Part shown: piece after piece, positions 1 to 54,282 of the stretch
Layout of the letters: every line of letters starts with the position of its first letter
Position numbering within the stretch: position 1 is the stretch's first letter
Assembly: GCA_002269645.1 (NCBI GenBank)
Contig: NIVC01004220.1
Span: forward strand, 1 to 54,282
DNA: 54,282 nt
Direction of reading: 5' to 3'
Origin: Macrostomum lignano
Taxonomy: Eukaryota
Translations under genes and position numbers: made by a program
Notes under the pieces: generated by a model
The model's database searches: none
Told to the model about the DNA's origin: nothing
The model's input: the letters and a program-made list of their open reading frames with translations, nothing else

Positions 1-26
1 CAAAGCGTCTCTCAGAGTCTCATTTA

Positions 27-1332
27 CGAGGGGAAGTCAAAAAGTAATGATAATTTTGTTGTAACGCCTAAAATATAGGAGGTATTGAAATGCAACTGGT
101 TTCGTTTAAAAAAGCATCTTTTGTTCTTAATTTGACAGAGTTTTGGTTCTTCTAGAGTGATTGATTTCTGCATGGTGACGCTCTAATACCCTTCCGCTCT
201 AATACAGTATACCCTTTCAGCAACGGAAAATTAAAAAATCGAAGCTCGCACTAAGTTGAAATTTTCTGTAAAACTTGGTTGGAAGCCAGCCGAAATCATT
301 GACGCATAGAAGGTCTATATGGACACTGCTCCACCAGATCCAACCATTTACTGCTGGATTTAGGCTTTTAAGGAAGGCTGAGAGGCCATGGAAGACGCCC
401 AGTGGTCGGGAAGGCCCACAACATCGCGCACAGAGGAAAATGTGGCAGCTGTGCAGCAGGTACTTGAGCAGGATCGGTGCGTGACCATAGACAATATTGC
501 TGACCAAGTGGCCATCTCTCATGGCGATGCTCCCATTGTGATTGACTGTCTTGGTCTGAGCAAGCTGAGTGCCCGCTGGGTCCCGCGGCTGTTGCGGCCT
601 GAAGACTGGGTTCAGCGCACTGAGTGCGCCATCAACCTGCTGAACTGCTTGGACGCTGATTCAGAAAACTTTTACCAGCGCTTAGTGACTGAGGATGAAA
701 CATGAATATTTCAGTACAATCCCGTGTCCAAGGTCCAATCCAAGGAGTGGCTGCCACGATGTTCAGCGGGCCCTAAGAAGTTCCGTGCGGAAGGGTCTGC
801 AGCGAAGGTCTTGGCGACCATCTTCTGGGATGTTGAGGGAGTGGTGATGGTGGACTTCTTGGAAAGCCAGAAGACCATCAATGCAACCTAATATGAGTCG
901 CTTCTGCAAAGGTTCCACTCCGAATTGGCCAAAAAGCGACCCGGAAAGCTGCACCGTGGAATTCGCTTTCACCACGACAATGCACCAGCCCACACTTCTC
1001 GGCTCTGCCGTGAAGCCCTGCGAGATTTCCACTGGGAAATCCTCCGGCATCCTCCATATAGCCCTGATTTGTCTCCCAAGACTTTTTTGGTTCCCAAGCT
1101 GAAGGAAGCAATCAAAGGAGTCCAACATGAGGACAAAGAGGCTGCCAAAAAGGCTACTGTACAGTGGCTTGCTGCACAGCCTCCTGAGTTCTACGCGAAC
1201 GGCCTGGAGAGATGGCGACACCGCATGGAGAAGTGTCTGACCCTTGAAGGGGACTATGTAGAAAAGTAGATTCTAATTTTAAGTTTGACACTCGTGAGAA
1301 CAAAATTATCATTACTTTTTTACTTTCCCTCG
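27..1332 (+). mobile_element. Full-length but inactive mariner (Tc1/mariner, D,D34D-type) DNA transposon, 1306 bp
   Basis: 34-bp TIRs (27-60 CGAGGGGAAGTCAAAAAGTAATGATAATTTTGTT; 1299-1332, 2 mismatches) flanked by TA at 25-26 and 1333-1334. Transposase motifs WVPR, VTEDET, HHDNAPAH and HPPYSPDL are present. Confidence 0.95.
241..1269 (+). pseudogene. Mariner transposase pseudogene
   Basis: ORF pieces 388-705 and 925-1269 are interrupted by stops and frameshifts. The third catalytic Asp codon (GAC, ~1080-1082) is visible only one base out of frame. Confidence 0.9.
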
Positions 1333-1479
1333 TACTAAATCGTTCCCGTGAAAACTAAACTTAGTTTTTTACTAAACTTAGGTAGTTATCACCGTGGTTT
1401 TGTTTCACGGAGAACGTAACGTTTCCGTCGCTAGTAGCCAAAAAAAGATGATTGTCCTTAGTTCGTTGAGGCAGTAGAT

Positions 1480-1830
1480 CCAGATACCTTCGTACGTTGG
1501 CGGTCTCATGGCCTGCTTGTTGTCGCCACGTGATTTCGCCATCACTGGATCAACCGGTTTGTTCTTTGATGAAAGCTTCGGCAACAAGTAGTTCTTTACC
1601 ATTAGCATCAATGTGAAGCTGGAGAATTTCGCGTTTCTTCAGATATTTCAAATGTCCCTGCCCGCGCTCACCGAGACTGAAGAGAAGATAGAACAGAAAT
1701 CAATCCTGTTCAGCGTTCGCGGTTCCGCCTTGGAAGTAGGCAGACAGTTTCAGCATGTCGCCCTCTTCATTCGGCTCGTATTGCTGCTGGACGTCGCCAC
1801 CTTCTTTGTGAAACTTTCTACGTCGTAACT
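1480..1830 (-). pseudogene. Degenerate Crypton/DUF3504-like tyrosine recombinase fragment
   Basis: Manual translation DMLKLSAYF...D*FLFYLLFSLGERGQGHLKYLKKREILQLHIDANGKELLV resembles the (W)F.L.L.FG.RG.E..R.L motif region of Crypton-derived proteins. Stops are present. Confidence 0.4.
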
Positions 1831-2029
1831 TGCACGCGAAGCATCCGAAGCTTTTGCTGAATCAAAATATATTGACAAACAGAGAGATAAGAGAGTTTTC
1901 CTTATCTCTCTGTAACCTAGAAAGGATTTTTTTGTTGAAGTTTTTTAATTTCAAAAGTAAACATAATTACTCACATATGTTGCTCATTTGTTTGTTAAAT
2001 TCTGATTTGACATGAAATATACAGCTTCT

Positions 2030-2250
2030 CTCTCTACACACTTACCAGTGTTCTTCTCTTTAAGTTGGCAGCCCAGACAAGCCTTCGGGTACCAACCGGT
2101 AGCCCATTGACAGGCAAGCGCTCAGAATCTCATTCCATTAATCCTGTTTCATTTTGTCACTCAGTGAAGGACTAAATTTTCCAAAAAGGATATTCCTGTT
2201 TTCTTCATTTTTTTCTAGAAGAAATAGTTTGTCCTCACAAGTATCTTTCA
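2030..2250 (-). pseudogene. Myb/SANT-like DNA-binding domain remnant (transposon-associated type)
   Basis: Manual translation FLLEKNEENRNILFGKFSPSLSDKMKQD*WNEILSACLSMGY matches the LFGKF...K..W.EI pattern of Myb/SANT-like domains. In-frame stops are present. Confidence 0.4.
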
Positions 2251-2549
2251 TTTTAGGCTTAAAGAGATACAGAATGAAAGAAACCAAATAAAATACCACT
2301 TAGCTCGTATCATTTAGACACAAATTATTTATAAGCAAAAGCTCACAGTTAAAAATTCTATGGTTCAAAGCCAAAGTTTATGGCCTTGGAAGAATGATTG
2401 TAAGACCTAGGTTGACCCTTGGACTGCGCAACTATAGGGTCCTATTTTTAAACTTGACAAGTGGTTGCTAAATTCTCATGAAACTGAGATCGCTGTCACT
2501 TATCACTTGTAACTTTTAATTTGTCTGACAAGTGGCTTCTTGAAATCCA

Positions 2550-3780
2550 CCCAGGAATCCAGAAAATTTGGAAAACTTCTTTTCATCTCCTTTCTTTGGA
2601 GCTACAACGATCGAGGCGCACCTGGGAGTAGTCGGGGCTCCGTCACTGCAAATTTCTTGCTGCCTTTCTAAAGAATCTAGCTCGATCTTGATTTTTTCTT
2701 GGAGGGGCAGTGGTAATCAGCGTGAAACTTTCACAGAAAATGGGATCCCATCGTCCTTTATCGCAATCTGAAATCTCTCAATATTTATGGGTCGGATTTC
2801 TTCGTCGAAGACCATTGGGAACTCTTGGATTAAATCCAGTTCCGTGACTTTTCTTCGGCACCATTCGTCGAAAGCTGAAATAAAAAGTCATAGGGAACAA
2901 TACCCAATTTTTCCATATCTGTCAGGTGCAATCAAGTTCTTTAGTACGTGAATCCTTGTTGTTGCGCGCTTCCCGTTTAGGGCTATTGTAGCGGGGAAGT
3001 TACTGTTTGTTCTGATGAACCGTCCATAGGCTGATTGCGGCACAGTTGTGTCATGCCTCAATTGTGAAACAGTGACGTGCAGCTCCTGCAACTGTACTCT
3101 CGGATTGTGTCGATATTCGGAATAACCCGTATCGGGCATCATTTTCAGCTGCTCATTGTTTCCTAAAACTGTTATATTTGGGGTTGTAGGTTCCAGAGAA
3201 AATAGATCTGAAAGTCTCGGCTCTCTTGCTTGCCGATATTTACGATATGCTTTATTTTTTCCTCTTTGCCGCACCTGTCTTTAGCCGCTGCCAAATCAAT
3301 ACAGTACGCTCGTAGAAAAAAAGCCATAAAACACAAGCACAAATACAACATATGCTACAATTCCAACGTAATAACCAAGGTAGAGAGTCTCGGCTGTTTT
3401 TTAAAGCTATAGCCACTGCGACGATTAGAACGATTCGCAAAATTTACACGACCGCATCAAGTCTCTCCGCTGCATAACGTATTCATTCAAACTTTATCCG
3501 TCGCTTAGCTGCTTCTCCAGAATCTGTTCCTTTCCAAAATGATGTCAGTCTGTCCTGGCATGTACTCTCTAATAGCTTCTATGACATGCTGTGGGTCCTT
3601 GAATTCTAATTTCAGTCAGTGGCAGGTTCTTATACTCGTACCTTGAGATATTCGGAGAATGTTGCAGATGTGAATGCATTTAAAAACATTTGACGCTTCG
3701 CAGTGGATGTTGACAGCGCCGAAATATATGCTTCCAGGGTTGCTCTCCAGGAATTGAAGTCATTAGTAGTGTCTACTGAT
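2550..3780 (-). mobile_element. Degenerate Ty3/Gypsy LTR retrotransposon internal fragment (gag, protease, start of RT)
   Basis: Gag-like ERNRFW...NEYV...C.F lies at ~3450-3600. Protease-like KMMPDTG...NGKRATTRIHV is in ORF 2888-3274. RT N-terminus-like LIQEFPMVFDE...KIKIELDSLE...PT...SIVVAPKKG lies at ~2580-2830. Many stops and frameshifts. Confidence 0.7.
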
Positions 3781-6700
3781 AGGTCCAGACATGGGATGTG
3801 CAGTATAGGTAGAGTGTAGCGGTTGCTACAACTAAAGATACGAACGAAATTGCGATCGCGCTAAGTTGATAAAACAAAGCGGTAAAGTTGACGAACGCGC
3901 CGAGAAGGCTGCCCTTCATTGACTGCCCGTTCTCAACTCGTGTACACAGCATGTAACTTGCCTTAGACATTTAACTTCGTTTCAAATAAGATATGATTAC
4001 TAATTAAACTTTCGAATTGATTGGCTTATGGATCATAGCGATACGATTGTAACCACAGAAATTACACAGAATGCTCAATAAGTCTGTCTATGACTCCGAA
4101 ATGCATGCGCGTGCACACTACTTTTTCGGTGAATGCGCTGAAGTAGTGCAGAGGAAACTGATGAAGCATTGTGTTTATTTGACGTCTAACCATCAATAGT
4201 TATGGAAACCTGGAAAGAACCGGCTCATATCAAGTATGCTAAGAAAGACAAAACTAACTCACTATATTGAACTCAAGCGACACAAAATGAACGCACTCTT
4301 GCATGTTTATTTTCGATGGTTTGCACCTATATCAAATGGTGTAAAATGTAAAATTTCAAACTATAAAATGGCCAAATGGGAACGTGATATACTTGTACCA
4401 GACAGGAAGACCATTTAGAAACTCGGCAGTGATTAGGGAGCATGAACCAGAAAGCCTTTAACAGGTGGATGCCGATGGGGGGGGGTATTTCAAATACCCA
4501 AAAGTTATCCACGCCATAACTCTTGAACCCGACGATGGATTCGTCTGAAAATTCACAGTATGGGCAAAAATTTATCGAGGAATCTGATGAAGCCATCGCC
4601 GACTCTCTCCGACGTCGAGATCGTCGAGATATTCAGCGATTCTCAAGGAGGTCCCCCTGTTTTTGAAGGCAAACCGTCGAATTCAGTGGCTAGGTCTTGA
4701 CACCAGGCAGAAAGGTGCCCAAAATGATCCCAAACCTCATTTCAGCCATTGGTGAGGTAACCCAGAACACTTGTAGTGCGCTACAACAATGCCCCGTGGC
4801 CACCGTCGACCATCGTCAGGACATTCAACGAGCACATTCTGACATCATTGGAATTCGAGATCCGAAACAAATTTCGGTCAATATTTATTATGAAATCTTG
4901 TCAATGAGCAACCTACGACTCCTTCTTGCATTCAACCTACTTCCTGCACCATCCCGACCGTCTGGACGAACGTCGGGACCTTCAACGGATGTGTCCATCG
5001 GACTTCTGGCAGTCTAGCATATACTTTGGCTAGAAATTCTTGATCAAGCCTCACCAATGAGCAACGTGAGACTCCCTGTCGCACTCACTATACTCACTCA
5101 CTATAAACAGTCTGCAATGATCTACAATAAACAGCATGCAATCGACGCATGAACCAAAAGTGTACACAGCAAGGCCTCCACTTTTTTCATTCACTGCCAT
5201 GTCTTGTCCCACCGAAACTCATAAACCTGCCTTTGTGCCTGTCATTAAATGTGCAAGTTTCACAGTAAAAGAATTGTTTCCACTGTGACAACAATCAAAA
5301 TTTCAGTCCGAAATTAGACCATAACCGTTATAAGAGCATTTCGAATTTCTACTGCAAATTTATGTCGGCAGTTTTAAGCATAAAGCTTTCCAGTAAAACA
5401 TGATTACTATTATTTCTGCTTTTTATCCGCTACTTTCTCAGCATAATTTCCACTGTTATGATCCTCTTTTAATTTCCATATCGATTCTGCATTTCGATTC
5501 AGCTAAACCGATTTTTTTCTTGGGAATGTTAATTTGGACAAAACTGGGTACATCTTTTGGTGTAAAAGTCTGAGTGAGTAAGAGAAAGTGACACTAAAAG
5601 TTTACAGATTATAACGGTACACTTACGAGCAGTCGGAGCAAAAATAACGGGTGTCATGCACTTCGCGTGCCGTGTGCGATCTGCAAAGACCTTCGTCACA
5701 GACATAGCACCGTCGTGTTGTTGTACTTAGCAGGTTTTCTAGCAGAAAAAGCAGAAAAACTTAGAAAAACTTAGCAGAAAAACTTAGCAGGTTTTCTTAG
5801 CAGGTACTTAGCACCTCTCCAGGCAACTGAACGTCTCCAGATATCACCACTGCAGAGGTTCTAGCAGTTGCCACGCGTAGTGACTCTGATCAGTAATCAG
5901 TTGATTTGCTTTCCTTCGCCTGGACAGAACCGGATAGAATGGTGCTGAAGCGCTTCTGCTGCATCATTGAAGCGTCAATGTATCGCTCTAGAGCGGAGCA
6001 ACTGCGCCCGTGATACGTCCAATATCCTCGCGCGGTACACCAGCATCGCGTAAAACGGTTGCACAGGTTTTGTGCAACGACTAGTTAGTGTAGCGTGTGC
6101 TGTCGTTTGGAGCCACCTTCGTCACAAGCGACTTTACAGTTGAGGCCAACGTGTGCCGTCGAATCGGAATCCTTGTAGACCATTCCGAGCGACCATCAGG
6201 CTTCCACCGCCTGTTGCATGACAAGAAAAGAGCCTCGCAACACCCGCTCGGCCGGTGCGAAACGTAGTCGGTGTAGAGACCGACAATGCACTTAGAATCA
6301 TCTTCAATGTGGAAGGCTCTGACGATCTTCTGTTCCCGTCGAAGGCGGTCTAAACCACCCTGGTTGGTCTTCTATCCGCTGTTGTCCCTATAGACTAAAC
6401 AGACCTCATCATCAATCGCTTCTAGCTGGATCTGTCGATTGTACTCCAGGTCTCGCAACTCCGAACCACCGCGTAGTGCGAAATGTTTTCCCACACCCCA
6501 AACCGCGGAACTCACCAGCTGTCGTGGACTATCACTACCAAGCACACCTTCAGACCAGAGCTTCTCTTCGATACTAGATGGTACAGGTCCTGCATGACGC
6601 AATCCACTACCCTTTCCGTCACGGGTACTCATCTTCATCGAAGCATCCAGCACACGTCGGCTCTCATTGAATTCGACGTCCTTCCAGAGGCTCCATAGCT

Positions 6701-6937
6701 TTCCGCATTCGTTGACTAAGTATAGTATTGCAGCATGCTGAAAAAATCATTCAATGTAGAAGCGCCATAGCGATCACCATGCTTATTTCGTACCTCTAAG
6801 ATAAATCACTTAAGAACGTAGTTGCGATCGTGCTTGCTCATCACGGATAGATCGGCCAACACCATCAAACTCGGTCCATGTTCTGCCTTACCTTATTGAT
6901 TCTTCTTCCTTTCGTGCCACGATCGAAAGATTTCTAC

Positions 6938-8034
6938 TGAAGAGTTCGCTTTATCACACTAGAGAGAGGGAAAGGGAGAGAGAGAGAAAGAGAAGAGAGA
7001 GAGAATTTAATCTAGTGTCTAAACGCACGAACTCCCACTTCCAGACCTCAAGCCTGGGAACAAGTTCAGTGTTCACTTACTGGTGCGGGCTCCTCTTCTT
7101 TGTCGGGCAGGTTTTCCGAGCTCGACTCTTCAAATCTTCCTCCTCCGGAGTAGTCTTCTTGAATTCTAGAATCGGCCGAACATGAGAGCTCAATAACTTA
7201 GTCCGTCGACGTTAATATATTCCTCGAGTGCAGAAATCAATATATTCCTCGAGTGCAGAAATCGATATATTCCTCGAGTGCAGAAATCAATATATTCCTC
7301 GAGTGCAGAGATGCGCCCTAATAACAATGTCAACTCTATAACAATAACGAGGTCCTCCGAAAGGGCATCTTCTTCTAGAAATAAAGAAGGAATCTGAGTC
7401 GTGTGCTCCTATCGGTTACTCTAGGGTACCAAAATCAATCAATCAGTAATCGACTAAGAGTATCGGAATCGGTCCGCAGATCCTATCTAATCCCTTAGGA
7501 ATAGGGAGGCCTCAAATTCAATAACTCTATAAATCGACTGATCAGTAACGGCCGGCAATGACAGCTCTCAATAATCGAATAACAAAGACTCAAATAACAA
7601 AGACTCTAACAAGGCTTACCAATTGGTGTTTGTCCCTCTCAGAGATATAGCCTTGCTTGGTAGCTTTGGCTAAGCCCAAGATTTATTAAGGCTGCTCCAA
7701 GTCTGAGGTTTCAGCTCGGACTTTTCGCTTGTACGCTCGTATTTATACACGATTTCATTCGACCTTGAGCTTCAAACCGGTTTTATTGATAAGAATCAAA
7801 GGATGGACTTTGTCTCTTGACCGGTGGGGTTTTACATAGAAAAGGGGTGAAGCCTGGGTCGCATTTAAATTGACATTTGAAAACCGTTTTTTGGACTATG
7901 GAATGATCACTCGCTGTTTACGTGATATTGCATGTATTACTGAAAATAGAGTATGACGCATGTTAGTTTTTAAATAGTATTCATGTTTTTATCTCACTAC
8001 TTCTAGTAGGCTATTAGGCTTGGAGATCTCTACA
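6938..8034 (-). mobile_element. Solo LTR (Gypsy-type 4-bp TSD), 1097 bp
   Basis: TG...CA ends with imperfect inverted termini (TGAAGAG/CTCTACA) and TSD CTAC at 6934-6937 and 8035-8038. Removing it restores the Crypton frame (KWVV-EIFRSW). TATA-like GTATAAAT on the minus strand at ~7741-7748. Confidence 0.85.
7214..7310. repeat. 25-bp tandem repeat, ~4 copies, inside the solo LTR
   Basis: Unit AATATATTCCTCGAGTGCAGAAATC. Confidence 0.9.
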
Positions 8035-10448
8035 CTACCACCCACTTACACTTCGTTGTAGCTTCTGGCACTACAGACGCAATCATTTCGTTGAGTCTCT
8101 GCTTATCTTCGTTGCAATCGGTTGTGGGAGCCAGTGGCAAGTCACTCAAGACTGCTTCGACTTCAGCAAGACTAAGTGATTCAAAACCGACGCTATCAAT
8201 ATCACTCATGTTGAAACTAACGCGAAAGTGTCGCGGATTAAAATTAAAGAGATTAAGTAGACAACCACTCAATTTGAAATACCAAACACAATCGTTTTCG
8301 GGAACTGCATCAAATCAACATTTGTCTATGGTTATAAATGTACAGTGTTAGTTTGGCCAAATGGGGGATAAATATATTATTTCCGTTCATTTTAGTCTAT
8401 GGTCTAAAGCAAATGTATTAGACTCGTTTCTTAGCCGAGGCGAAGCATAATTTGCTTCAGACCAAAAGAAATAAATAAACGGAAATAACTTTTATTTTAC
8501 GCCCGCAAATAGGTAATTATTTTCTTTGTGCCATAAATATTTTTGTCTCAGCAAGGCTGCAAGAGAAAGAATGGCCACGAAGCCCCCACATTTTAAGCAT
8601 ATACACTTTTGATGAAAACGATCGAAGCTAATTGTCATGCAGCGTGCGCTGCAGTCTAGAAACAAGTTGCAGCGCAGTATAAGAGATTGAATCAGCTATA
8701 TTTTGCGGGCATTAAATGCAAGTTTTGACTTTCCTTTCATTCATGCAGGCTTAAATGTACTGTACATGTAGTCTATATGGTATTAACGCGGGTTAGATCA
8801 AGTGCCCGCCGGGCAAAAAGGTCAGGATACAATTGATCATCGGAGAGCACGAATTTTATCACTTAAGGGAGCTATTACAACATTAGGTCTTATTTTTCAG
8901 CGAGCAACATATAACCACGAGTATACATGTATAGGAAACAGGAACAAGAACTAAAAATCTGCTCAGCGCTGAGTCCTCAGAATCCGATTAGAACAATTAC
9001 TGTTTTCTAGATTTTTTGTATTTGCATAAGTAAGTTACTTCTAGTAGTAGGTTGCTGCCACCACAGCAAAGTTGCAGAAAATAATTATCTCTCGGAATCC
9101 AAAAAATTACAGAATTGATTCGCCTGCAATGCACACTGGAAATGGAATACATGATGGCCACATAGCATCCATTAACGACGGGTCGTCACGTCACTTATTA
9201 AAGTGCAAATCTCAAGGACCATAAATATCTTGCTGAATCTCCGGTGTGGCCAGCTGTCTCTTAAATGCAGCCTTGAGACTTAAGTGGGCTTTCTCAACGG
9301 GGTTTAAGAGTACGGTGGCAGCACCTTCATTAGCCATGCAGTTGCGCACTTATGAATTAAGCTTGATTTGCTCCATTTTCCAATGCAATTGATAGCGAGG
9401 ATCTCTCAAGCTCAGCTGAACGATTCGTGCACTAGTTGCTCAATGCACCCTATACAGCTATATACAATGGTCCTTGTTATTGCCTCGTTGATAATCTCCT
9501 GACATACGAGTCCCGGATTCGGCGAGATGGCTTGAATATAGTCGAGGTAAAATTGAACACTCGATAATGCAAGTATACCAGTATGTACTTGTTACAAGTC
9601 TACCAACCCATTTTCTTCGTCTGCTGCGGCCTTATGGACCCACAAGTCCAGTATGTTGAAGCCTATTTCATACAGATAAACGCGATGGCAGGCAAGGCGG
9701 TCAGATCAACAAACTATCAAAATGAAAAGCATTACCAAAATTTTGCATTACAACAAAATAAAAAGTAAACTGTCTTTCATAATTACATTATGCAGTGAAT
9801 AGCGTATATTTGCTAAAATTATTTTTAAATTATTTTGGTAAGGCATGTAAATTCGAAATTATTATTACCTAACTTTCTGTAGAAAGCGAAGAAGATTTAA
9901 ACTTGTACTTTATCACATAATTTTAAGAATATTAGAATAATATTTAGTATATTTAAGATAATACAGTATATATACAGTAATACTGAGGCTTTAAGCTAGA
10001 AGATTAGAATTTTTTTAACTGCAGTCATGATTCATCAAAAAATTATTGCTAGATAGGCCTAGCTTGTTGAATATTTCAATATAGCCTCTGCTGCTTTGTA
10101 TTCTACTCCTAGTCCTAGTCCTACCTAAGTCTTACTAACTAGGCCTATGGCTATTGTTGACTTGTAAATATCAAATGAATAAAATGAGAAGAAGCCAATT
10201 ATATGTTCCAATTTTTTTCTCTTTGAATGTATACTTCCTTATCCTTAGTGCCCTTATAACAGGCAGCCCATGGCCATAACCCCATAAGAAAACTTGACTA
10301 ATTAATAAATTTAATTTTGCTAAACAAATGCAAATTTAAAATGTCAAGTCAAGATAATGTCAAGATAAGGGAAGAGAGAAGTGAGAGGATAATGGAGAAA
10401 GTAGAGAGATGAGAGAGCAGAGAGGAGATAAAGGAGAGGAGAGAAAAG

Positions 10449-12050
10449 GGACTTCTTCAAGTTTATGTTGATAAAATAGTTTCAATTTTGATAGGATCAT
10501 AATTTTGTCTCTAAAGTGGTTTTTGATGGTGCTGATTTCAAATTTGAGCTCCATTTTTAGGTAGCTTTAACCCAATTATATGTAGCTTAAAGCCAACTAC
10601 CAGGGCATGGGGAATGCGGGGTTTTAGGGTGGGGAGATTCTTCATGAGGATTGGTTTTATCAACATAAACTTGAATAGAGGCATGGAGACCTATTCAAGA
10701 TTGTGTTGATAAATTCCAATTCTAATAGGGGGGGGGGGGTTGTAGCTTAAAACCAACTGCCGGGGCATGGGAAATAGGGGGTTTTAGGGTGGGGAGATTC
10801 TTCATGGGGATTGATTTTATCAACATAAACTTGAATAGAGGCATGGAGACCTATTCAAGATTGTGTTGATAAATTCCAATTCTAATAGGGGGGGGGGGGT
10901 TGTAGCTTAAAACCAACTACCAAGGCATGGGGAATAGGCCTAGGCTAGGGGGTTTTAGGGTAGGGAGATTCTTCATGGGGATTGATTTTATCAACATAAA
11001 CTTGAATAGAGGCATGGAGACCTATTCAAGATTGTGCTAACAAATTCCAATTCTAATAGGGGGGGGGTGGTAGCTTAAAACCAACTACCAAGGCATGGGG
11101 AATAGGCCTAGGGGGTTTTAGGGTGGGGAGATTCTTCATGGGGATTGATTTTATCAACATAAACTTGAATAGAGGCATGGAGACCTATTCAAGATTGTGC
11201 TAACAAATTCCAATTCTAATAGGGGGGGGGGTGGTAGCTTAAAACCAACTACCAAGGCATGGGGAATAGGCCTAGGGGGTTTTAGGGTGGGGAGATTCTT
11301 CATGGGGATTGATTTTATCAACATAAACTTGAATAGAGGCATGGAGACCTATTCAAGATTGTGCAGACAAATTCCAATTCTAATAGGGGGGAGGGGTTGT
11401 AACTCCACGACACGAGAAAAGAGAGAATCCACCAAAGAGTCAACATAATTATGTCAGAAGTTGGTTGAATTCTATAACTTTATCTAAATGAATTTGCTTA
11501 CCAAAATCAAGTGCTGTTACTTCCTTAATACAATAGAATTAGTAATCTAGCCTTGTACAGTAATTGGTTTTGAGGAGCGAAATGCTTTAAAGTTGCGAAC
11601 ATTGCTTTGGCTGGGTGCAGTGAAAGTGGTAGTGCAAAGATCGAGCCAGTCGTGACAGTTTTTAAAAAAGCGAACAGTGACATGGCACTGTCTATGCATT
11701 ATAACTAAATAGAAAAACTATTATCAGCCAACGTAAAAGACAATTGCATATTAATTTGTAGATATGATTATTCATCTTTAATTGGCCTAATGAAGTTCTA
11801 GCACATGTGCTATTAGATTAAAAGTCTAGTGGATACATTTTCAAAAATGTATTCGTGGAAACTTTTTCTCACCAAACGTCATTAAGAGAATAGGGAATCG
11901 AGTAAAAATCGTGATTGCATCAACTGTACAAGTAATTTTCTACACTTTTTTTGCATTTTTATAATTTTGGGTACCCATAAGTCTCCAATGCAAGTTTCAG
12001 AAAAATTGAAAAATCGGAAGTATTTTATCAACATAAACTTGAAGAAGTCC
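10449..12050. mobile_element. Non-autonomous TIR element with 8-bp TSD (Merlin/MULE-like signature), 1602 bp
   Basis: Perfect 30-bp TIRs GGACTTCTTCAAGTTTATGTTGATAAAATA (10449-10478 and 12021-12050). TSD GAGAAAAG at 10441-10448 and 12051-12058. Inserted in a GA-rich tract; no transposase ORF. Confidence 0.85.
10560..11400. repeat. ~160-bp tandem repeat, 5 copies, internal to the TIR element
   Basis: TAGCTTAAA anchors recur every ~159-168 bp. Each unit contains TTTTATCAACATAAACTTGAA and a G-run. Confidence 0.9.
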
Positions 12051-13380
12051 GAGAAAAGAGATAAAAGAGGAGAAAAGAAAAAGCAAAGAGGAGAAATAGT
12101 GAGGAGAAAGAAGAGAGTAGATATGAGAGCATAGAGAGGAAAGATAAGAGAGTAAAGATGAGAGATAAGATGAGAAATGATAGATAAGCAAGGAGATAAG
12201 AGCAGAGAGGAGGTAAGAGAGATTAGAGATGAGAGAGCAAAGAGGAAAGAGGAGACAGACAACAGTCTTAGTCTGGACGATGGCAAGCAGTCAATTTTTG
12301 CAAACAGGTAAAACAACATGGTTTTTGCGAGGTTAATAGAGGATTTGGAGAGGATTTGGACGATGGAATTTGTGAGAAGTTATAGATATATATGTTTATT
12401 GCAAAGCACATGGTAATACAAATACAGATATGGTTTTAGGAACTGGTACTTTATATATCTAGTTCCTATATCTAATAAAACCATTCAACTGAGAATTATA
12501 AGACCATTAGAACTATTACTTTAATATAGGTAAGTAGGAAAGGCCTAGTATAAATAAATAAATATTACCAGTTAAAGTGAGGAGAAATCTTATATCCTTG
12601 GCTTGGAATTTGGGACTCAAGTATCAATTTATATATTGTTAATATTACGAGTATTTCCATATTGTGGTTAGTTAGTAAAGGCTAAAGTTAGAAGGAATAT
12701 TTTCACTTTTAATGTGAGCCCTATTTGAATATAGTTTAAAATCCTGTGGACTTGTGACATAGGTTTATAAACATTAGGGCTTATGCTTAGGTGCAATAAA
12801 TGTTATATATAAATATAACTAATTTTGTAGTGCAGTGCAATACCAAAATTTAACAACTTTGTATAGCAGATAATCATAGACCATATTGTACAGTTATTCC
12901 AAAAGAGAATATAAGAGCCAAGGGGAGCTCTAAAGTTCCTAGAATTAGGGATTCACTCAAGCAACAAAGACAGAAACATTTGAGAGTACATGCATCTTGA
13001 GATTAGAATATAGAAGGGTGGTTAAAATTAAGATATGTTTTCACTTTCAATATAAAAGGAGCTCTTAAGTCTTTGAAGTCAAGGACTCAAACAATAAATT
13101 TATGACATTTGCACATTGTGGTCAGGATAGTAGAGGCTTATGTTAAGATAAATAAAGCCAATAAGAAAGCCACTAGCATCTGCCATTATCAAAAAGGCTA
13201 GATTGCAAAGAAGGCTTCTTGAAAACAAGGGTCTAGATCATGTATAATATAATAATATCTTGTAGATTTTTTATATTACTGATTCTAGAACTAGAATTCA
13301 TTCAAGGCTTTTCATATTGTCTATTACATTTTCAGAATTGGTTCCAATATCTTTTGAGAAGTAATATAATTAGAGAGAAA

Positions 13381-14735
13381 CTAGCAATCTTCGCCCTCCA
13401 ATGGGGGACATCTGGATAGAATCTTTGTTCTTTACAAGTAACAAATAGCAAAATAAAGCTTTCAAAAAAACAACAGACATTCCTTCTAAAAAGAAAACAT
13501 CCCAAGAGAGCAAGCATCCCCAGACAGCATGCAAGCATCCCCCAGACCGCAAGCATCCCCTAGATAGCAAGCATCCCCCCGATAGCAAGCATCCCCAGAT
13601 AGCAAGAATCCCCCAATAGTAAGCATATCCTAGATAGCAAGCATTCCCCGATAGCAAGCAACCTCAGATAGCAAGCATCCCTGGAAACAAATAGTCTTTG
13701 TAGATAGCTAGCAAACCCCTCTCAGATAGCAAGTACCCACCACCCCCAAGAGCAAGCATCTCCCAATAGCAAGTTTCAAGTTACCCCAGTAGCAAGCATA
13801 TTTCCAATAGCAAGCATCCCCTTGATAGCAAGTATCTATCCTTAAAAAGCAAACATCCACCAGAGAACAAGTAGCTAGTGCAACAATTTCCATAGCTTTA
13901 TAATGGCTCCATTTTGTTCGACATGACGCTTCCTTTTTTCATTTCAAATTGTGTCTCTTTATGTTTGACATGGTGTCTCTTTTATGTTTGACATGGTGGC
14001 TCTTTAATTTTTGACATGGTGGCTCTTTTATTTTTGACATGGTGTCTTTTATATGATTGACATGGTGGCTCCTTTATGTTTGACATGGTGGCTCTTTAAT
14101 GTTTGACATGGTAACTCTTTTATCTTTGACATGGTAGCTCTTTATTGTTTGAAATGGTGGCTCTTTAATGTTTGACATGGCATCTTTTATATGATTGACA
14201 TGATGGCTCTTTTATGTTTGGCATGGTGGCTCTTTTATGTTTGATTTAATGGTTCTTTCATATTTGACATGGTAGCTCTTTTATGTTTGACATAGAGTCA
14301 CATATATGTTTGACATGGTGGTTCTTTTATGTTTGACATGGTGGCTTTTTAATGTTTGACATGGTGGCTCCTTAATGTTTGACATGGTGGCTCTTTAATG
14401 TTCAACATGGTGGCTCTTTAATGTTTGACATGGAGTCACGTATATGTTTGACATGGAGTCACATATATGTATTATGTTTGAAATGGAGTCATGTATATGT
14501 TTGAAATGGAGTCACATATATGTTTGACATGGAGTCACATATATGTTTGACATGGAGTCACATATATGTTTGACATGGAGTCACGTATATGTTTTACATA
14601 GTGGCTCTTATATGTTTGACATGGTGGGTCTTTTATGTTCGACATGGTGGCTCTTTTATGTTCGACATGGTAGCTCTTTAATGTTTGACATAGTGTCTCT
14701 TTTATGTTTGACATGGTGGCTCTTTTATGTTTAGC
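13381..14735 (-). mobile_element. Helitron-like non-autonomous element carrying two minisatellites (copy 1)
   Basis: Minus-strand 3' end reads GTCCCCCATTGGAGGGC hairpin, 8 nt, CTAG|T. Arrays are GATAGCAAGCATCCCC-type (~13500-13880) and TTTGACATGGTGGCTCTTT-type (~13965-14735). 5' end not identified. Confidence 0.55.
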
Positions 14736-15990
14736 ATTTTGTGTTTTTAAGGTGTTTTAATAAAAAATATTTTGTACTACTAAGATTCAAACCCAGGTCG
14801 TTACATTAGCAGTCCAGTCTGTTCGCATCTAGGGTATCTCTTTTCAACTGGAGAACATGAATTGTAGCCCTTATAATTCAATACTTACAGCAAGCCAGTT
14901 AGAGTAAAAAGTTATGACATAATCAATTTCTCAGTCAGCCAGTATCAGTCCCAATTTAAGTTAGCAATATGGTTACGCAATTTTAATCAAGTCTTGTGCG
15001 CATTTTTTCAACACTGTTTTCAACTTGTTGTGATGTAATTTTTATCAGAATCAAAATTCAGTCAGTCAGTGTTTTTTTCTAGCATTCTTCCAATGCATTT
15101 CAAGTTGAAAATTTAGCTTTACCTTTGCAAAAAAGCATGCTTTTCGAATATTTAATCCCTTTAACATTGAGCAATTTCTTAGCCAAGATGCATGTGTATC
15201 ATCCCAGGAAAATTTCTGATCAAATGGTGCAGGTTGGAAGAAAATCGGTTAAGCCGTTTTTTCTGAAATCTATTGCAAAGCTACATACAAACAACTCATT
15301 TTTTAGGATATAGGATATACAATTTTGACACTTCATTTACCTATTGATTCTGGTTCTAGAATCAGAATTATTCTTTTTCTGGAAATAATATTTGTAAAAA
15401 GCCTAAGGGTATAGGCTGAGCAATGCTGTGTTATCTTTGAGTGGTCATCCATGGATCCACAGATTAAGAAGAAATTCTGGCAACCACTTTGGCTTCTTAA
15501 GCACTTAAGCACAAGTAAATTCTTACATATTTGTATTACACTCAGGTATAGACCTAGAAATTTTTGAAAAGGGGGTGCAGATTACTAAGGTATATGTTAA
15601 TGTATATGTATACAATAGTATATATTTCTATAAAAAAAATTCAAACTTGATGGGGGCACATGCCCTATGTGCCCCCCCTTAAATCTGCTACTGATCCCAA
15701 TTGATTCACTTGGCATCTCCTTTAGGCAGCTATTCCACTCTCCCAGATCTCACAATTGTGTACATAGTTATAAGCATGATGTTTAGCTGCTGTGCCAGAG
15801 TGAAAAAGTCCTTCTTTCAAAGCATGCTTGGGTGCAACCTAGGGATTCACCTAGCTGTGCTATTGGACAGAATAGTAGTCATGTGACTGCTCTCAGCCAA
15901 TAGCAACTTACATGTGTTTATTGCCAATAGGAATGGCCAAGTGATTTCCAAGGTTGAGCATGTATGTTTCAAAGTCTCCAATGAACTGGT

Positions 15991-18061
15991 GTCTATTGCT
16001 ATTATCAATCTTGTTGTATCTATAGGGCTGTTGACCTACACCTTCTGGATTGTCATCTTTATCCTGATATCTTTCTCTGTTCCTTTGCCTGCTGTCAAAT
16101 ATTAAAGAGCCACCATTTCAAACATTAAAGAGCCATCATTACAGACATTAAGGTGCCACTAGGTCAAACATTAAAGAGCAACCATGTCTAACATTAACGA
16201 GTCACCATGTCAAGTATATTCGTGACTCCATGTCAAACATCAAATAGCCATCATACCAAACATTAAAGAGCCACCACATCGAAAATAAAAAAATCCACCA
16301 TGTAGAACATTAAAGAGCCATCATGTCAAACATAAAAGATACACAATTTCAAACATAAAAGTAAGCGTCATGCCAATTTTAAAGGAGCCACTATAGAGCT
16401 AAGGAAATTGTTGCACTAGCTACCTATTGTCTGGTGGATGCTTACTACTTGGGGATGCTTGCTATCTGGTGGATGCTTGCTATCTAGGGGATGCTTGCTA
16501 TCTGGGGATGCTTGCTATCTGGGGGATGCTTGCTATTTGGGGGATGCTTGCAATCTGGGGGATGCTTGCTATCTGGGGGAATATTAAAGAGCCACTATGT
16601 CGAACATTAAAGAGCCACCATGCCAAACATAAAAGAGCCACCATGTCGAACATTAAAGAGCCACCATGCCAAACGTAAAAGAGCCACCATGTAGAACATA
16701 AAAGAGCCACCATGTCGAACATTAAAGAATCATCATGTCAAACATAAAAGAGCCACCATGTCAAAAATTAAAGAGACACCATGTCAGACATTAAAAAAAA
16801 CCGAATCAAACATAAAAGAGCCAAAGGAGCCACAAACATAAAAGAGCCACCATCTCAAACATATATGTGACTCCATGTCAAACATAAAAGAGCCATCATG
16901 TCAAACATTAAAGAGCCACCATGTCGAACATTAAAGAACCATCATGTCTAACATTAAAGAGCTACCATGTCAAACACTAAAGAGCCACCATGTCGAACAT
17001 CAAAGAGCCACCATGTCAAACATAAAAGAGACACCATTTCGAAAATTAAAGAGCAACCATGTCATACATTAAAGAGACACCATGTCAGACATTAAAAAAA
17101 CCCGATTCAAACATAAAAGAGCCACCATGTAGAACATAAAAGAGCCACCATGTCAAACATAAAAAATACACAATTTCAAACTTAAAAGTAAGCGTCATGC
17201 CAATTTTAAAGGAGCCACTATAGAGCTAAGGAAATTGATCACTAGCTACTTATTGTCTGGTGGATGCTTACTATTTGGGGATGCTTGCTATCTGGGGGAT
17301 GCTTGCTATCTGGGGGATGCTTGCTATCTGGGGGAATATTAAAGAGCCACTATGTCGAGCATTAAAGAGCCACCATGTCAACCATAGAAGAGCCACCATG
17401 TCGAACATAAAAGAGCCACCATGTCAAACATAAAAGAGCCACCATGTCAAACATAAAAGAGCCACCATGTCAAACATAAAAGAGCCACCATGCCAAACAT
17501 GAAAGAGCCACCCTGTCGAACATAAAATGCTTGCTATCTGGGGGATGCTTGCTATCCGGGGGATGCTTGCTATCTGGGGGGATGCTTGCTATCTGGGGGA
17601 TGCTTGCTATCTGGGGGATGCTTGCAATCTGGGGGATGCTTGCTATTTGGGGGATGCTTGCAATCTGGGGATGCTTGCTATCTGGGGGATGCTTTGCTAT
17701 TTGGGGGTGCTTGCTATCTGGGGGATGCTTGCTATCTGGGGGATGCTTGCTATTTGGGGGATGCTTGCAATCTGGGGGATGCTTGCTATCTGGGGGATGC
17801 TTGCTGTCTTGGGATGATTTCTTTTTGCATTGCACTTTATTTGAGCAGTTTGTCTGTTGTCTTTGAGAAGGCTTTATCTGGCTCTGGCTGTCTTTTTGTT
17901 ACCTGTAGAGAGCAGAGATTCTATCCAGATGTCCCCCAACGGGGGGCGAAGATTGCTAGTCTATTGCTATTATCAATCTTGTTGTATCTATAGGGCTGTT
18001 GACCTACACCTTCTGGATTGTCATCTTTATCCTGATATCTTTCTCTGTTCCTTTGCCTGCT
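15991..18061 (+). repeat. Identical 103-bp direct repeat pair (15991-16093 and 17959-18061)
   Basis: GTCTATTGCTATTATCAATC...CTTTGCCTGCT read as identical at both positions. Confidence 0.9.
16094..17959 (+). mobile_element. Helitron-like non-autonomous element carrying two minisatellites (copy 2, internally multiplied)
   Basis: 3' end reads GTCCCCCAACGGGGGGC hairpin (17931-17947), GAAGATTG, CTAG|T (17956-17960). AAAGAGCCACCATGTCAAAC and GGGGATGCTTGCTATCT arrays alternate three times. Diverged inverse homolog of copy 1. Confidence 0.6.
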
Positions 18062-18503
18062 CTTTAAATAGCTTGTTTTGCACTTTTTCTATATCTTAAC
18101 TCCAAGCCTCAGCTATTGTGTTTGATTTGAAATGTCTGTCTCTTTTGGTTTTATTCTATCTGACTGAGTTGGGTATAAACTTGCATTTTTAACCATAGAC
18201 AATTTTGGCTGACTGAATAAAAAGGGCTCTGTTGAATATAAAAAGAGTGTCTGTCTTAATTGAATCTCTGTAAGCACTGTGTTTCATAGATAGTGTCTGA
18301 ATTGCAGTTTCAATTGTTTGAATTGAAAGGGAGTTTGGTCAAAAATAGGTGGTAAAATGGTGTAGCACATACTTGCCTTACAAAGGTTTAGCCATAAACA
18401 AAAAGCCTATGTTTGAATTGAAATGGCTCTATATATTGAATTGGCATTTGTTTTTATTGATTTGCCTGCAAGTGGTGCCCTAGTCTAAATTGAAGTTCTA
18501 CTA

Positions 18504-20078
18504 TAGCTTTTGTCATGCTATCTCAGCCTAGGGACATCCAAACTCAGCCAGCCCATCTCGACAGTGTGATTTTTTGGCTCGAGCTAGTCGAGTTTTACCA
18601 TAGACATGCTTCTTAAGGCCATGCTATCTCAGCCCGGGACATGCAATCCCAGCCAATATAGATTTCAATTGCAAACAGATCTCAATGCTATCATCTCTGT
18701 AACGTGACATGAAATGGCAACAAACAGCAATGAATGAACGCAGCAAGAAAAGTCAGTAAGGGTACGCAACAACGGACAAAGTCAGTAAGACGCTCAGTGC
18801 TCAGCCTAGTTGAAAGGCTGCTCTGCGATACACTGCGGGAAGTTCCGATTGCAGTGAATCTCCCATCTGGCCACCTTTAGCGGCGTCACAGCATCTAGCG
18901 CGACTCGGCCCACTCGCTCCAAGAGAATGAGGCGCCAAGCTTCGCAGGTGACCCCATCGGGTCGGCCACCAGCCTCCTCCTCCACCAGTGCAGGGTCAGC
19001 TAGCTGCAGCTTGATCGAGGCCTTCACTGCGCTGTGGGCCATTTCGCAGGGGTTTAGAAAAGGTGAGTAGGCGGGCAACAGATGAAGCTCAAACTGGTGG
19101 CGATGCTGCTCCGGCACTGCCACACCACGGTGAAAGGTAGACAATGACGACTCTGGCATTGCCGATCTGCGGGACAACTTGTTCAACAAGGTCGTTGACG
19201 AAGTGCTGAAATCTCTCCTTCGTCTGGCCTCCCCTGAAAAACTCGCTCTTCACCAGCCCCAAAGCGGAAGACACGGCCAGGCAGATCGAGAGATTTGGAC
19301 CCCTCTGGGTCGGGCATCGGCGCCTCACTGGCTGACCCCGTCGTGACCACCCTTGCGATCTGCGAGTCCACAGGTTGTAACCCGTTTCGTCGATGTAGAC
19401 GACCACCGTGTCCTGTTGCAGTTCGGTCATGAGCAGCGCGTACTCGCGTCTCTTCTCGATCACCCCCTGCGAGTTTGCGCTCAGTCGGATGTCAGTGTTC
19501 TTGGTGGCGATCTTGAACGTGTACAAAGCCCCTTCCAAGGCTCTGGCCAGTGTCTTGATGGTGACAGGCGGCTTGTTGGGAAGCTGGGCACTCAGCTTCG
19601 TGCGCAATGCTTTCAGCGTCGCCAGGGGGTTCGCATCCACGAAAGCAATAAGCGCCTGGCGCATCTCCTCATCGAACTTGCATGAGCCAATCTTTCTTCC
19701 CCCTCGCGGGAGGGCATCCACCCGGCCCGTTGCTTCATAAATCCTGACGATATGTCGAGCTGTCTTCAGATTCATGCGAAGAACTTTGGCGGCCACACGT
19801 AGGTCCTGACCTTCCGTCCACGCAGCAATCAGTCGTCTTCTGTCTTCGTCGCTTGTTGCTCTCATTCTGTTTCATTTGCTTCGATCACAGACTAAGCCAC
19901 AGACAGCTTGACATAGAATCTGAAAAGTGGCTGAGATTGCATGTCCCAGGCTGAGATAGCATGGCCTTAAGAAGCATGTCTATGGTAAAACTTGACTGAC
20001 TTACGTAAAAAATCGCACTGTCGAGATAGGCTGGCTGAGTTTGGATGTCTCTAGGCTGAGATAGCATGACAAATACTA
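18504..20078 (-). mobile_element. IS630/Tc1-type DNA transposon with long IR-DR-type TIRs, 1575 bp
   Basis: ~150-bp TIRs (18504-~18655 and ~19925-20078), each with two copies of CATGCTATCTCAGCC..GGACAT. TA flanks at 18502-18503 and 20079-20080. Encloses a transposase. Confidence 0.9.
18806..19865 (-). pseudogene. Tc1/IS630-like DDE transposase, frameshifted
   Basis: ATG at 19865. HTH-like N-terminus, YIDETG (D1) and YSPFLNPCE (E) are present. A single frameshift at ~19136-19141 (VIVY / TFHRG) lies where the second Asp (DNA motif) is expected. Confidence 0.9.
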
Positions 20079-20211
20079 TAGTTTTTTAGAACTTGAATTT
20101 GATCAAAATTGAACATGAAGAGGTGTAGTAGTAGGCCTATACTAAGACAATTAAATTATATGACTGTTTGAGACTTTGAGTTATGAGCCTATTGCATCTG
20201 CCTTACATTAA

Positions 20212-21488
20212 CAGTAGAACTACCAAGGGGGGGGGGAAAATTCCCCCCCCCCTGACAATTTTTTTTGCTGCACTGGAACGGAGCAACACAGACACACGAA
20301 ATTCAAGAACACGGGCTAACTTTTTGTTGCGCACCTTCTCAAACAAGAATCAAGTCGCCAGCCCTCCGGACCGTCGAGATATTCGACGATTCTGCCAGAA
20401 GGTCGGATTTTTCCCATAAGCGCTAGTGTATTCAGTACACCCCTGTACGCCAATCAGCACTGCGCCTCAGTGCAGCCTTGCCAAGTCTCCAAATTACATC
20501 AGCACGTCGACCACATGTGTCTGCATCAGTTCTGACTTCGTTTGTCACTAGCCTTCACCCAGGTGGAGCTTCTGGACCCTCAACAGCTGTGGCACCAGGT
20601 GACTATGGACACCCTGATGCGGATTTCTCTAGTTTCGCCGATCAAGCCTCGACAGTGGGCAAGAATCAACCGTCAAAAATTCTCAGCTAGTCTCTCAAGC
20701 ATTCCGTCATCATCCCGACGCCGTCGGCACCTTCAACAGATTACACCAGGTGACTATGGACACCCTGATGCTGATTTCTCTAGTTTCGCCGATCAAGCCT
20801 CGACAGTGGGCAAGCCTCAACTTCTGAAAACCCTCAGCTAGTCTCTCGAGCCTTCCGTCACCACCTTGACGCCGTCGGCACCTTCAACAGGTGGCACCAG
20901 GTGACTACGGACATCCTGTTGCAAATATGTTAGATTTTTCTTATCAAGCTTCAATAATGGGCAAACCTCAACCGATGGACATTGTCAGCTAGTTTCTCGA
21001 GCATTCCGTCATCACCCCGATGCCGTCGGCACCTTCAACAGATTACACCAGGTGACTATGGACACCCTGATGCTGATTTCTCTAGTTTCGCCGATCAAGC
21101 CTCGACAGTGGGCAAGAATCAACCGTCAGACATTCTCAGCTAGTCTCTCAAGCATACCGTAATCATCCCGACTTGGAGACTTTGGAGACTTGGCAAGGCT
21201 GCACTGAGGCGCAGTGCTAATTGGCGTACAGGGGTGTACTGAATACACTAGCGCTTATGGGAAAAATCCGACCTTCTGGCAGAATCGTCGAATATCTCGA
21301 CGGTCCGGAGGGCTGGCGACTTGATTCTTGTTTGAGAAGGTGCGCAACAAAAAGTTAGCCCGTGTTCTTGAATTTCGTGTGTCTGTTGCTCCGTTCCAGT
21401 GCAGCAAAAAAAATTGTCAGGAGGGGGGGAATTTCCCCCCCCCCCTTGGTAGTTCGACGGGCGGAAAAATGGCTTGGTATTCCTACTG
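20212..21488. mobile_element. TTAA-flanked MITE with ~270-bp TIRs (piggyBac-like target), 1277 bp
   Basis: TTAA at 20208-20211 and 21489-21492; CAGTAG termini. Near-identical TIRs ~20217-20488 vs ~21182-21455, with the left TIR lacking ~27 bp near its end. No coding capacity. Confidence 0.85.
20590..21180. repeat. 150-bp tandem repeat, ~4 copies, internal to the MITE
   Basis: CACCAGGTGACTA anchors at ~20595, ~20745, ~20896 and ~21046. Confidence 0.9.
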
Positions 21489-21538
21489 TTAACTAAGTCT
21501 ATCTATCTAACTTTGTGCCAATCTTGAAATCTTTCAAG

Positions 21539-21707
21539 CTATATCATTCTATGCCTATTAAAATTTTATATTGCATTTTGCTATATCATTCTATGCCTAT
21601 TAAAATTTTATATTGCATTTTGCTATATCATTCTATGCCTATTAAAATTTTATATTGCATTTTGCTATATCATTCTATGCCTATTAAAATTTTATATTGC
21701 ATTTTGC
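21539..21707. repeat. 42-bp tandem repeat, 4 copies
   Basis: Unit CTATATCATTCTATGCCTATTAAAATTTTATATTGCATTTTG. Confidence 0.95.
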
Positions 21708-22677
21708 ATTAAAAGTTAAAACTATATTGGGTTTTAAAAATGCAAATATTTTAGAATATAAGATGAATGCTAGACCCCTATAAAATAAGTTACTTTTATT
21801 TTTTTAAAGTTGAGTTATGTGATTTGGTGTAAATTAGTTTTGATTGTCTTAAGACATTTTTTGTGATCCTATAGAAAAAAAAGTTTAAATGTAAAATGTC
21901 CTGCATAAAAATTATATCTTTTTGTTTCTTTCTTTATTTGCTAAGAAAAAAATGTTTTTAATAAATATTTGAGATACAAAATGAAACAATAAAAAAATAC
22001 TATCAAAAGGTTGGGCCATGATAATAAAAAATCTTCACAAGAAATAAAAAAAAAATTATTGTGGAGCCATTAAACACTAAAATTTCATTTGAAGGTTAAA
22101 CAGTTATATACTTGTATTTCCTACAAAGCCCTTTGTTTTATAACAGTTTAAATGATTTCATCTATAAGCAATATAAAAGCCATATTTTTTTCACTTTCAG
22201 TGTGAAACACTTCAAAGCTGATTGTTACAATGAATAGGATAACAAACAAAATAGAAACAGTTTTGAAAATTAGAAGTTATTTTATACATTTATTCATATA
22301 CTGAGGAATGATTAGAAACAAGGTAGAAAAAAATATATATTCACCATTTATTTTCTAGCAAAATCATTCCTTGGCAAAAATGAATAATGTCTAATGCATC
22401 TTTACCTTAGTTGATTCCTTCTGGTTAGGGTATTATATTATGAAGTAAAATAAATCTTAAGTCTATGCATATGCATATCATTAAATTAGGTAGTAGCAAT
22501 ATGATCAGAATAAAATTTGATAACTTTAATGTTTGTTAAAATTTGTATTTGTTCTCTACTATAAGTCCCTACTATTGGGACTATGCTGATGCATTTATTG
22601 CCTAATTGTTGCAAATTTTAACCGCTACAACAACCAATAATCAAGCAAGCTCATGAAATAATAATGATCTATTGCAG

Positions 22678-23031
22678 GCATCAAAAGCTGCAGGCAAACT
22701 CACCACAGGCCTTACTGGCCTAGCTGTGAACTCCACGCCGCATATCTCCCTGACCGCTCTGTACGATCGCACCCTCAAGCTGCTGGCTCGCATGCCGGCC
22801 GATGCCAAGTACCGTCAGTCTACCGAGGCCATCGTGAAGGAGCGCCTGGCCGCCGTGAACTCGGAGCCCGACATCAGCCGCCTAGAGAAGCGGATTAACT
22901 GCGGCCAGATTGAAGAAGTTGTACAGCAGGCCGAGCGGGAACTGCAATTGGCTAGAAATTTTCTCGCCTGGAAACCATGGGAACCGCTGATTGGCCAGGC
23001 GCCGCCCAACCAATGGAAATGGCCGCTCTAA
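22678..23031 (+). CDS. NDUFA5: NADH:ubiquinone oxidoreductase subunit A5 (B13); coding exon begins at a splice acceptor with no ATG
   Basis: TTGLTGLAV, YRQSTE, GQIEEV..QAE.EL and WKPWEPL...PPNQWKWPL are typical NDUFA5 motifs. Acceptor TTGCAG at 22672-22677 is in phase 0. An in-frame stop lies upstream with no intervening ATG. Confidence 0.93.
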   Translation, partial: ASKAAGKLTTGLTGLAVNSTPHISLTALYDRTLKLLARMPADAKYRQSTEAIVKERLAAVNSEPDISRLEKRINCGQIEEVVQQAERELQLARNFLAWKPWEPLIGQAPPNQWKWPL

Positions 23032-23729
23032 AGCACGGGTGTCATATATATATATATTATCTAACTATCTACTGAAAAGTGTACCAATGCCTGTGTGAAC
23101 TTACCCCACCTAGACTGTTAGATATGCTTTTGTTAATTTTGCTTCGGAATATTCAGTTATGAGGCTCAACTTCCTCCTCCCGTGTCTCTCCGTAGGGTAA
23201 TATTTAGGCTAAAATTTTCTAGCTTAGAAATATATTAGATAAGAATTGCAGTTTTAATAGGAGGCTCCCATTGTTCGACTGTCAAATATAAACTGACATC
23301 ATTTTGGCTATTATCTGTTCTATTTATTTGTGTGTCAGCAGTTTTAAAACTTTAGCTCAATGTATTTCAGTTATTATATGCTGTAAGTAGGATGGTAAAT
23401 TTATATTACCATCCTACTTATAGTAGTATAGTAGGTGGTTTACGAATACCTAGATCGATAGATTCGTGTTTGAAATCTTTAGGTTGTCATCTATGGAATT
23501 GTCAGCTATGGAATTGCTGTTAAAAGTCTGTAGATTGTCATTTATAACTGTAGATTCGCTGTTGAAATCTGAAGATTGTTATCTAGAACTGTAGATTTGC
23601 TGTTGAAATTTGTCAAGTGTTATGCTAATTAAGTAATATCTCAGTAATAATTTAAACTTTTCTGACCGAAATCATGCCTCACTTTTAGTTGCTATGCAAA
23701 GCTTCGGCGGTGACTCCAGAACGACACTA

Positions 23730-25257
23730 ATGATGAAGCTAATCAGCAGTGTGCCATCCAGTCTTCTGCTGGAGGTGGTCATTCGCATCGCTATGGCTGT
23801 TGTGTTTGCGTGAGTCGTCTATAAAATCAGATTGAGAATGCTACACAGCTTAGGGGTATAATTCCACCAAATGTGCAAGTAGACAGCTACAGATGGCGGG
23901 GGTAGAACTACAGATTGGGTGGGGGTAGAATGCTACATAATCTGGGGGTAGAGTGCTACATAATCTGGGGGTAGAGTGCTACATAATCTGGGGGTAGAGT
24001 GCTACATAATCTGGGGGTAGAGTGCTACATAATCTGGGGGTAGAGTGCTACATAATCTGGGGGTAGAATGCTACATAATCTGGGGGTAGAGTGCTACATA
24101 ATCTGGGGGTAGAGTGCTACATAATCTGGGGGTAGAATGCTACATAATCTGGGGGTAGAGTGCTACATAATCTGGGGGTAGAGTGCTACATAATCTGGGG
24201 GTAGAGTGCTACATAATCTGGGGGTAGGCAGCTACATAATCTGGGGTTAGGCAGCTACATAATCTGGGGTAGACTCCGGTAGAGCGCAGAATTTGTAGGA
24301 AGATTCTGTAGAACTGAAATTCTAATTAAGAATTATTATATTCCCATTCGCAATCCAATGGTAAATTACCTCACCAGATTTTCCCCTGCATCCCCGCGCA
24401 GCCTCCTTCAGCACGTGGCGCCCCGAGATCGCGACATCCATCCCGAGGAGCTGTGGCTCTATCGCAACAAACCCACCGCGCCCTACTTCCCATCCTGGTT
24501 GGTTGTTGTCATGGTGACAGTTGTCGTGCCGACCCTAATGATGCTGTTGCTACAGCAACGGCAGCAGCTGCAGAAACAGCCACAGCTGCTGGACTCGGAA
24601 GGCTCGAGCAGCTCCGGTTGCTCTTCTAGAAGAGCAACAGCCTGTCAGATGATGTTGTTAGGCTACTCGCTCTCTCTCCTGCTCACCGGCCTCATCACTG
24701 ACGCGGTGAAGCTGATAGTTGGCCGGCCGAGACCGGACTTCTTCTATCGCTGCTTCCCATCGGGCGAGGCCAGACTCGTGCCTGCCGCCGCCGAGTCTGG
24801 CGCAGTACCGGACGATGGCGAACCTGCGCCTCAGCAACTGCAGCAGCTTCTGCTTCTAGTGCCGAGCGCTTGCACTGGCGATCCGGACACTGTGGCCGAG
24901 GGCCGGAAATCGTTCCCGTCCGGTCACGCTTCCATGTCATTCGCCAGCCTTGCCTATCTGTCCTTCCTGCTTGCTGATTGGCTTCAACTGTTTAAATCTT
25001 CGGCTCGTTTGGCGCCATCTGTGCGCCTACTGGCCTGCCTGGCGCCCTGCCTTGCAGCCTCCGGCATCGCACTGAGCCGGCTGGTTGACTTCCATCATCA
25101 TCCAGAGGACGTGCTGGCAGGGTCCACGCTGGGACTGTTGGTTGCTTTTGCCTGCCATCGCTGCTACAGGCGGAGAGAGCCGGTCACTGACCCGGCAGCC
25201 AGCGTTGAGACTGGAGAAGCCAGCGGCGACGGGCTCGGGCGAAGGATTGACGTTTGA
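23730..25257 (+). CDS. Phospholipid phosphatase, PLPP4/PLPP5 (PPAPDC1/DPPL)-like; exons 23730-23809 and 24402-25257 (311 aa)
   Basis: PAP2 motifs K..VGRPRPDF, SFPSGH and SR..DFHHHPEDVLAG, plus family-typical IHPEELWLY. GTGAGT donor and CAG acceptor are in matching phase 2. Confidence 0.9.
23925..24270. repeat. 23-bp intronic minisatellite (~14 copies)
   Basis: Unit TCTGGGGGTAGAGTGCTACATAA, degenerate at both edges. Confidence 0.95.
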
Positions 25258-25519
25258 TAGTTGAAACGGTTTAGGAGTCTCGGAAAGCATCACACGGTGT
25301 CTTGACAACAGTAATAACCCTACGGATTGGCTCATTTGCTATTCATAATTTGACCTAGCGCAGTACTTGATATTATTTTTTTTATGGATAAGACTTTATT
25401 GATGGTTACTTTTATAGAGAATTTTCATTATAGAGAAATTTCACATAGTCACTACTATGGACATTTAACTGTCAGTGACAATTGACTTCCAGTAAAATTT
25501 CACTGTCGATGACTTTGTC

Positions 25520-26145
25520 AGTGACATCTTGACTGTCCGTGACATTTGACTTCCAGTGACATTCGAATTTCAGTAACATTTGACTTTCAGTGACATTTGA
25601 TTGTCAGGGACATTTGACTGTCAGGGACATTTGACTGTCAGGGACATTTGACTGTCAGAGACATTTGACTGTCAGGGACATTTGACTGTCAGGGACATTT
25701 GACTGTCAGTGACATTTGACTGTCAGAGACATTTGACTGTCAGGGACATTTGACTGTCAGTGACATTTGACTGTCAGAGACATTTGCCTGTCAGGGACAT
25801 TTGACTGTCAGGGACATTTGACTGTCAGGGACATTTGACTGTCAGTGACATTTGACTGTCAGAGACATTTGCCTGTCAGGGACATTTGACTGTCAGTGAC
25901 ATTTGACTGTCAGAGACATTTGCCTGTCAGGGACATTTGACTGTCAGTGACATTTGACTGTCAGAGACATTTGCCTGTCAGGGACATTTGACTGTCAGTG
26001 ACATTTGACTGTCAGAGACATTTGCCTGTCAGGGACATTTGACTGTCAGAGACATTTGACTGTCAGAGACATTTGCCTGTCAGGGACATTTGACTGTCAG
26101 AGACATTTGACTGTCAGGGACATTTGACTGTCAGTGACATTTGAC
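25520..26145. repeat. 17-bp minisatellite (~35 copies)
   Basis: Unit TCAGGGACATTTGACTG with G/T/A variants. Confidence 0.95.
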
Positions 26146-26959
26146 CGCCACTGCCCCTGCTTCAATTTTCAATTAAAGTTTTTGCAGACTGTTGCAGAAA
26201 AAACTTAAATTTTTATAGCAGCATTTAAAACAAAAATATTGTTTTAACAATGCAGCTCAGAAAAATAAAACCGTCGTGTTCTTATGAGTAGCCCTCTCTG
26301 TCTGACATGTGCCTGGTTTTTACCATATTACTCGTAATTTAGGAGAGAAGGGGCTGCTTCATAAGTGATCTGGTTAACAAAGTTATAACCCGTCCTTCTA
26401 GCTGTTAGAAAACCCAGCCATGTTATTTTGCGTATGCAGCTGCGCAAGTATGAAAGATGCTATTGTACGCTTGTTCTTTACATTTATTTATCAGATTTTT
26501 TATGTAACGAAGAGATTTTTTAAAAGCTGTTTTTCCTGTCTCTGTCAGATCCATTCGATTCTTTGAAAGATTGTACTTACTTTGTTATTCAATAATTATC
26601 TGTGAATGCTTATGGACAATTTTTGATACGTATATACTTCTCTGTGTGGTCACTTCTCTACTTATATATATTACTAGTAATAGTAGTTTTAGCTTTAGTT
26701 GCGTTTGTCTATTGCGTTGTTAACTACAAAGCTATTGCGGTTGGACAAAATGGTATGCTGGTCTGACATATTCTCATTATATTATCAATATACGCTTGTT
26801 CTAACCCGTGCACATCCGCGTGAATTCAGCCAATCAGCTGTGCATTTATAACAATCAATATCGATCAATATTTAAATTCGGAATGCCGCAATATGTTGTT
26901 CACTGCGGCCTGTCTGGTTCAAATTTTCAGTCAGCTCAATAAAGTCGCTTCAAAGTGCG

Positions 26960-27692
26960 TCAGTCAAACGGTGACAGGCACTCCGCAATGGCACCGACGT
27001 ATTTGCCCGATGATCTGATGTAGTCGTTCAGGCCGTCGAACGCACGCGCGCCGGAGACGTAGCTCTCGGCCCCGGCGTTGTCTGGTTGGCCAGTCTGCCA
27101 CAAGCTGCCGTCGATGCTGGAGTTGCAGCTGGTCCAGAACCAGCCTCCTCTCGGCTCCTCGCTGCCGGGCAGCTGCCAGCCACCGAGCATCACCATGGTG
27201 TCCGCAGTGTCAGGCGCCAAACTCCGGATATGGTGCAGCTCCTCCAGGTCGCTTACGTCAGCCATGATGATGATTCCAGGCTCCGCGTCGATGTCATTCT
27301 TGGCCACTAGCCAGTCCTGAACTCCAGAGTACATCTTGTACTTTGTGCCGCACAGGTCGTTAGAGAATCCGGCAAAGCACAGAGCTCCGGGCGGCAGTCC
27401 CGGCTGCTGCCTCACGAACACCGGCGCCCTGCGAGTGCAGCCGCAGTCTCTCACGCGCTTGCTGCACCTGTTGAACACGAACAGCTGGCACGGACCGTCG
27501 GCCAGGCTGAACGCCTGACAGTCGAGCTTTGAGTCGCACAGGCTGGCGCAGTTAATCTTTGATGTGGCATCGCTGCGATTCTGCAGCAAACTCTGGCCTG
27601 ATGCACTGAAACTTGTCGAGCTCCAGGTATCGAGCTGCCGAGGCCGCACTCAGCAGCACAGCCGCTGCAACAAGGCCCAGAAGATGCGGCAT
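26960..27692 (-). CDS. PAN/apple + C-type lectin domain protein; signal-peptide ATG (27692) is out of frame with the domains, so possibly a pseudogene
   Basis: PAN-like CASLCDSKLDCQAFS...CQL, then a CTLD with LGG, W.W, WQTGQPDN and GLND. MPHLLGLVAAAVLLSAASAA starts at 27692 in another frame that stops at 27552-27554. Confidence 0.75.
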
Positions 27693-28278
27693 CCCTGGTT
27701 AAGGCTATGCGAAGAAATTTGCCGACTTCGAGGCTTAAGTAGGCAAAAATTCTCCGCCAGTTAAGTGCTCCGTTCGATACTTTCTTAGAGATGCTTTGAT
27801 CCAGGCGGCACTTCAATTTGAGTCAAGATACAGAAAAGAGTTACATCCATTAGCATTCGAATTGCTGGATTGTCCTCCCTTGGCCATCCATACAAGCCGA
27901 TGGAATGTAGGCTCGCTATGTTAGGCTTTGGTATTGAAAGAAATGCTTTTAGGCATGATGAGGAACAGTCAGCAATTGGAGTGGCTTTTATGCTGTTTAC
28001 TCGCGTGAACTGCTCATTGAATTGGGAGTATAATATCGATTATTTTAAAAGCATCTTCATTTATTGGTCTAATGCTTGATATGTTTCGATTGGTATCATA
28101 AGACATTAGAGGCTTTCTGAATCGACAAGTACCCAAGAGTGCATGATTCAGTTTTCAGCAATGTACCGTTCTTGACGATCGGCAATGGTCTCTCCTACTG
28201 GTTACCTAACAGTATCTAACAAAATCAATTTAAACTCGCAATCTATTTTTAGAATGAGTCATGATGAGTCACGTCCGT

Positions 28279-29495
28279 TTGAACACGAACAGCTGGCACG
28301 GACCGTCGGCCAGGCTGAACGCCTGACAGTCGAGCTTTGAGTCGCACAGGCTGGCGCAGTTAATCTTTGATGTGGCATCGCTGCGATTCTGCAGCAAACT
28401 CTGGCCTGATGCACTGAAACTTGTCGAGCTCCAGGTATGGAGTGGCTTGGAGTGGCTTTTATGCTGTTTACTCGCGTGAACTGCTCATTGAATTGGGAGT
28501 ATAATATCGATTATTTTAAAAGCATCTTCATTTATTGGTCTAATGCTTGATATGTTTCGATTGGTATCATAAGACATTAGAGGCTTTCTGAATCGACAAG
28601 TACCCAAGAGTGCATGATTCAGTTTTCAGCAATGTACCGTTCTTGACGATCGGCAATGGTCTCTCCTACTAGTTACCTAACAGTACCTAACAAAATCAAT
28701 TTAAACTCGCAATCTATTTTTAGAATGAGTCATGATGAGTCACGTCCTGTTGAACACGAACAGCTGGCACGGACCGTCGGCCAGGCTGAACGCCTGACAG
28801 TCGAGCTTTGAGTCGCACAGGCTGGCGCAGTTAATCTTTGATGTGGCATCGCTGCGATTCTGCAGCAAACTCTGGCCTGATGCACTGAAACTTGTCGAGC
28901 TCCAGGTATCGAGCTGCCGAGGCCGCACTCAGCAGCACAGCCGCTGCAACAAGGCCCAGAAGATGCGGCATCCCTGGTTAAGGCTATGCGAAGAAATTTG
29001 CCGACTTCGAGGCTTAAGTAGGCAAAAATTCTCCGCCAGTTAAGTGCTCCGTTCGATACTTTCTTAGAGATGCTTTGATCCAGGCGGCACTTCAATTTGA
29101 GTCAAGATACAGAAAAGAGTTACATCCATTAGCATTCGAATTGCTGGATTGTCCTCCCTTGGCCATCCATACAAGCCGATGGAATGTAGGCTCGCTATGT
29201 TAGGCTTTGGTATTGAAAGAAATGCTTTTAGGCATGATGAGGAACAGTCAGCAATTGGAGTGGCTTTTATGCTGTTTACTCGCGTGAACTGCTCATTGAA
29301 TTGGGAGTATAATATCGATTATTTTAAAAGCATCTTCATTTATTGGTCTAATGCTTGATATGTTTCGATTGGTATCATAAGACATTAGAGGCTTTCTGAA
29401 TCGACAAGTACCCAAGAGTGCATGATTCAGTTTTCAGCAATGTACCGTTCTTGACGATCGGCAATGGTCTCTCCTACTGGTTACCTAACAGTATC
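28279..29495 (-). pseudogene. Partial tandem duplicates of the lectin 5' end and upstream region
   Basis: 28279-28438 = 27471-27630; 28449-28686 = 27978-28215; 28747-29495 = 27468-28216. Truncated ORF 28740-28928. Confidence 0.9.
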
Positions 29496-29559
29496 ATTGG
29501 CCCATCCATCCACCACATGACGTACGACTCGCAAAGTACTCGACAAATCTAGCTGAGCG

Positions 29560-29817
29560 CAGTTGTTGTACAACCGACAGCTCAGCCGCAGCTAAAGGCT
29601 GCGTACGGCTGTTCAGTCCAAGGACTGGGGGGTCGCCACACACCCTCAATTACCCCAGCTAGCTAATGCTGGCACCCATTTTACGGCTGGGTGAACTGAA
29701 GCAATGCAGAGTTAGGTGTCTTGCTCAAGGACGCAATTTGTTCCGAGTGGGTCGAGAATCGAACCCCCGACCTTTCATTCGTGAGTCCGACGCTCTAATC
29801 ACTAGGCTGCAACCCCC
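29560..29817 (-). mobile_element. tRNA-derived SINE with CORE-like central domain
   Basis: Minus strand shows an A-box-like TAGTGATTAGAGC and a B-box GGTTCGATTC, then GCGTCCTTGAGCAAGACACCTAACTC...CCGTAAAATGGG resembling the MIR/CORE domain. 3' end uncertain. Confidence 0.75.
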
Positions 29818-30178
29818 TTAAACACGAATTTCGAGTTGTTAGTAGCAGCAAAGCTGTTGACGTTGAAACGTGGAAGCAGAGGGTACCAAATATTGCAGAC
29901 GGCATCAGAATAGACAAATCGAACCACTTGTACTGAAGTACTACATACCGATGATTTGCACAAAATTGTGCAAAATTTGCACAAAACGGCAGCTCATGTT
30001 CTTTGTATGATCCTCCTCATCAGGGTGATGAGGATCTCATTGCATGCATTCGGCAGGTCTGCCGAAATGACAGCTGTACATGCACCATTAGGTCTTATCT
30101 CAGTTGAAGGTGCCGGCTGTGAGATCGGTTGTTAGTCCTTATGTCAGTGAGCAGAGGTTTTGATACGCGATCCACTTC

Positions 30179-30208
30179 TGAGTCTGTCTGTGTGTCTGTC
30201 TGTTAGAG

Positions 30209-30253
<45 letters not shown>

Positions 30254-31077
30254 TAAAGAGTTTATTGGGTGGTGATCAGTCACTCAATAAACTCACACTT
30301 CTAGACACTGGGGAGCAAGTGCCTAGGTACATGTATATATGAGTCGAATAGCTTACTGCAGCGGATCCTCTTGGGGTCGGTAGTCGGTGGAGTCTTGTGG
30401 CATGTCGGGATAGCAAGCTTGCTGAGCGGTTGCGGCGGCCGGTTCCGGTGAGCAGCTGTTGTCTCCTGGAGTCCTTAACTTCATCTGTGGGTCGACCAGA
30501 ACGAGAGCGAATCAGAATTCTTGACGGTCCTCAAGCTCGGAATTAACAATAGAACATGCGCTCTTATGAACAATTGAATTCTTTAAATCTGTAATAGGTC
30601 CTCCTGAAGGGCGTCTTCTTCGTTACGTCCGAAACTTAACGGATAACTCAAATCAACTCAATAATCCTCTATGAATGTATCCTAGGAAACAAGGAGGCCT
30701 TTCTCAAATGTGTCGACAATAAGTGGCTCTCGTAAACTCAATTAATCAACTTATTAGTGCTATAGCAAAGAACTGAAACGGGCAGCGCTTACCAATCTGT
30801 CCGGATTTCTTCTCTCAGAGATGGGTCTTTTTAGTTGACGTTTTCCTTGAGACCGCTCCGAGTCTGAATTTTTGACTCGGATTTTCGCTTATGTTTATAC
30901 CAAAATTTTAGTGAAAAACTGGTTAAAAATCGGTTATTTTCATAGGTCGCGTATGTTTGATTAGGAGGTCATGATCGAATGTTTGATCATTACCATATAT
31001 GGAATTAAGCTAATAAAACTCCCAAGAACCGGTTTCTTGATCAAACAAACGTCGGTCCTACGAAGGGCTCTGAGTCA
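30179..31077 (-). mobile_element. Solo LTR (4-bp TSD), 899 bp, related to the 6938-8034 LTR
   Basis: TGAGTC...GAGTCA termini; TSD CTTC at 30175-30178 and 31078-31081. Shares colinear blocks with the first LTR: GGTCCTCC..AGGGC.TCTTCTT, CTCTCAGAGAT and CTCGGA.TTTTCGCTT. Confidence 0.8.
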
Positions 31078-31739
31078 CTTCTGTTTGCACGTGACTCATT
31101 CTAAAAATAGAATTTCTAAAAGTAGATATGACTCATCATGACTCATTCTAAAAATAGATTGCGAGTTTAAATTGATTTTGTTAGAATATTACTTTAAGTA
31201 GTGCGTTCTGATATGATTTACAGTTCTCTACAGTCTGTCTGTCTGTATGTCTGTCTGTCAAGTGGCCTTGCAATACGTTTACTTTCTGACTTCAACGAAA
31301 CCTGAGCAGGGCGGAACCGGTAGTTAAAGAAGCAACGAATTTGTCTTTAAATTAACACATTGCCGCAGATTTTCAGTTTGCAGAATTTTCACCTGCCCGT
31401 TATTCGACTCCCAGAGCTTTTAAGCGAGCCACTTCCATTGTTTGTGATTGAGATAATCAAAAGGCGACAGTCAACTCGCAGATGCAGAAACCCGATCGGC
31501 CTAAAATTTGAAGCTAAAGCTAGTTTCAAAGCTATTCAAATTTTAGATAAAAGCCCCAGGAGCGGAGGCGGAGCTTTCAGCTGCACTTGGTTTCTGCTTC
31601 TGTTTTCATCTCTCCCTCGCGAAAGCAGCAAAAGAAGAAGACGGAACACTTGGCGGCCAGTTTTCTGAGGCGCAACCGAAAGCCGAGAAAAAAAGAAGAA
31701 GACGGAAAAAAGACCGAGTGAAGAGTCGCTGCTAAGGAA

Positions 31740-34700
31740 ATGGCGGCCGGATTTGTCGTCGGGATTATGGTGTCGGTCTGGCTGTTGTCAACTGCGGCCG
31801 AGAGGCCGGTGGTGCACACTCTGGTGTTGTGCTCTGAGAACAGCACCCGGAGCGCCGACCCGGAGTACTACAAGTTTGCACTGGACTACTTGAACAACAA
31901 TTTAACCGAATTGAACTTTAGCTTCAAGCTTAAGGCCGAGTACAAATGCGGTCTGGGGGTAAGATATGAGATATGAGATATAAGATGTGAGATAAAAGGT
32001 ATGAGATATGAGATTTGAGATATGAGGCATGAGATATGAGATATGAGGTATGAGATATGAGGTATGACGTATGAGATATGATATGCGATATGAGGTATGA
32101 GATATGAGATGTAAGGTATGAGATATGAGGTATGACATATGAGATATGCGGTATGATATGAGGTATGATATATGAGATATGAGACATGAGGTATGAGATA
32201 TGAGGTATGACATATGAGATATGCGGTATGAGATATGAGGTATGATATATGAGATATGAGACATGAGGTATGAGATATGAGGTATGACGTATGAGATATG
32301 AGGTATGAGATATGATATGAGATATGAGGTATGAGATATGAGATGTAAGGTATGAGATATGAGGTATGACATATGAGATATGCGGTATGAGATATGAGAA
32401 ATGAGATGTAAGGTATGAGATATGAGGTATGACATATGAGAGGGGACGCAAAACAGTTCAGCGGTAAACGCGGCGGCTGGCTGTTGCACAACGACCCCTG
32501 GTTCGATTCCGTGCGCAGCCGCATTCATTTGGTTCTTGTGCAAGAAAAATTGGCAGGGATTTGTCGTCCGATTCAAACTCATGAGGACCAGCCCCCAAGG
32601 CACAGAGAGTGTACCTGCCCGACCGATTAGAAAGTCAAAGGGCTGCTGTACACCCTGCGTGAGCGTGTGTGCGAGTGCTTGTCTCTGTGCAGTATTGGCG
32701 CGCTTGTCGTGTGCTCAGGAGCCAGCGCAATGGGCAGCATTGCCTCATCGTTGCTGTTTTTGGGACGATGATGAATTACTGTAGCGATTCACTTTTTACC
32801 TTCTCTGACCTTGAAACTAAGGACAAACCTGCAAAAAAGCATTTCATTCGAAGTTTTATTAGGACAAGAAAATTGATCCGAAAGAGACTGGCTTCCAATC
32901 TTGCGAGACTATATTATTTTGGTATGAAAACCGGCTTTTAATAAATACTTTTACAGTTTTATAAAAGTAGCATGGCGTAAGTTGACAATTTTGCGTCTAC
33001 TGTTAGTAGGCGAAGACGATATCTTCAATTTAATTTAAGCGAAGCTACTCAACTGATTAAAAACATCTGTTGACACGAATTGATCCCTTCAAGGCGCTGC
33101 AGGGTAGCGCGGTGCGCAAGTTTGCAGACGGCTACCTGACTCCGCCTAACAAGGCGCTGATGTTTGGCCCGGCCTTCTCTAACCAGGCCGTGGTGCTGGC
33201 CAACGTGGCCCAGTACTACTTCCTGCCTGAGGTGCGCGAGGCGGCCGGGATCGGCTGGGGAGGGGAGGCAGAAAAAAGGAAGTGGGATTGATGGTGAGGG
33301 GTGAGAGAAATACGAAGTAGAGGTAGGGAGGCGTGATGAAGAAGGAAGAGAGAGGGAGAGGAGAGAGGCAGAATGACAGAGTGGGGTGGAGAGGGAGAGA
33401 AAGGGGGAGAGAGGGAGGGGAGATGGAGAGGAGCAGGGAGAGGCAAAGAGAGGGAGACAGAGTGAGAAGCGGAGAGGGAGGGAAATAGGGAGAGGGGGAG
33501 AGGGAGAGGAGGGAGCAGGGAGAGGGGGAGGAAGAAGAACAAAGGGAGAGGGTGAGAGGGAGAGGGAGACAGAGTGAGAAGCAGAGAGGTAGAGGCAGAG
33601 GGAGAGGGAGAGGCAGCTGTAATTACAGTCCATCAGTGGCACTGCAGTCAGCCAGCAACAACCCCCTCATTCCCCAACTCAGATCAGCGCCTCAACGCCC
33701 AGTCCGGCGCTGTCGAACAAAGACAAATATTTTTACTTCTCTCGGGTCAGCATGTCGCATAGTCTGTTCCTGGATGGAGTTGTGCAGATTCTGAAGCGCT
33801 ACAATTGGTCTATAGTGGGACTGCTCACTAGCGACTATGACGGAGTTTACGCTGTGAGTTGCTCGTCTATCTGAGTTGATGCCAAACTGACCCGTGTAGG
33901 ACTGCAAATTAGCATGTCCTCGAATAGTTTTCTCTGCCTGTAATGCTTTTGCTTACTTATGTTTACAACAGATTTTGGCTAAGCAGTTTTTCTGTGTACA
34001 TCACCCACCACCTCATTGACTGATATACTCGTAAATATAAATTTTGTTGATTGGGGTGACAGACTGATTCTGAATCAAATACTATTTCTCACCCAGTGCA
34101 TCGTCTTATATCTTAAGTTCGTGTATTCACCCTATTACAACTTCCTACTCTCCCACTCTCTCTACACTCTCTCTACATCCTTCTCTCCACCCTCTCCTAC
34201 ACCCTCCTCTCCACCCTCTCCTACACCCTCCTCTCCACCCTCTCCTACACCCTCCTCTCCACCCTCTCCTACACCCTCCTCTCCACCCTCTCCTACACCC
34301 TCCTCTCCACCCTCTCCTACACCCTCCTCTCCACCCTCTCCTACACCCTCCTCTCCACCCTCTCCTACACCCTCCTCTTCACCCTCTCCTACACCCCCCT
34401 CTACAATCTCTCCTACACCCTCGTCTACACCTCCTACACCCTCCCCTACACACTCTCCTACACCCTCCTTTGCACCTCCTACATCCTCCTCTCCTCCCTC
34501 CTACACCCTTCTCTACACCTCCTACACCCTCCTCTCCACCCTTTTCTACACCCTCTTGTAATGTGGCACTGGCAGTAATATAGTACACTATTTGCATGCA
34601 CAATAAAAATAATAATACAAACGCCTGCAGACATCCGTCCACTTGGAGAAAATGCTGTCACTGTACAACATCACCCTGGCCGCCAGGGGAGTCTACAGTA

Positions 34701-37700
34701 CCGACCCTTCAGCGGCATTGCGCAGAATGAAGGCAAGTCAAACTACTTTGATTAGTTGGTTAATCGATTGATTGATTGATTGATTATTTTAGTCAATTCA
34801 ACATTTCATACATTTATCTCTGCTGAAAAACCTACTTTTGCATTTCTACCTCCAACCGGTTCAGGACAGGGACGTTCGGATTTTTCTTGTCGTTCGAGCG
34901 GCCAGAGTGGAAACGGTGAAGTTTGAGTGCTTGGTGAGTGACTCAGGTCGAGTGACTCAGGTAGAGTGACTCGAGTAAAGTAACTCGGGTAGAGTGACTC
35001 GGGTAGAGTGACTCGGGTAGAGTGACTCGGGTAGAGTGACTCGGGTAGAGTGACTCGGGTAGAGTGACTCGGGTAGAGTGACTCGGGTAGAGTGGACTCG
35101 GGTAGAGTGACTCGGGTAGAGTGACTCGGGTAGAGTGACTCGGGTAGAGTGACTCGGGTAGAGTGACTCGGGTAGAGTGACTCGGGTAGAGTGACTCGGG
35201 TAGAGTGACTCGGGTAGAGTGACTCGGGTAGAGTGGACTCGGGTAGAGTGACTCGGGTAGAGTGACTCGGGTAGAGTGACTCGGGTAGAGTGACTCGGTA
35301 GAGTGACTCGGGTAGAGTGACTCGGGTAGAGTGACTCGGGTAGAGTGGACTCGGGTAGAGTGACGGGTAGAGTGACTCGGGTAGAGTGGACTCGGGTAGA
35401 GTGACTCGGGTAGAGTGACTCCAGGTAGAGTGACTCCAGGTAGAGTGACTCGGGTAGAGTGACTCCAGGTAGAGTGACTCGGGTAGATCATCATGAAAAA
35501 GATCATTAGCTAAACAAAGTCTGTTTCATTCAAGATTTCATTTTATTGATACCTTAATCAAATTCAAAACCAGCCAGTTCCACTGGAAGTCAAAAATGAA
35601 AGAAAACGCAAAAAACCAGGGGTTTGAATTCACATGTCGCTCAGGTTTCTAAAGAGTTGGCGGCGATAATCACACCGAGCAGGGTGGTCTCGGCGGCCAG
35701 GATGCCGGACCCGGACAGAAACCACAGGCTGTAGCCGCCCACCTGTAGCCGATCGCCGAAGACGCACAATGCGATGAGCATGCAGATGGCTGCGGTTCAA
35801 GAATGTCAAGTGTGTTAGACATGGGTCTCAAGGGTGTTAGACAGGGGTCTCAAGGGTGTTAGACAGGGGTCTCAAGGGTGTTAGACAGGGGTCTCAAGGG
35901 TGTTAGACAGGGGTCTCAAGGGTGTTAGACAGGGGTCTCAAGGGTGTTAGACAGGGGTCTCAAGGGTGTTAGACAGGGGTCTCAAGGGTGTTAGACAGGG
36001 GTCTCAAGGGTGTTAGACAGGGGTCTCAAGGGTGTTAGACAGGGGTCTCAAGGGTGTTAGACAGGGGTCTCAAGGGTGTTAGACAGGGGTCTCAAGGGTG
36101 TTAGACAGGGGTCTCAGGGGTGTTAGACAGGGGTCTCAAGGGTGTTAAACAGGGGTGTCAAGGGTGTTAGACAGTGGTGTCAAGGGTGTTAGACAGTGGT
36201 GTCAAGGGTGTTAGAGAGTTGTGTCAAAGTGTTAGATAGTGGTTTCAAAGTGTTAGACAGGGGTCTCAAGGGTGTTAGACAGGGGTCTCAAGGGTGTTAG
36301 ACAGGGGTCTCAAGGGTGTTAGACAGGGGTCTCAAGGGTGTTAGACATTGGTGTCAAGGGTGTTAGAGAGTTGTGTCAAAGTGTTAGACAGGGGTTTCAA
36401 AATGTTAGACAGGGTTGTCAAAGTGTTAGACAGGGTTGTCAAAGTGTTAGACAGGGGTATCAAAGTGTTAGGCACGGGTTTCAAAGTGTTAGACAGGGGT
36501 GTCAAAGTGTTAGACACGGGTTTCAAAGTGTTAGACAGGGGTGCCAAGGGTGTTAGACAGGGGTGTCAAGAGTGTTAGACAGGGGTGTCAAGAGTGTTAG
36601 ACAGGGGTGTCAAGGGTGTTAGACATGGGTGTCAAGGGCGTTAGACAGGGGTGTCAAGAGTGTTAGACAGGGGTGTCCAGAGCGAGGCAATACTAAGACT
36701 GAAAAAATAGTGATATAAAACAGCACGGATGTTCACACAGTGAGCAGTTATTTACCTCCCAAAGCCAGGGCACTGAAGCTGATGATGCTCGGCACGTTGC
36801 TATCGTTAAGAGATTTCACCGCCATGGTGAGGACATTGGCGAGCAGCGAAATTGATAGACAGATTGTGCCGATGAGGGCCATGGCTATGACTGCCCTGCC
36901 GTTCACTGAAATTGTTTATTTTATGCATCCCCTGTTAGACATTGATATCCCCTGTTAGACATTGATATCTCCTGTTAGACATTGATATCTCCTGTTAGAC
37001 ATTGATATCCCTTGTTAGACATTGATATCCCATGTTAGACATTGATATCCCATGTTAGACATTGATATCCCATGTTAGACATTGATATCCCCTGTTAGAC
37101 ATTGATGTTCCCTGTTAGACATTGATATCCCCTGTTAGACATTGATATTCCCTGTTAGACATTGATATCCCATGTTAGACATTGATATCTCCTGTTAGAC
37201 ATTGATATCCCATGTTAGACATTGATATCCCCTGTTAGACATTGATATCCCCTGTTAGACATTGATATCCCCTGTTAGACATTGATATCCCCTGTTAGAC
37301 ATTGATATCCCCTGTTAGACATTGATATCCCCTGTTAGACATTGATATCCCATGTTAGACATTGATATCCCCTGTTAGACATTGATGTTCCCTGTTAGAC
37401 ATTGATATCCCCTGTTAGACATTGATATTCCCTGTTAGACATTGATATCCCATGTTAGACATTGATATCTCCTGTTAGACATTGATATCCCATGTTAGAC
37501 ATTGATATCCCCTGTTAGACATTGATATCCCCTGTTAGACATTGATATCCCCTGTTAGACATTGATATCCCCTGTTAGACATTGATATCCCCTGTTGGAC
37601 AATGGTATTATCTGTTTGTTCTGAACAATCACAGACAACAGAATTGCCACTTACCTGAGCCATCCAGAGCCAGCATCCTGGAGGTGGTGGTTCCATATCT

Positions 37701-40700
37701 GGGGTCCCAAACCACCCCCCAGCCGGGAGTGACGCAAGCAATGATGGCCAGCGCCAGAGCAGAAAACAGGCCGCCCGTGTACAGCTTTTGATAGAGCCTT
37801 GATGCTGTCATTTGCTGTCAGAGAGACGGACAAGTTTATAAACTATTTTATATACTATTTCGAAACTCTAACTTTACTCCATGTCAGCTTAGCTCTTTTA
37901 ATATGCAACTTCTTGAAAACAACTCTCTTCCATAGACTAAAAAAGTGACAATAAATTTAAACATAGAGGTTAGCAATTCTTCAATAATTTTGCTTTGCTT
38001 TGGTTGAGAAACTGATTTTGCAAAAAACACTCATTACAGTCATGCGCTATTAAAGATCATGATATCCAACAATTACCGTACGTTATAAAGCTTACATCTG
38101 TATCCCCATTCCCATCCCCATTCCCATCCTCATTCCCATCCCCATTCCCATCCCCATTCCCATCCCCATTCCCATCTTCATTCCCATCCCCATTCCCATC
38201 CCCATTCCCATCCCCATTCCCATCCCCATTCCCATCCCCATTCCCATCCCAATTTCCATCCCCGTTCCCATTCCCATTCCCATTCCCATTCCCATTCCCA
38301 TTCCCATTCCCATTCCCATTCCCATTCCCATCCCCATTCCCATCCCCATTCCCATCCCCATTCCCATCCCCATTCCCATCCTCATTCCCATCCCCATTCC
38401 CATCCTCATTCCCATCCCCATTCCCATCCCCATTCCCATCCTCATTCCCATCCCCATTTCCATCCCCATTCCCATCCCCATTCCCATCCCCATTCTTATC
38501 CCCATTCCCATCCCCATTCCTATCCCCATTCCCATCCCCATTCCCATCCCCATTCCCATCCCCATTCCCATCCCCATTTCCATCCCCATTCCCATCCCCA
38601 TTCCCATCCCCATTTCCATCCCCATTCCCATCCCCATTCCCATCCCCATTCCCATCCCCATTCCCATCCCCATTCCCATCCTCATTCCCATCCCCATTCC
38701 CATCCCCATTCCCATCCCAATTTCCATCCCCGTTCCCATCCCCATTCCCATTCCCATTCCCATTCCCATCCCCATTCCCATCCTCATTCCCATCCCCATT
38801 CCCATCCCCATTCCCATCCCCATTCCCATCCTCATTCCCATCCCCATTCCCATCCTCATTCCCATCTTCATTCCCATCCCCATTCCCATCTTCATTCCCA
38901 TCCTCATTCCCATCCCAATTTCCATCCCCGTTCCCATCCCCATTCCCATTCCCATTCCCATTCCCATCCCCATTCTCATCCTCATTCCCATCCCCATTCC
39001 CATCCCCATTCCCATCCCCATTCCCATCCTCATTCCCATCCCCATTTCCATCCCCATTCCCATCCCCATTCCCATCCCCATTCCCATCCCCATTCCCATC
39101 CCTATTCCCATCCCTATTCTCATTCCCATCCCTATTCCCATCCCTATTCTCATTCCCATCCCTATTCCCATCCCCATTCCCATCTTTCATCCCATCTCAT
39201 GCTCATCTGTCTGCATTCAGAAATCGCCGATCCCGAATCAGGTGCAAAATCAGTCCCACTACTTACCGTGTCGTCGCAGATCGAGCAGTTCGGCATGGTC
39301 GGCCCTAAGTACTTCTGGATCCAGCTGGGTATGACGCAAACCTTTGACCCGCCCAAGGAACCCGGCCAGTGCGACAGTCCGGACCAGCTGAAGGCCGGGG
39401 CCGAGAACTCCGTGTACTTTAAAGCTGACCTCGTTGTCATTGGCAACGAGACCGGCATGGGTTCTGCGGTGAGCCAGCCTAGATTAGCAATCCATTCTAT
39501 TCCTTCATCAGTGATGCTGGCTAGATTAACAATCCATTCTATTCCTTCATCAGTGATGCTGGCTAGATTAGCAATCCATTCTATTCCTTCATCAGTGATG
39601 TTGGCTAGATTAGCAATCCATTCTATTCCTTCATCAGTGATGCTGGCTAGATCAGCAATCCATTTTTAGGTCAGCGGTCGAGTGTCCTTAAATCTCTACA
39701 TTCGTTTCGCTTTCAGGCCTCCAGAGAGCTGTACCGAGATTTTCTGCAGTCGAATTCTCACCTGGATACCGATACCGTGTCCATCAGCGACCTTGGCGTT
39801 CGAATCGATGCAGTGCTGACAGCTGCTTTGGCTCTGAACCGAACTCTTAGGAAATATGCGTACTCCACGGAGCTCGATCTGGACGAGAGCCCTTTCAAGG
39901 ACCAGCTGCTGAGCGAAATCAGGGCTGTGGACTTTGAGGGCTTCACGGTGCGTTCTGACTGGCCCTTTCGTAGATTTGACAGGCTCTCAGTTGAGCGAGT
40001 CTAACACTCGATTGAGCGAGTCTACCACTCGATTGAGCGAGTCTAACACTCGATTGAGCGAGTCTAACACTCGATTGAGCGAGTCTAACACTCGATTGAG
40101 CGAGTCTTACACTCGATTGAGCGAGTCTAACACTCGATTGAGCGAGTCTAACACTCGATTAGTTGAGTCTAACACTCGATTAGTTGAGTCTAACACTCGA
40201 TTGAGCGAGTCTAACACTCGATTAGTTGAGTCTAACACTCGATTAGTTGAGTCTAACACTCGATTAGTTGAGTCTAACACTCGATTAGTTGAGTCTAACA
40301 CTCGATTGAGCGAGTCTAACACTTGATTGAGCGAGTCTAGCACTTAATTGAGTGAGATTCAGTAACTGTTATTCGATATGCTCCGCAGGGTCGAGTGAAA
40401 CTCGATGGCAACGGTGATCGGCTTGCTAACGCGGTGGTCTACCAGATTCGAAGTTCGTAACTCCACTTTTGTGAATGCTATCATCTCTTTCATCATTTTT
40501 ATTCATCATTGGTTGCAAATTTTTAAACATCATTGCAGACTTTGAGCCGGTGGCTGTGGCCTTTTTCAACACCTATGACAACATTATAGACTGGAGCGAA
40601 GAACTGCAGTTTTCAGGTAAGAGAAATCACACCATGGACAGTGAAAGCAGAATGCTTGAAAGGCATTAACTTTCCAATATAACAAAGGCAGCAACTGAGT

Positions 40701-43066
40701 TTGATTCAAAAGTTTACCCACCTATGAAAACAGTGAACTTTTATGAAATCCGTTAAGAAAATGCAACTGCATTGCGAGTGTTGCTCTTGTGTATTGAACG
40801 CGTAGGTTTGGTTGCTAGAAAAACTTAGTGAGTCTTGCCGGACCACGGTCTGTATTTATATATTAACATGCACGCTGTGAGAAAAATTGGATGTTAGATT
40901 ATTGCGTAACGCGTTTCGCAAATCAACGTGCCCGACGGGCCGCAAACTGAACACAGAGTTAAGTACGTATGGTCGCGCACCCACAACAGTTGCCATGTGA
41001 CCAAAGATGCATAGGATCAATAAGAGGAATCAAAGATACGTATATTACATACTTTAGTACGAGCGTGTAGAAGATTTTTCTGACATTAATCCCATTCACT
41101 GGATACGCTCGTAGATAGAAACAAACCATTTTAGTACAGTGGACTAGCCACATAGACCCCCCCTAGCGGGTCTAGCATTGAAAACTCCAACCCCGCCGTG
41201 GACTCAGGTGAGGGACCGCCGGAGGACAAACCGAAGGTGGTGAAAAATCAACAGGTAGTCAGCCGAACCAACGCTATTGTGATGCTGTGCCTCTGCTCAA
41301 TTTGCGTTGCCATCACGCTGAGCTTCATGGTCGCCAATTTTCACTATCGGCACATCCGAATGATCAAAATGTCGTCGCCTAACATCAATAATTTGATTGG
41401 CATCGGCTGCATTCTGAGCTACGCGTCCTGCACCGTGTCCGCTGTTGGCAGCAGCTGGCTCCAGGACACGGCCGCCTGCTGGCTGCAGTCCGTCAGCCTC
41501 TGCTTCGGCTACTCCATCGCCTACGGAGCCATGCTGGCCAAGACCTGGCGGGTTCACGTCATCTTTGCTACGAGAAATATGCGCCGGGTGGTGAGCGGCG
41601 GGTTGTGATTGGCTGGGAGAGTCAGTCTGCGATTGCCTGGGACAGAAGCGGGATGTGATTGGCTGGGGGTCAGTCTGCGATAATCTGAGAGAGAAGCGGG
41701 CTGTGATTTGCTGGGGAGAATCAGGTTGTGATAAACTAATGAATATTTTTATGTTCAGTATTACCTCTTATCTGAATTTTTCAGTCCATCAAGGACCATC
41801 AGTTGGCCGCTGTACCGCTCGCCCTAGTAGTCCTCGACGTGATTTTATTTACTGTCTGGGCCTTGGTGGATCCGATGGAGCTGATTAACGTGAAATACGC
41901 GGTTGTGGTAAATTACTTTGATTGCAAAATTGCCTTCTTTAAGTAAAGCATAGCTAATACTTAGCATTTTTCTTTTCAAAAGGAATCGATTCAAAAGGGC
42001 TCAGTTGAGGTCAACATGGCTCAGACGTGTCACAGCAACTTTCTCACTATCTGGCTTGTGACCTTCGTTGGTTACAAAGGTTAGCCGATCAATTTATGAT
42101 TTTATAGAGCGGGTAAGGGGTGAAGAGTTAGGTGGGTGAAGAGTGAAATTGGTGAAGAGTGAGGTGGGTGATGAGTGAGGTGGGGGAGAGTGTGGGTGAG
42201 AGTGACACATTGAGTGACTCATCCTAAATGCATGCACCTCTCTTTGCAGGATTTCTCCTGGCCTTCGGCATCTTCTTTGCCTGGGAGACCCGCGCAGTCC
42301 ACATCGAGAGCCTGAACGACTCGAAGAAGATCGGCATCTGCGTCTACAACACCATGGTGATGGGAGCCCTGGGAGTCGTCATGGCTTTCGTCCTGCCAGC
42401 CAGCGAGTTGAACCTTCGGTTCCTTCTCATTAACGGCTGCATCATCGTCTGCTGCACTACCGCTGTGGTCATCGTGTTTGGCAGCAAGGTGAATTTTCTC
42501 CCGACTCATGATTGAAAATCCAAAAAATACGTAGAGATGCGTTGCTGTTGAAGTGCGGTACAACTGATACTAAAACTGGCTCAGTTGAAAATTATTGATA
42601 TAATAGAGAAGTGGAGTGGCGGAGTGAGTTGGTTGGTGGCGGAGTTAGCTGGTGGGTAGCGAGTGAGGTGGTGGGTGGCGAGAGTCGGTGGGTATCGTAG
42701 TGAGGTGGTGGGTATCATATTGAGGTGGTGGCTAGCGGAGTGAGGTGGGCGGGTGGCGGAGTGAGGTGGGCATCGTAGTGAGGTGAGTGGCGGAGTGAGG
42801 CTATAATGATAAGCTTGTCAACAATTTACAAGAGACGAGAAGCGTTATTATAGTCATTACATGCACGTGCATAGCTCGCATCTCCCTAATAAATACCAAC
42901 CGCACAGATACTGCTCCTGGTTCAGCACGGGCCATCGAAGATTGAGGACAGTAGCAACTGGCTGCCAGAGAACCAGTCCTCGTCCGCTATGCAGACGGCC
43001 ACTGGAGGCCAAAGGCCCTCCGGTCAGCAGAGCACCGAGGGTGGGCGGGCGACCTCTAGCGCCTGA
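31740..43066 (+). CDS. GABA-B-receptor-like class C GPCR (Venus flytrap + 7TM), ~750 aa, 14 exons
   Basis: Exons: 31740-31958, 33103(or 33094)-33231, 33683-33853, 34631-34732, 34865-34933, 39280-39468, 39717-39947, 40389-40452, 40539-40616, 41208-41590, 41785-41907, 41983-42079, 42250-42488, 42908-43066; all phases are compatible. Motifs: signal peptide, SPALSNKDKY, GPKYFW, MSSPNINNLI, LAKTWRVH, AWETR, LNDSKKIG..VYN. Confidence 0.9.
31962..32438. repeat. 7-bp-based satellite (GAGATAT/GAGGTAT) with higher-order units, GPCR intron 1
   Basis: Starts directly at the donor GTAAGATATGAG. Confidence 0.95.
33255..33615. repeat. GA-rich low-complexity tract, GPCR intron 2
   Basis: Purine-rich GAGAGGGAG runs. 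Confidence 0.9.
34170..34555. repeat. 24-bp minisatellite, GPCR intron 3
   Basis: Unit CTCTCCACCCTCTCCTACACCCTC. Confidence 0.95.
34936..35487. repeat. 14-bp minisatellite, start of GPCR intron 5
   Basis: Unit GAGTGACTCGGGTA, starting at the donor GTGAGTGACTC. Confidence 0.95.
35641..37811 (-). CDS. Small four-TM claudin/PMP22-superfamily-like protein (151 aa), nested antisense in GPCR intron 5; exons 37655-37811, 36756-36905, 35641-35789
   Basis: Canonical GT-AG sites with phase 1/1 joins give an uninterrupted ORF MTASRLYQK...ACVTPGW...GGYSLWFLSG...ANSLET* with four hydrophobic segments. Family assignment is from topology and weak motifs only. Confidence 0.8.
35810..36680. repeat. 21-22-bp minisatellite in intron 2 of the nested gene
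   Basis: Unit AGGGTGTTAGACAGGGGTCTCA grading into CAAAGTGTTAGACAGGGGTGT. Confidence 0.95.
36932..37597. repeat. 20-bp minisatellite (~33 copies) in intron 1 of the nested gene
   Basis: Unit TGTTAGACATTGATATCCCC. Confidence 0.95.
38103..39195. repeat. Hexamer satellite (CCCATT/CCCATC)n, ~1.1 kb
   Basis: Alternating CCCATT and CCCATC with sparse variants. Confidence 0.95.
39478..39660. repeat. 42-bp minisatellite, ~4 copies, GPCR intron 6
   Basis: Unit GCTAGATTAGCAATCCATTCTATTCCTTCATCAGTGATGCTG. Confidence 0.95.
39985..40345. repeat. 21-bp minisatellite, GPCR intron 7
   Basis: Unit GAGTCTAACACTCGATTGAGC. Confidence 0.95.
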
Positions 43067-43917
43067 TGGACACCGATATTGACTACTTCTTTTGAAAAAA
43101 ATCGTCAGTAGTATAGAACCATGCTTCGTAGCACAGAACATACCTGACATGTAGGTAGCCAGAGCTCTTTAATAACTCGAGAATTATCAAATTTTTATTA
43201 ATCGTTTTAAGGCTGACAAACAGTATCCGAGCAGCTCCGCTTTGTAGCGGGCCTTCAAAAGATATTTGATTATAGACGGCAGCGCCCATATCTTTAAAAA
43301 GCAACAATATTAGAAATTTAGACCGGAACTCCATCGCACTAATTTAATTAGATTCGGCGCACAAATAATACAGACAACACTCTATTCATGCTACTACAAA
43401 TGCTTAACAACTATTCAGTAGTATACTACTTTGGCTGGCCAATTAAATAGAAAAATAATCTATAACTTTAAGCATACGAGACTTAATTATTTGTTTTAAT
43501 TCAAGCGCGCAATGTGGGAGCGTTCGATGAAACAGCTTATAAATAGATGCAATATATAAATATATATTTATGCAATATATATATAGTTCCATATAGTGTA
43601 TGCAATTTAAATATCAGAATGTTAGCGAAACAATGAATGAGGCATCGGGCAGGCTGTAACTTGAGCCGCCAGCCCAAAAAAATCAATAATATAGAACAAA
43701 GCACAGCAGAAATGAAACTTCTTAAGCGAGAGCAGAAATTAAGAAAAACAAAGGCCAGAAAAAAGCCGAGAGTCGGTTTCGATTTTTGATAAGACAGCTA
43801 GACGGCGTGAAAGATCAAATATCAACCATAGGTTGCGTACAGGTAGCTTGCTTGGCAAGTGAAATAGCCTTCTACCGAACTGAAGGGATCGCCTGAGCTG
43901 ACTGAGATGCTGCTCTT

Positions 43918-44143
43918 CTGTCTGTCTGATTCTCTCTTAGTGTCTGTCTGTCTGTCTGTCTGTCTTAGTGTCTGTTTGTCTGTTCTGTCTGTCTGTTTGT
44001 CTCTCTTGGTGTCTGTCTGTCTGTCTGTCTATCTGTCTTAGTGTCTGTTTGTCTGTTCTGTCTGTCTGTTTTTCTCTCTTAGTGTCTGTTTGTCTGTTCT
44101 GTCTGTCTGTTTGTCTCTCTTGGTGTCTGTCTGTCTGTCTTAG

Positions 44144-44176
<33 letters not shown>

Positions 44177-44374
44177 TGGTGTCTGTCTGTCTTAGTGTCT
44201 GTCTGTCTGTTCTGTCTGTCTGTCTGTCTGCCTGTCTGTCAGTCTGTCTTAGTATCTGTCTGTCTGTCTGTCTTAGTGTCTGTCTGTCTGTCTGTCTTAG
44301 TGTCTGTCTTAGTGTCTGTCTGTCTGTCTTAGTGTCTGTCTGTCTTAGTGTCTGTCTGTCTGTCTGTCTGTCTA

Positions 44375-44407
<33 letters not shown>

Positions 44408-44408
44408 T
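43918..44408. repeat. (GTCT)n-rich microsatellite
   Basis: GTCT runs interspersed with TTAGT. Confidence 0.95.
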
Positions 44409-45184
44409 CGGCAGTCACTCAGCCAGCGCCGCGCGTCACAAGTGACTGGCAATGGAAATACTAGCAGAGTAACTTTGCGTTTAACAAACGCAAAGAAGAA
44501 AATCAGATTTCCAGCACAGCAAACGCTCACTACAATTACTGATCAGGTAATTCAGGCTTAGAAAATAAAAAACACCAGTCCGCATGAAAGATCCAGCCAG
44601 TAATGTGTATCGTTTTTTTGCATATTTCACTTTCTGCAAAAAATCATGCACCGCCAAAAATTCATAAAAGGCTAAGAAATCAATTAGCAGTTGCAATGGT
44701 GTTACAAAATGTATACGCAAGCATTTGAAGCAATAATAATTTAATCATAAAATGTATTGATAAGTTCAGATAAAAACTGTTAAATAGACAACTAGAGACA
44801 CTTATGTACACTCGATTACCATGATTTCAATGCACGATTACTAAACATGGTAATCCGACACTCTGAGCTTGGAGTGCACAGTTTAAGATAAAAATATGAC
44901 AGGCTGACAAACTGTCAGACAATGTCAGATGGGAAAATTTGGGTCAGAAGCGGCCAGAAAGACAGTTGAAAACAATGGAGAAAGATCGGGGCAGAGTAGC
45001 GGTATGACTGGATTAGAAAAAATGCTTTGCAAAACTTAATTACACATTACTCATTGTAGGACAGATTGAACTGACAATGCTATATTGAATCAAGGTCACT
45101 TTAGAGTCAGATTAGGACTTGCAGAGGTGAAAAAAAATTTGAACACCTAGGATAAAATCGCTACAGTTGACACACGGTTACTGA

Positions 45185-45610
45185 GTCAATTAATGTCACA
45201 ATCCATAGGAGTCAATGATACAGTCTAAGAGTTTGCAGGGTCAGTTAGGGTCACAGGGGTCAACTAAGGTCACAATCCATAGGAGTCAATGATACAGTCT
45301 AAGAGTTTGCAGGGTCAGTTAGGGTCACAGGGGTCAACTAAGGTCACAATCCATAGGAGTCAATGATACAGTCTAATAGTTTGCAGGGTCAGTTAGGGTC
45401 ACAGGGGTCAACTAAGGTCACAATCCATAGGAGTCAATGATACAGTCTAAGAGTTTGCAGGGTCAGTTAAGGTCACAGGGGTCAATTAAGGTCACAGGGG
45501 TCAATTAAGGTCACAGGGGTCAATTAAGGTCACAATCCATGAAAGTCAATGATACAGTCTAAGAGTTTGCAGGGCCAGTTAAGGTCACAGGGGTCATTTA
45601 AGGCCACGAT
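45185..45610. repeat. 74-bp tandem repeat (~5 copies)
   Basis: TCACAATCC anchors at 45196, 45270, 45344 and 45418. Confidence 0.9.
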
Positions 45611-45766
45611 CAGTAAGAGAATCAATACGGTCTTACGATTTTCAGGGTCACGATGATCAATTAAGGTCAAAATAAAAAAAACAGAGTATATTATCTAAAG
45701 AGATTTCAGGGTCAAACAAGGACATGAAGGTTGAATTCTAGACTGTGATAAAAGGCCAACCCCAGA

Positions 45767-48700
45767 TTAAGACTCGGCTATGACTTCGGCAGCAGCTAGC
45801 AGGTAAGCCAGATTGTTGCTAAGCCGATCGTTTGGTCCCAAAGATCGAACTCCGGACCTAGAGGCGACTTCGTCCTCTAGGCGAGCGAACGAAGCCGATT
45901 CAGCGCGCAGCTTGTCTCTCTGGCGGCACAGGTGCGACCAGAGCTCCTGGGAGTGATACAGCGGCATCAGCTGGCCAAGCAGCTGCGACTCGCGCTCGGC
46001 GGACAGTCCGCTAGACCGGTGAGCACTGCTCAAGCTAGCCAAGTCCGACCTGCGGGTTGAAATTACACTCAAGATTAGCAATCCACTCTATTCCTTCATC
46101 AGTGATGCTGGCTAGATTAGCAATCCATTCTATTCCTTGCCCACCCGGCCAGGCCACCCCACTCGCCTGTAGCTGCAGTAGATCCGGTACTCCAGCAGGG
46201 ATTTCAGCAGCAGCACACAGATCTCCGTCAGGCGGGCGACGCCGCTCGCCTCGCCACCGTCCTCGGCAGGCTGGCGCCGCCGATCTCGCTCGGCAAAAGC
46301 GCGGCCGTGCTGCCGGACAAACCCGGCCACGTCTCTGTAGATCCGACGGGCGTCAGACGCCGGCAACTGCCGTCGGTCCTCGGCCACCCAGCAGCCGGCC
46401 AAGTATGTGGCCGCCGATTCCAGGAAACAGCGGCGCCGATGCCGATCTCCGGCACCGTTGCTGGGGCCACCGGCGCCGCCTTCGTTGCCGTCAAGTTGCT
46501 GACGGAGCGACTTGGCCCGTCGGAAAAGCGACTCGCGCGACTCCTGAAGCCAGCGCTGCTCCAGAGCGTCGGCCCGGGCAGCCTGCAGCCGCTCCAGCTG
46601 CAGCAGCGAGTCGCCAGCCGGCGCAGCCACCGATGCCGACGCGGCTGCCGCAGTGGAAGTCGAAGGCGCAACGGCGGCCGCTGCGGCGGCTGCGGCGGCG
46701 GCGGCCAACTCGGCTGAGGACTGCACCGGCGGCACGGCGGCCGTGGGGCGCAGCGGCGGTGGAACGTCCTCCGTCTGGGTGGCGGCCTCCTCGACGCAGG
46801 CTGGCCGAGGCTGCCGCCGCTGCCGCTCCAAGTATTTCAAGGGCACGGACAGCTGCAGGCCGCTTTGGTGCCTGACGGGCGGATGCGGCGGGCAGGAAAG
46901 CCTTGGCCGCTTATCGACTGACGCTGGCGATGACAAATAGAGGTCAGAGTCGGCGTCCGCGGCGTCGGCAAGATGCATGTCGGTGCCCACCGTGCCGGAC
47001 GTGGCTGTGGAGTCAGTCCTCCGCCTGCGCGGCTTGCGCTTCACTGCCGGACCGGCTGCGGCGGCAGAAATCGCGTTTGAGAAGCGAAGCGACAACGGCG
47101 CGTCCTCGGAGTCGTTCCAGACCGAGTCCTGCGGCTCCTGCGGCGTCGGCTTTGGCTGGGAAGGACGGCAGTTCAGGTTGGGGAAAGATTGGGATTTCAA
47201 TATCGCAACCCTAGCGCAATCCCTTCTGTGACATAGGCGATTCTGCCCATTAAGCTGGCCTATGTGCCTCTCTAGGGTTGGCCCTCATGGGTGAGTTCCC
47301 AGTGACTGAAACACTGTGAGGGATGCTTGGAGTGACTGAAACACTGTGAGGGATGCTTGGAGTGACTGAAACACTGTGAGGGATGCTTGGAGTGACTGAA
47401 ACACTGTGAGGGATTCTTGGAGTGACTGAAACACTGCGAGGGATGCTTGGACTGACTGAAACACTGTGAGGGATGCTTGGAGTGACTGAAACACTGCGAG
47501 GGATGCTTGGAGTGACTAAAACACTGTGAGGGATGCTTGGAGTGACTGAAACACTGCGAGGGATGTCTGGAGTGACTGAAACACTGTGAGGGATGCTTGG
47601 ACTGACTGAAACACTGTGAGGGATGCTTGGAGTGACTGAAACACTGTGAGGGATGCCTGGAGTGACTGAAACACTGTGAGGGATGCCTGGAGTGACTGAA
47701 ACACTGAGGGATGCTTGGAGTGACTGAAACACTGTGAGGGATGCTTGGAGTGACTGAAACACTGTGAGGGATGCCTGGAGTGACTGAAACACTGTGAGGG
47801 ATGCCTGGAGTGACTGAAACACTGTGAGGGATGCTTGGAGTGACTGAAACACTGTGGCTGTGAGGGATGCCTGGAGTGACTGAAACACTGAGGGATGCTT
47901 GGAGTGACTGAAACACTGTAATGCACAGCACAGCACACTTTGATGCGTGTAAAATAAAATAAGAAAATGCTGCAATTCACTGAAAAGACATGCACGCCTA
48001 GAATTCTCTTTCTGTTAAGCTGCATTGCAAACGAAACAGGCGATAGGCGCCGAAATTGCTCGGTAATTATCTTGTCCCATCTGGCGCTCCCCGGCAAACA
48101 AGGCAAAAAATATTATGATAAGCATCCATCCTGCGACTCGGCTAGGTAAAATTCTAGGATTAATAGGGTCTATGGTCTCGCATAATAATATTCCTCAAAT
48201 CCCACTTAATCTGGAGTTTCAGGTCCTCAAACCCCACTAAATCTGGGATATCATCAGTTCCTCAAAATCTCACTAAATCTGGGATCTCATCAGTTCCTCA
48301 AATCTCACTATATCTGGGATTTCAGCAGGTCCTCAAACCCCACTAAATCTGGGATCTCATCAGTTCCTCAAAATCTCACTATATCTGGGATTTCAGCAGT
48401 TCCTCAAATCCCACTAAATCTGGGATTTCAGCAGTTCCTCAAATCTCAATAAATCTGCGATCTCATCAGTTCCTCAAATCTCAATAAATCTGCGATCTCA
48501 TCAGTTCCTCAAATCTCAATAAATCTGCGATCTCATCAGTTCCTCAAACCCCACTAAATCTGGGATCTCATCAGTTCCTCAAACCCCACTAAATCTGGGA
48601 TTTCAGCAGTTCCTCAAACCCCACTAAATCTGGGATCTCATCAGTTCCTCAAACCCCACTAAATCTGGGATCCCATCAGTTCCTCAAATCTCAATAAATC

Positions 48701-50540
48701 TGCGATCTCATCAGTTCCTCAAATCCCACTAAATCTGGGATCTCATCAGTTCCTCAAATCCCACTAAATCTGGGATCTCATCAGTTCCTCAAATCCCACT
48801 AAATCTGGGATCTCATCAGTTCCTCAAATCCCACTACATCTGGATCTCATCAGTTCCTCAAATCCCACTATATCTGGGATTTCATCAGTTCCTCAAATCC
48901 CACTAAATCTGGGATCTCATCAGTTCCTCAAATCCCACTAAATCTGGGATCTCATCAGTTCCTCAAATCCCACTAAATCTGGGATCTCATCAGTTCCTCA
49001 AATCCCACTACATCTGGGATCTCATCAGTTCCTCAAATCCCACTAAATCTGGGATCTCATCAGTTCCTCAAATCCCACTAAATCTGGGATCTCATCAGTT
49101 CCTCAAATCCCACTAAATCTGGGATCTCATCAGTTCCTCAAATCCCACTAAATCTGGGATCTCATCAGTTCCTCAAATCCCACTACATCTGGGATCTCAT
49201 CAGTTCCTCAAATCCCACTATATCTGGGATCTCAAGTTTTGGACTACACAGATGAACAAGGACTCACCGAGGCGCCAGAATCAGGATCCGTTAACCGAGC
49301 CAGCCGCACCTGACGCGCCTCTCTCGCATAATCGACATTGTTAACTGTGAGCTGCCGCGGCGACACCAGACATGGCTGGGTGCAGGTAGACTCTGCGTCC
49401 GACATGCTGCTGTCCGCGGCTCCGAGGTTTCCGTGAGTCGGGCTCGGCGGGAGCGGCCGCAACGGCGGCGAGGAGGCGGCATCGGCGGCTACGAGGCGAT
49501 GAGCGCGGCGGAAGAATTGCAGGCAGCGTCGAATCTCCGCCTCCTGATGCCGCAGCGGCCGCGGCGGCTGCTGCTGCTGGAACGGCGACGCCTCGGAGCC
49601 GAGGGCCGGCGACCAGCCGAGAGAGCCGCCACAGTTCGACTGTCGGCCGACGCTGGAGCCGCTCGGAGTGTCGGCGGCTGAGGAATTCGCGGCGGGGGCA
49701 ACGGCGGCTGCGGCAGAGGCGGTCGACCCAAGCGCGGAGATTACAGGCGGCAAAGAGCCAGTTGATGTCGACACAGGGGTGAGGCTGCGGTGTGTTGGTG
49801 ATTAAATTGGCTTGGATTGGAGTAGGGTGGCGCTTATTGGGGCGCTTATGACATGCTTAGGGTAGAGAGCTTATGACACGCTTAGGGTAGAGCGCTTATG
49901 ACACACTTAGGGTAGAGCGCTTATGACAAGCTTAGGGTAGAGCGCTTATGACACGCTTAGGGTAGAGCGCTTATGATTATGACACGCTTAGGGTAGAGCG
50001 CCACACTAATAACACGCTTAGGGGGTAGAGCGCTTATGACACGCTTAGGGTAGAGCGCTTATGACACGCTTAAGGGGTAGAACACTTATGACACGCTTAG
50101 GGTAGAGAGCTTATGCTACGCTTAGGGTAGAGCGCTTATGCTACGCTTAGGGTAGAGCGCTTATGACACGCTTAGGGTAGAGCGCCGACACCCTCACCTT
50201 CTGCGAGCATGGACTTTGCCATTAGCAGTTCTGGCAGCCGAGCTAGAAGCGCTCAAAGGGGTGGGCGTGAGGTCGCCGCTAACCAGAGGCGAAGGTTGCG
50301 AAGCAGCCGGTCGATGCTTCATCATAATTTGCTGCCTCTGCAACTGCTGCTGCTGCTGTTGTTGATGGCGCTGATGGTTGCGCAGGTAGGCCTCTTGCAC
50401 GCCCGGATAGATTTTGTCGATGGTAATTTTGTGCTGCTTGCAGGCGTTCATAACAGCGTGATAGTCGCCAAATATAGCGCTCATCTGGTCGTGCCATCTG
50501 GGGTCGCTGATTGCCGACATTGGAGCTGGCTTGCCAAGCA
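45767..50540 (-). CDS. AF4/FMR2 (lilliputian/AFF)-like nuclear protein; exons 50198-50540, 49268-49784, 46167-47155, 45767-46049; 5' end unresolved (in-frame ATG at 50520 or an upstream exon)
   Basis: The four blocks join in compatible phases (one GC donor needed). N-terminal QMSAIFGDY resembles IQ.MLG.Y. C-terminal RRAKSLR...FLESAA...IYRDV...LLLKSLLEYRIY...LYHSQELW resembles the AFF C-terminal homology domain. The middle is Ser/Pro/Ala/Gln-rich. Homology judged by eye. Confidence 0.6.
46072..46137. repeat. ~1.5 copies of the 42-bp unit found at 39478-39660
   Basis: AGATTAGCAATCCACTCTATTCCTTCATCAGTGATGCTGGCTAGATTAGCAATCCATTCTATTCCTT. Confidence 0.95.
47300..47918. repeat. 30-bp intronic minisatellite (~20 copies)
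   Basis: Unit GAGTGACTGAAACACTGTGAGGGATGCTTG. Confidence 0.95.
48225..49235. repeat. 35-bp intronic minisatellite (~29 copies)
   Basis: Unit CAGTTCCTCAAATCCCACTAAATCTGGGATCTCAT. Confidence 0.95.
49845..50186. repeat. 25-bp intronic minisatellite (~13 copies)
   Basis: Unit GCGCTTATGACACGCTTAGGGTAGA. Confidence 0.95.
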
Positions 50541-53500
50541 CTGCCAAGAGACTTTCGGAGCTTTAAGATTGCCAGCAGGAATGCTGTTGGCTGGCGATGG
50601 TCTCCAACTGGGCTTTAAAGCAATTTAAATATTGATTAGTAACTTTGTATCTTGTAGTTTCATTTAATATCCAAAATTCCATACTGGTCATCAGTCATTA
50701 ATTGTTTCATTCTTTGCTTCTCTTTGCACATCAGATATTTCTCTTTAAGCAATATCAACCAATCCATATTTAAGCTGTTTCACCTTGGCTTCAACTATTT
50801 AATGCTTTTTTCTTTTGATCTGTTTGCTTTTTGATCACCTATACAAGTTGTTACATGCTTTTCTTTTGCTTTATTGATTTTATTTTTCAAAGTCTTAGTC
50901 TTATTATATACCTCCGAATAAATTTATAGTTAAGTCTAAGAGCAAGTTAAGTTTGGCAGATGACTATCTACAAAACTACTATTTATTTTAAAAGGGAATT
51001 TTGACTAGGACCTATGTAGCACTAAATTAAAAGGTCACTAACATCTATAATTAGATAGCATGTTAATTTTTTATTTATCCTTTTGGTTTTACTATTGGCA
51101 GGTTCAATATAGAGGGCAAACAATACAATATCACATTTTTCAAATTAAATAAATACTTGAATCTTAAGTTGTTTCAAGTTGAGATCTATATAGATCCTGA
51201 TGATCAACATTGAGATTGAGATCTTGTCTAATCCCTAGTGTAGGCCTAATGGAAGAAAAATATTAGGCCTAGGATAACAAGACAAGGATAAACTTTGATT
51301 TGTTGTTGCAAAATTTTGTTTTTGCCCTCCTAACAAAAATATTAGACAGGATATAGACTAGGCCTATACAGGCTACAGCCACAGACCAATAAGTATAACT
51401 AGACTGCACATCTAGCATTGCTTATCTAGGCTCATTTTTTGACAAAATGACAAAGCAAAAACTGGTCCTCTCTACCCATCCCAAAATGATTGATATCAGT
51501 GGCCTAGAGAAGACTGGCCCTTCTTCAGCTGTCTGCCCTTTTTAAATTAACATGTACATTAATGTGGTTTAAGGATTAAAAAAGTAATGCTGTACTAGTT
51601 TTAAAGAGCTAGGAAAAGTTATTAAAAATATTATTGCTCAAAATGAAATGAAAGAACAATCTGAATCTGCTAAATTGCTAGGAAAAGAAAAGGAAATCAT
51701 TGCTGGGAAAAAATGTCTCTCCTTACTTTGTAGCAATACCTCCCCACTGTATCCAGATGCTTGGAGTCTTTTTAGACTTTTCTAAAGGATAGTTATAGAA
51801 ATGAGAAAAAAGTGGCTAGTAGTGCTTAGATCCTGGCATTTAGATTTCAACTTTCTTGGATATGCTGCACATGTTGAAGCTGATTCGAAACCAATGGCAG
51901 TCCCTAGGAATATTTGTTTGGCCAAATAAAGGAAATATAGAATGGAGATATATGGATATTGCAGAAAGTACAGAAAAGCCTTGGACTTAGACTAGGCAAT
52001 AAGTTTCACTCAGCATTTAGGCAGCAGCTAGTACATGCCAGAAATGGGATTCTTTGTCTGCTAGTTCAAATGTGAAGCAGCCAAGTGCTATCATTCAACT
52101 CTTGTTGCCATGCATATTATCATCAGCTAAATCAGCATAGAAACAATGGAAACTGAAAGTTCAAAATGAAATGGGACTAGGAATTTTGAAATTAGGCCCT
52201 ATCCATTATAAAAATGCATTTAAATTGTGAGATTTGTCACTCTATTATGTACTATATTACAAGTGCAGTTGTATGAAGCATGTTGAAAGTTGTTGAATAT
52301 GTTCTATATAGATCAGCTTTGACTGCCAACCAGCTCTAAGATACTAATAGCTTTTCATGCATTTTGCTTATTTGTTACCTTGAAAAATGTTTTGAGTAAG
52401 GAACTACAAACTAGCAGCTTGATATTTCTTATCAGCAATATCTTTTAGGTCCTACTCAGTGCTAAGTCTATTATTTGATATGCTAGCTATGACAGCCAAT
52501 TTTCTAGTGACATAGCAGTTTGCAAGACTATGCATGTCAAGAAATCTGTTCCCTGAGCTTAATTTGCATTTGGCATCTATAAGCAATGGCATTGAGTTGC
52601 ATAAGCTGCTTTTGATTTGAGTCATGGCTAGGGCCTATCAACTAGCTAAAAAACGTATATATAGGAATAATAAAAATATTGCTTCAAGCTTGACTAAAAG
52701 CTGGTTCCAAATAAAACTAATATATTTAAAACTTTGTGAAAGTGAGCTTAGATTAGAATTTGATAGCTCTTAGAAATTTACTCATATTATTGTTTCTATT
52801 ATATTTATAACAAGAACTTAGAAGGTCTTATTTTGTTGGCAAGCACTTATTAAGTTATTTTAGGCCTAGTTTTTGATAAATTATTCATTAAAATAATATG
52901 GCATATTTAAACTGCTTAATTGTTAAACTTCATATAAATAAAGTTAGCTTATTATCAGCTTATTATCAATCTATGTCCGATGGCAAAAGGCAATATAGTG
53001 AGCCCAATAACTGAAGGGTAGGAAAGGAAAGGAAGCCTTTAATATTAATTATAAGAGAATGGGAGCTAAGGTGCCCATTTTCCTACTTGGAAAGAGGTAG
53101 GCCTACACATTTCTTGCCCCACATGTGCAATCTAGTTATACTTATTGGTCTGTGGCTATAGGCCCTAACCTACATTGCTCCCTAGGCCTAGGCCTAGCTC
53201 TGCTATGCATTCCTCTTGGCCAGTTGGCCTAGGCCTAGCTAAAGAAATATAGGCTCAGGCTCTAGTACATACCTAAATTGCATGAATTTACAGATAAGCC
53301 TAAAAATAATCATGATTCATGGGAATAGGCCTATGTCTTTTTGAAAGAATTTCAGTGAATAAAAGAATTTTTATTTAAACTAGGCATAAAACTAAAAGAC
53401 CATGTTTTAGTAAGCTGATACCTACCAGTACCACAATTTATATACTTTCTTCAAGCCTTCCATTAGGCCTAGGCTAGGCTCTTTAAGACTAAGAAGTCAA

Positions 53501-54282
53501 TAAAGTCAATAAATGCAAAAATGAAATCGAAAATTCCCTATTATGTCTTTATTTCGGCTATTACTGGTAGTGATAGGCCCTAAGCTTGCCAATGTAGAAT
53601 ATACCATGTCAATACGCCTACTTAAACGACTTCAAAGTATTGAAATTCTACTTAAAACCTTCAAATCTTGTCTGTAACACAATAGTAACAAACTGATACG
53701 TCATGTTGCACAACCATCGCGTAAATCAGCTGTGCTGTACCCTGTGCATAATTCAGATATTTTTTACACTGTTCTGTAACTTAAAGGCCTACGTGCCATT
53801 ATATCTTCTCTTCCATTTTTCTGCTTCCAAAATCTTTTTCAAATGGCAACAGACAGTTTTATTATACATTTTTAATGATTTTACAAAAGCTTTTTTGTTG
53901 TTCGAATTATCAATTGTTTTGTTTGAAGTTTGAACTGTATTTTTCGCGCGAATCTTCCGTAATAATGCAGATTATTGCTGTGTCAACTGTTCACGACATG
54001 GACCAATTTTTATTGGATCACTTCAGCGAGTCATACATGCATTCTGTTATCTTTCAGGAAGCGAAAGTTTACCATGCCAATTTTTTCAGGCCTGTTTTCC
54101 AAGAACATCGGGAATATGACATGAAAATTCATCAAGTTAGGCCGGTTGCGTTAAGCGTCAGAAGTAAGTAGTAGTTTTTTAGTTATATGCGCTCATGCAT
54201 TGATGGAGCAACCTCGGTGACGAGACTCGACAGGTCGACCGCCCAGCTTCTGCTGTCATATTGAAGAAAACATCGCTGCTGT

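What the first reader, a model, noticed from the sequence alone, without database searches (positions are those of the whole stretch)
22655..23031. NDUFA5 has no start codon of its own: candidate for a spliced-leader-donated AUG
Seen: the conserved coding sequence begins exactly at a phase-0 acceptor (TTGCAG|GCA TCA AAA). An in-frame stop lies just upstream, and I found no ATG mini-exon in the TE-filled DNA upstream. Adding one ATG gives MASKAAGKLTTGLTGLAV, close to the normal NDUFA5 N-terminus (human MAGVLKKTTGLVGLAV). Known: flatworm spliced leaders end in AUG, which can serve as the initiator. Inference: this essential complex I subunit may depend on trans-splicing for its first codon.
Basis: partly seen in the sequence, partly recalled or inferred. 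Interest (0 to 1): 0.75.

Follow-up and report, generated by a model that had tools for sequence, protein, structure and literature searches.

The report
Flatworm NDUFA5 gene borrowing its start codon
In the flatworm Macrostomum lignano the gene for a small respiratory-chain protein (NDUFA5) lacks a start codon and almost certainly gets one from the short RNA leader spliced onto many of this animal's messages, a mechanism already known in flatworms.

Summary
The window is contig NIVC01004220.1 of the Macrostomum lignano Mlig_3_7 assembly. A single-exon NDUFA5 reading frame (22678-23031, Pfam PF04716, E=5e-26) starts directly after TTGCAG (22672-22677). That hexamer fits the published M. lignano trans-splice acceptor motif [T/C]TNCAG. 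An in-frame TGA lies at 22654-22656, with no in-frame ATG between it and the acceptor.

The first genomic codon (Ala) aligns with residue 2 of animal NDUFA5 proteins, so only the initiator Met is missing. The published M. lignano spliced leader ends in ATG. Joined at 22678, that ATG is the first AUG of the mRNA and is in frame. The next AUG is Met39, inside the conserved domain.

The GenBank gene model is 5'-partial and starts exactly at 22678. The annotation pipeline cut transcripts at sites mapped with leader-bearing reads. Two other genomic copies share the structure and the coding sequence looks constrained (5 synonymous to 2 non-synonymous changes).

No RNA reads could be reached, so trans-splicing at this site is inferred. 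The mechanism has been known since Cheng et al. 2006 in Schistosoma. This is a well-supported new example of a known mechanism.

The parts
22654..22656 (+). In-frame TGA stop, 8 codons upstream of the first NDUFA5 codon. It closes the frame on unspliced RNA.
   Evidence: Conserved in all three genomic copies.
22672..22677 (+). Predicted spliced-leader trans-splice acceptor TTGCAG, with the junction after 22677 in phase 0.
   Evidence: Sequence. It matches the [T/C]TNCAG motif reported at M. lignano trans-splice junctions (PMC8629364). Identical in all three copies. The GenBank CDS starts at 22678.
22678..23031 (+). Complete NDUFA5 (complex I B13 subunit) coding sequence minus the initiator codon: 117 codons plus TAA, with no introns.
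   Evidence: Pfam PF04716 at E=5e-26. PDB NDUFA5 chains at E about 1e-37. Orthologue alignment. 98.0% identical to the homeolog with 5 synonymous and 2 non-synonymous differences.
22792..22794 (+). First genomic in-frame ATG (Met39 of the Met-initiated protein). It is the only fallback start and would remove the conserved N-terminal third of the protein.
   Evidence: the second AUG of the modelled SL+exon mRNA is at nt 150. The Pfam domain spans residues 14-80 of the 117-residue genomic product.
22050..22671 (+). Unique upstream block shared with the homeologous copy. It is the presumed outron and/or proximal promoter, and contains no phase-0 ATG exon with a consensus donor.
   Evidence: Collinear homology with L003 starts at window position about 22050. 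89.6% identity over 620 nt. No other copy in the window. Mini-exon scan. Its function is inferred, not shown.

Best explanation
This is the Macrostomum lignano NDUFA5 gene, which encodes an accessory subunit of mitochondrial complex I, as a single exon without an initiator codon. The primary transcript starts somewhere upstream, at a promoter that was not located. The spliceosome then joins the 35-nt spliced leader, which ends ...UUGCAUG, to the acceptor TTGCAG|G at 22677/22678 and discards the outron with its in-frame UGA. In the mature mRNA the leader's terminal AUG lies 33 nt from the cap, is the first AUG, and is in frame. Translation therefore yields MASKAAGKLTTGLTGLAV..., a full-length 118-residue NDUFA5. 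Shown here: the gene identity, the missing ATG, the acceptor motif and phase, conservation of the arrangement in three copies, sequence constraint, and an annotated 5' end at the acceptor. Taken from the literature: the leader sequence, and the principle that a flatworm leader AUG can start translation. Inferred: that this site is trans-spliced, and that the leader AUG is the start used.
For: The organism and contig are identified. The leader ends in ATG (PMC8629364; PMC5173321; PMC10468722). The acceptor TTGCAG fits the published trans-acceptor motif. The GenBank model is a one-exon CDS starting at 22678. Its homeolog copy PAA89498.1 carries the name 'partial', and the two other copies start 3 nt further in. 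Gene boundaries in that annotation were set from leader-bearing reads (PMC5730564). A neighbouring gene in the same annotation starts at a normal genomic ATG at 31741, so the missing ATG is not a general annotation habit. The first genomic codon aligns with residue 2 of orthologues, and only 7 residues precede the stretch that aligns from residue 6 of the 116-residue mammalian chains, so no coding exon is missing. In the modelled SL+exon mRNA the leader AUG is the first AUG and is in frame, and the next is Met39. All three copies lack an ATG. The CDS is 98.0% identical between homeologs, against 89.6% for the upstream flank, with 5 synonymous and 2 non-synonymous changes. No consensus-donor ATG mini-exon lies in the shared upstream DNA. 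For precedent, in Schistosoma mansoni the leader AUG is in frame in 28% of trans-spliced transcripts and more than 40 cDNAs need it (PMC9851317 citing Cheng et al. 2006; PMC12582326).
Against: No RNA read or cDNA carrying the leader joined to GCATCAAAAG could be retrieved. The exact Met-initiated protein is not on record, a junction search in metagenome contigs found nothing, and the supplementary tables held contain neither the gene id nor 'NDUFA5'. A '5'-partial' flag alone is not diagnostic: the neighbouring PAP2 gene is also given a start without an ATG, at 23667, and that site has no acceptor. The leader AUG has U at position -3, a weak context on my own reading, although +4 is G. A second motif-conforming acceptor, CTGCAG at 22688-22693, would join the leader out of frame.
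Confidence: 0.85

Rival explanations
1. A cis-spliced upstream exon that ends in ATG, or holds ATG plus a few codons, supplies the start. It would be hidden in the repeat-rich DNA and missed by the annotation.
For: The parasitic-flatworm orthologues do have a tiny 6-codon first exon with their own ATG, so mini-exons occur in this gene family. One phase-0 ATG...GTAAGA candidate exists at 18734-18784. With a bare GT as donor there are 8 candidates in the nearest 628 nt.
Against: The deposited RNA-seq-guided models of all three copies have one CDS exon that starts at or 3 nt after the acceptor. The residues that the orthologues' first exon encodes are here contiguous with the rest of the gene, so only ATG is missing. 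No GTRAG-donor candidate lies in the upstream DNA shared with the homeolog. The single distant candidate lies in a transposon insertion absent from the homeolog, and it would add 17 unrelated residues.
Confidence: 0.04
2. Translation does not use a leader AUG. It starts at the internal Met39 (22792), or at a near-cognate codon such as the in-frame TTG at 22672 on an unspliced transcript.
For: TTG at 22672 is in frame and downstream of the TGA. Met39 is the first genomic in-frame ATG.
Against: A Met39 start would remove residues that are invariant across animals (T11, G15, L16, P22, L26, Y30) and about a third of the Pfam domain. The TTG lies inside the acceptor hexamer and would be removed by splicing. 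Near-cognate starts are inefficient in eukaryotes (general knowledge). The orthologue alignment fits M+ASK exactly.
Confidence: 0.04
3. The missing ATG is an artefact or a defect. Either the long-read assembly dropped a T (true sequence TTGCATGGCATCA with a genomic ATG), or these copies are non-functional retrocopies.
For: Restoring one T would create ATG in frame. The gene is intronless whereas parasite orthologues have introns. The 10 nt before the acceptor resemble the leader's tail.
Against: Three separately assembled copies, one about 10% diverged in the flank, all read TTGCAGGCATCA, and the site is not a homopolymer. All copies keep a full open frame with a 5:2 synonymous excess. No other NDUFA5 cluster from this species appeared in the protein search, so these copies are the only candidates for the working gene.
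Confidence: 0.03

Closest known systems
[quoted passage not shown]
   Same: A flatworm leader that ends in AUG is joined in phase to an ORF with no genomic start codon, and the leader supplies Met1. From my own memory, not checked here, the leader's 3' end TTGCATG is the same in both species.
   Different: A different flatworm lineage (free-living Macrostomorpha rather than a trematode). For the Schistosoma set, cDNAs and translation assays exist. Here both the trans-splicing at this site and the initiation are inferred from sequence and annotation.
slORFs: reading frames created by leader-borne start codons in nematodes, Oikopleura and trypanosomes (PMC9851317)
   Same: Trans-splicing changes or creates the start of the translated frame.
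   Different: Those mostly use near-cognate NUG codons and often give alternative or overlapping ORFs. Here a canonical AUG completes the one conserved ORF of a housekeeping gene.
NDUFA5 genes of parasitic flatworms (Echinococcus granulosus, Dicrocoelium dendriticum)
   Same: Orthologous protein at 58-63% identity with the same length class.
   Different: Those genes carry their own genomic ATG in a 6-codon first exon and have introns. The Macrostomum gene is intronless and has no ATG.

Membership tests
NDUFA5 / complex I B13 subunit (Pfam PF04716 ETC_C1_NDUFA5) | Significant match to the family profile above the curated threshold | tested here: met
   90.7 bits against a cut-off of 27, E=5e-26, covering profile positions 1-67 of 67.
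NDUFA5 / complex I B13 subunit (Pfam PF04716 ETC_C1_NDUFA5) | Full-length collinearity with NDUFA5 chains of solved complex I structures, including the C-terminal WKPWEPL...NQWKWP motif | tested here: met
   Query residues 8-118 align to residues 6-116 of the 116-residue mammalian chains at E about 1e-37. Invariant columns are listed.
NDUFA5 / complex I B13 subunit (Pfam PF04716 ETC_C1_NDUFA5) | Assembly into mitochondrial complex I | not testable with these tools
   Would need biochemistry or proteomics.
Flatworm mRNAs initiated at the spliced-leader AUG (Cheng et al. 2006 class) | The organism's spliced leader ends in AUG | tested here: met
   The published M. lignano leader ends ...TTGCATG (PMC8629364; PMC5173321). 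No leader RNA gene lies in this window.
Flatworm mRNAs initiated at the spliced-leader AUG (Cheng et al. 2006 class) | The mRNA is trans-spliced at the acceptor in question | tested here: inconclusive
   Indirect support only: motif match, and a deposited model whose CDS starts at 22678, from a pipeline that uses leader-read peaks. No read or cDNA was retrievable.
Flatworm mRNAs initiated at the spliced-leader AUG (Cheng et al. 2006 class) | The junction puts the leader AUG in frame with the conserved ORF | tested here: met
   Phase-0 junction. The modelled mRNA has the leader AUG at nt 33 in frame 0.
Flatworm mRNAs initiated at the spliced-leader AUG (Cheng et al. 2006 class) | No genomic in-frame AUG is available at or before the conserved N-terminus | tested here: met
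   TGA at 22654-22656 with no ATG before 22678. The first genomic ATG is Met39. The same holds in all three copies.
Flatworm mRNAs initiated at the spliced-leader AUG (Cheng et al. 2006 class) | Translation actually starts at the leader AUG | not testable with these tools
   Needs ribosome profiling, N-terminal proteomics or a reporter assay.

The most novel reading that the evidence does not exclude
The intronless Macrostomum NDUFA5 may be a retrogene copied from an already leader-bearing mRNA. The bases before the acceptor (ATCTATTGCA-G) would then be a relic of the leader's tail (ATTTATTGCATG). Loss of a single T would have turned the relic's ATG into the CAG| acceptor, so that renewed trans-splicing rebuilds exactly the parental mRNA. 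This would resemble the recycling of leader relics that I recall being described in dinoflagellates, a comparison from memory that was not checked here.
Probability: 0.1. Interest if true: 0.55.

Novelty: new member of a known kind. Interest (0 to 1): 0.25.

Why it matters
The case shows, for a conserved housekeeping gene of the respiratory chain, that a free-living flatworm can lose its genomic start codon entirely and rely on trans-splicing to make a translatable message. It has two practical consequences. Gene predictors and GenBank flag such genes as 'partial' although they are complete. Transgenes or knock-ins built from the genomic sequence would need an added ATG. In evolutionary terms it extends leader-AUG dependence, documented in a trematode, to an early-branching flatworm lineage, and fits the view that the conserved terminal AUG of flatworm leaders is kept for this use. 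It does not reveal a new mechanism.

Tried and rejected
- Rfam scan of the whole window found no family at gathering score, so no leader RNA gene is annotated by homology.
- A direct search for the 35-nt leader and its 10-15-nt tail in the window found no leader gene. The three 10-mer near-matches (7925, 30037, and the minus strand at 22661) are chance matches.
- Direct RNA evidence was sought and not found. Exact look-up of the Met-initiated 118-residue protein gave nothing on record. The junction 24-mer was absent from metagenome contigs. The supplements of PMC5816591, PMC5730564 and PMC5173321 contain neither 'Mlig027756' nor 'NDUFA5'. PMC8629364 has no supplements held.
- The Wasik et al. 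2015 paper could not be opened.
- The bacterial promoter/terminator scan does not apply to a eukaryote and was disregarded.
- An operon reading, with NDUFA5 as a downstream gene, was considered. No annotated gene lies within 10 kb upstream in any copy, so there is no evidence for it. The PAP2 gene about 640 nt downstream does not start at an acceptor.
- The retrogene / leader-relic idea was tested. The similarity ranks 3rd of 292 YTNCAG sites in the window, but the comparison was made post hoc, and I saw no poly(A) tract in the 3' flank (read by eye). It is kept only as the speculative reading.

Full report
**Where the window comes from**

The exact product of the reading frame is on record for contig NIVC01004220.1 (54,282 bp, the whole window) of assembly GCA_002269645.1. 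A 90%-identity cluster mate is PAA89498.1, 'hypothetical protein BOX15_Mlig027756g1, partial [Macrostomum lignano]'. [quoted passage not shown]

**The observation**

The sequence reads ...ctcaTGAaataataatgatctaTTGCAG|GCA TCA AAA GCT....

- TTGCAG occupies 22672-22677.
- The frame starting at 22678 runs for 117 codons to TAA at 23029-23031.
- The in-frame codons upstream are CAG, TTG, CTA, GAT, AAT, AAT, AAT, then TGA at 22654-22656.
- The two ATGs nearby (22653, 22664) are out of frame.

The product is NDUFA5:

- It matches Pfam PF04716 over the full profile (E=5e-26, 90.7 bits against a cut-off of 27).
- It matches the NDUFA5/B13 chains of solved mammalian complex I structures at E about 1e-37.
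- It is 60-68% identical to animal NDUFA5 proteins.

In a 17-sequence alignment, Met plus the genomic product is collinear with orthologues from the first to the last residue. The genomic Ala codon falls on residue 2. Only seven residues precede the stretch that aligns from residue 6 of the 116-residue mammalian chains. Nothing but the initiator codon is missing.

**Is there another source of ATG in cis?**

I listed every ATG followed by an open phase-0 stretch that ends at a consensus donor (GT[AG]AG).

- None lies in the 628 nt immediately upstream.
- One lies in the 10 kb upstream, at 18734-18784, and would add 17 unrelated residues.

Comparison with the diverged homeologous copy (L003, NIVC01000150.1) shows collinear homology upstream only back to window position about 22050. 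The 3.85 kb from 18200 to 22049 is an insertion absent from the homeolog. That insertion holds two elements bounded by terminal inverted repeats, at about 18500-20082 and 20208-21492. The first encodes a DDE_3 transposase fragment. The single candidate mini-exon sits inside that insertion, so it cannot be an ancestral part of the gene.

**The spliced leader and the acceptor**

M. lignano has one 35-nt spliced leader, CGGTCTCTTACTGCGAAGACTCAATTTATTGCATG. It is found on about 30% of genes, and the top motif at trans-splice junctions is [T/C]TNCAG placed right at the junction (PMC8629364). The same 3' end was derived independently from k-mers (PMC5173321). The authors of the M. cliftonense and M. 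hystrix genomes note that the final ATG is probably a translation start codon (PMC10468722).

TTGCAG at 22672-22677 fits the motif. In the modelled leader-plus-exon mRNA the terminal ATG is the only ATG contributed by the leader. It lies at nt 33-35 and is in frame with NDUFA5. The next AUG, at nt 150, is Met39. Starting there would remove residues that are invariant across animals and about a third of the Pfam domain.

**Evidence from the deposited annotation**

The GenBank model in the window is one CDS exon that starts at 22678 with no Met (117 residues, starting ASK).

The Mlig_3_7 annotation was built by cutting RNA-seq-assembled transcripts at positions where leader-containing reads map once the leader is trimmed (the TBONE pipeline), followed by TransDecoder (PMC5730564). 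An open frame can be called 5'-partial only if it reaches the transcript's 5' end. Because TGA lies 24 nt upstream, the model's 5' end must lie at the acceptor.

The models of the two other copies start 3 nt further in, at TCA.

A 'partial' flag alone proves little. The PAP2 gene about 640 nt downstream is also given a start without an ATG, at 23667, where there is no acceptor. Its real start is probably the ATG at 23695. The next gene along starts at an ordinary genomic ATG at 31741. What is specific to NDUFA5 is the combination of acceptor motif, upstream stop, phase and N-terminal alignment.

**Is the gene real and under constraint?**

Three genomic copies exist: the window, NIVC01004447.1 and NIVC01000150.1. 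This fits the known duplications in this line (PMC8629364). All three read CTATTGCAG|GCATCA with the TGA conserved.

| Region, window copy against the diverged homeolog | Identity |
|---|---|
| CDS | 98.0% (7 differences: 5 synonymous, 2 non-synonymous) |
| 620 nt upstream | 89.6% |
| About 600 nt downstream | 95.5% |

No other NDUFA5 cluster from this species appeared in the protein search. An assembly error (a dropped T in TTGCATGG) is unlikely, because three separately assembled copies agree and the site is not a homopolymer.

**Comparison with relatives**

Echinococcus granulosus and Dicrocoelium dendriticum NDUFA5 genes carry their own genomic ATG in a 6-codon first exon (ATGCAAGCC...) and have introns. 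The Macrostomum arrangement, intronless and without ATG, is therefore not shared with these parasitic flatworms.

**Mechanism and what is known**

The best explanation is that the leader is trans-spliced to 22678 and its terminal AUG starts translation of a full-length NDUFA5 (confidence 0.85).

This is the mechanism shown for Schistosoma mansoni by Cheng et al. 2006. [quoted passage not shown] All reported flatworm leaders keep the 3' ATG (PMC12582326). I found no paper in the searchable library that quantifies this use in Macrostomum or names NDUFA5. The case is therefore a new member of a known kind.

**A side observation**

The ten bases before the acceptor's G (ATCTATTGCA) match the leader's tail (ATTTATTGCA-TG) at 9 of 10 positions. 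The genomic junction differs from leader+exon by one substitution and one missing T. Among 292 YTNCAG sites in the window, only 3 score as high, this site included.

Together with the loss of all introns, this permits a speculative reading: a retrocopy of a leader-bearing mRNA whose relic ATG lost its T and became the acceptor. The comparison was made post hoc, and I saw no poly(A) tract in the 3' flank (read by eye). I give this reading about 10%.

**What could not be done**

No RNA reads, cDNA or proteomic data for this species were reachable. Trans-splicing at this exact site and initiation at the leader AUG therefore remain inferences. A search of the public RNA-seq runs for the junction sequence would settle the first, and N-terminal proteomics or ribosome profiling the second.

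Noticed in passing
window 22667-22677: The bases just before the acceptor (ATCTATTGCA-G) resemble the 3' tail of the M. lignano spliced leader (ATTTATTGCATG): 9 of 10 matches plus one missing T. The site ranks 3rd of 292 YTNCAG sites in the window. This may be chance, or a relic of a leader-bearing retrocopy.
   Followed up: partly
window 22688-22693: A second motif-conforming acceptor, CTGCAG|GCA, lies 16 nt inside the coding sequence. Trans-splicing there would put the leader AUG out of frame (MANSPQALLA-stop). It may be a competing, non-productive site.
   Followed up: no
window 18200-22049: A 3.85-kb insertion relative to the homeologous copy, only 628 nt upstream of NDUFA5. It holds two elements bounded by terminal inverted repeats. 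One, at about 18500-20082, has a DDE_3 (Tc1/mariner-like) transposase ORF at 19089-19865 on the minus strand. The other, at about 20208-21492, has roughly 280-bp inverted ends (two adjoining arm pairs) and internal 151-bp tandem repeats.
   Followed up: partly
window 23667-25257: The downstream PAP2 (phosphatidic acid phosphatase family) gene is annotated from 23667 without an ATG. The likely real start is ATG at 23695, preceded by a short upstream ORF (ATG at 23674, stop at 23686). Its first intron carries a 23-bp tandem array (23920-24273, 15 copies, 96% matches).
   Followed up: partly
window 23372-23430: A palindrome (gtaggatggtaaatttatattaccatcctac) lies in the NDUFA5 3' flank, next to 41-bp tandem repeats at 23516-23623. 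It could be a small inverted-repeat element or a 3'-end structure.
   Followed up: no
window 13500-17800 and 25459-26145: Several satellite arrays: 23-bp units (13951-14732, 16583-17186) that appear in both orientations, 18-bp units (16430-16580, 17527-17813), and a 17-bp array of about 40 copies (25459-26145).
   Followed up: no
window 38001-40000: A strong composition anomaly (GC skew -0.59, GC 52%) coincides with two overlapping long minus-strand ORFs (38057-39190 and 38092-39183). One has a short TrAA12-like Pfam match (E=4e-18, residues 315-366).
   Followed up: no
L005 3001-3510 (Echinococcus granulosus) and L004 3001-3110 (Dicrocoelium dendriticum): Parasitic-flatworm NDUFA5 genes start with a 6-codon mini-exon carrying a genomic ATG. 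The deposited E. granulosus protein (120 aa) appears to include a few intron-derived residues (IIFVQ) at the first intron.
   Followed up: partly

Follow-up and report, generated by a model that had tools for sequence, protein, structure and literature searches.

How do minisatellites in different introns of one gene neighbourhood come to share short sequence cores? The question is raised by a 54,282-nucleotide stretch of nuclear DNA of Macrostomum lignano (contig NIVC01004220.1, here called the window), in which tandem arrays make up 28% of the sequence. A preliminary description had proposed that a factor or a mobile or templated mechanism nucleates arrays at such cores, in units that are otherwise different. 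Simple and tandem repeats account for 15% of the M. lignano assembly, and transcripts overlapping repeat annotations were omitted from its GenBank annotation (PMC5730564). TRF identified head-to-tail arrays in the window with periods of 12-42 bp, 13-91 copies and 84-96% matches, which places them within the unit range of minisatellites (10-60 bp). For comparison we used a copy of the locus that is 98-99.6% identical to the window (L002), a homeolog (L001) and, as the sole unlinked locus, 23.5 kb of M. lignano DNA with eight arrays and 8.5 kb of repeats (L003).

The 23-bp minisatellite (23920..24273, + strand; 15.4 copies of TGGGGGTAGA(GTG/ATG/CAG)CTACATAATC) is located in intron 1 of a PLPP5-like (PAP2) gene, the exons of which were mapped by tblastn, and degenerate proto-units are present in its left flank (23887-23930). 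The 14-bp minisatellite (34936..35487, + strand; about 39 copies of GTAGAGTGACTCGG, with divergent units at the edges) has GTGAGTGACTCAG as its first unit, and its start coincides exactly with a donor-like GTGAGT. It is followed by the 22-bp array (35806..36674, + strand; 40 copies of TCAAGGGTGTTAGACAGGGGTC), the 20-bp array (36927..37601, - strand; 34 copies of ATCCCCTGTTAGACATTGAT) and the 21-bp array (39991..40356, - strand; 17 copies, reverse complement TCGAGTGTTAGACTCGCTCAA). The latter is located in an intron of a class-C GPCR gene; with the GPCR exon as query no Macrostomum protein was matched. In the region 42118..42800 (+ strand), a 16-bp array (42118-42192) and a second 20-bp array (42619-42800) lie on either side of the GPCR 7tm_3 exon. 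The 30-bp minisatellite (47301..47919, + strand; 21 copies) has a unit in which TGAGGGATGCTTG is followed by GAGTGACT. Further downstream are the 35-bp minisatellite (48191..49234, + strand; 30 copies) and the 25-bp minisatellite (49842..50185, + strand; about 13 copies of GGGTAGAGCGCTTATGACACGCTTA). The 25-bp array ends at a distance of 16 nt from a donor-like site on the minus strand (GTGAGG), which comes after the open reading frame 50194-50547. For the reading frame labelled AFF-like as host of the 25-bp array, neither a Pfam match nor a homologue was found.

The four cores listed in the preliminary description are all present where they had been placed. GGGTAGAG[TC]G occurs 51 times in the window, always on the + strand and exclusively in the 23-bp (10), 14-bp (31) and 25-bp (10) arrays. 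For TGTTAGAC the counts are 34 (22-bp array) and 33 (20-bp array) on the + strand and 14 (21-bp array) on the - strand; it can also be read on the + strand of the 20-bp array because the core is near-palindromic (TGTTAGACA/TGTCTAACA). GAGTGACT is present in the 14-bp array (33 times) and the 30-bp array (18 times). AATCTGGG, the only sequence that the 35-bp unit has in common with the 23-bp unit, occurs 18 and 15 times in these arrays, with 4 stray copies in 18-bp arrays. Three further shared cores were detected that had not been described, namely GGGATGCTTG (18/30 bp), ATCTGGGGG (18/23 bp) and GAGTGAGGTGG (16/20 bp). Most cores contain a G-run, and in non-array DNA they occur at or below expectation and are not enriched.

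A cyclic comparison of about 20 unit types in both orientations should by itself yield a few shared 8-mers, and selection by eye might do the rest. We compared 19 non-redundant unit consensuses in 171 pairs, scoring a shared 8-mer as a hit. An 8-mer was common to 15 of the 171 pairs, compared with 3.5-4.5 pairs after mono- or dinucleotide shuffling (0 of 2000 shuffles reached 15) and 4.1 +/- 2.1 pairs for real unmasked genomic segments of matched lengths (p ~3e-4). When arrays were picked automatically, 17 pairs were found against 4.2 expected, and 14 against 2.25 with a stricter threshold. Two 8-mers were even common to three units (0.05-0.09 expected), and the excess remained after local families had been collapsed (11 pairs against 2.5). 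The claim that the cores are shared non-randomly was therefore borne out: sharing clearly exceeds that of composition-matched shuffles. Chance as the explanation for the ensemble is largely refuted and, as a general reading, very improbable, with 15-17 pairs against about four, 0 of 1000-2000 shuffles reaching such numbers, and whole-unit alignments at z >7. It stands for individual pairs only: about four sharing pairs correspond to the chance expectation, and these are probably AATCTGGG (23/35 bp) and the pairs with the long 42- and 74-bp units. The pairs involving long units (35, 42 and 74 bp) fit chance, as does the sharing between window and L003 and within L003. A background k-mer bias can be discarded as the cause, since the null is the same whether it is taken from real unmasked segments or from shuffles, and since non-array DNA shows no enrichment of the cores.

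Of the 15 sharing pairs, 13 share on the same strand, compared with about 1.7 expected from shuffles. We considered this bias (13 against 2 pairs) as a sign of a directional mechanism, but gave it less weight because about seven arrays, linked in a single network, supply the pairs and because the 18-bp array occurs in both orientations. Non-independence within one family explains the bias only in part.

The statement that the units are otherwise different is only partly right, since the alignments of several units with a common core extend clearly past it. The trio containing TGTTAGAC (22, 20 and 21 bp) is located within 4.5 kb and can be aligned over the whole unit; the 22-bp unit aligns over the whole period with the reverse complement of the 20-bp unit (z=7.4) and of the 21-bp unit (z=7.3), and the 22-bp array is a founder-like member of this local family. 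The 16- and 20-bp units, 0.4 kb apart and with the core GAGTGAGGTGG, are homologous over their full length and resemble a GGGTAG..AGTGA family. A G-rich family, TGGGGG(TA/AT)G..TG, comprises the 18-, 23-, 14-, 25- and 30-bp units. Here, the 23-bp unit is identical to the 18-bp unit in 11 of 15 aligned columns, matches the 14-bp unit at 12 of 13 positions and the 25-bp unit at 12 of the first 15, and TGAGGGATGCTTG of the 30-bp unit matches the 18-bp unit at 12 of 13 positions. Eight unit types can be aligned to the consensus TGGGGGTAGAGTGCT, and the blocks GGGATGCTTG and GGGTAGAGTG are identical at 6 of 10 positions and fit one family alignment. The blocks shared by the 18- and 30-bp units and by the 14- and 30-bp units have sharp boundaries without similarity beyond them. 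Judging from these alignments, the excess of shared 8-mers appears to come from two or three families of related arrays. Alignment outside the cores points to homology and not to a shared recognition site. Between the arrays at 23.9-50.2 kb, no flank homology was detected beyond chance or overlapping spacers. A common transposon or a segmental duplication behind the arrays was discarded, as no such shared flanks were found and self-BLAST revealed no dispersed similarity linking the arrays.

The copies of the locus show how these arrays change. The 23-bp array has 15.4 copies in the window, 27.4 in L002 and 20.4 in L001; for the 17-bp array the numbers are 40.6, 235.6 and 15.6, where figures for long arrays may carry assembly error. 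Over the three copies of the locus array copy numbers vary 2- to 15-fold and variant maps differ as well, i.e. the arrays are hypervariable. The sole polymorphic positions of the 23-bp array are 8-10, the last three, of the core GGGTAGAGTG. The three variants at these positions (GTG, ATG, CAG) are interspersed and are found in each copy of the locus (window, L001 and L002) at unequal frequencies, ATG being the commonest in L001 and CAG in L002; the proto-unit flanking the array carries CAG. The mismatch rate in the 23-bp arrays is higher in the core (2-11%) than outside it (<1%). For TGTTAGAC the picture is reversed in the 22-bp array (1.2% mismatches versus 8.3% in the rest of the unit) and the 20-bp array (0.4% versus 3.8%), while in the 21-bp array both are equal. 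Expansion and contraction by slippage or unequal exchange is thus shown here by the differences in copy number and the interspersed variants. An 18/19-bp unit of the homeolog contains CCACCC where the window has CCCCC. Each array at 13.4-34.5 kb has a positional counterpart in L001, except for an inserted block and a transposon-containing segment, showing that arrays outlast homeolog divergence at the same sites. Not a single de novo array birth was found between the homeologs in the approximately 21 kb compared.

The sole new array block between the homeologs is an insertion of ready-made 18- and 23-bp arrays. This block of about 1.9 kb (16094..17959, + strand), located outside the 23.9-50.2 kb interval, consists of alternating 23-bp (AAAGAGCCACCATGTCAAACATA) and 18-bp (TCTGGGGGATGCTTGCTA) arrays and is absent from L001; its 18-bp unit belongs to the G-rich family. 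The 3' terminus (17934-17959) is Helitron-like, with the hairpin CCCCCAACGGGGG, 10 nt (GCGAAGATTG), CTAG and a host T. An older second copy (13381..14732, - strand) has the opposite orientation, is kept in L001 and L002 and carries an 18-bp array (13498-13681) and a 23-bp array (13951-14732). Its 3' end near 13381-13385 on the minus strand terminates in CCCCCATTGGAGGGCGAAGATTGCTAG followed by T and can be read as CCCCCATTGGAGGG-CGAAGATTG-CTAG before the T. The approximately 110-bp unique 3' region of the insertion is 78% identical to this inverted copy at 13.4 kb. On its left the insertion ends within the 23-bp array. A perfect direct repeat of 103 bp borders the block on both sides, formed by a host segment (15991..16093, + strand) that recurs at 17959-18061 and is present as a single copy in L001. 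Helitrons have a defined 5' terminus (TC...) and insert without target-site duplication; no such 5' terminus was identified here. Whole array blocks can thus be copied to nearby new sites in either orientation. Of the proposed mobile mechanism, the copying of ready-made arrays is therefore seen, while the nucleation of arrays at cores is not supported.

Only the 18+23-bp composite has a GC-rich hairpin that precedes CTRR by about 10 nt, with a host T behind it. The 146-bp 3' region has no further match in the window, L001 or L003 and none beside the arrays of 23.9-50.2 kb. Helitron-like 3' remnants beside these arrays were likewise sought without success, a generic scan for a hairpin and CTRR yielding a few unconvincing extra candidates.

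In the whole of L003, its eight arrays included, none of eight cores (the four of the preliminary description and four from the 8-mer comparison) is present. Three pairs of window and L003 units share an 8-mer compared with 3.7 expected, and within L003 there is one sharing pair compared with 0.7 expected; 3 of 133 pairs across loci thus contrast with 15 of 171 within the window (Fisher p=0.025). In this small sample of one locus, with cores absent and sharing at chance, the result fits cores that are not enriched genome-wide.

With chance confined to individual pairs, two other processes have to be weighed. In the model of the preliminary description, core-bearing arrays are nucleated or preferentially expanded by a sequence-specific factor or by motif-dependent instability, such as that of a G-run that forms structures or of a motif of recombination hot spots. 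In its favour are the sharing well above composition-matched and genomic-background nulls, the G-run in most cores and the better conservation of TGTTAGAC in the 22- and 20-bp arrays. In addition, GTG seems to be a derived variant of the 23-bp unit and CGG a derived junction of the 14-bp unit, so the two arrays may have drifted toward the same 10-mer. However, nucleation at cores is not supported: core positions 8-10 are the most variable of the 23-bp array, with frequencies that differ among the three alleles or homeologs, none of the eight cores occurs in L003, where cross-locus sharing is at chance, none is enriched outside arrays, similarity reaches beyond the cores, and no de novo arrays separate the homeologs. 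G-quadruplex potential was discarded as a unifying property: in a scan for at least four G3+ runs on one strand, as in CEB1-like minisatellites, only the 12-bp array qualifies with loops of <=7 nt, the 14-, 22-, 24- and 12-bp arrays qualify with loops of <=12 nt, and the 25-, 30-, 35- and 21-bp arrays never do. We therefore regard nucleation at cores as quite improbable. An origin of the cores in splicing signals was also considered: GTCTAACA contains a branch-point-like CTAAC, GAGTGA resembles a GTGAG donor, the start of the 14-bp array is a GTGAGT, and a 42-bp array takes up one entire intron. Since the + strand carries the G-rich cores in the PLPP gene, itself on the + strand, as well as beside minus-strand reading frames, such an origin cannot be general and is left as an idea.

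Alternatively, short patches could be copied in cis. A nascent strand might switch to a nearby array during repair or replication restart, or ectopic conversion might occur; 8-15 nt would be copied, the chimeric unit amplified and the units would be mosaics. Several units can indeed be read as mosaics of overlapping shared blocks: the 18-bp unit as ATCTGGGGG plus GGGATGCTTG, the 14-bp unit as GGGTAGAGTG plus GAGTGACT and the 30-bp unit as TGAGGGATGCTTG plus GAGTGACT plus 8 unique nt. The sharp bounds of the 18/30-bp and 14/30-bp blocks, the excess among linked arrays only and not with L003, the lack of flank homology and the strong same-strand bias are consistent with this. On the other hand, the best-supported pairs align as whole units with indels, as predicted by descent, and a mosaic is unnecessary where GGGATGCTTG and GGGTAGAGTG fit one family alignment. 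No event junction or intermediate is visible, and without a within-locus excess in L003 the process would not be general. Patch copying is unlikely in our view. A bolder version, which we consider distinctly unlikely, is that Macrostomum seeds minisatellites in a lineage-specific manner: either template switching in the course of repair or a Helitron-like element that carries arrays may copy 8-15-nt pieces of arrays to nearby introns, where they would then be amplified, so that gene neighbourhoods share strand-consistent cores. If true, this could help explain the 15% of tandem repeats and the many introns that consist almost wholly of arrays.

On balance, we lean slightly towards descent, according to which a repeat-rich flatworm genome here carries hypervariable intronic minisatellites of an ordinary kind and the cores are residual homology within a few families, with no need for a core-recognising factor. 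After the copying of array blocks, small indels would shift the period (from 22 to 20 or 21 bp, from 16 to 20 bp, and from 18 to 23, 14 or 25 bp), homogenisation would fix the new unit, and daughter arrays would keep only a stretch of 8-13 nt identical. Two or three such families in a 50-kb neighbourhood would yield the 8-mer excess, with about four further pairs due to chance. As there is neither flank homology nor a Helitron-like terminus beside the arrays of 23.9-50.2 kb, we infer the route by which related units came to lie in introns of different genes that are 10-30 kb apart. Some arrays look locally born, such as the 14-bp array at its donor site and the L003 41-bp array, in which each unit covers the acceptor together with the 7 nt at the start of an exon; their likeness to other arrays would then be convergence or chance. 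The sharply bounded 18/30-bp and 14/30-bp blocks would fit patch copying as well as descent. If descent is correct, the locus is a clean small-scale case of the rise and decay of minisatellite families by block copying, period change and homogenisation, in a model flatworm with a genome unusually rich in tandem repeats. It is also a warning for motif hunting, since the cores of linked arrays may pass shuffle tests and yet reflect homology instead of mechanism. Greater weight would be due to the cores only if they were enriched genome-wide independently of whole-unit homology.

The Jeffreys-type families of vertebrates are core-sharing hypervariable minisatellites, in which the core is conserved in an otherwise divergent unit and which are tied to recombination hot spots and meiotic instability. 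The arrays of the window resemble them in their 12-42 bp units in tandem arrays within genes, in the great variation in copy number between locus copies with interspersed variant repeats, and in a 10-15-nt G-rich motif common to several loci. They differ in that, in the G-rich family, other parts of the unit are better conserved than the core (GGGTAGAGTG), although TGTTAGAC surpasses the rest of the unit in the 22- and 20-bp arrays. Moreover, Jeffreys-type cores are found in many dispersed unlinked loci, whereas here sharing above chance was found between linked arrays within about 40 kb and not with the one unlinked locus. DINE-type elements of Drosophila are non-autonomous elements of the Helitron/Helentron type with central tandem repeats. 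In the oyster, non-autonomous Helentrons with central tandem repeats of one or two kinds spread these through the genome (PMC7492417). The 18+23-bp arrays inside an element with a 3' hairpin, CTAG and host T are similar to DINE and to Cg_HINE of the Pacific oyster, some of which likewise have two repeat types in consecutive order (PMC7492417), but the block units are 18-23 bp and not satellite-sized monomers, and the arrays of 23.9-50.2 kb have no conserved element ends nearby. The two inverted copies with conserved 3' ends and unequal array lengths, one of them absent from the homeolog, resemble Helitron/Helentron elements, whereas the perfect 103-bp direct repeat is atypical of Helitrons. 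In the library and concerted evolution model of satellite DNA, related repeat variants coexist and are amplified unequally, and arrays are homogenised internally. Although we deal with short intronic minisatellites of a single gene neighbourhood and not with heterochromatic satellites, the same is seen in the window, where variants coexist, are amplified unequally by array and allele, and each array is homogenised internally.

The preliminary description of this region, made from the sequence alone, proposed that short cores common to otherwise different intronic repeat units (23925-50186) are the sites at which minisatellite arrays are nucleated. All of these cores, among them GGGTAGAG, TGTTAGAC and GGGATGCTTG, were found by motif search in the TRF arrays and on the strands described. 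We compared 19 non-redundant unit consensuses of the window as circles and on both strands. At least one 8-mer is common to 15 of the 171 unit pairs, and 22 canonical 8-mers occur in at least two units, two of them in three units. Shuffling led to an expectation of 3.5 (mononucleotide) or 4.5 (dinucleotide) sharing pairs, and 15 pairs were reached in 0 of 2000 shuffles. Real non-array segments of equal lengths from the window and from the unlinked locus L003 yielded 4.1 +/- 2.1 pairs (p about 3e-4 for 15). An automated array choice resulted in 17 pairs versus 4.2 expected, and a stricter score in 14 versus 2.25. Thus, sharing goes beyond that of composition-matched shuffled units; taken as an ensemble it is real, even if chance alone would give about four of the pairs, and pure chance is excluded as its cause.

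Pairwise circular alignments and a multiple alignment of rotated units revealed that the kinship of core-sharing units reaches past their cores. The three arrays with TGTTAGAC, with units of 22 bp (35806-36674), 20 bp (36927-37601) and 21 bp (39991-40356), span 4.5 kb. Over the full period, the 22-bp unit can be aligned with each of the other two once these are reverse-complemented, both with the 20-bp unit (ACAGGGG-TCTCAAGGGTGT-TAGACAGGGG versus ACAGGGGATATCAA---TGTCTA-ACAGGGG, z=7.4) and with the 21-bp unit (GTGTTAGAC...CTCAA..GTGTTAGAC, z=7.3). The core TGTTAGACA almost equals its own reverse complement, TGTCTAACA, which explains why two arrays of apparently opposite orientation both show it on the + strand. 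The reverse complement of TGTTAGAC, GTCTAACA, includes a branch-point-like CTAAC and is located on the sense strand of a + strand class-C GPCR gene in the 21-bp array. In the 20-bp array, the distance between the end of the last unit and an acceptor-like TTTCAG on the minus strand is 21 nt, and the frames at 35.6-38 kb may lie on either strand. Full-length homology was also found between the 16- and 20-bp units of a pair of arrays (42118-42800), which are 0.4 kb apart with a GPCR exon between them.

A G-rich family comprises the 18-, 23- (23920-24273), 14- (34936-35487), 25- (49842-50185) and 30-bp (47301-47919) units, which align to TGGGGG(TA/AT)G(AG/CT)TGCT, and more loosely the 16/20-bp pair. 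Matches to the 23-bp unit number 11 in 15 aligned columns for the 18-bp unit, 12 in 13 positions for the 14-bp unit and 12 in the first 15 positions for the 25-bp unit. In the 30-bp unit we found TGAGGGATGCTTG, a 12/13 match to the 18-bp unit. Collapsing the two tight local families leaves 11 sharing pairs versus 2.5 expected. The pairs outside families involve long units of 35 (48191-49234), 42 and 74 bp, and their number is that predicted by chance. To this group belongs AATCTGGG, common to the 23- and 35-bp units.

Three loci of the M. lignano Mlig_3_7 assembly were set against the window. With 90-96% identity and a collinear arrangement along about 13.4-34.5 kb, L001 (NIVC01000150.1) is a homeolog or divergent copy, and L002 (NIVC01004447.1), 98-99.6% identical to 12.8-30.7 kb, is the same locus. 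The third, L003 (NIVC01002734.1, 23.5 kb), is a PAP2 locus that is paralogous and not linked to the window. Tandem arrays occupy 28% of the window and 36% of L003; simple and tandem repeats together account for 15% of the genome in the published assembly (PMC5730564). The 23-bp array is located in intron 1 of a PLPP5-like gene on the + strand (exon 1, 23667-23789; exon 2 from about 24400), whose reading frame at 24358-25257 (+) encodes a PAP2/PLPP5-like protein with 95% identity to M. lignano BOX15_Mlig021581g2. The class-C GPCR is encoded on the + strand by an ANF_receptor exon (39666-39989) and 7tm_3 exons (41156-41605 and 42228-42512). The frames labelled 'AFF-like' in the preliminary description (46130-47200, 49244-49774 and 50194-50547, all on the minus strand) are long, GC-rich and of low complexity, with no Pfam domain and no homologue detected among 5.8 billion proteins. 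No Macrostomum protein was found in the database for the GPCR or the 'AFF-like' gene, probably because repeat-overlapping transcripts were taken out of the GenBank annotation (PMC5730564).

Nucleation at the cores found no support in these comparisons. In the 23-bp array, three unit variants are interspersed (GGGTAGA-GTG/ATG/CAG-CTACA), and the window has mostly GTG (10 of about 15 units); the commonest variant of L001 is ATG and that of L002 is CAG. The polymorphism is located exactly at positions 8-10 of the proposed 10-mer, the remainder of the unit being almost invariant, and degenerate proto-units in the upstream flank carry the CAG variant. The edge units of the 14-bp array read CAG|GTGAGTGA, CAG|GTCGAGTGA and CAG|GTAGAGTGA; judged from these, the GGG of its core, like the core variant of the 23-bp array, looks derived. 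The 18/19-bp unit of L001 has CCACCC in place of the CCCCC of the window, and TGTTAGAC is better conserved than the remaining unit in two of its arrays (22 and 20 bp), which does not apply to the 21-bp array. None of the eight cores searched, the four proposed ones and four more, occurs in the eight arrays of L003 (8.5 kb in total). Window-by-L003 pairs with a common 8-mer number 3 versus 3.7 expected, a lower rate (3/133) than within the window (15/171; Fisher p=0.025), and the probability of three or fewer such pairs under the enrichment of the window is about 7e-4; sharing within L003 amounts to 1 pair versus 0.7 expected. In this small sample of one unlinked locus, the cores are therefore not enriched as a genome-wide role would demand. 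In non-array DNA, on both strands, cores and sub-motifs are at or below expectation, and the core-sharing arrays do not have G-quadruplex potential in common. From 13.4 to 34.5 kb, every array is matched at the corresponding site of L001 by the same unit with another copy number; beyond this, the two differ only by a block of ready-made arrays (16094-17958) and a segment that contains a transposon (18202-22050). A factor that recognises the cores is possible, but with variable cores and arrays kept in place it is disfavoured and quite improbable.

The array block (1.87 kb) consists of alternating 23- and 18-bp arrays, its 18-bp unit being a member of the G-rich family. L002 has the block and L001 lacks it. 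On either side of it, 103 bp of host sequence form a perfect direct repeat (15991-16093 and 17959-18061), and it terminates in ...GATTCTATCCAGATGTCCCCCAACGGGGGGCGAAGATTGCTAG, followed by T. An older, oppositely oriented copy with the same ending (about 13381-14732) is present in both L001 and L002, and the two copies are 78% identical across the last 109 bp. A hairpin about 10 nt before CTAG, which abuts host T, as in this block, marks a Helitron-type 3' end. Assignment of the element to this type is tentative, since no 5' end could be defined and a flanking duplication as long as 103 bp is atypical of Helitrons. Among the arrays at 23925-50186, none has a GATTCTATCCAGATGTCCCCCAACGGGGGGCGAAGATTGCTAG-type terminus and none a shared flank.

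The shared cores are best explained as the residue of descent within minisatellite families. Arrays would be long-lived with fast length change, and blocks would now and then be copied nearby in either orientation; small insertions and deletions together with homogenisation would then alter the period, and the cores would be the stretches still identical afterwards. Turnover of length and variants, persistence in position, one block insertion and whole-unit homology of the tight families were observed here, and we infer how the G-rich family came to lie in introns of several genes at distances of 10-30 kb. What stood of the original interpretation is that sharing is non-random and that blocks are copied. 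Some arrays fit descent less well, as they seem to be born of local sequence: the 14-bp array begins at a GTGAGT donor-like site, and all units of a 41-bp array in L003 contain the acceptor TTCCAG and CATCACG, the 7 nt with which PAP2 exon 2 begins, which points to a duplication spanning the intron-exon junction. The common blocks of the 18/30-bp and 14/30-bp units have sharp boundaries and are likewise a poorer fit. Locally born arrays and sharp blocks thus keep short-patch copying between arrays alive, an explanation we regard as unlikely.

The 41-bp array (L003 10167-12582, 58.6 copies) fills intron 1 of the PAP2 paralog, and the 23-bp array, located in the homologous intron of the PLPP5-like gene, is unrelated to it. 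The 41-bp unit of this 2.4-kb array is related to a 42-bp minisatellite that apparently makes up the whole GPCR intron 39472-39664 (donor GCG|GTGAGCCAGC, 4.4 units, ...CCATTTTTAG|G) and recurs at 46072-46138 (1.6 units, 97% identity). The copy number of a 17-bp array, GACATTTGACTGTCAGT, is 40.6 in the window (25459-26145), 235.6 in the 98-99.6% identical L002 (13060-17059) and 15.6 in the homeolog L001 (11901-12165), reflecting either extreme length instability or collapse and expansion in assembly. A Tc1/mariner-like transposon (18487-20100; ends 18487-18655 and 19928-20100 inverted repeats, about 170 bp long and 88% identical) with a frameshifted DDE_3 transposase on the minus strand (19089-19865 and 18806-19189) has no counterpart in L001. 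A foldback-like element (20214-21458) has 98% identical 280-bp inverted repeats (20214-20493 and 21181-21458) around a 151-bp x 3.8 tandem array (20593-21172) and is followed by a 42-bp array (21538-21707), of which the window has 4.0 copies and L002 has 2.0. The segments 27467-28216 and 28746-29495 are a perfect 750-bp duplication, which overlaps a 471-bp x 2 tandem repeat and repeats part of a cysteine-rich frame (26960-27649, minus strand) with no Pfam hit. An inverted, 100% identical copy of a 57-bp segment (28215-28271 and 28687-28742) lies at 31129-31185. We also found a satellite-like repeat with a 160-bp unit (10581-11401; 93% matches among 5 copies) and a 12-bp array, ATCCCCATTCCC (38102-39184; 91 copies), the only array of the window with canonical G-quadruplex potential (minus strand).

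We found no paper on minisatellite families or cores in Macrostomum. A dispersed core family of the Jeffreys type has its core at unlinked loci, whereas at L003, the one unlinked locus compared, such membership failed. The behaviour of the arrays is that of classical hypervariable minisatellites; in one part, the system is similar to tandem repeats borne by Helitrons or Helentrons, as in the oyster genome, where arrays were spread by non-autonomous Helentrons with one or two kinds of central tandem repeats (PMC7492417). The arrays are thus a fresh example of a known phenomenon and no new system.
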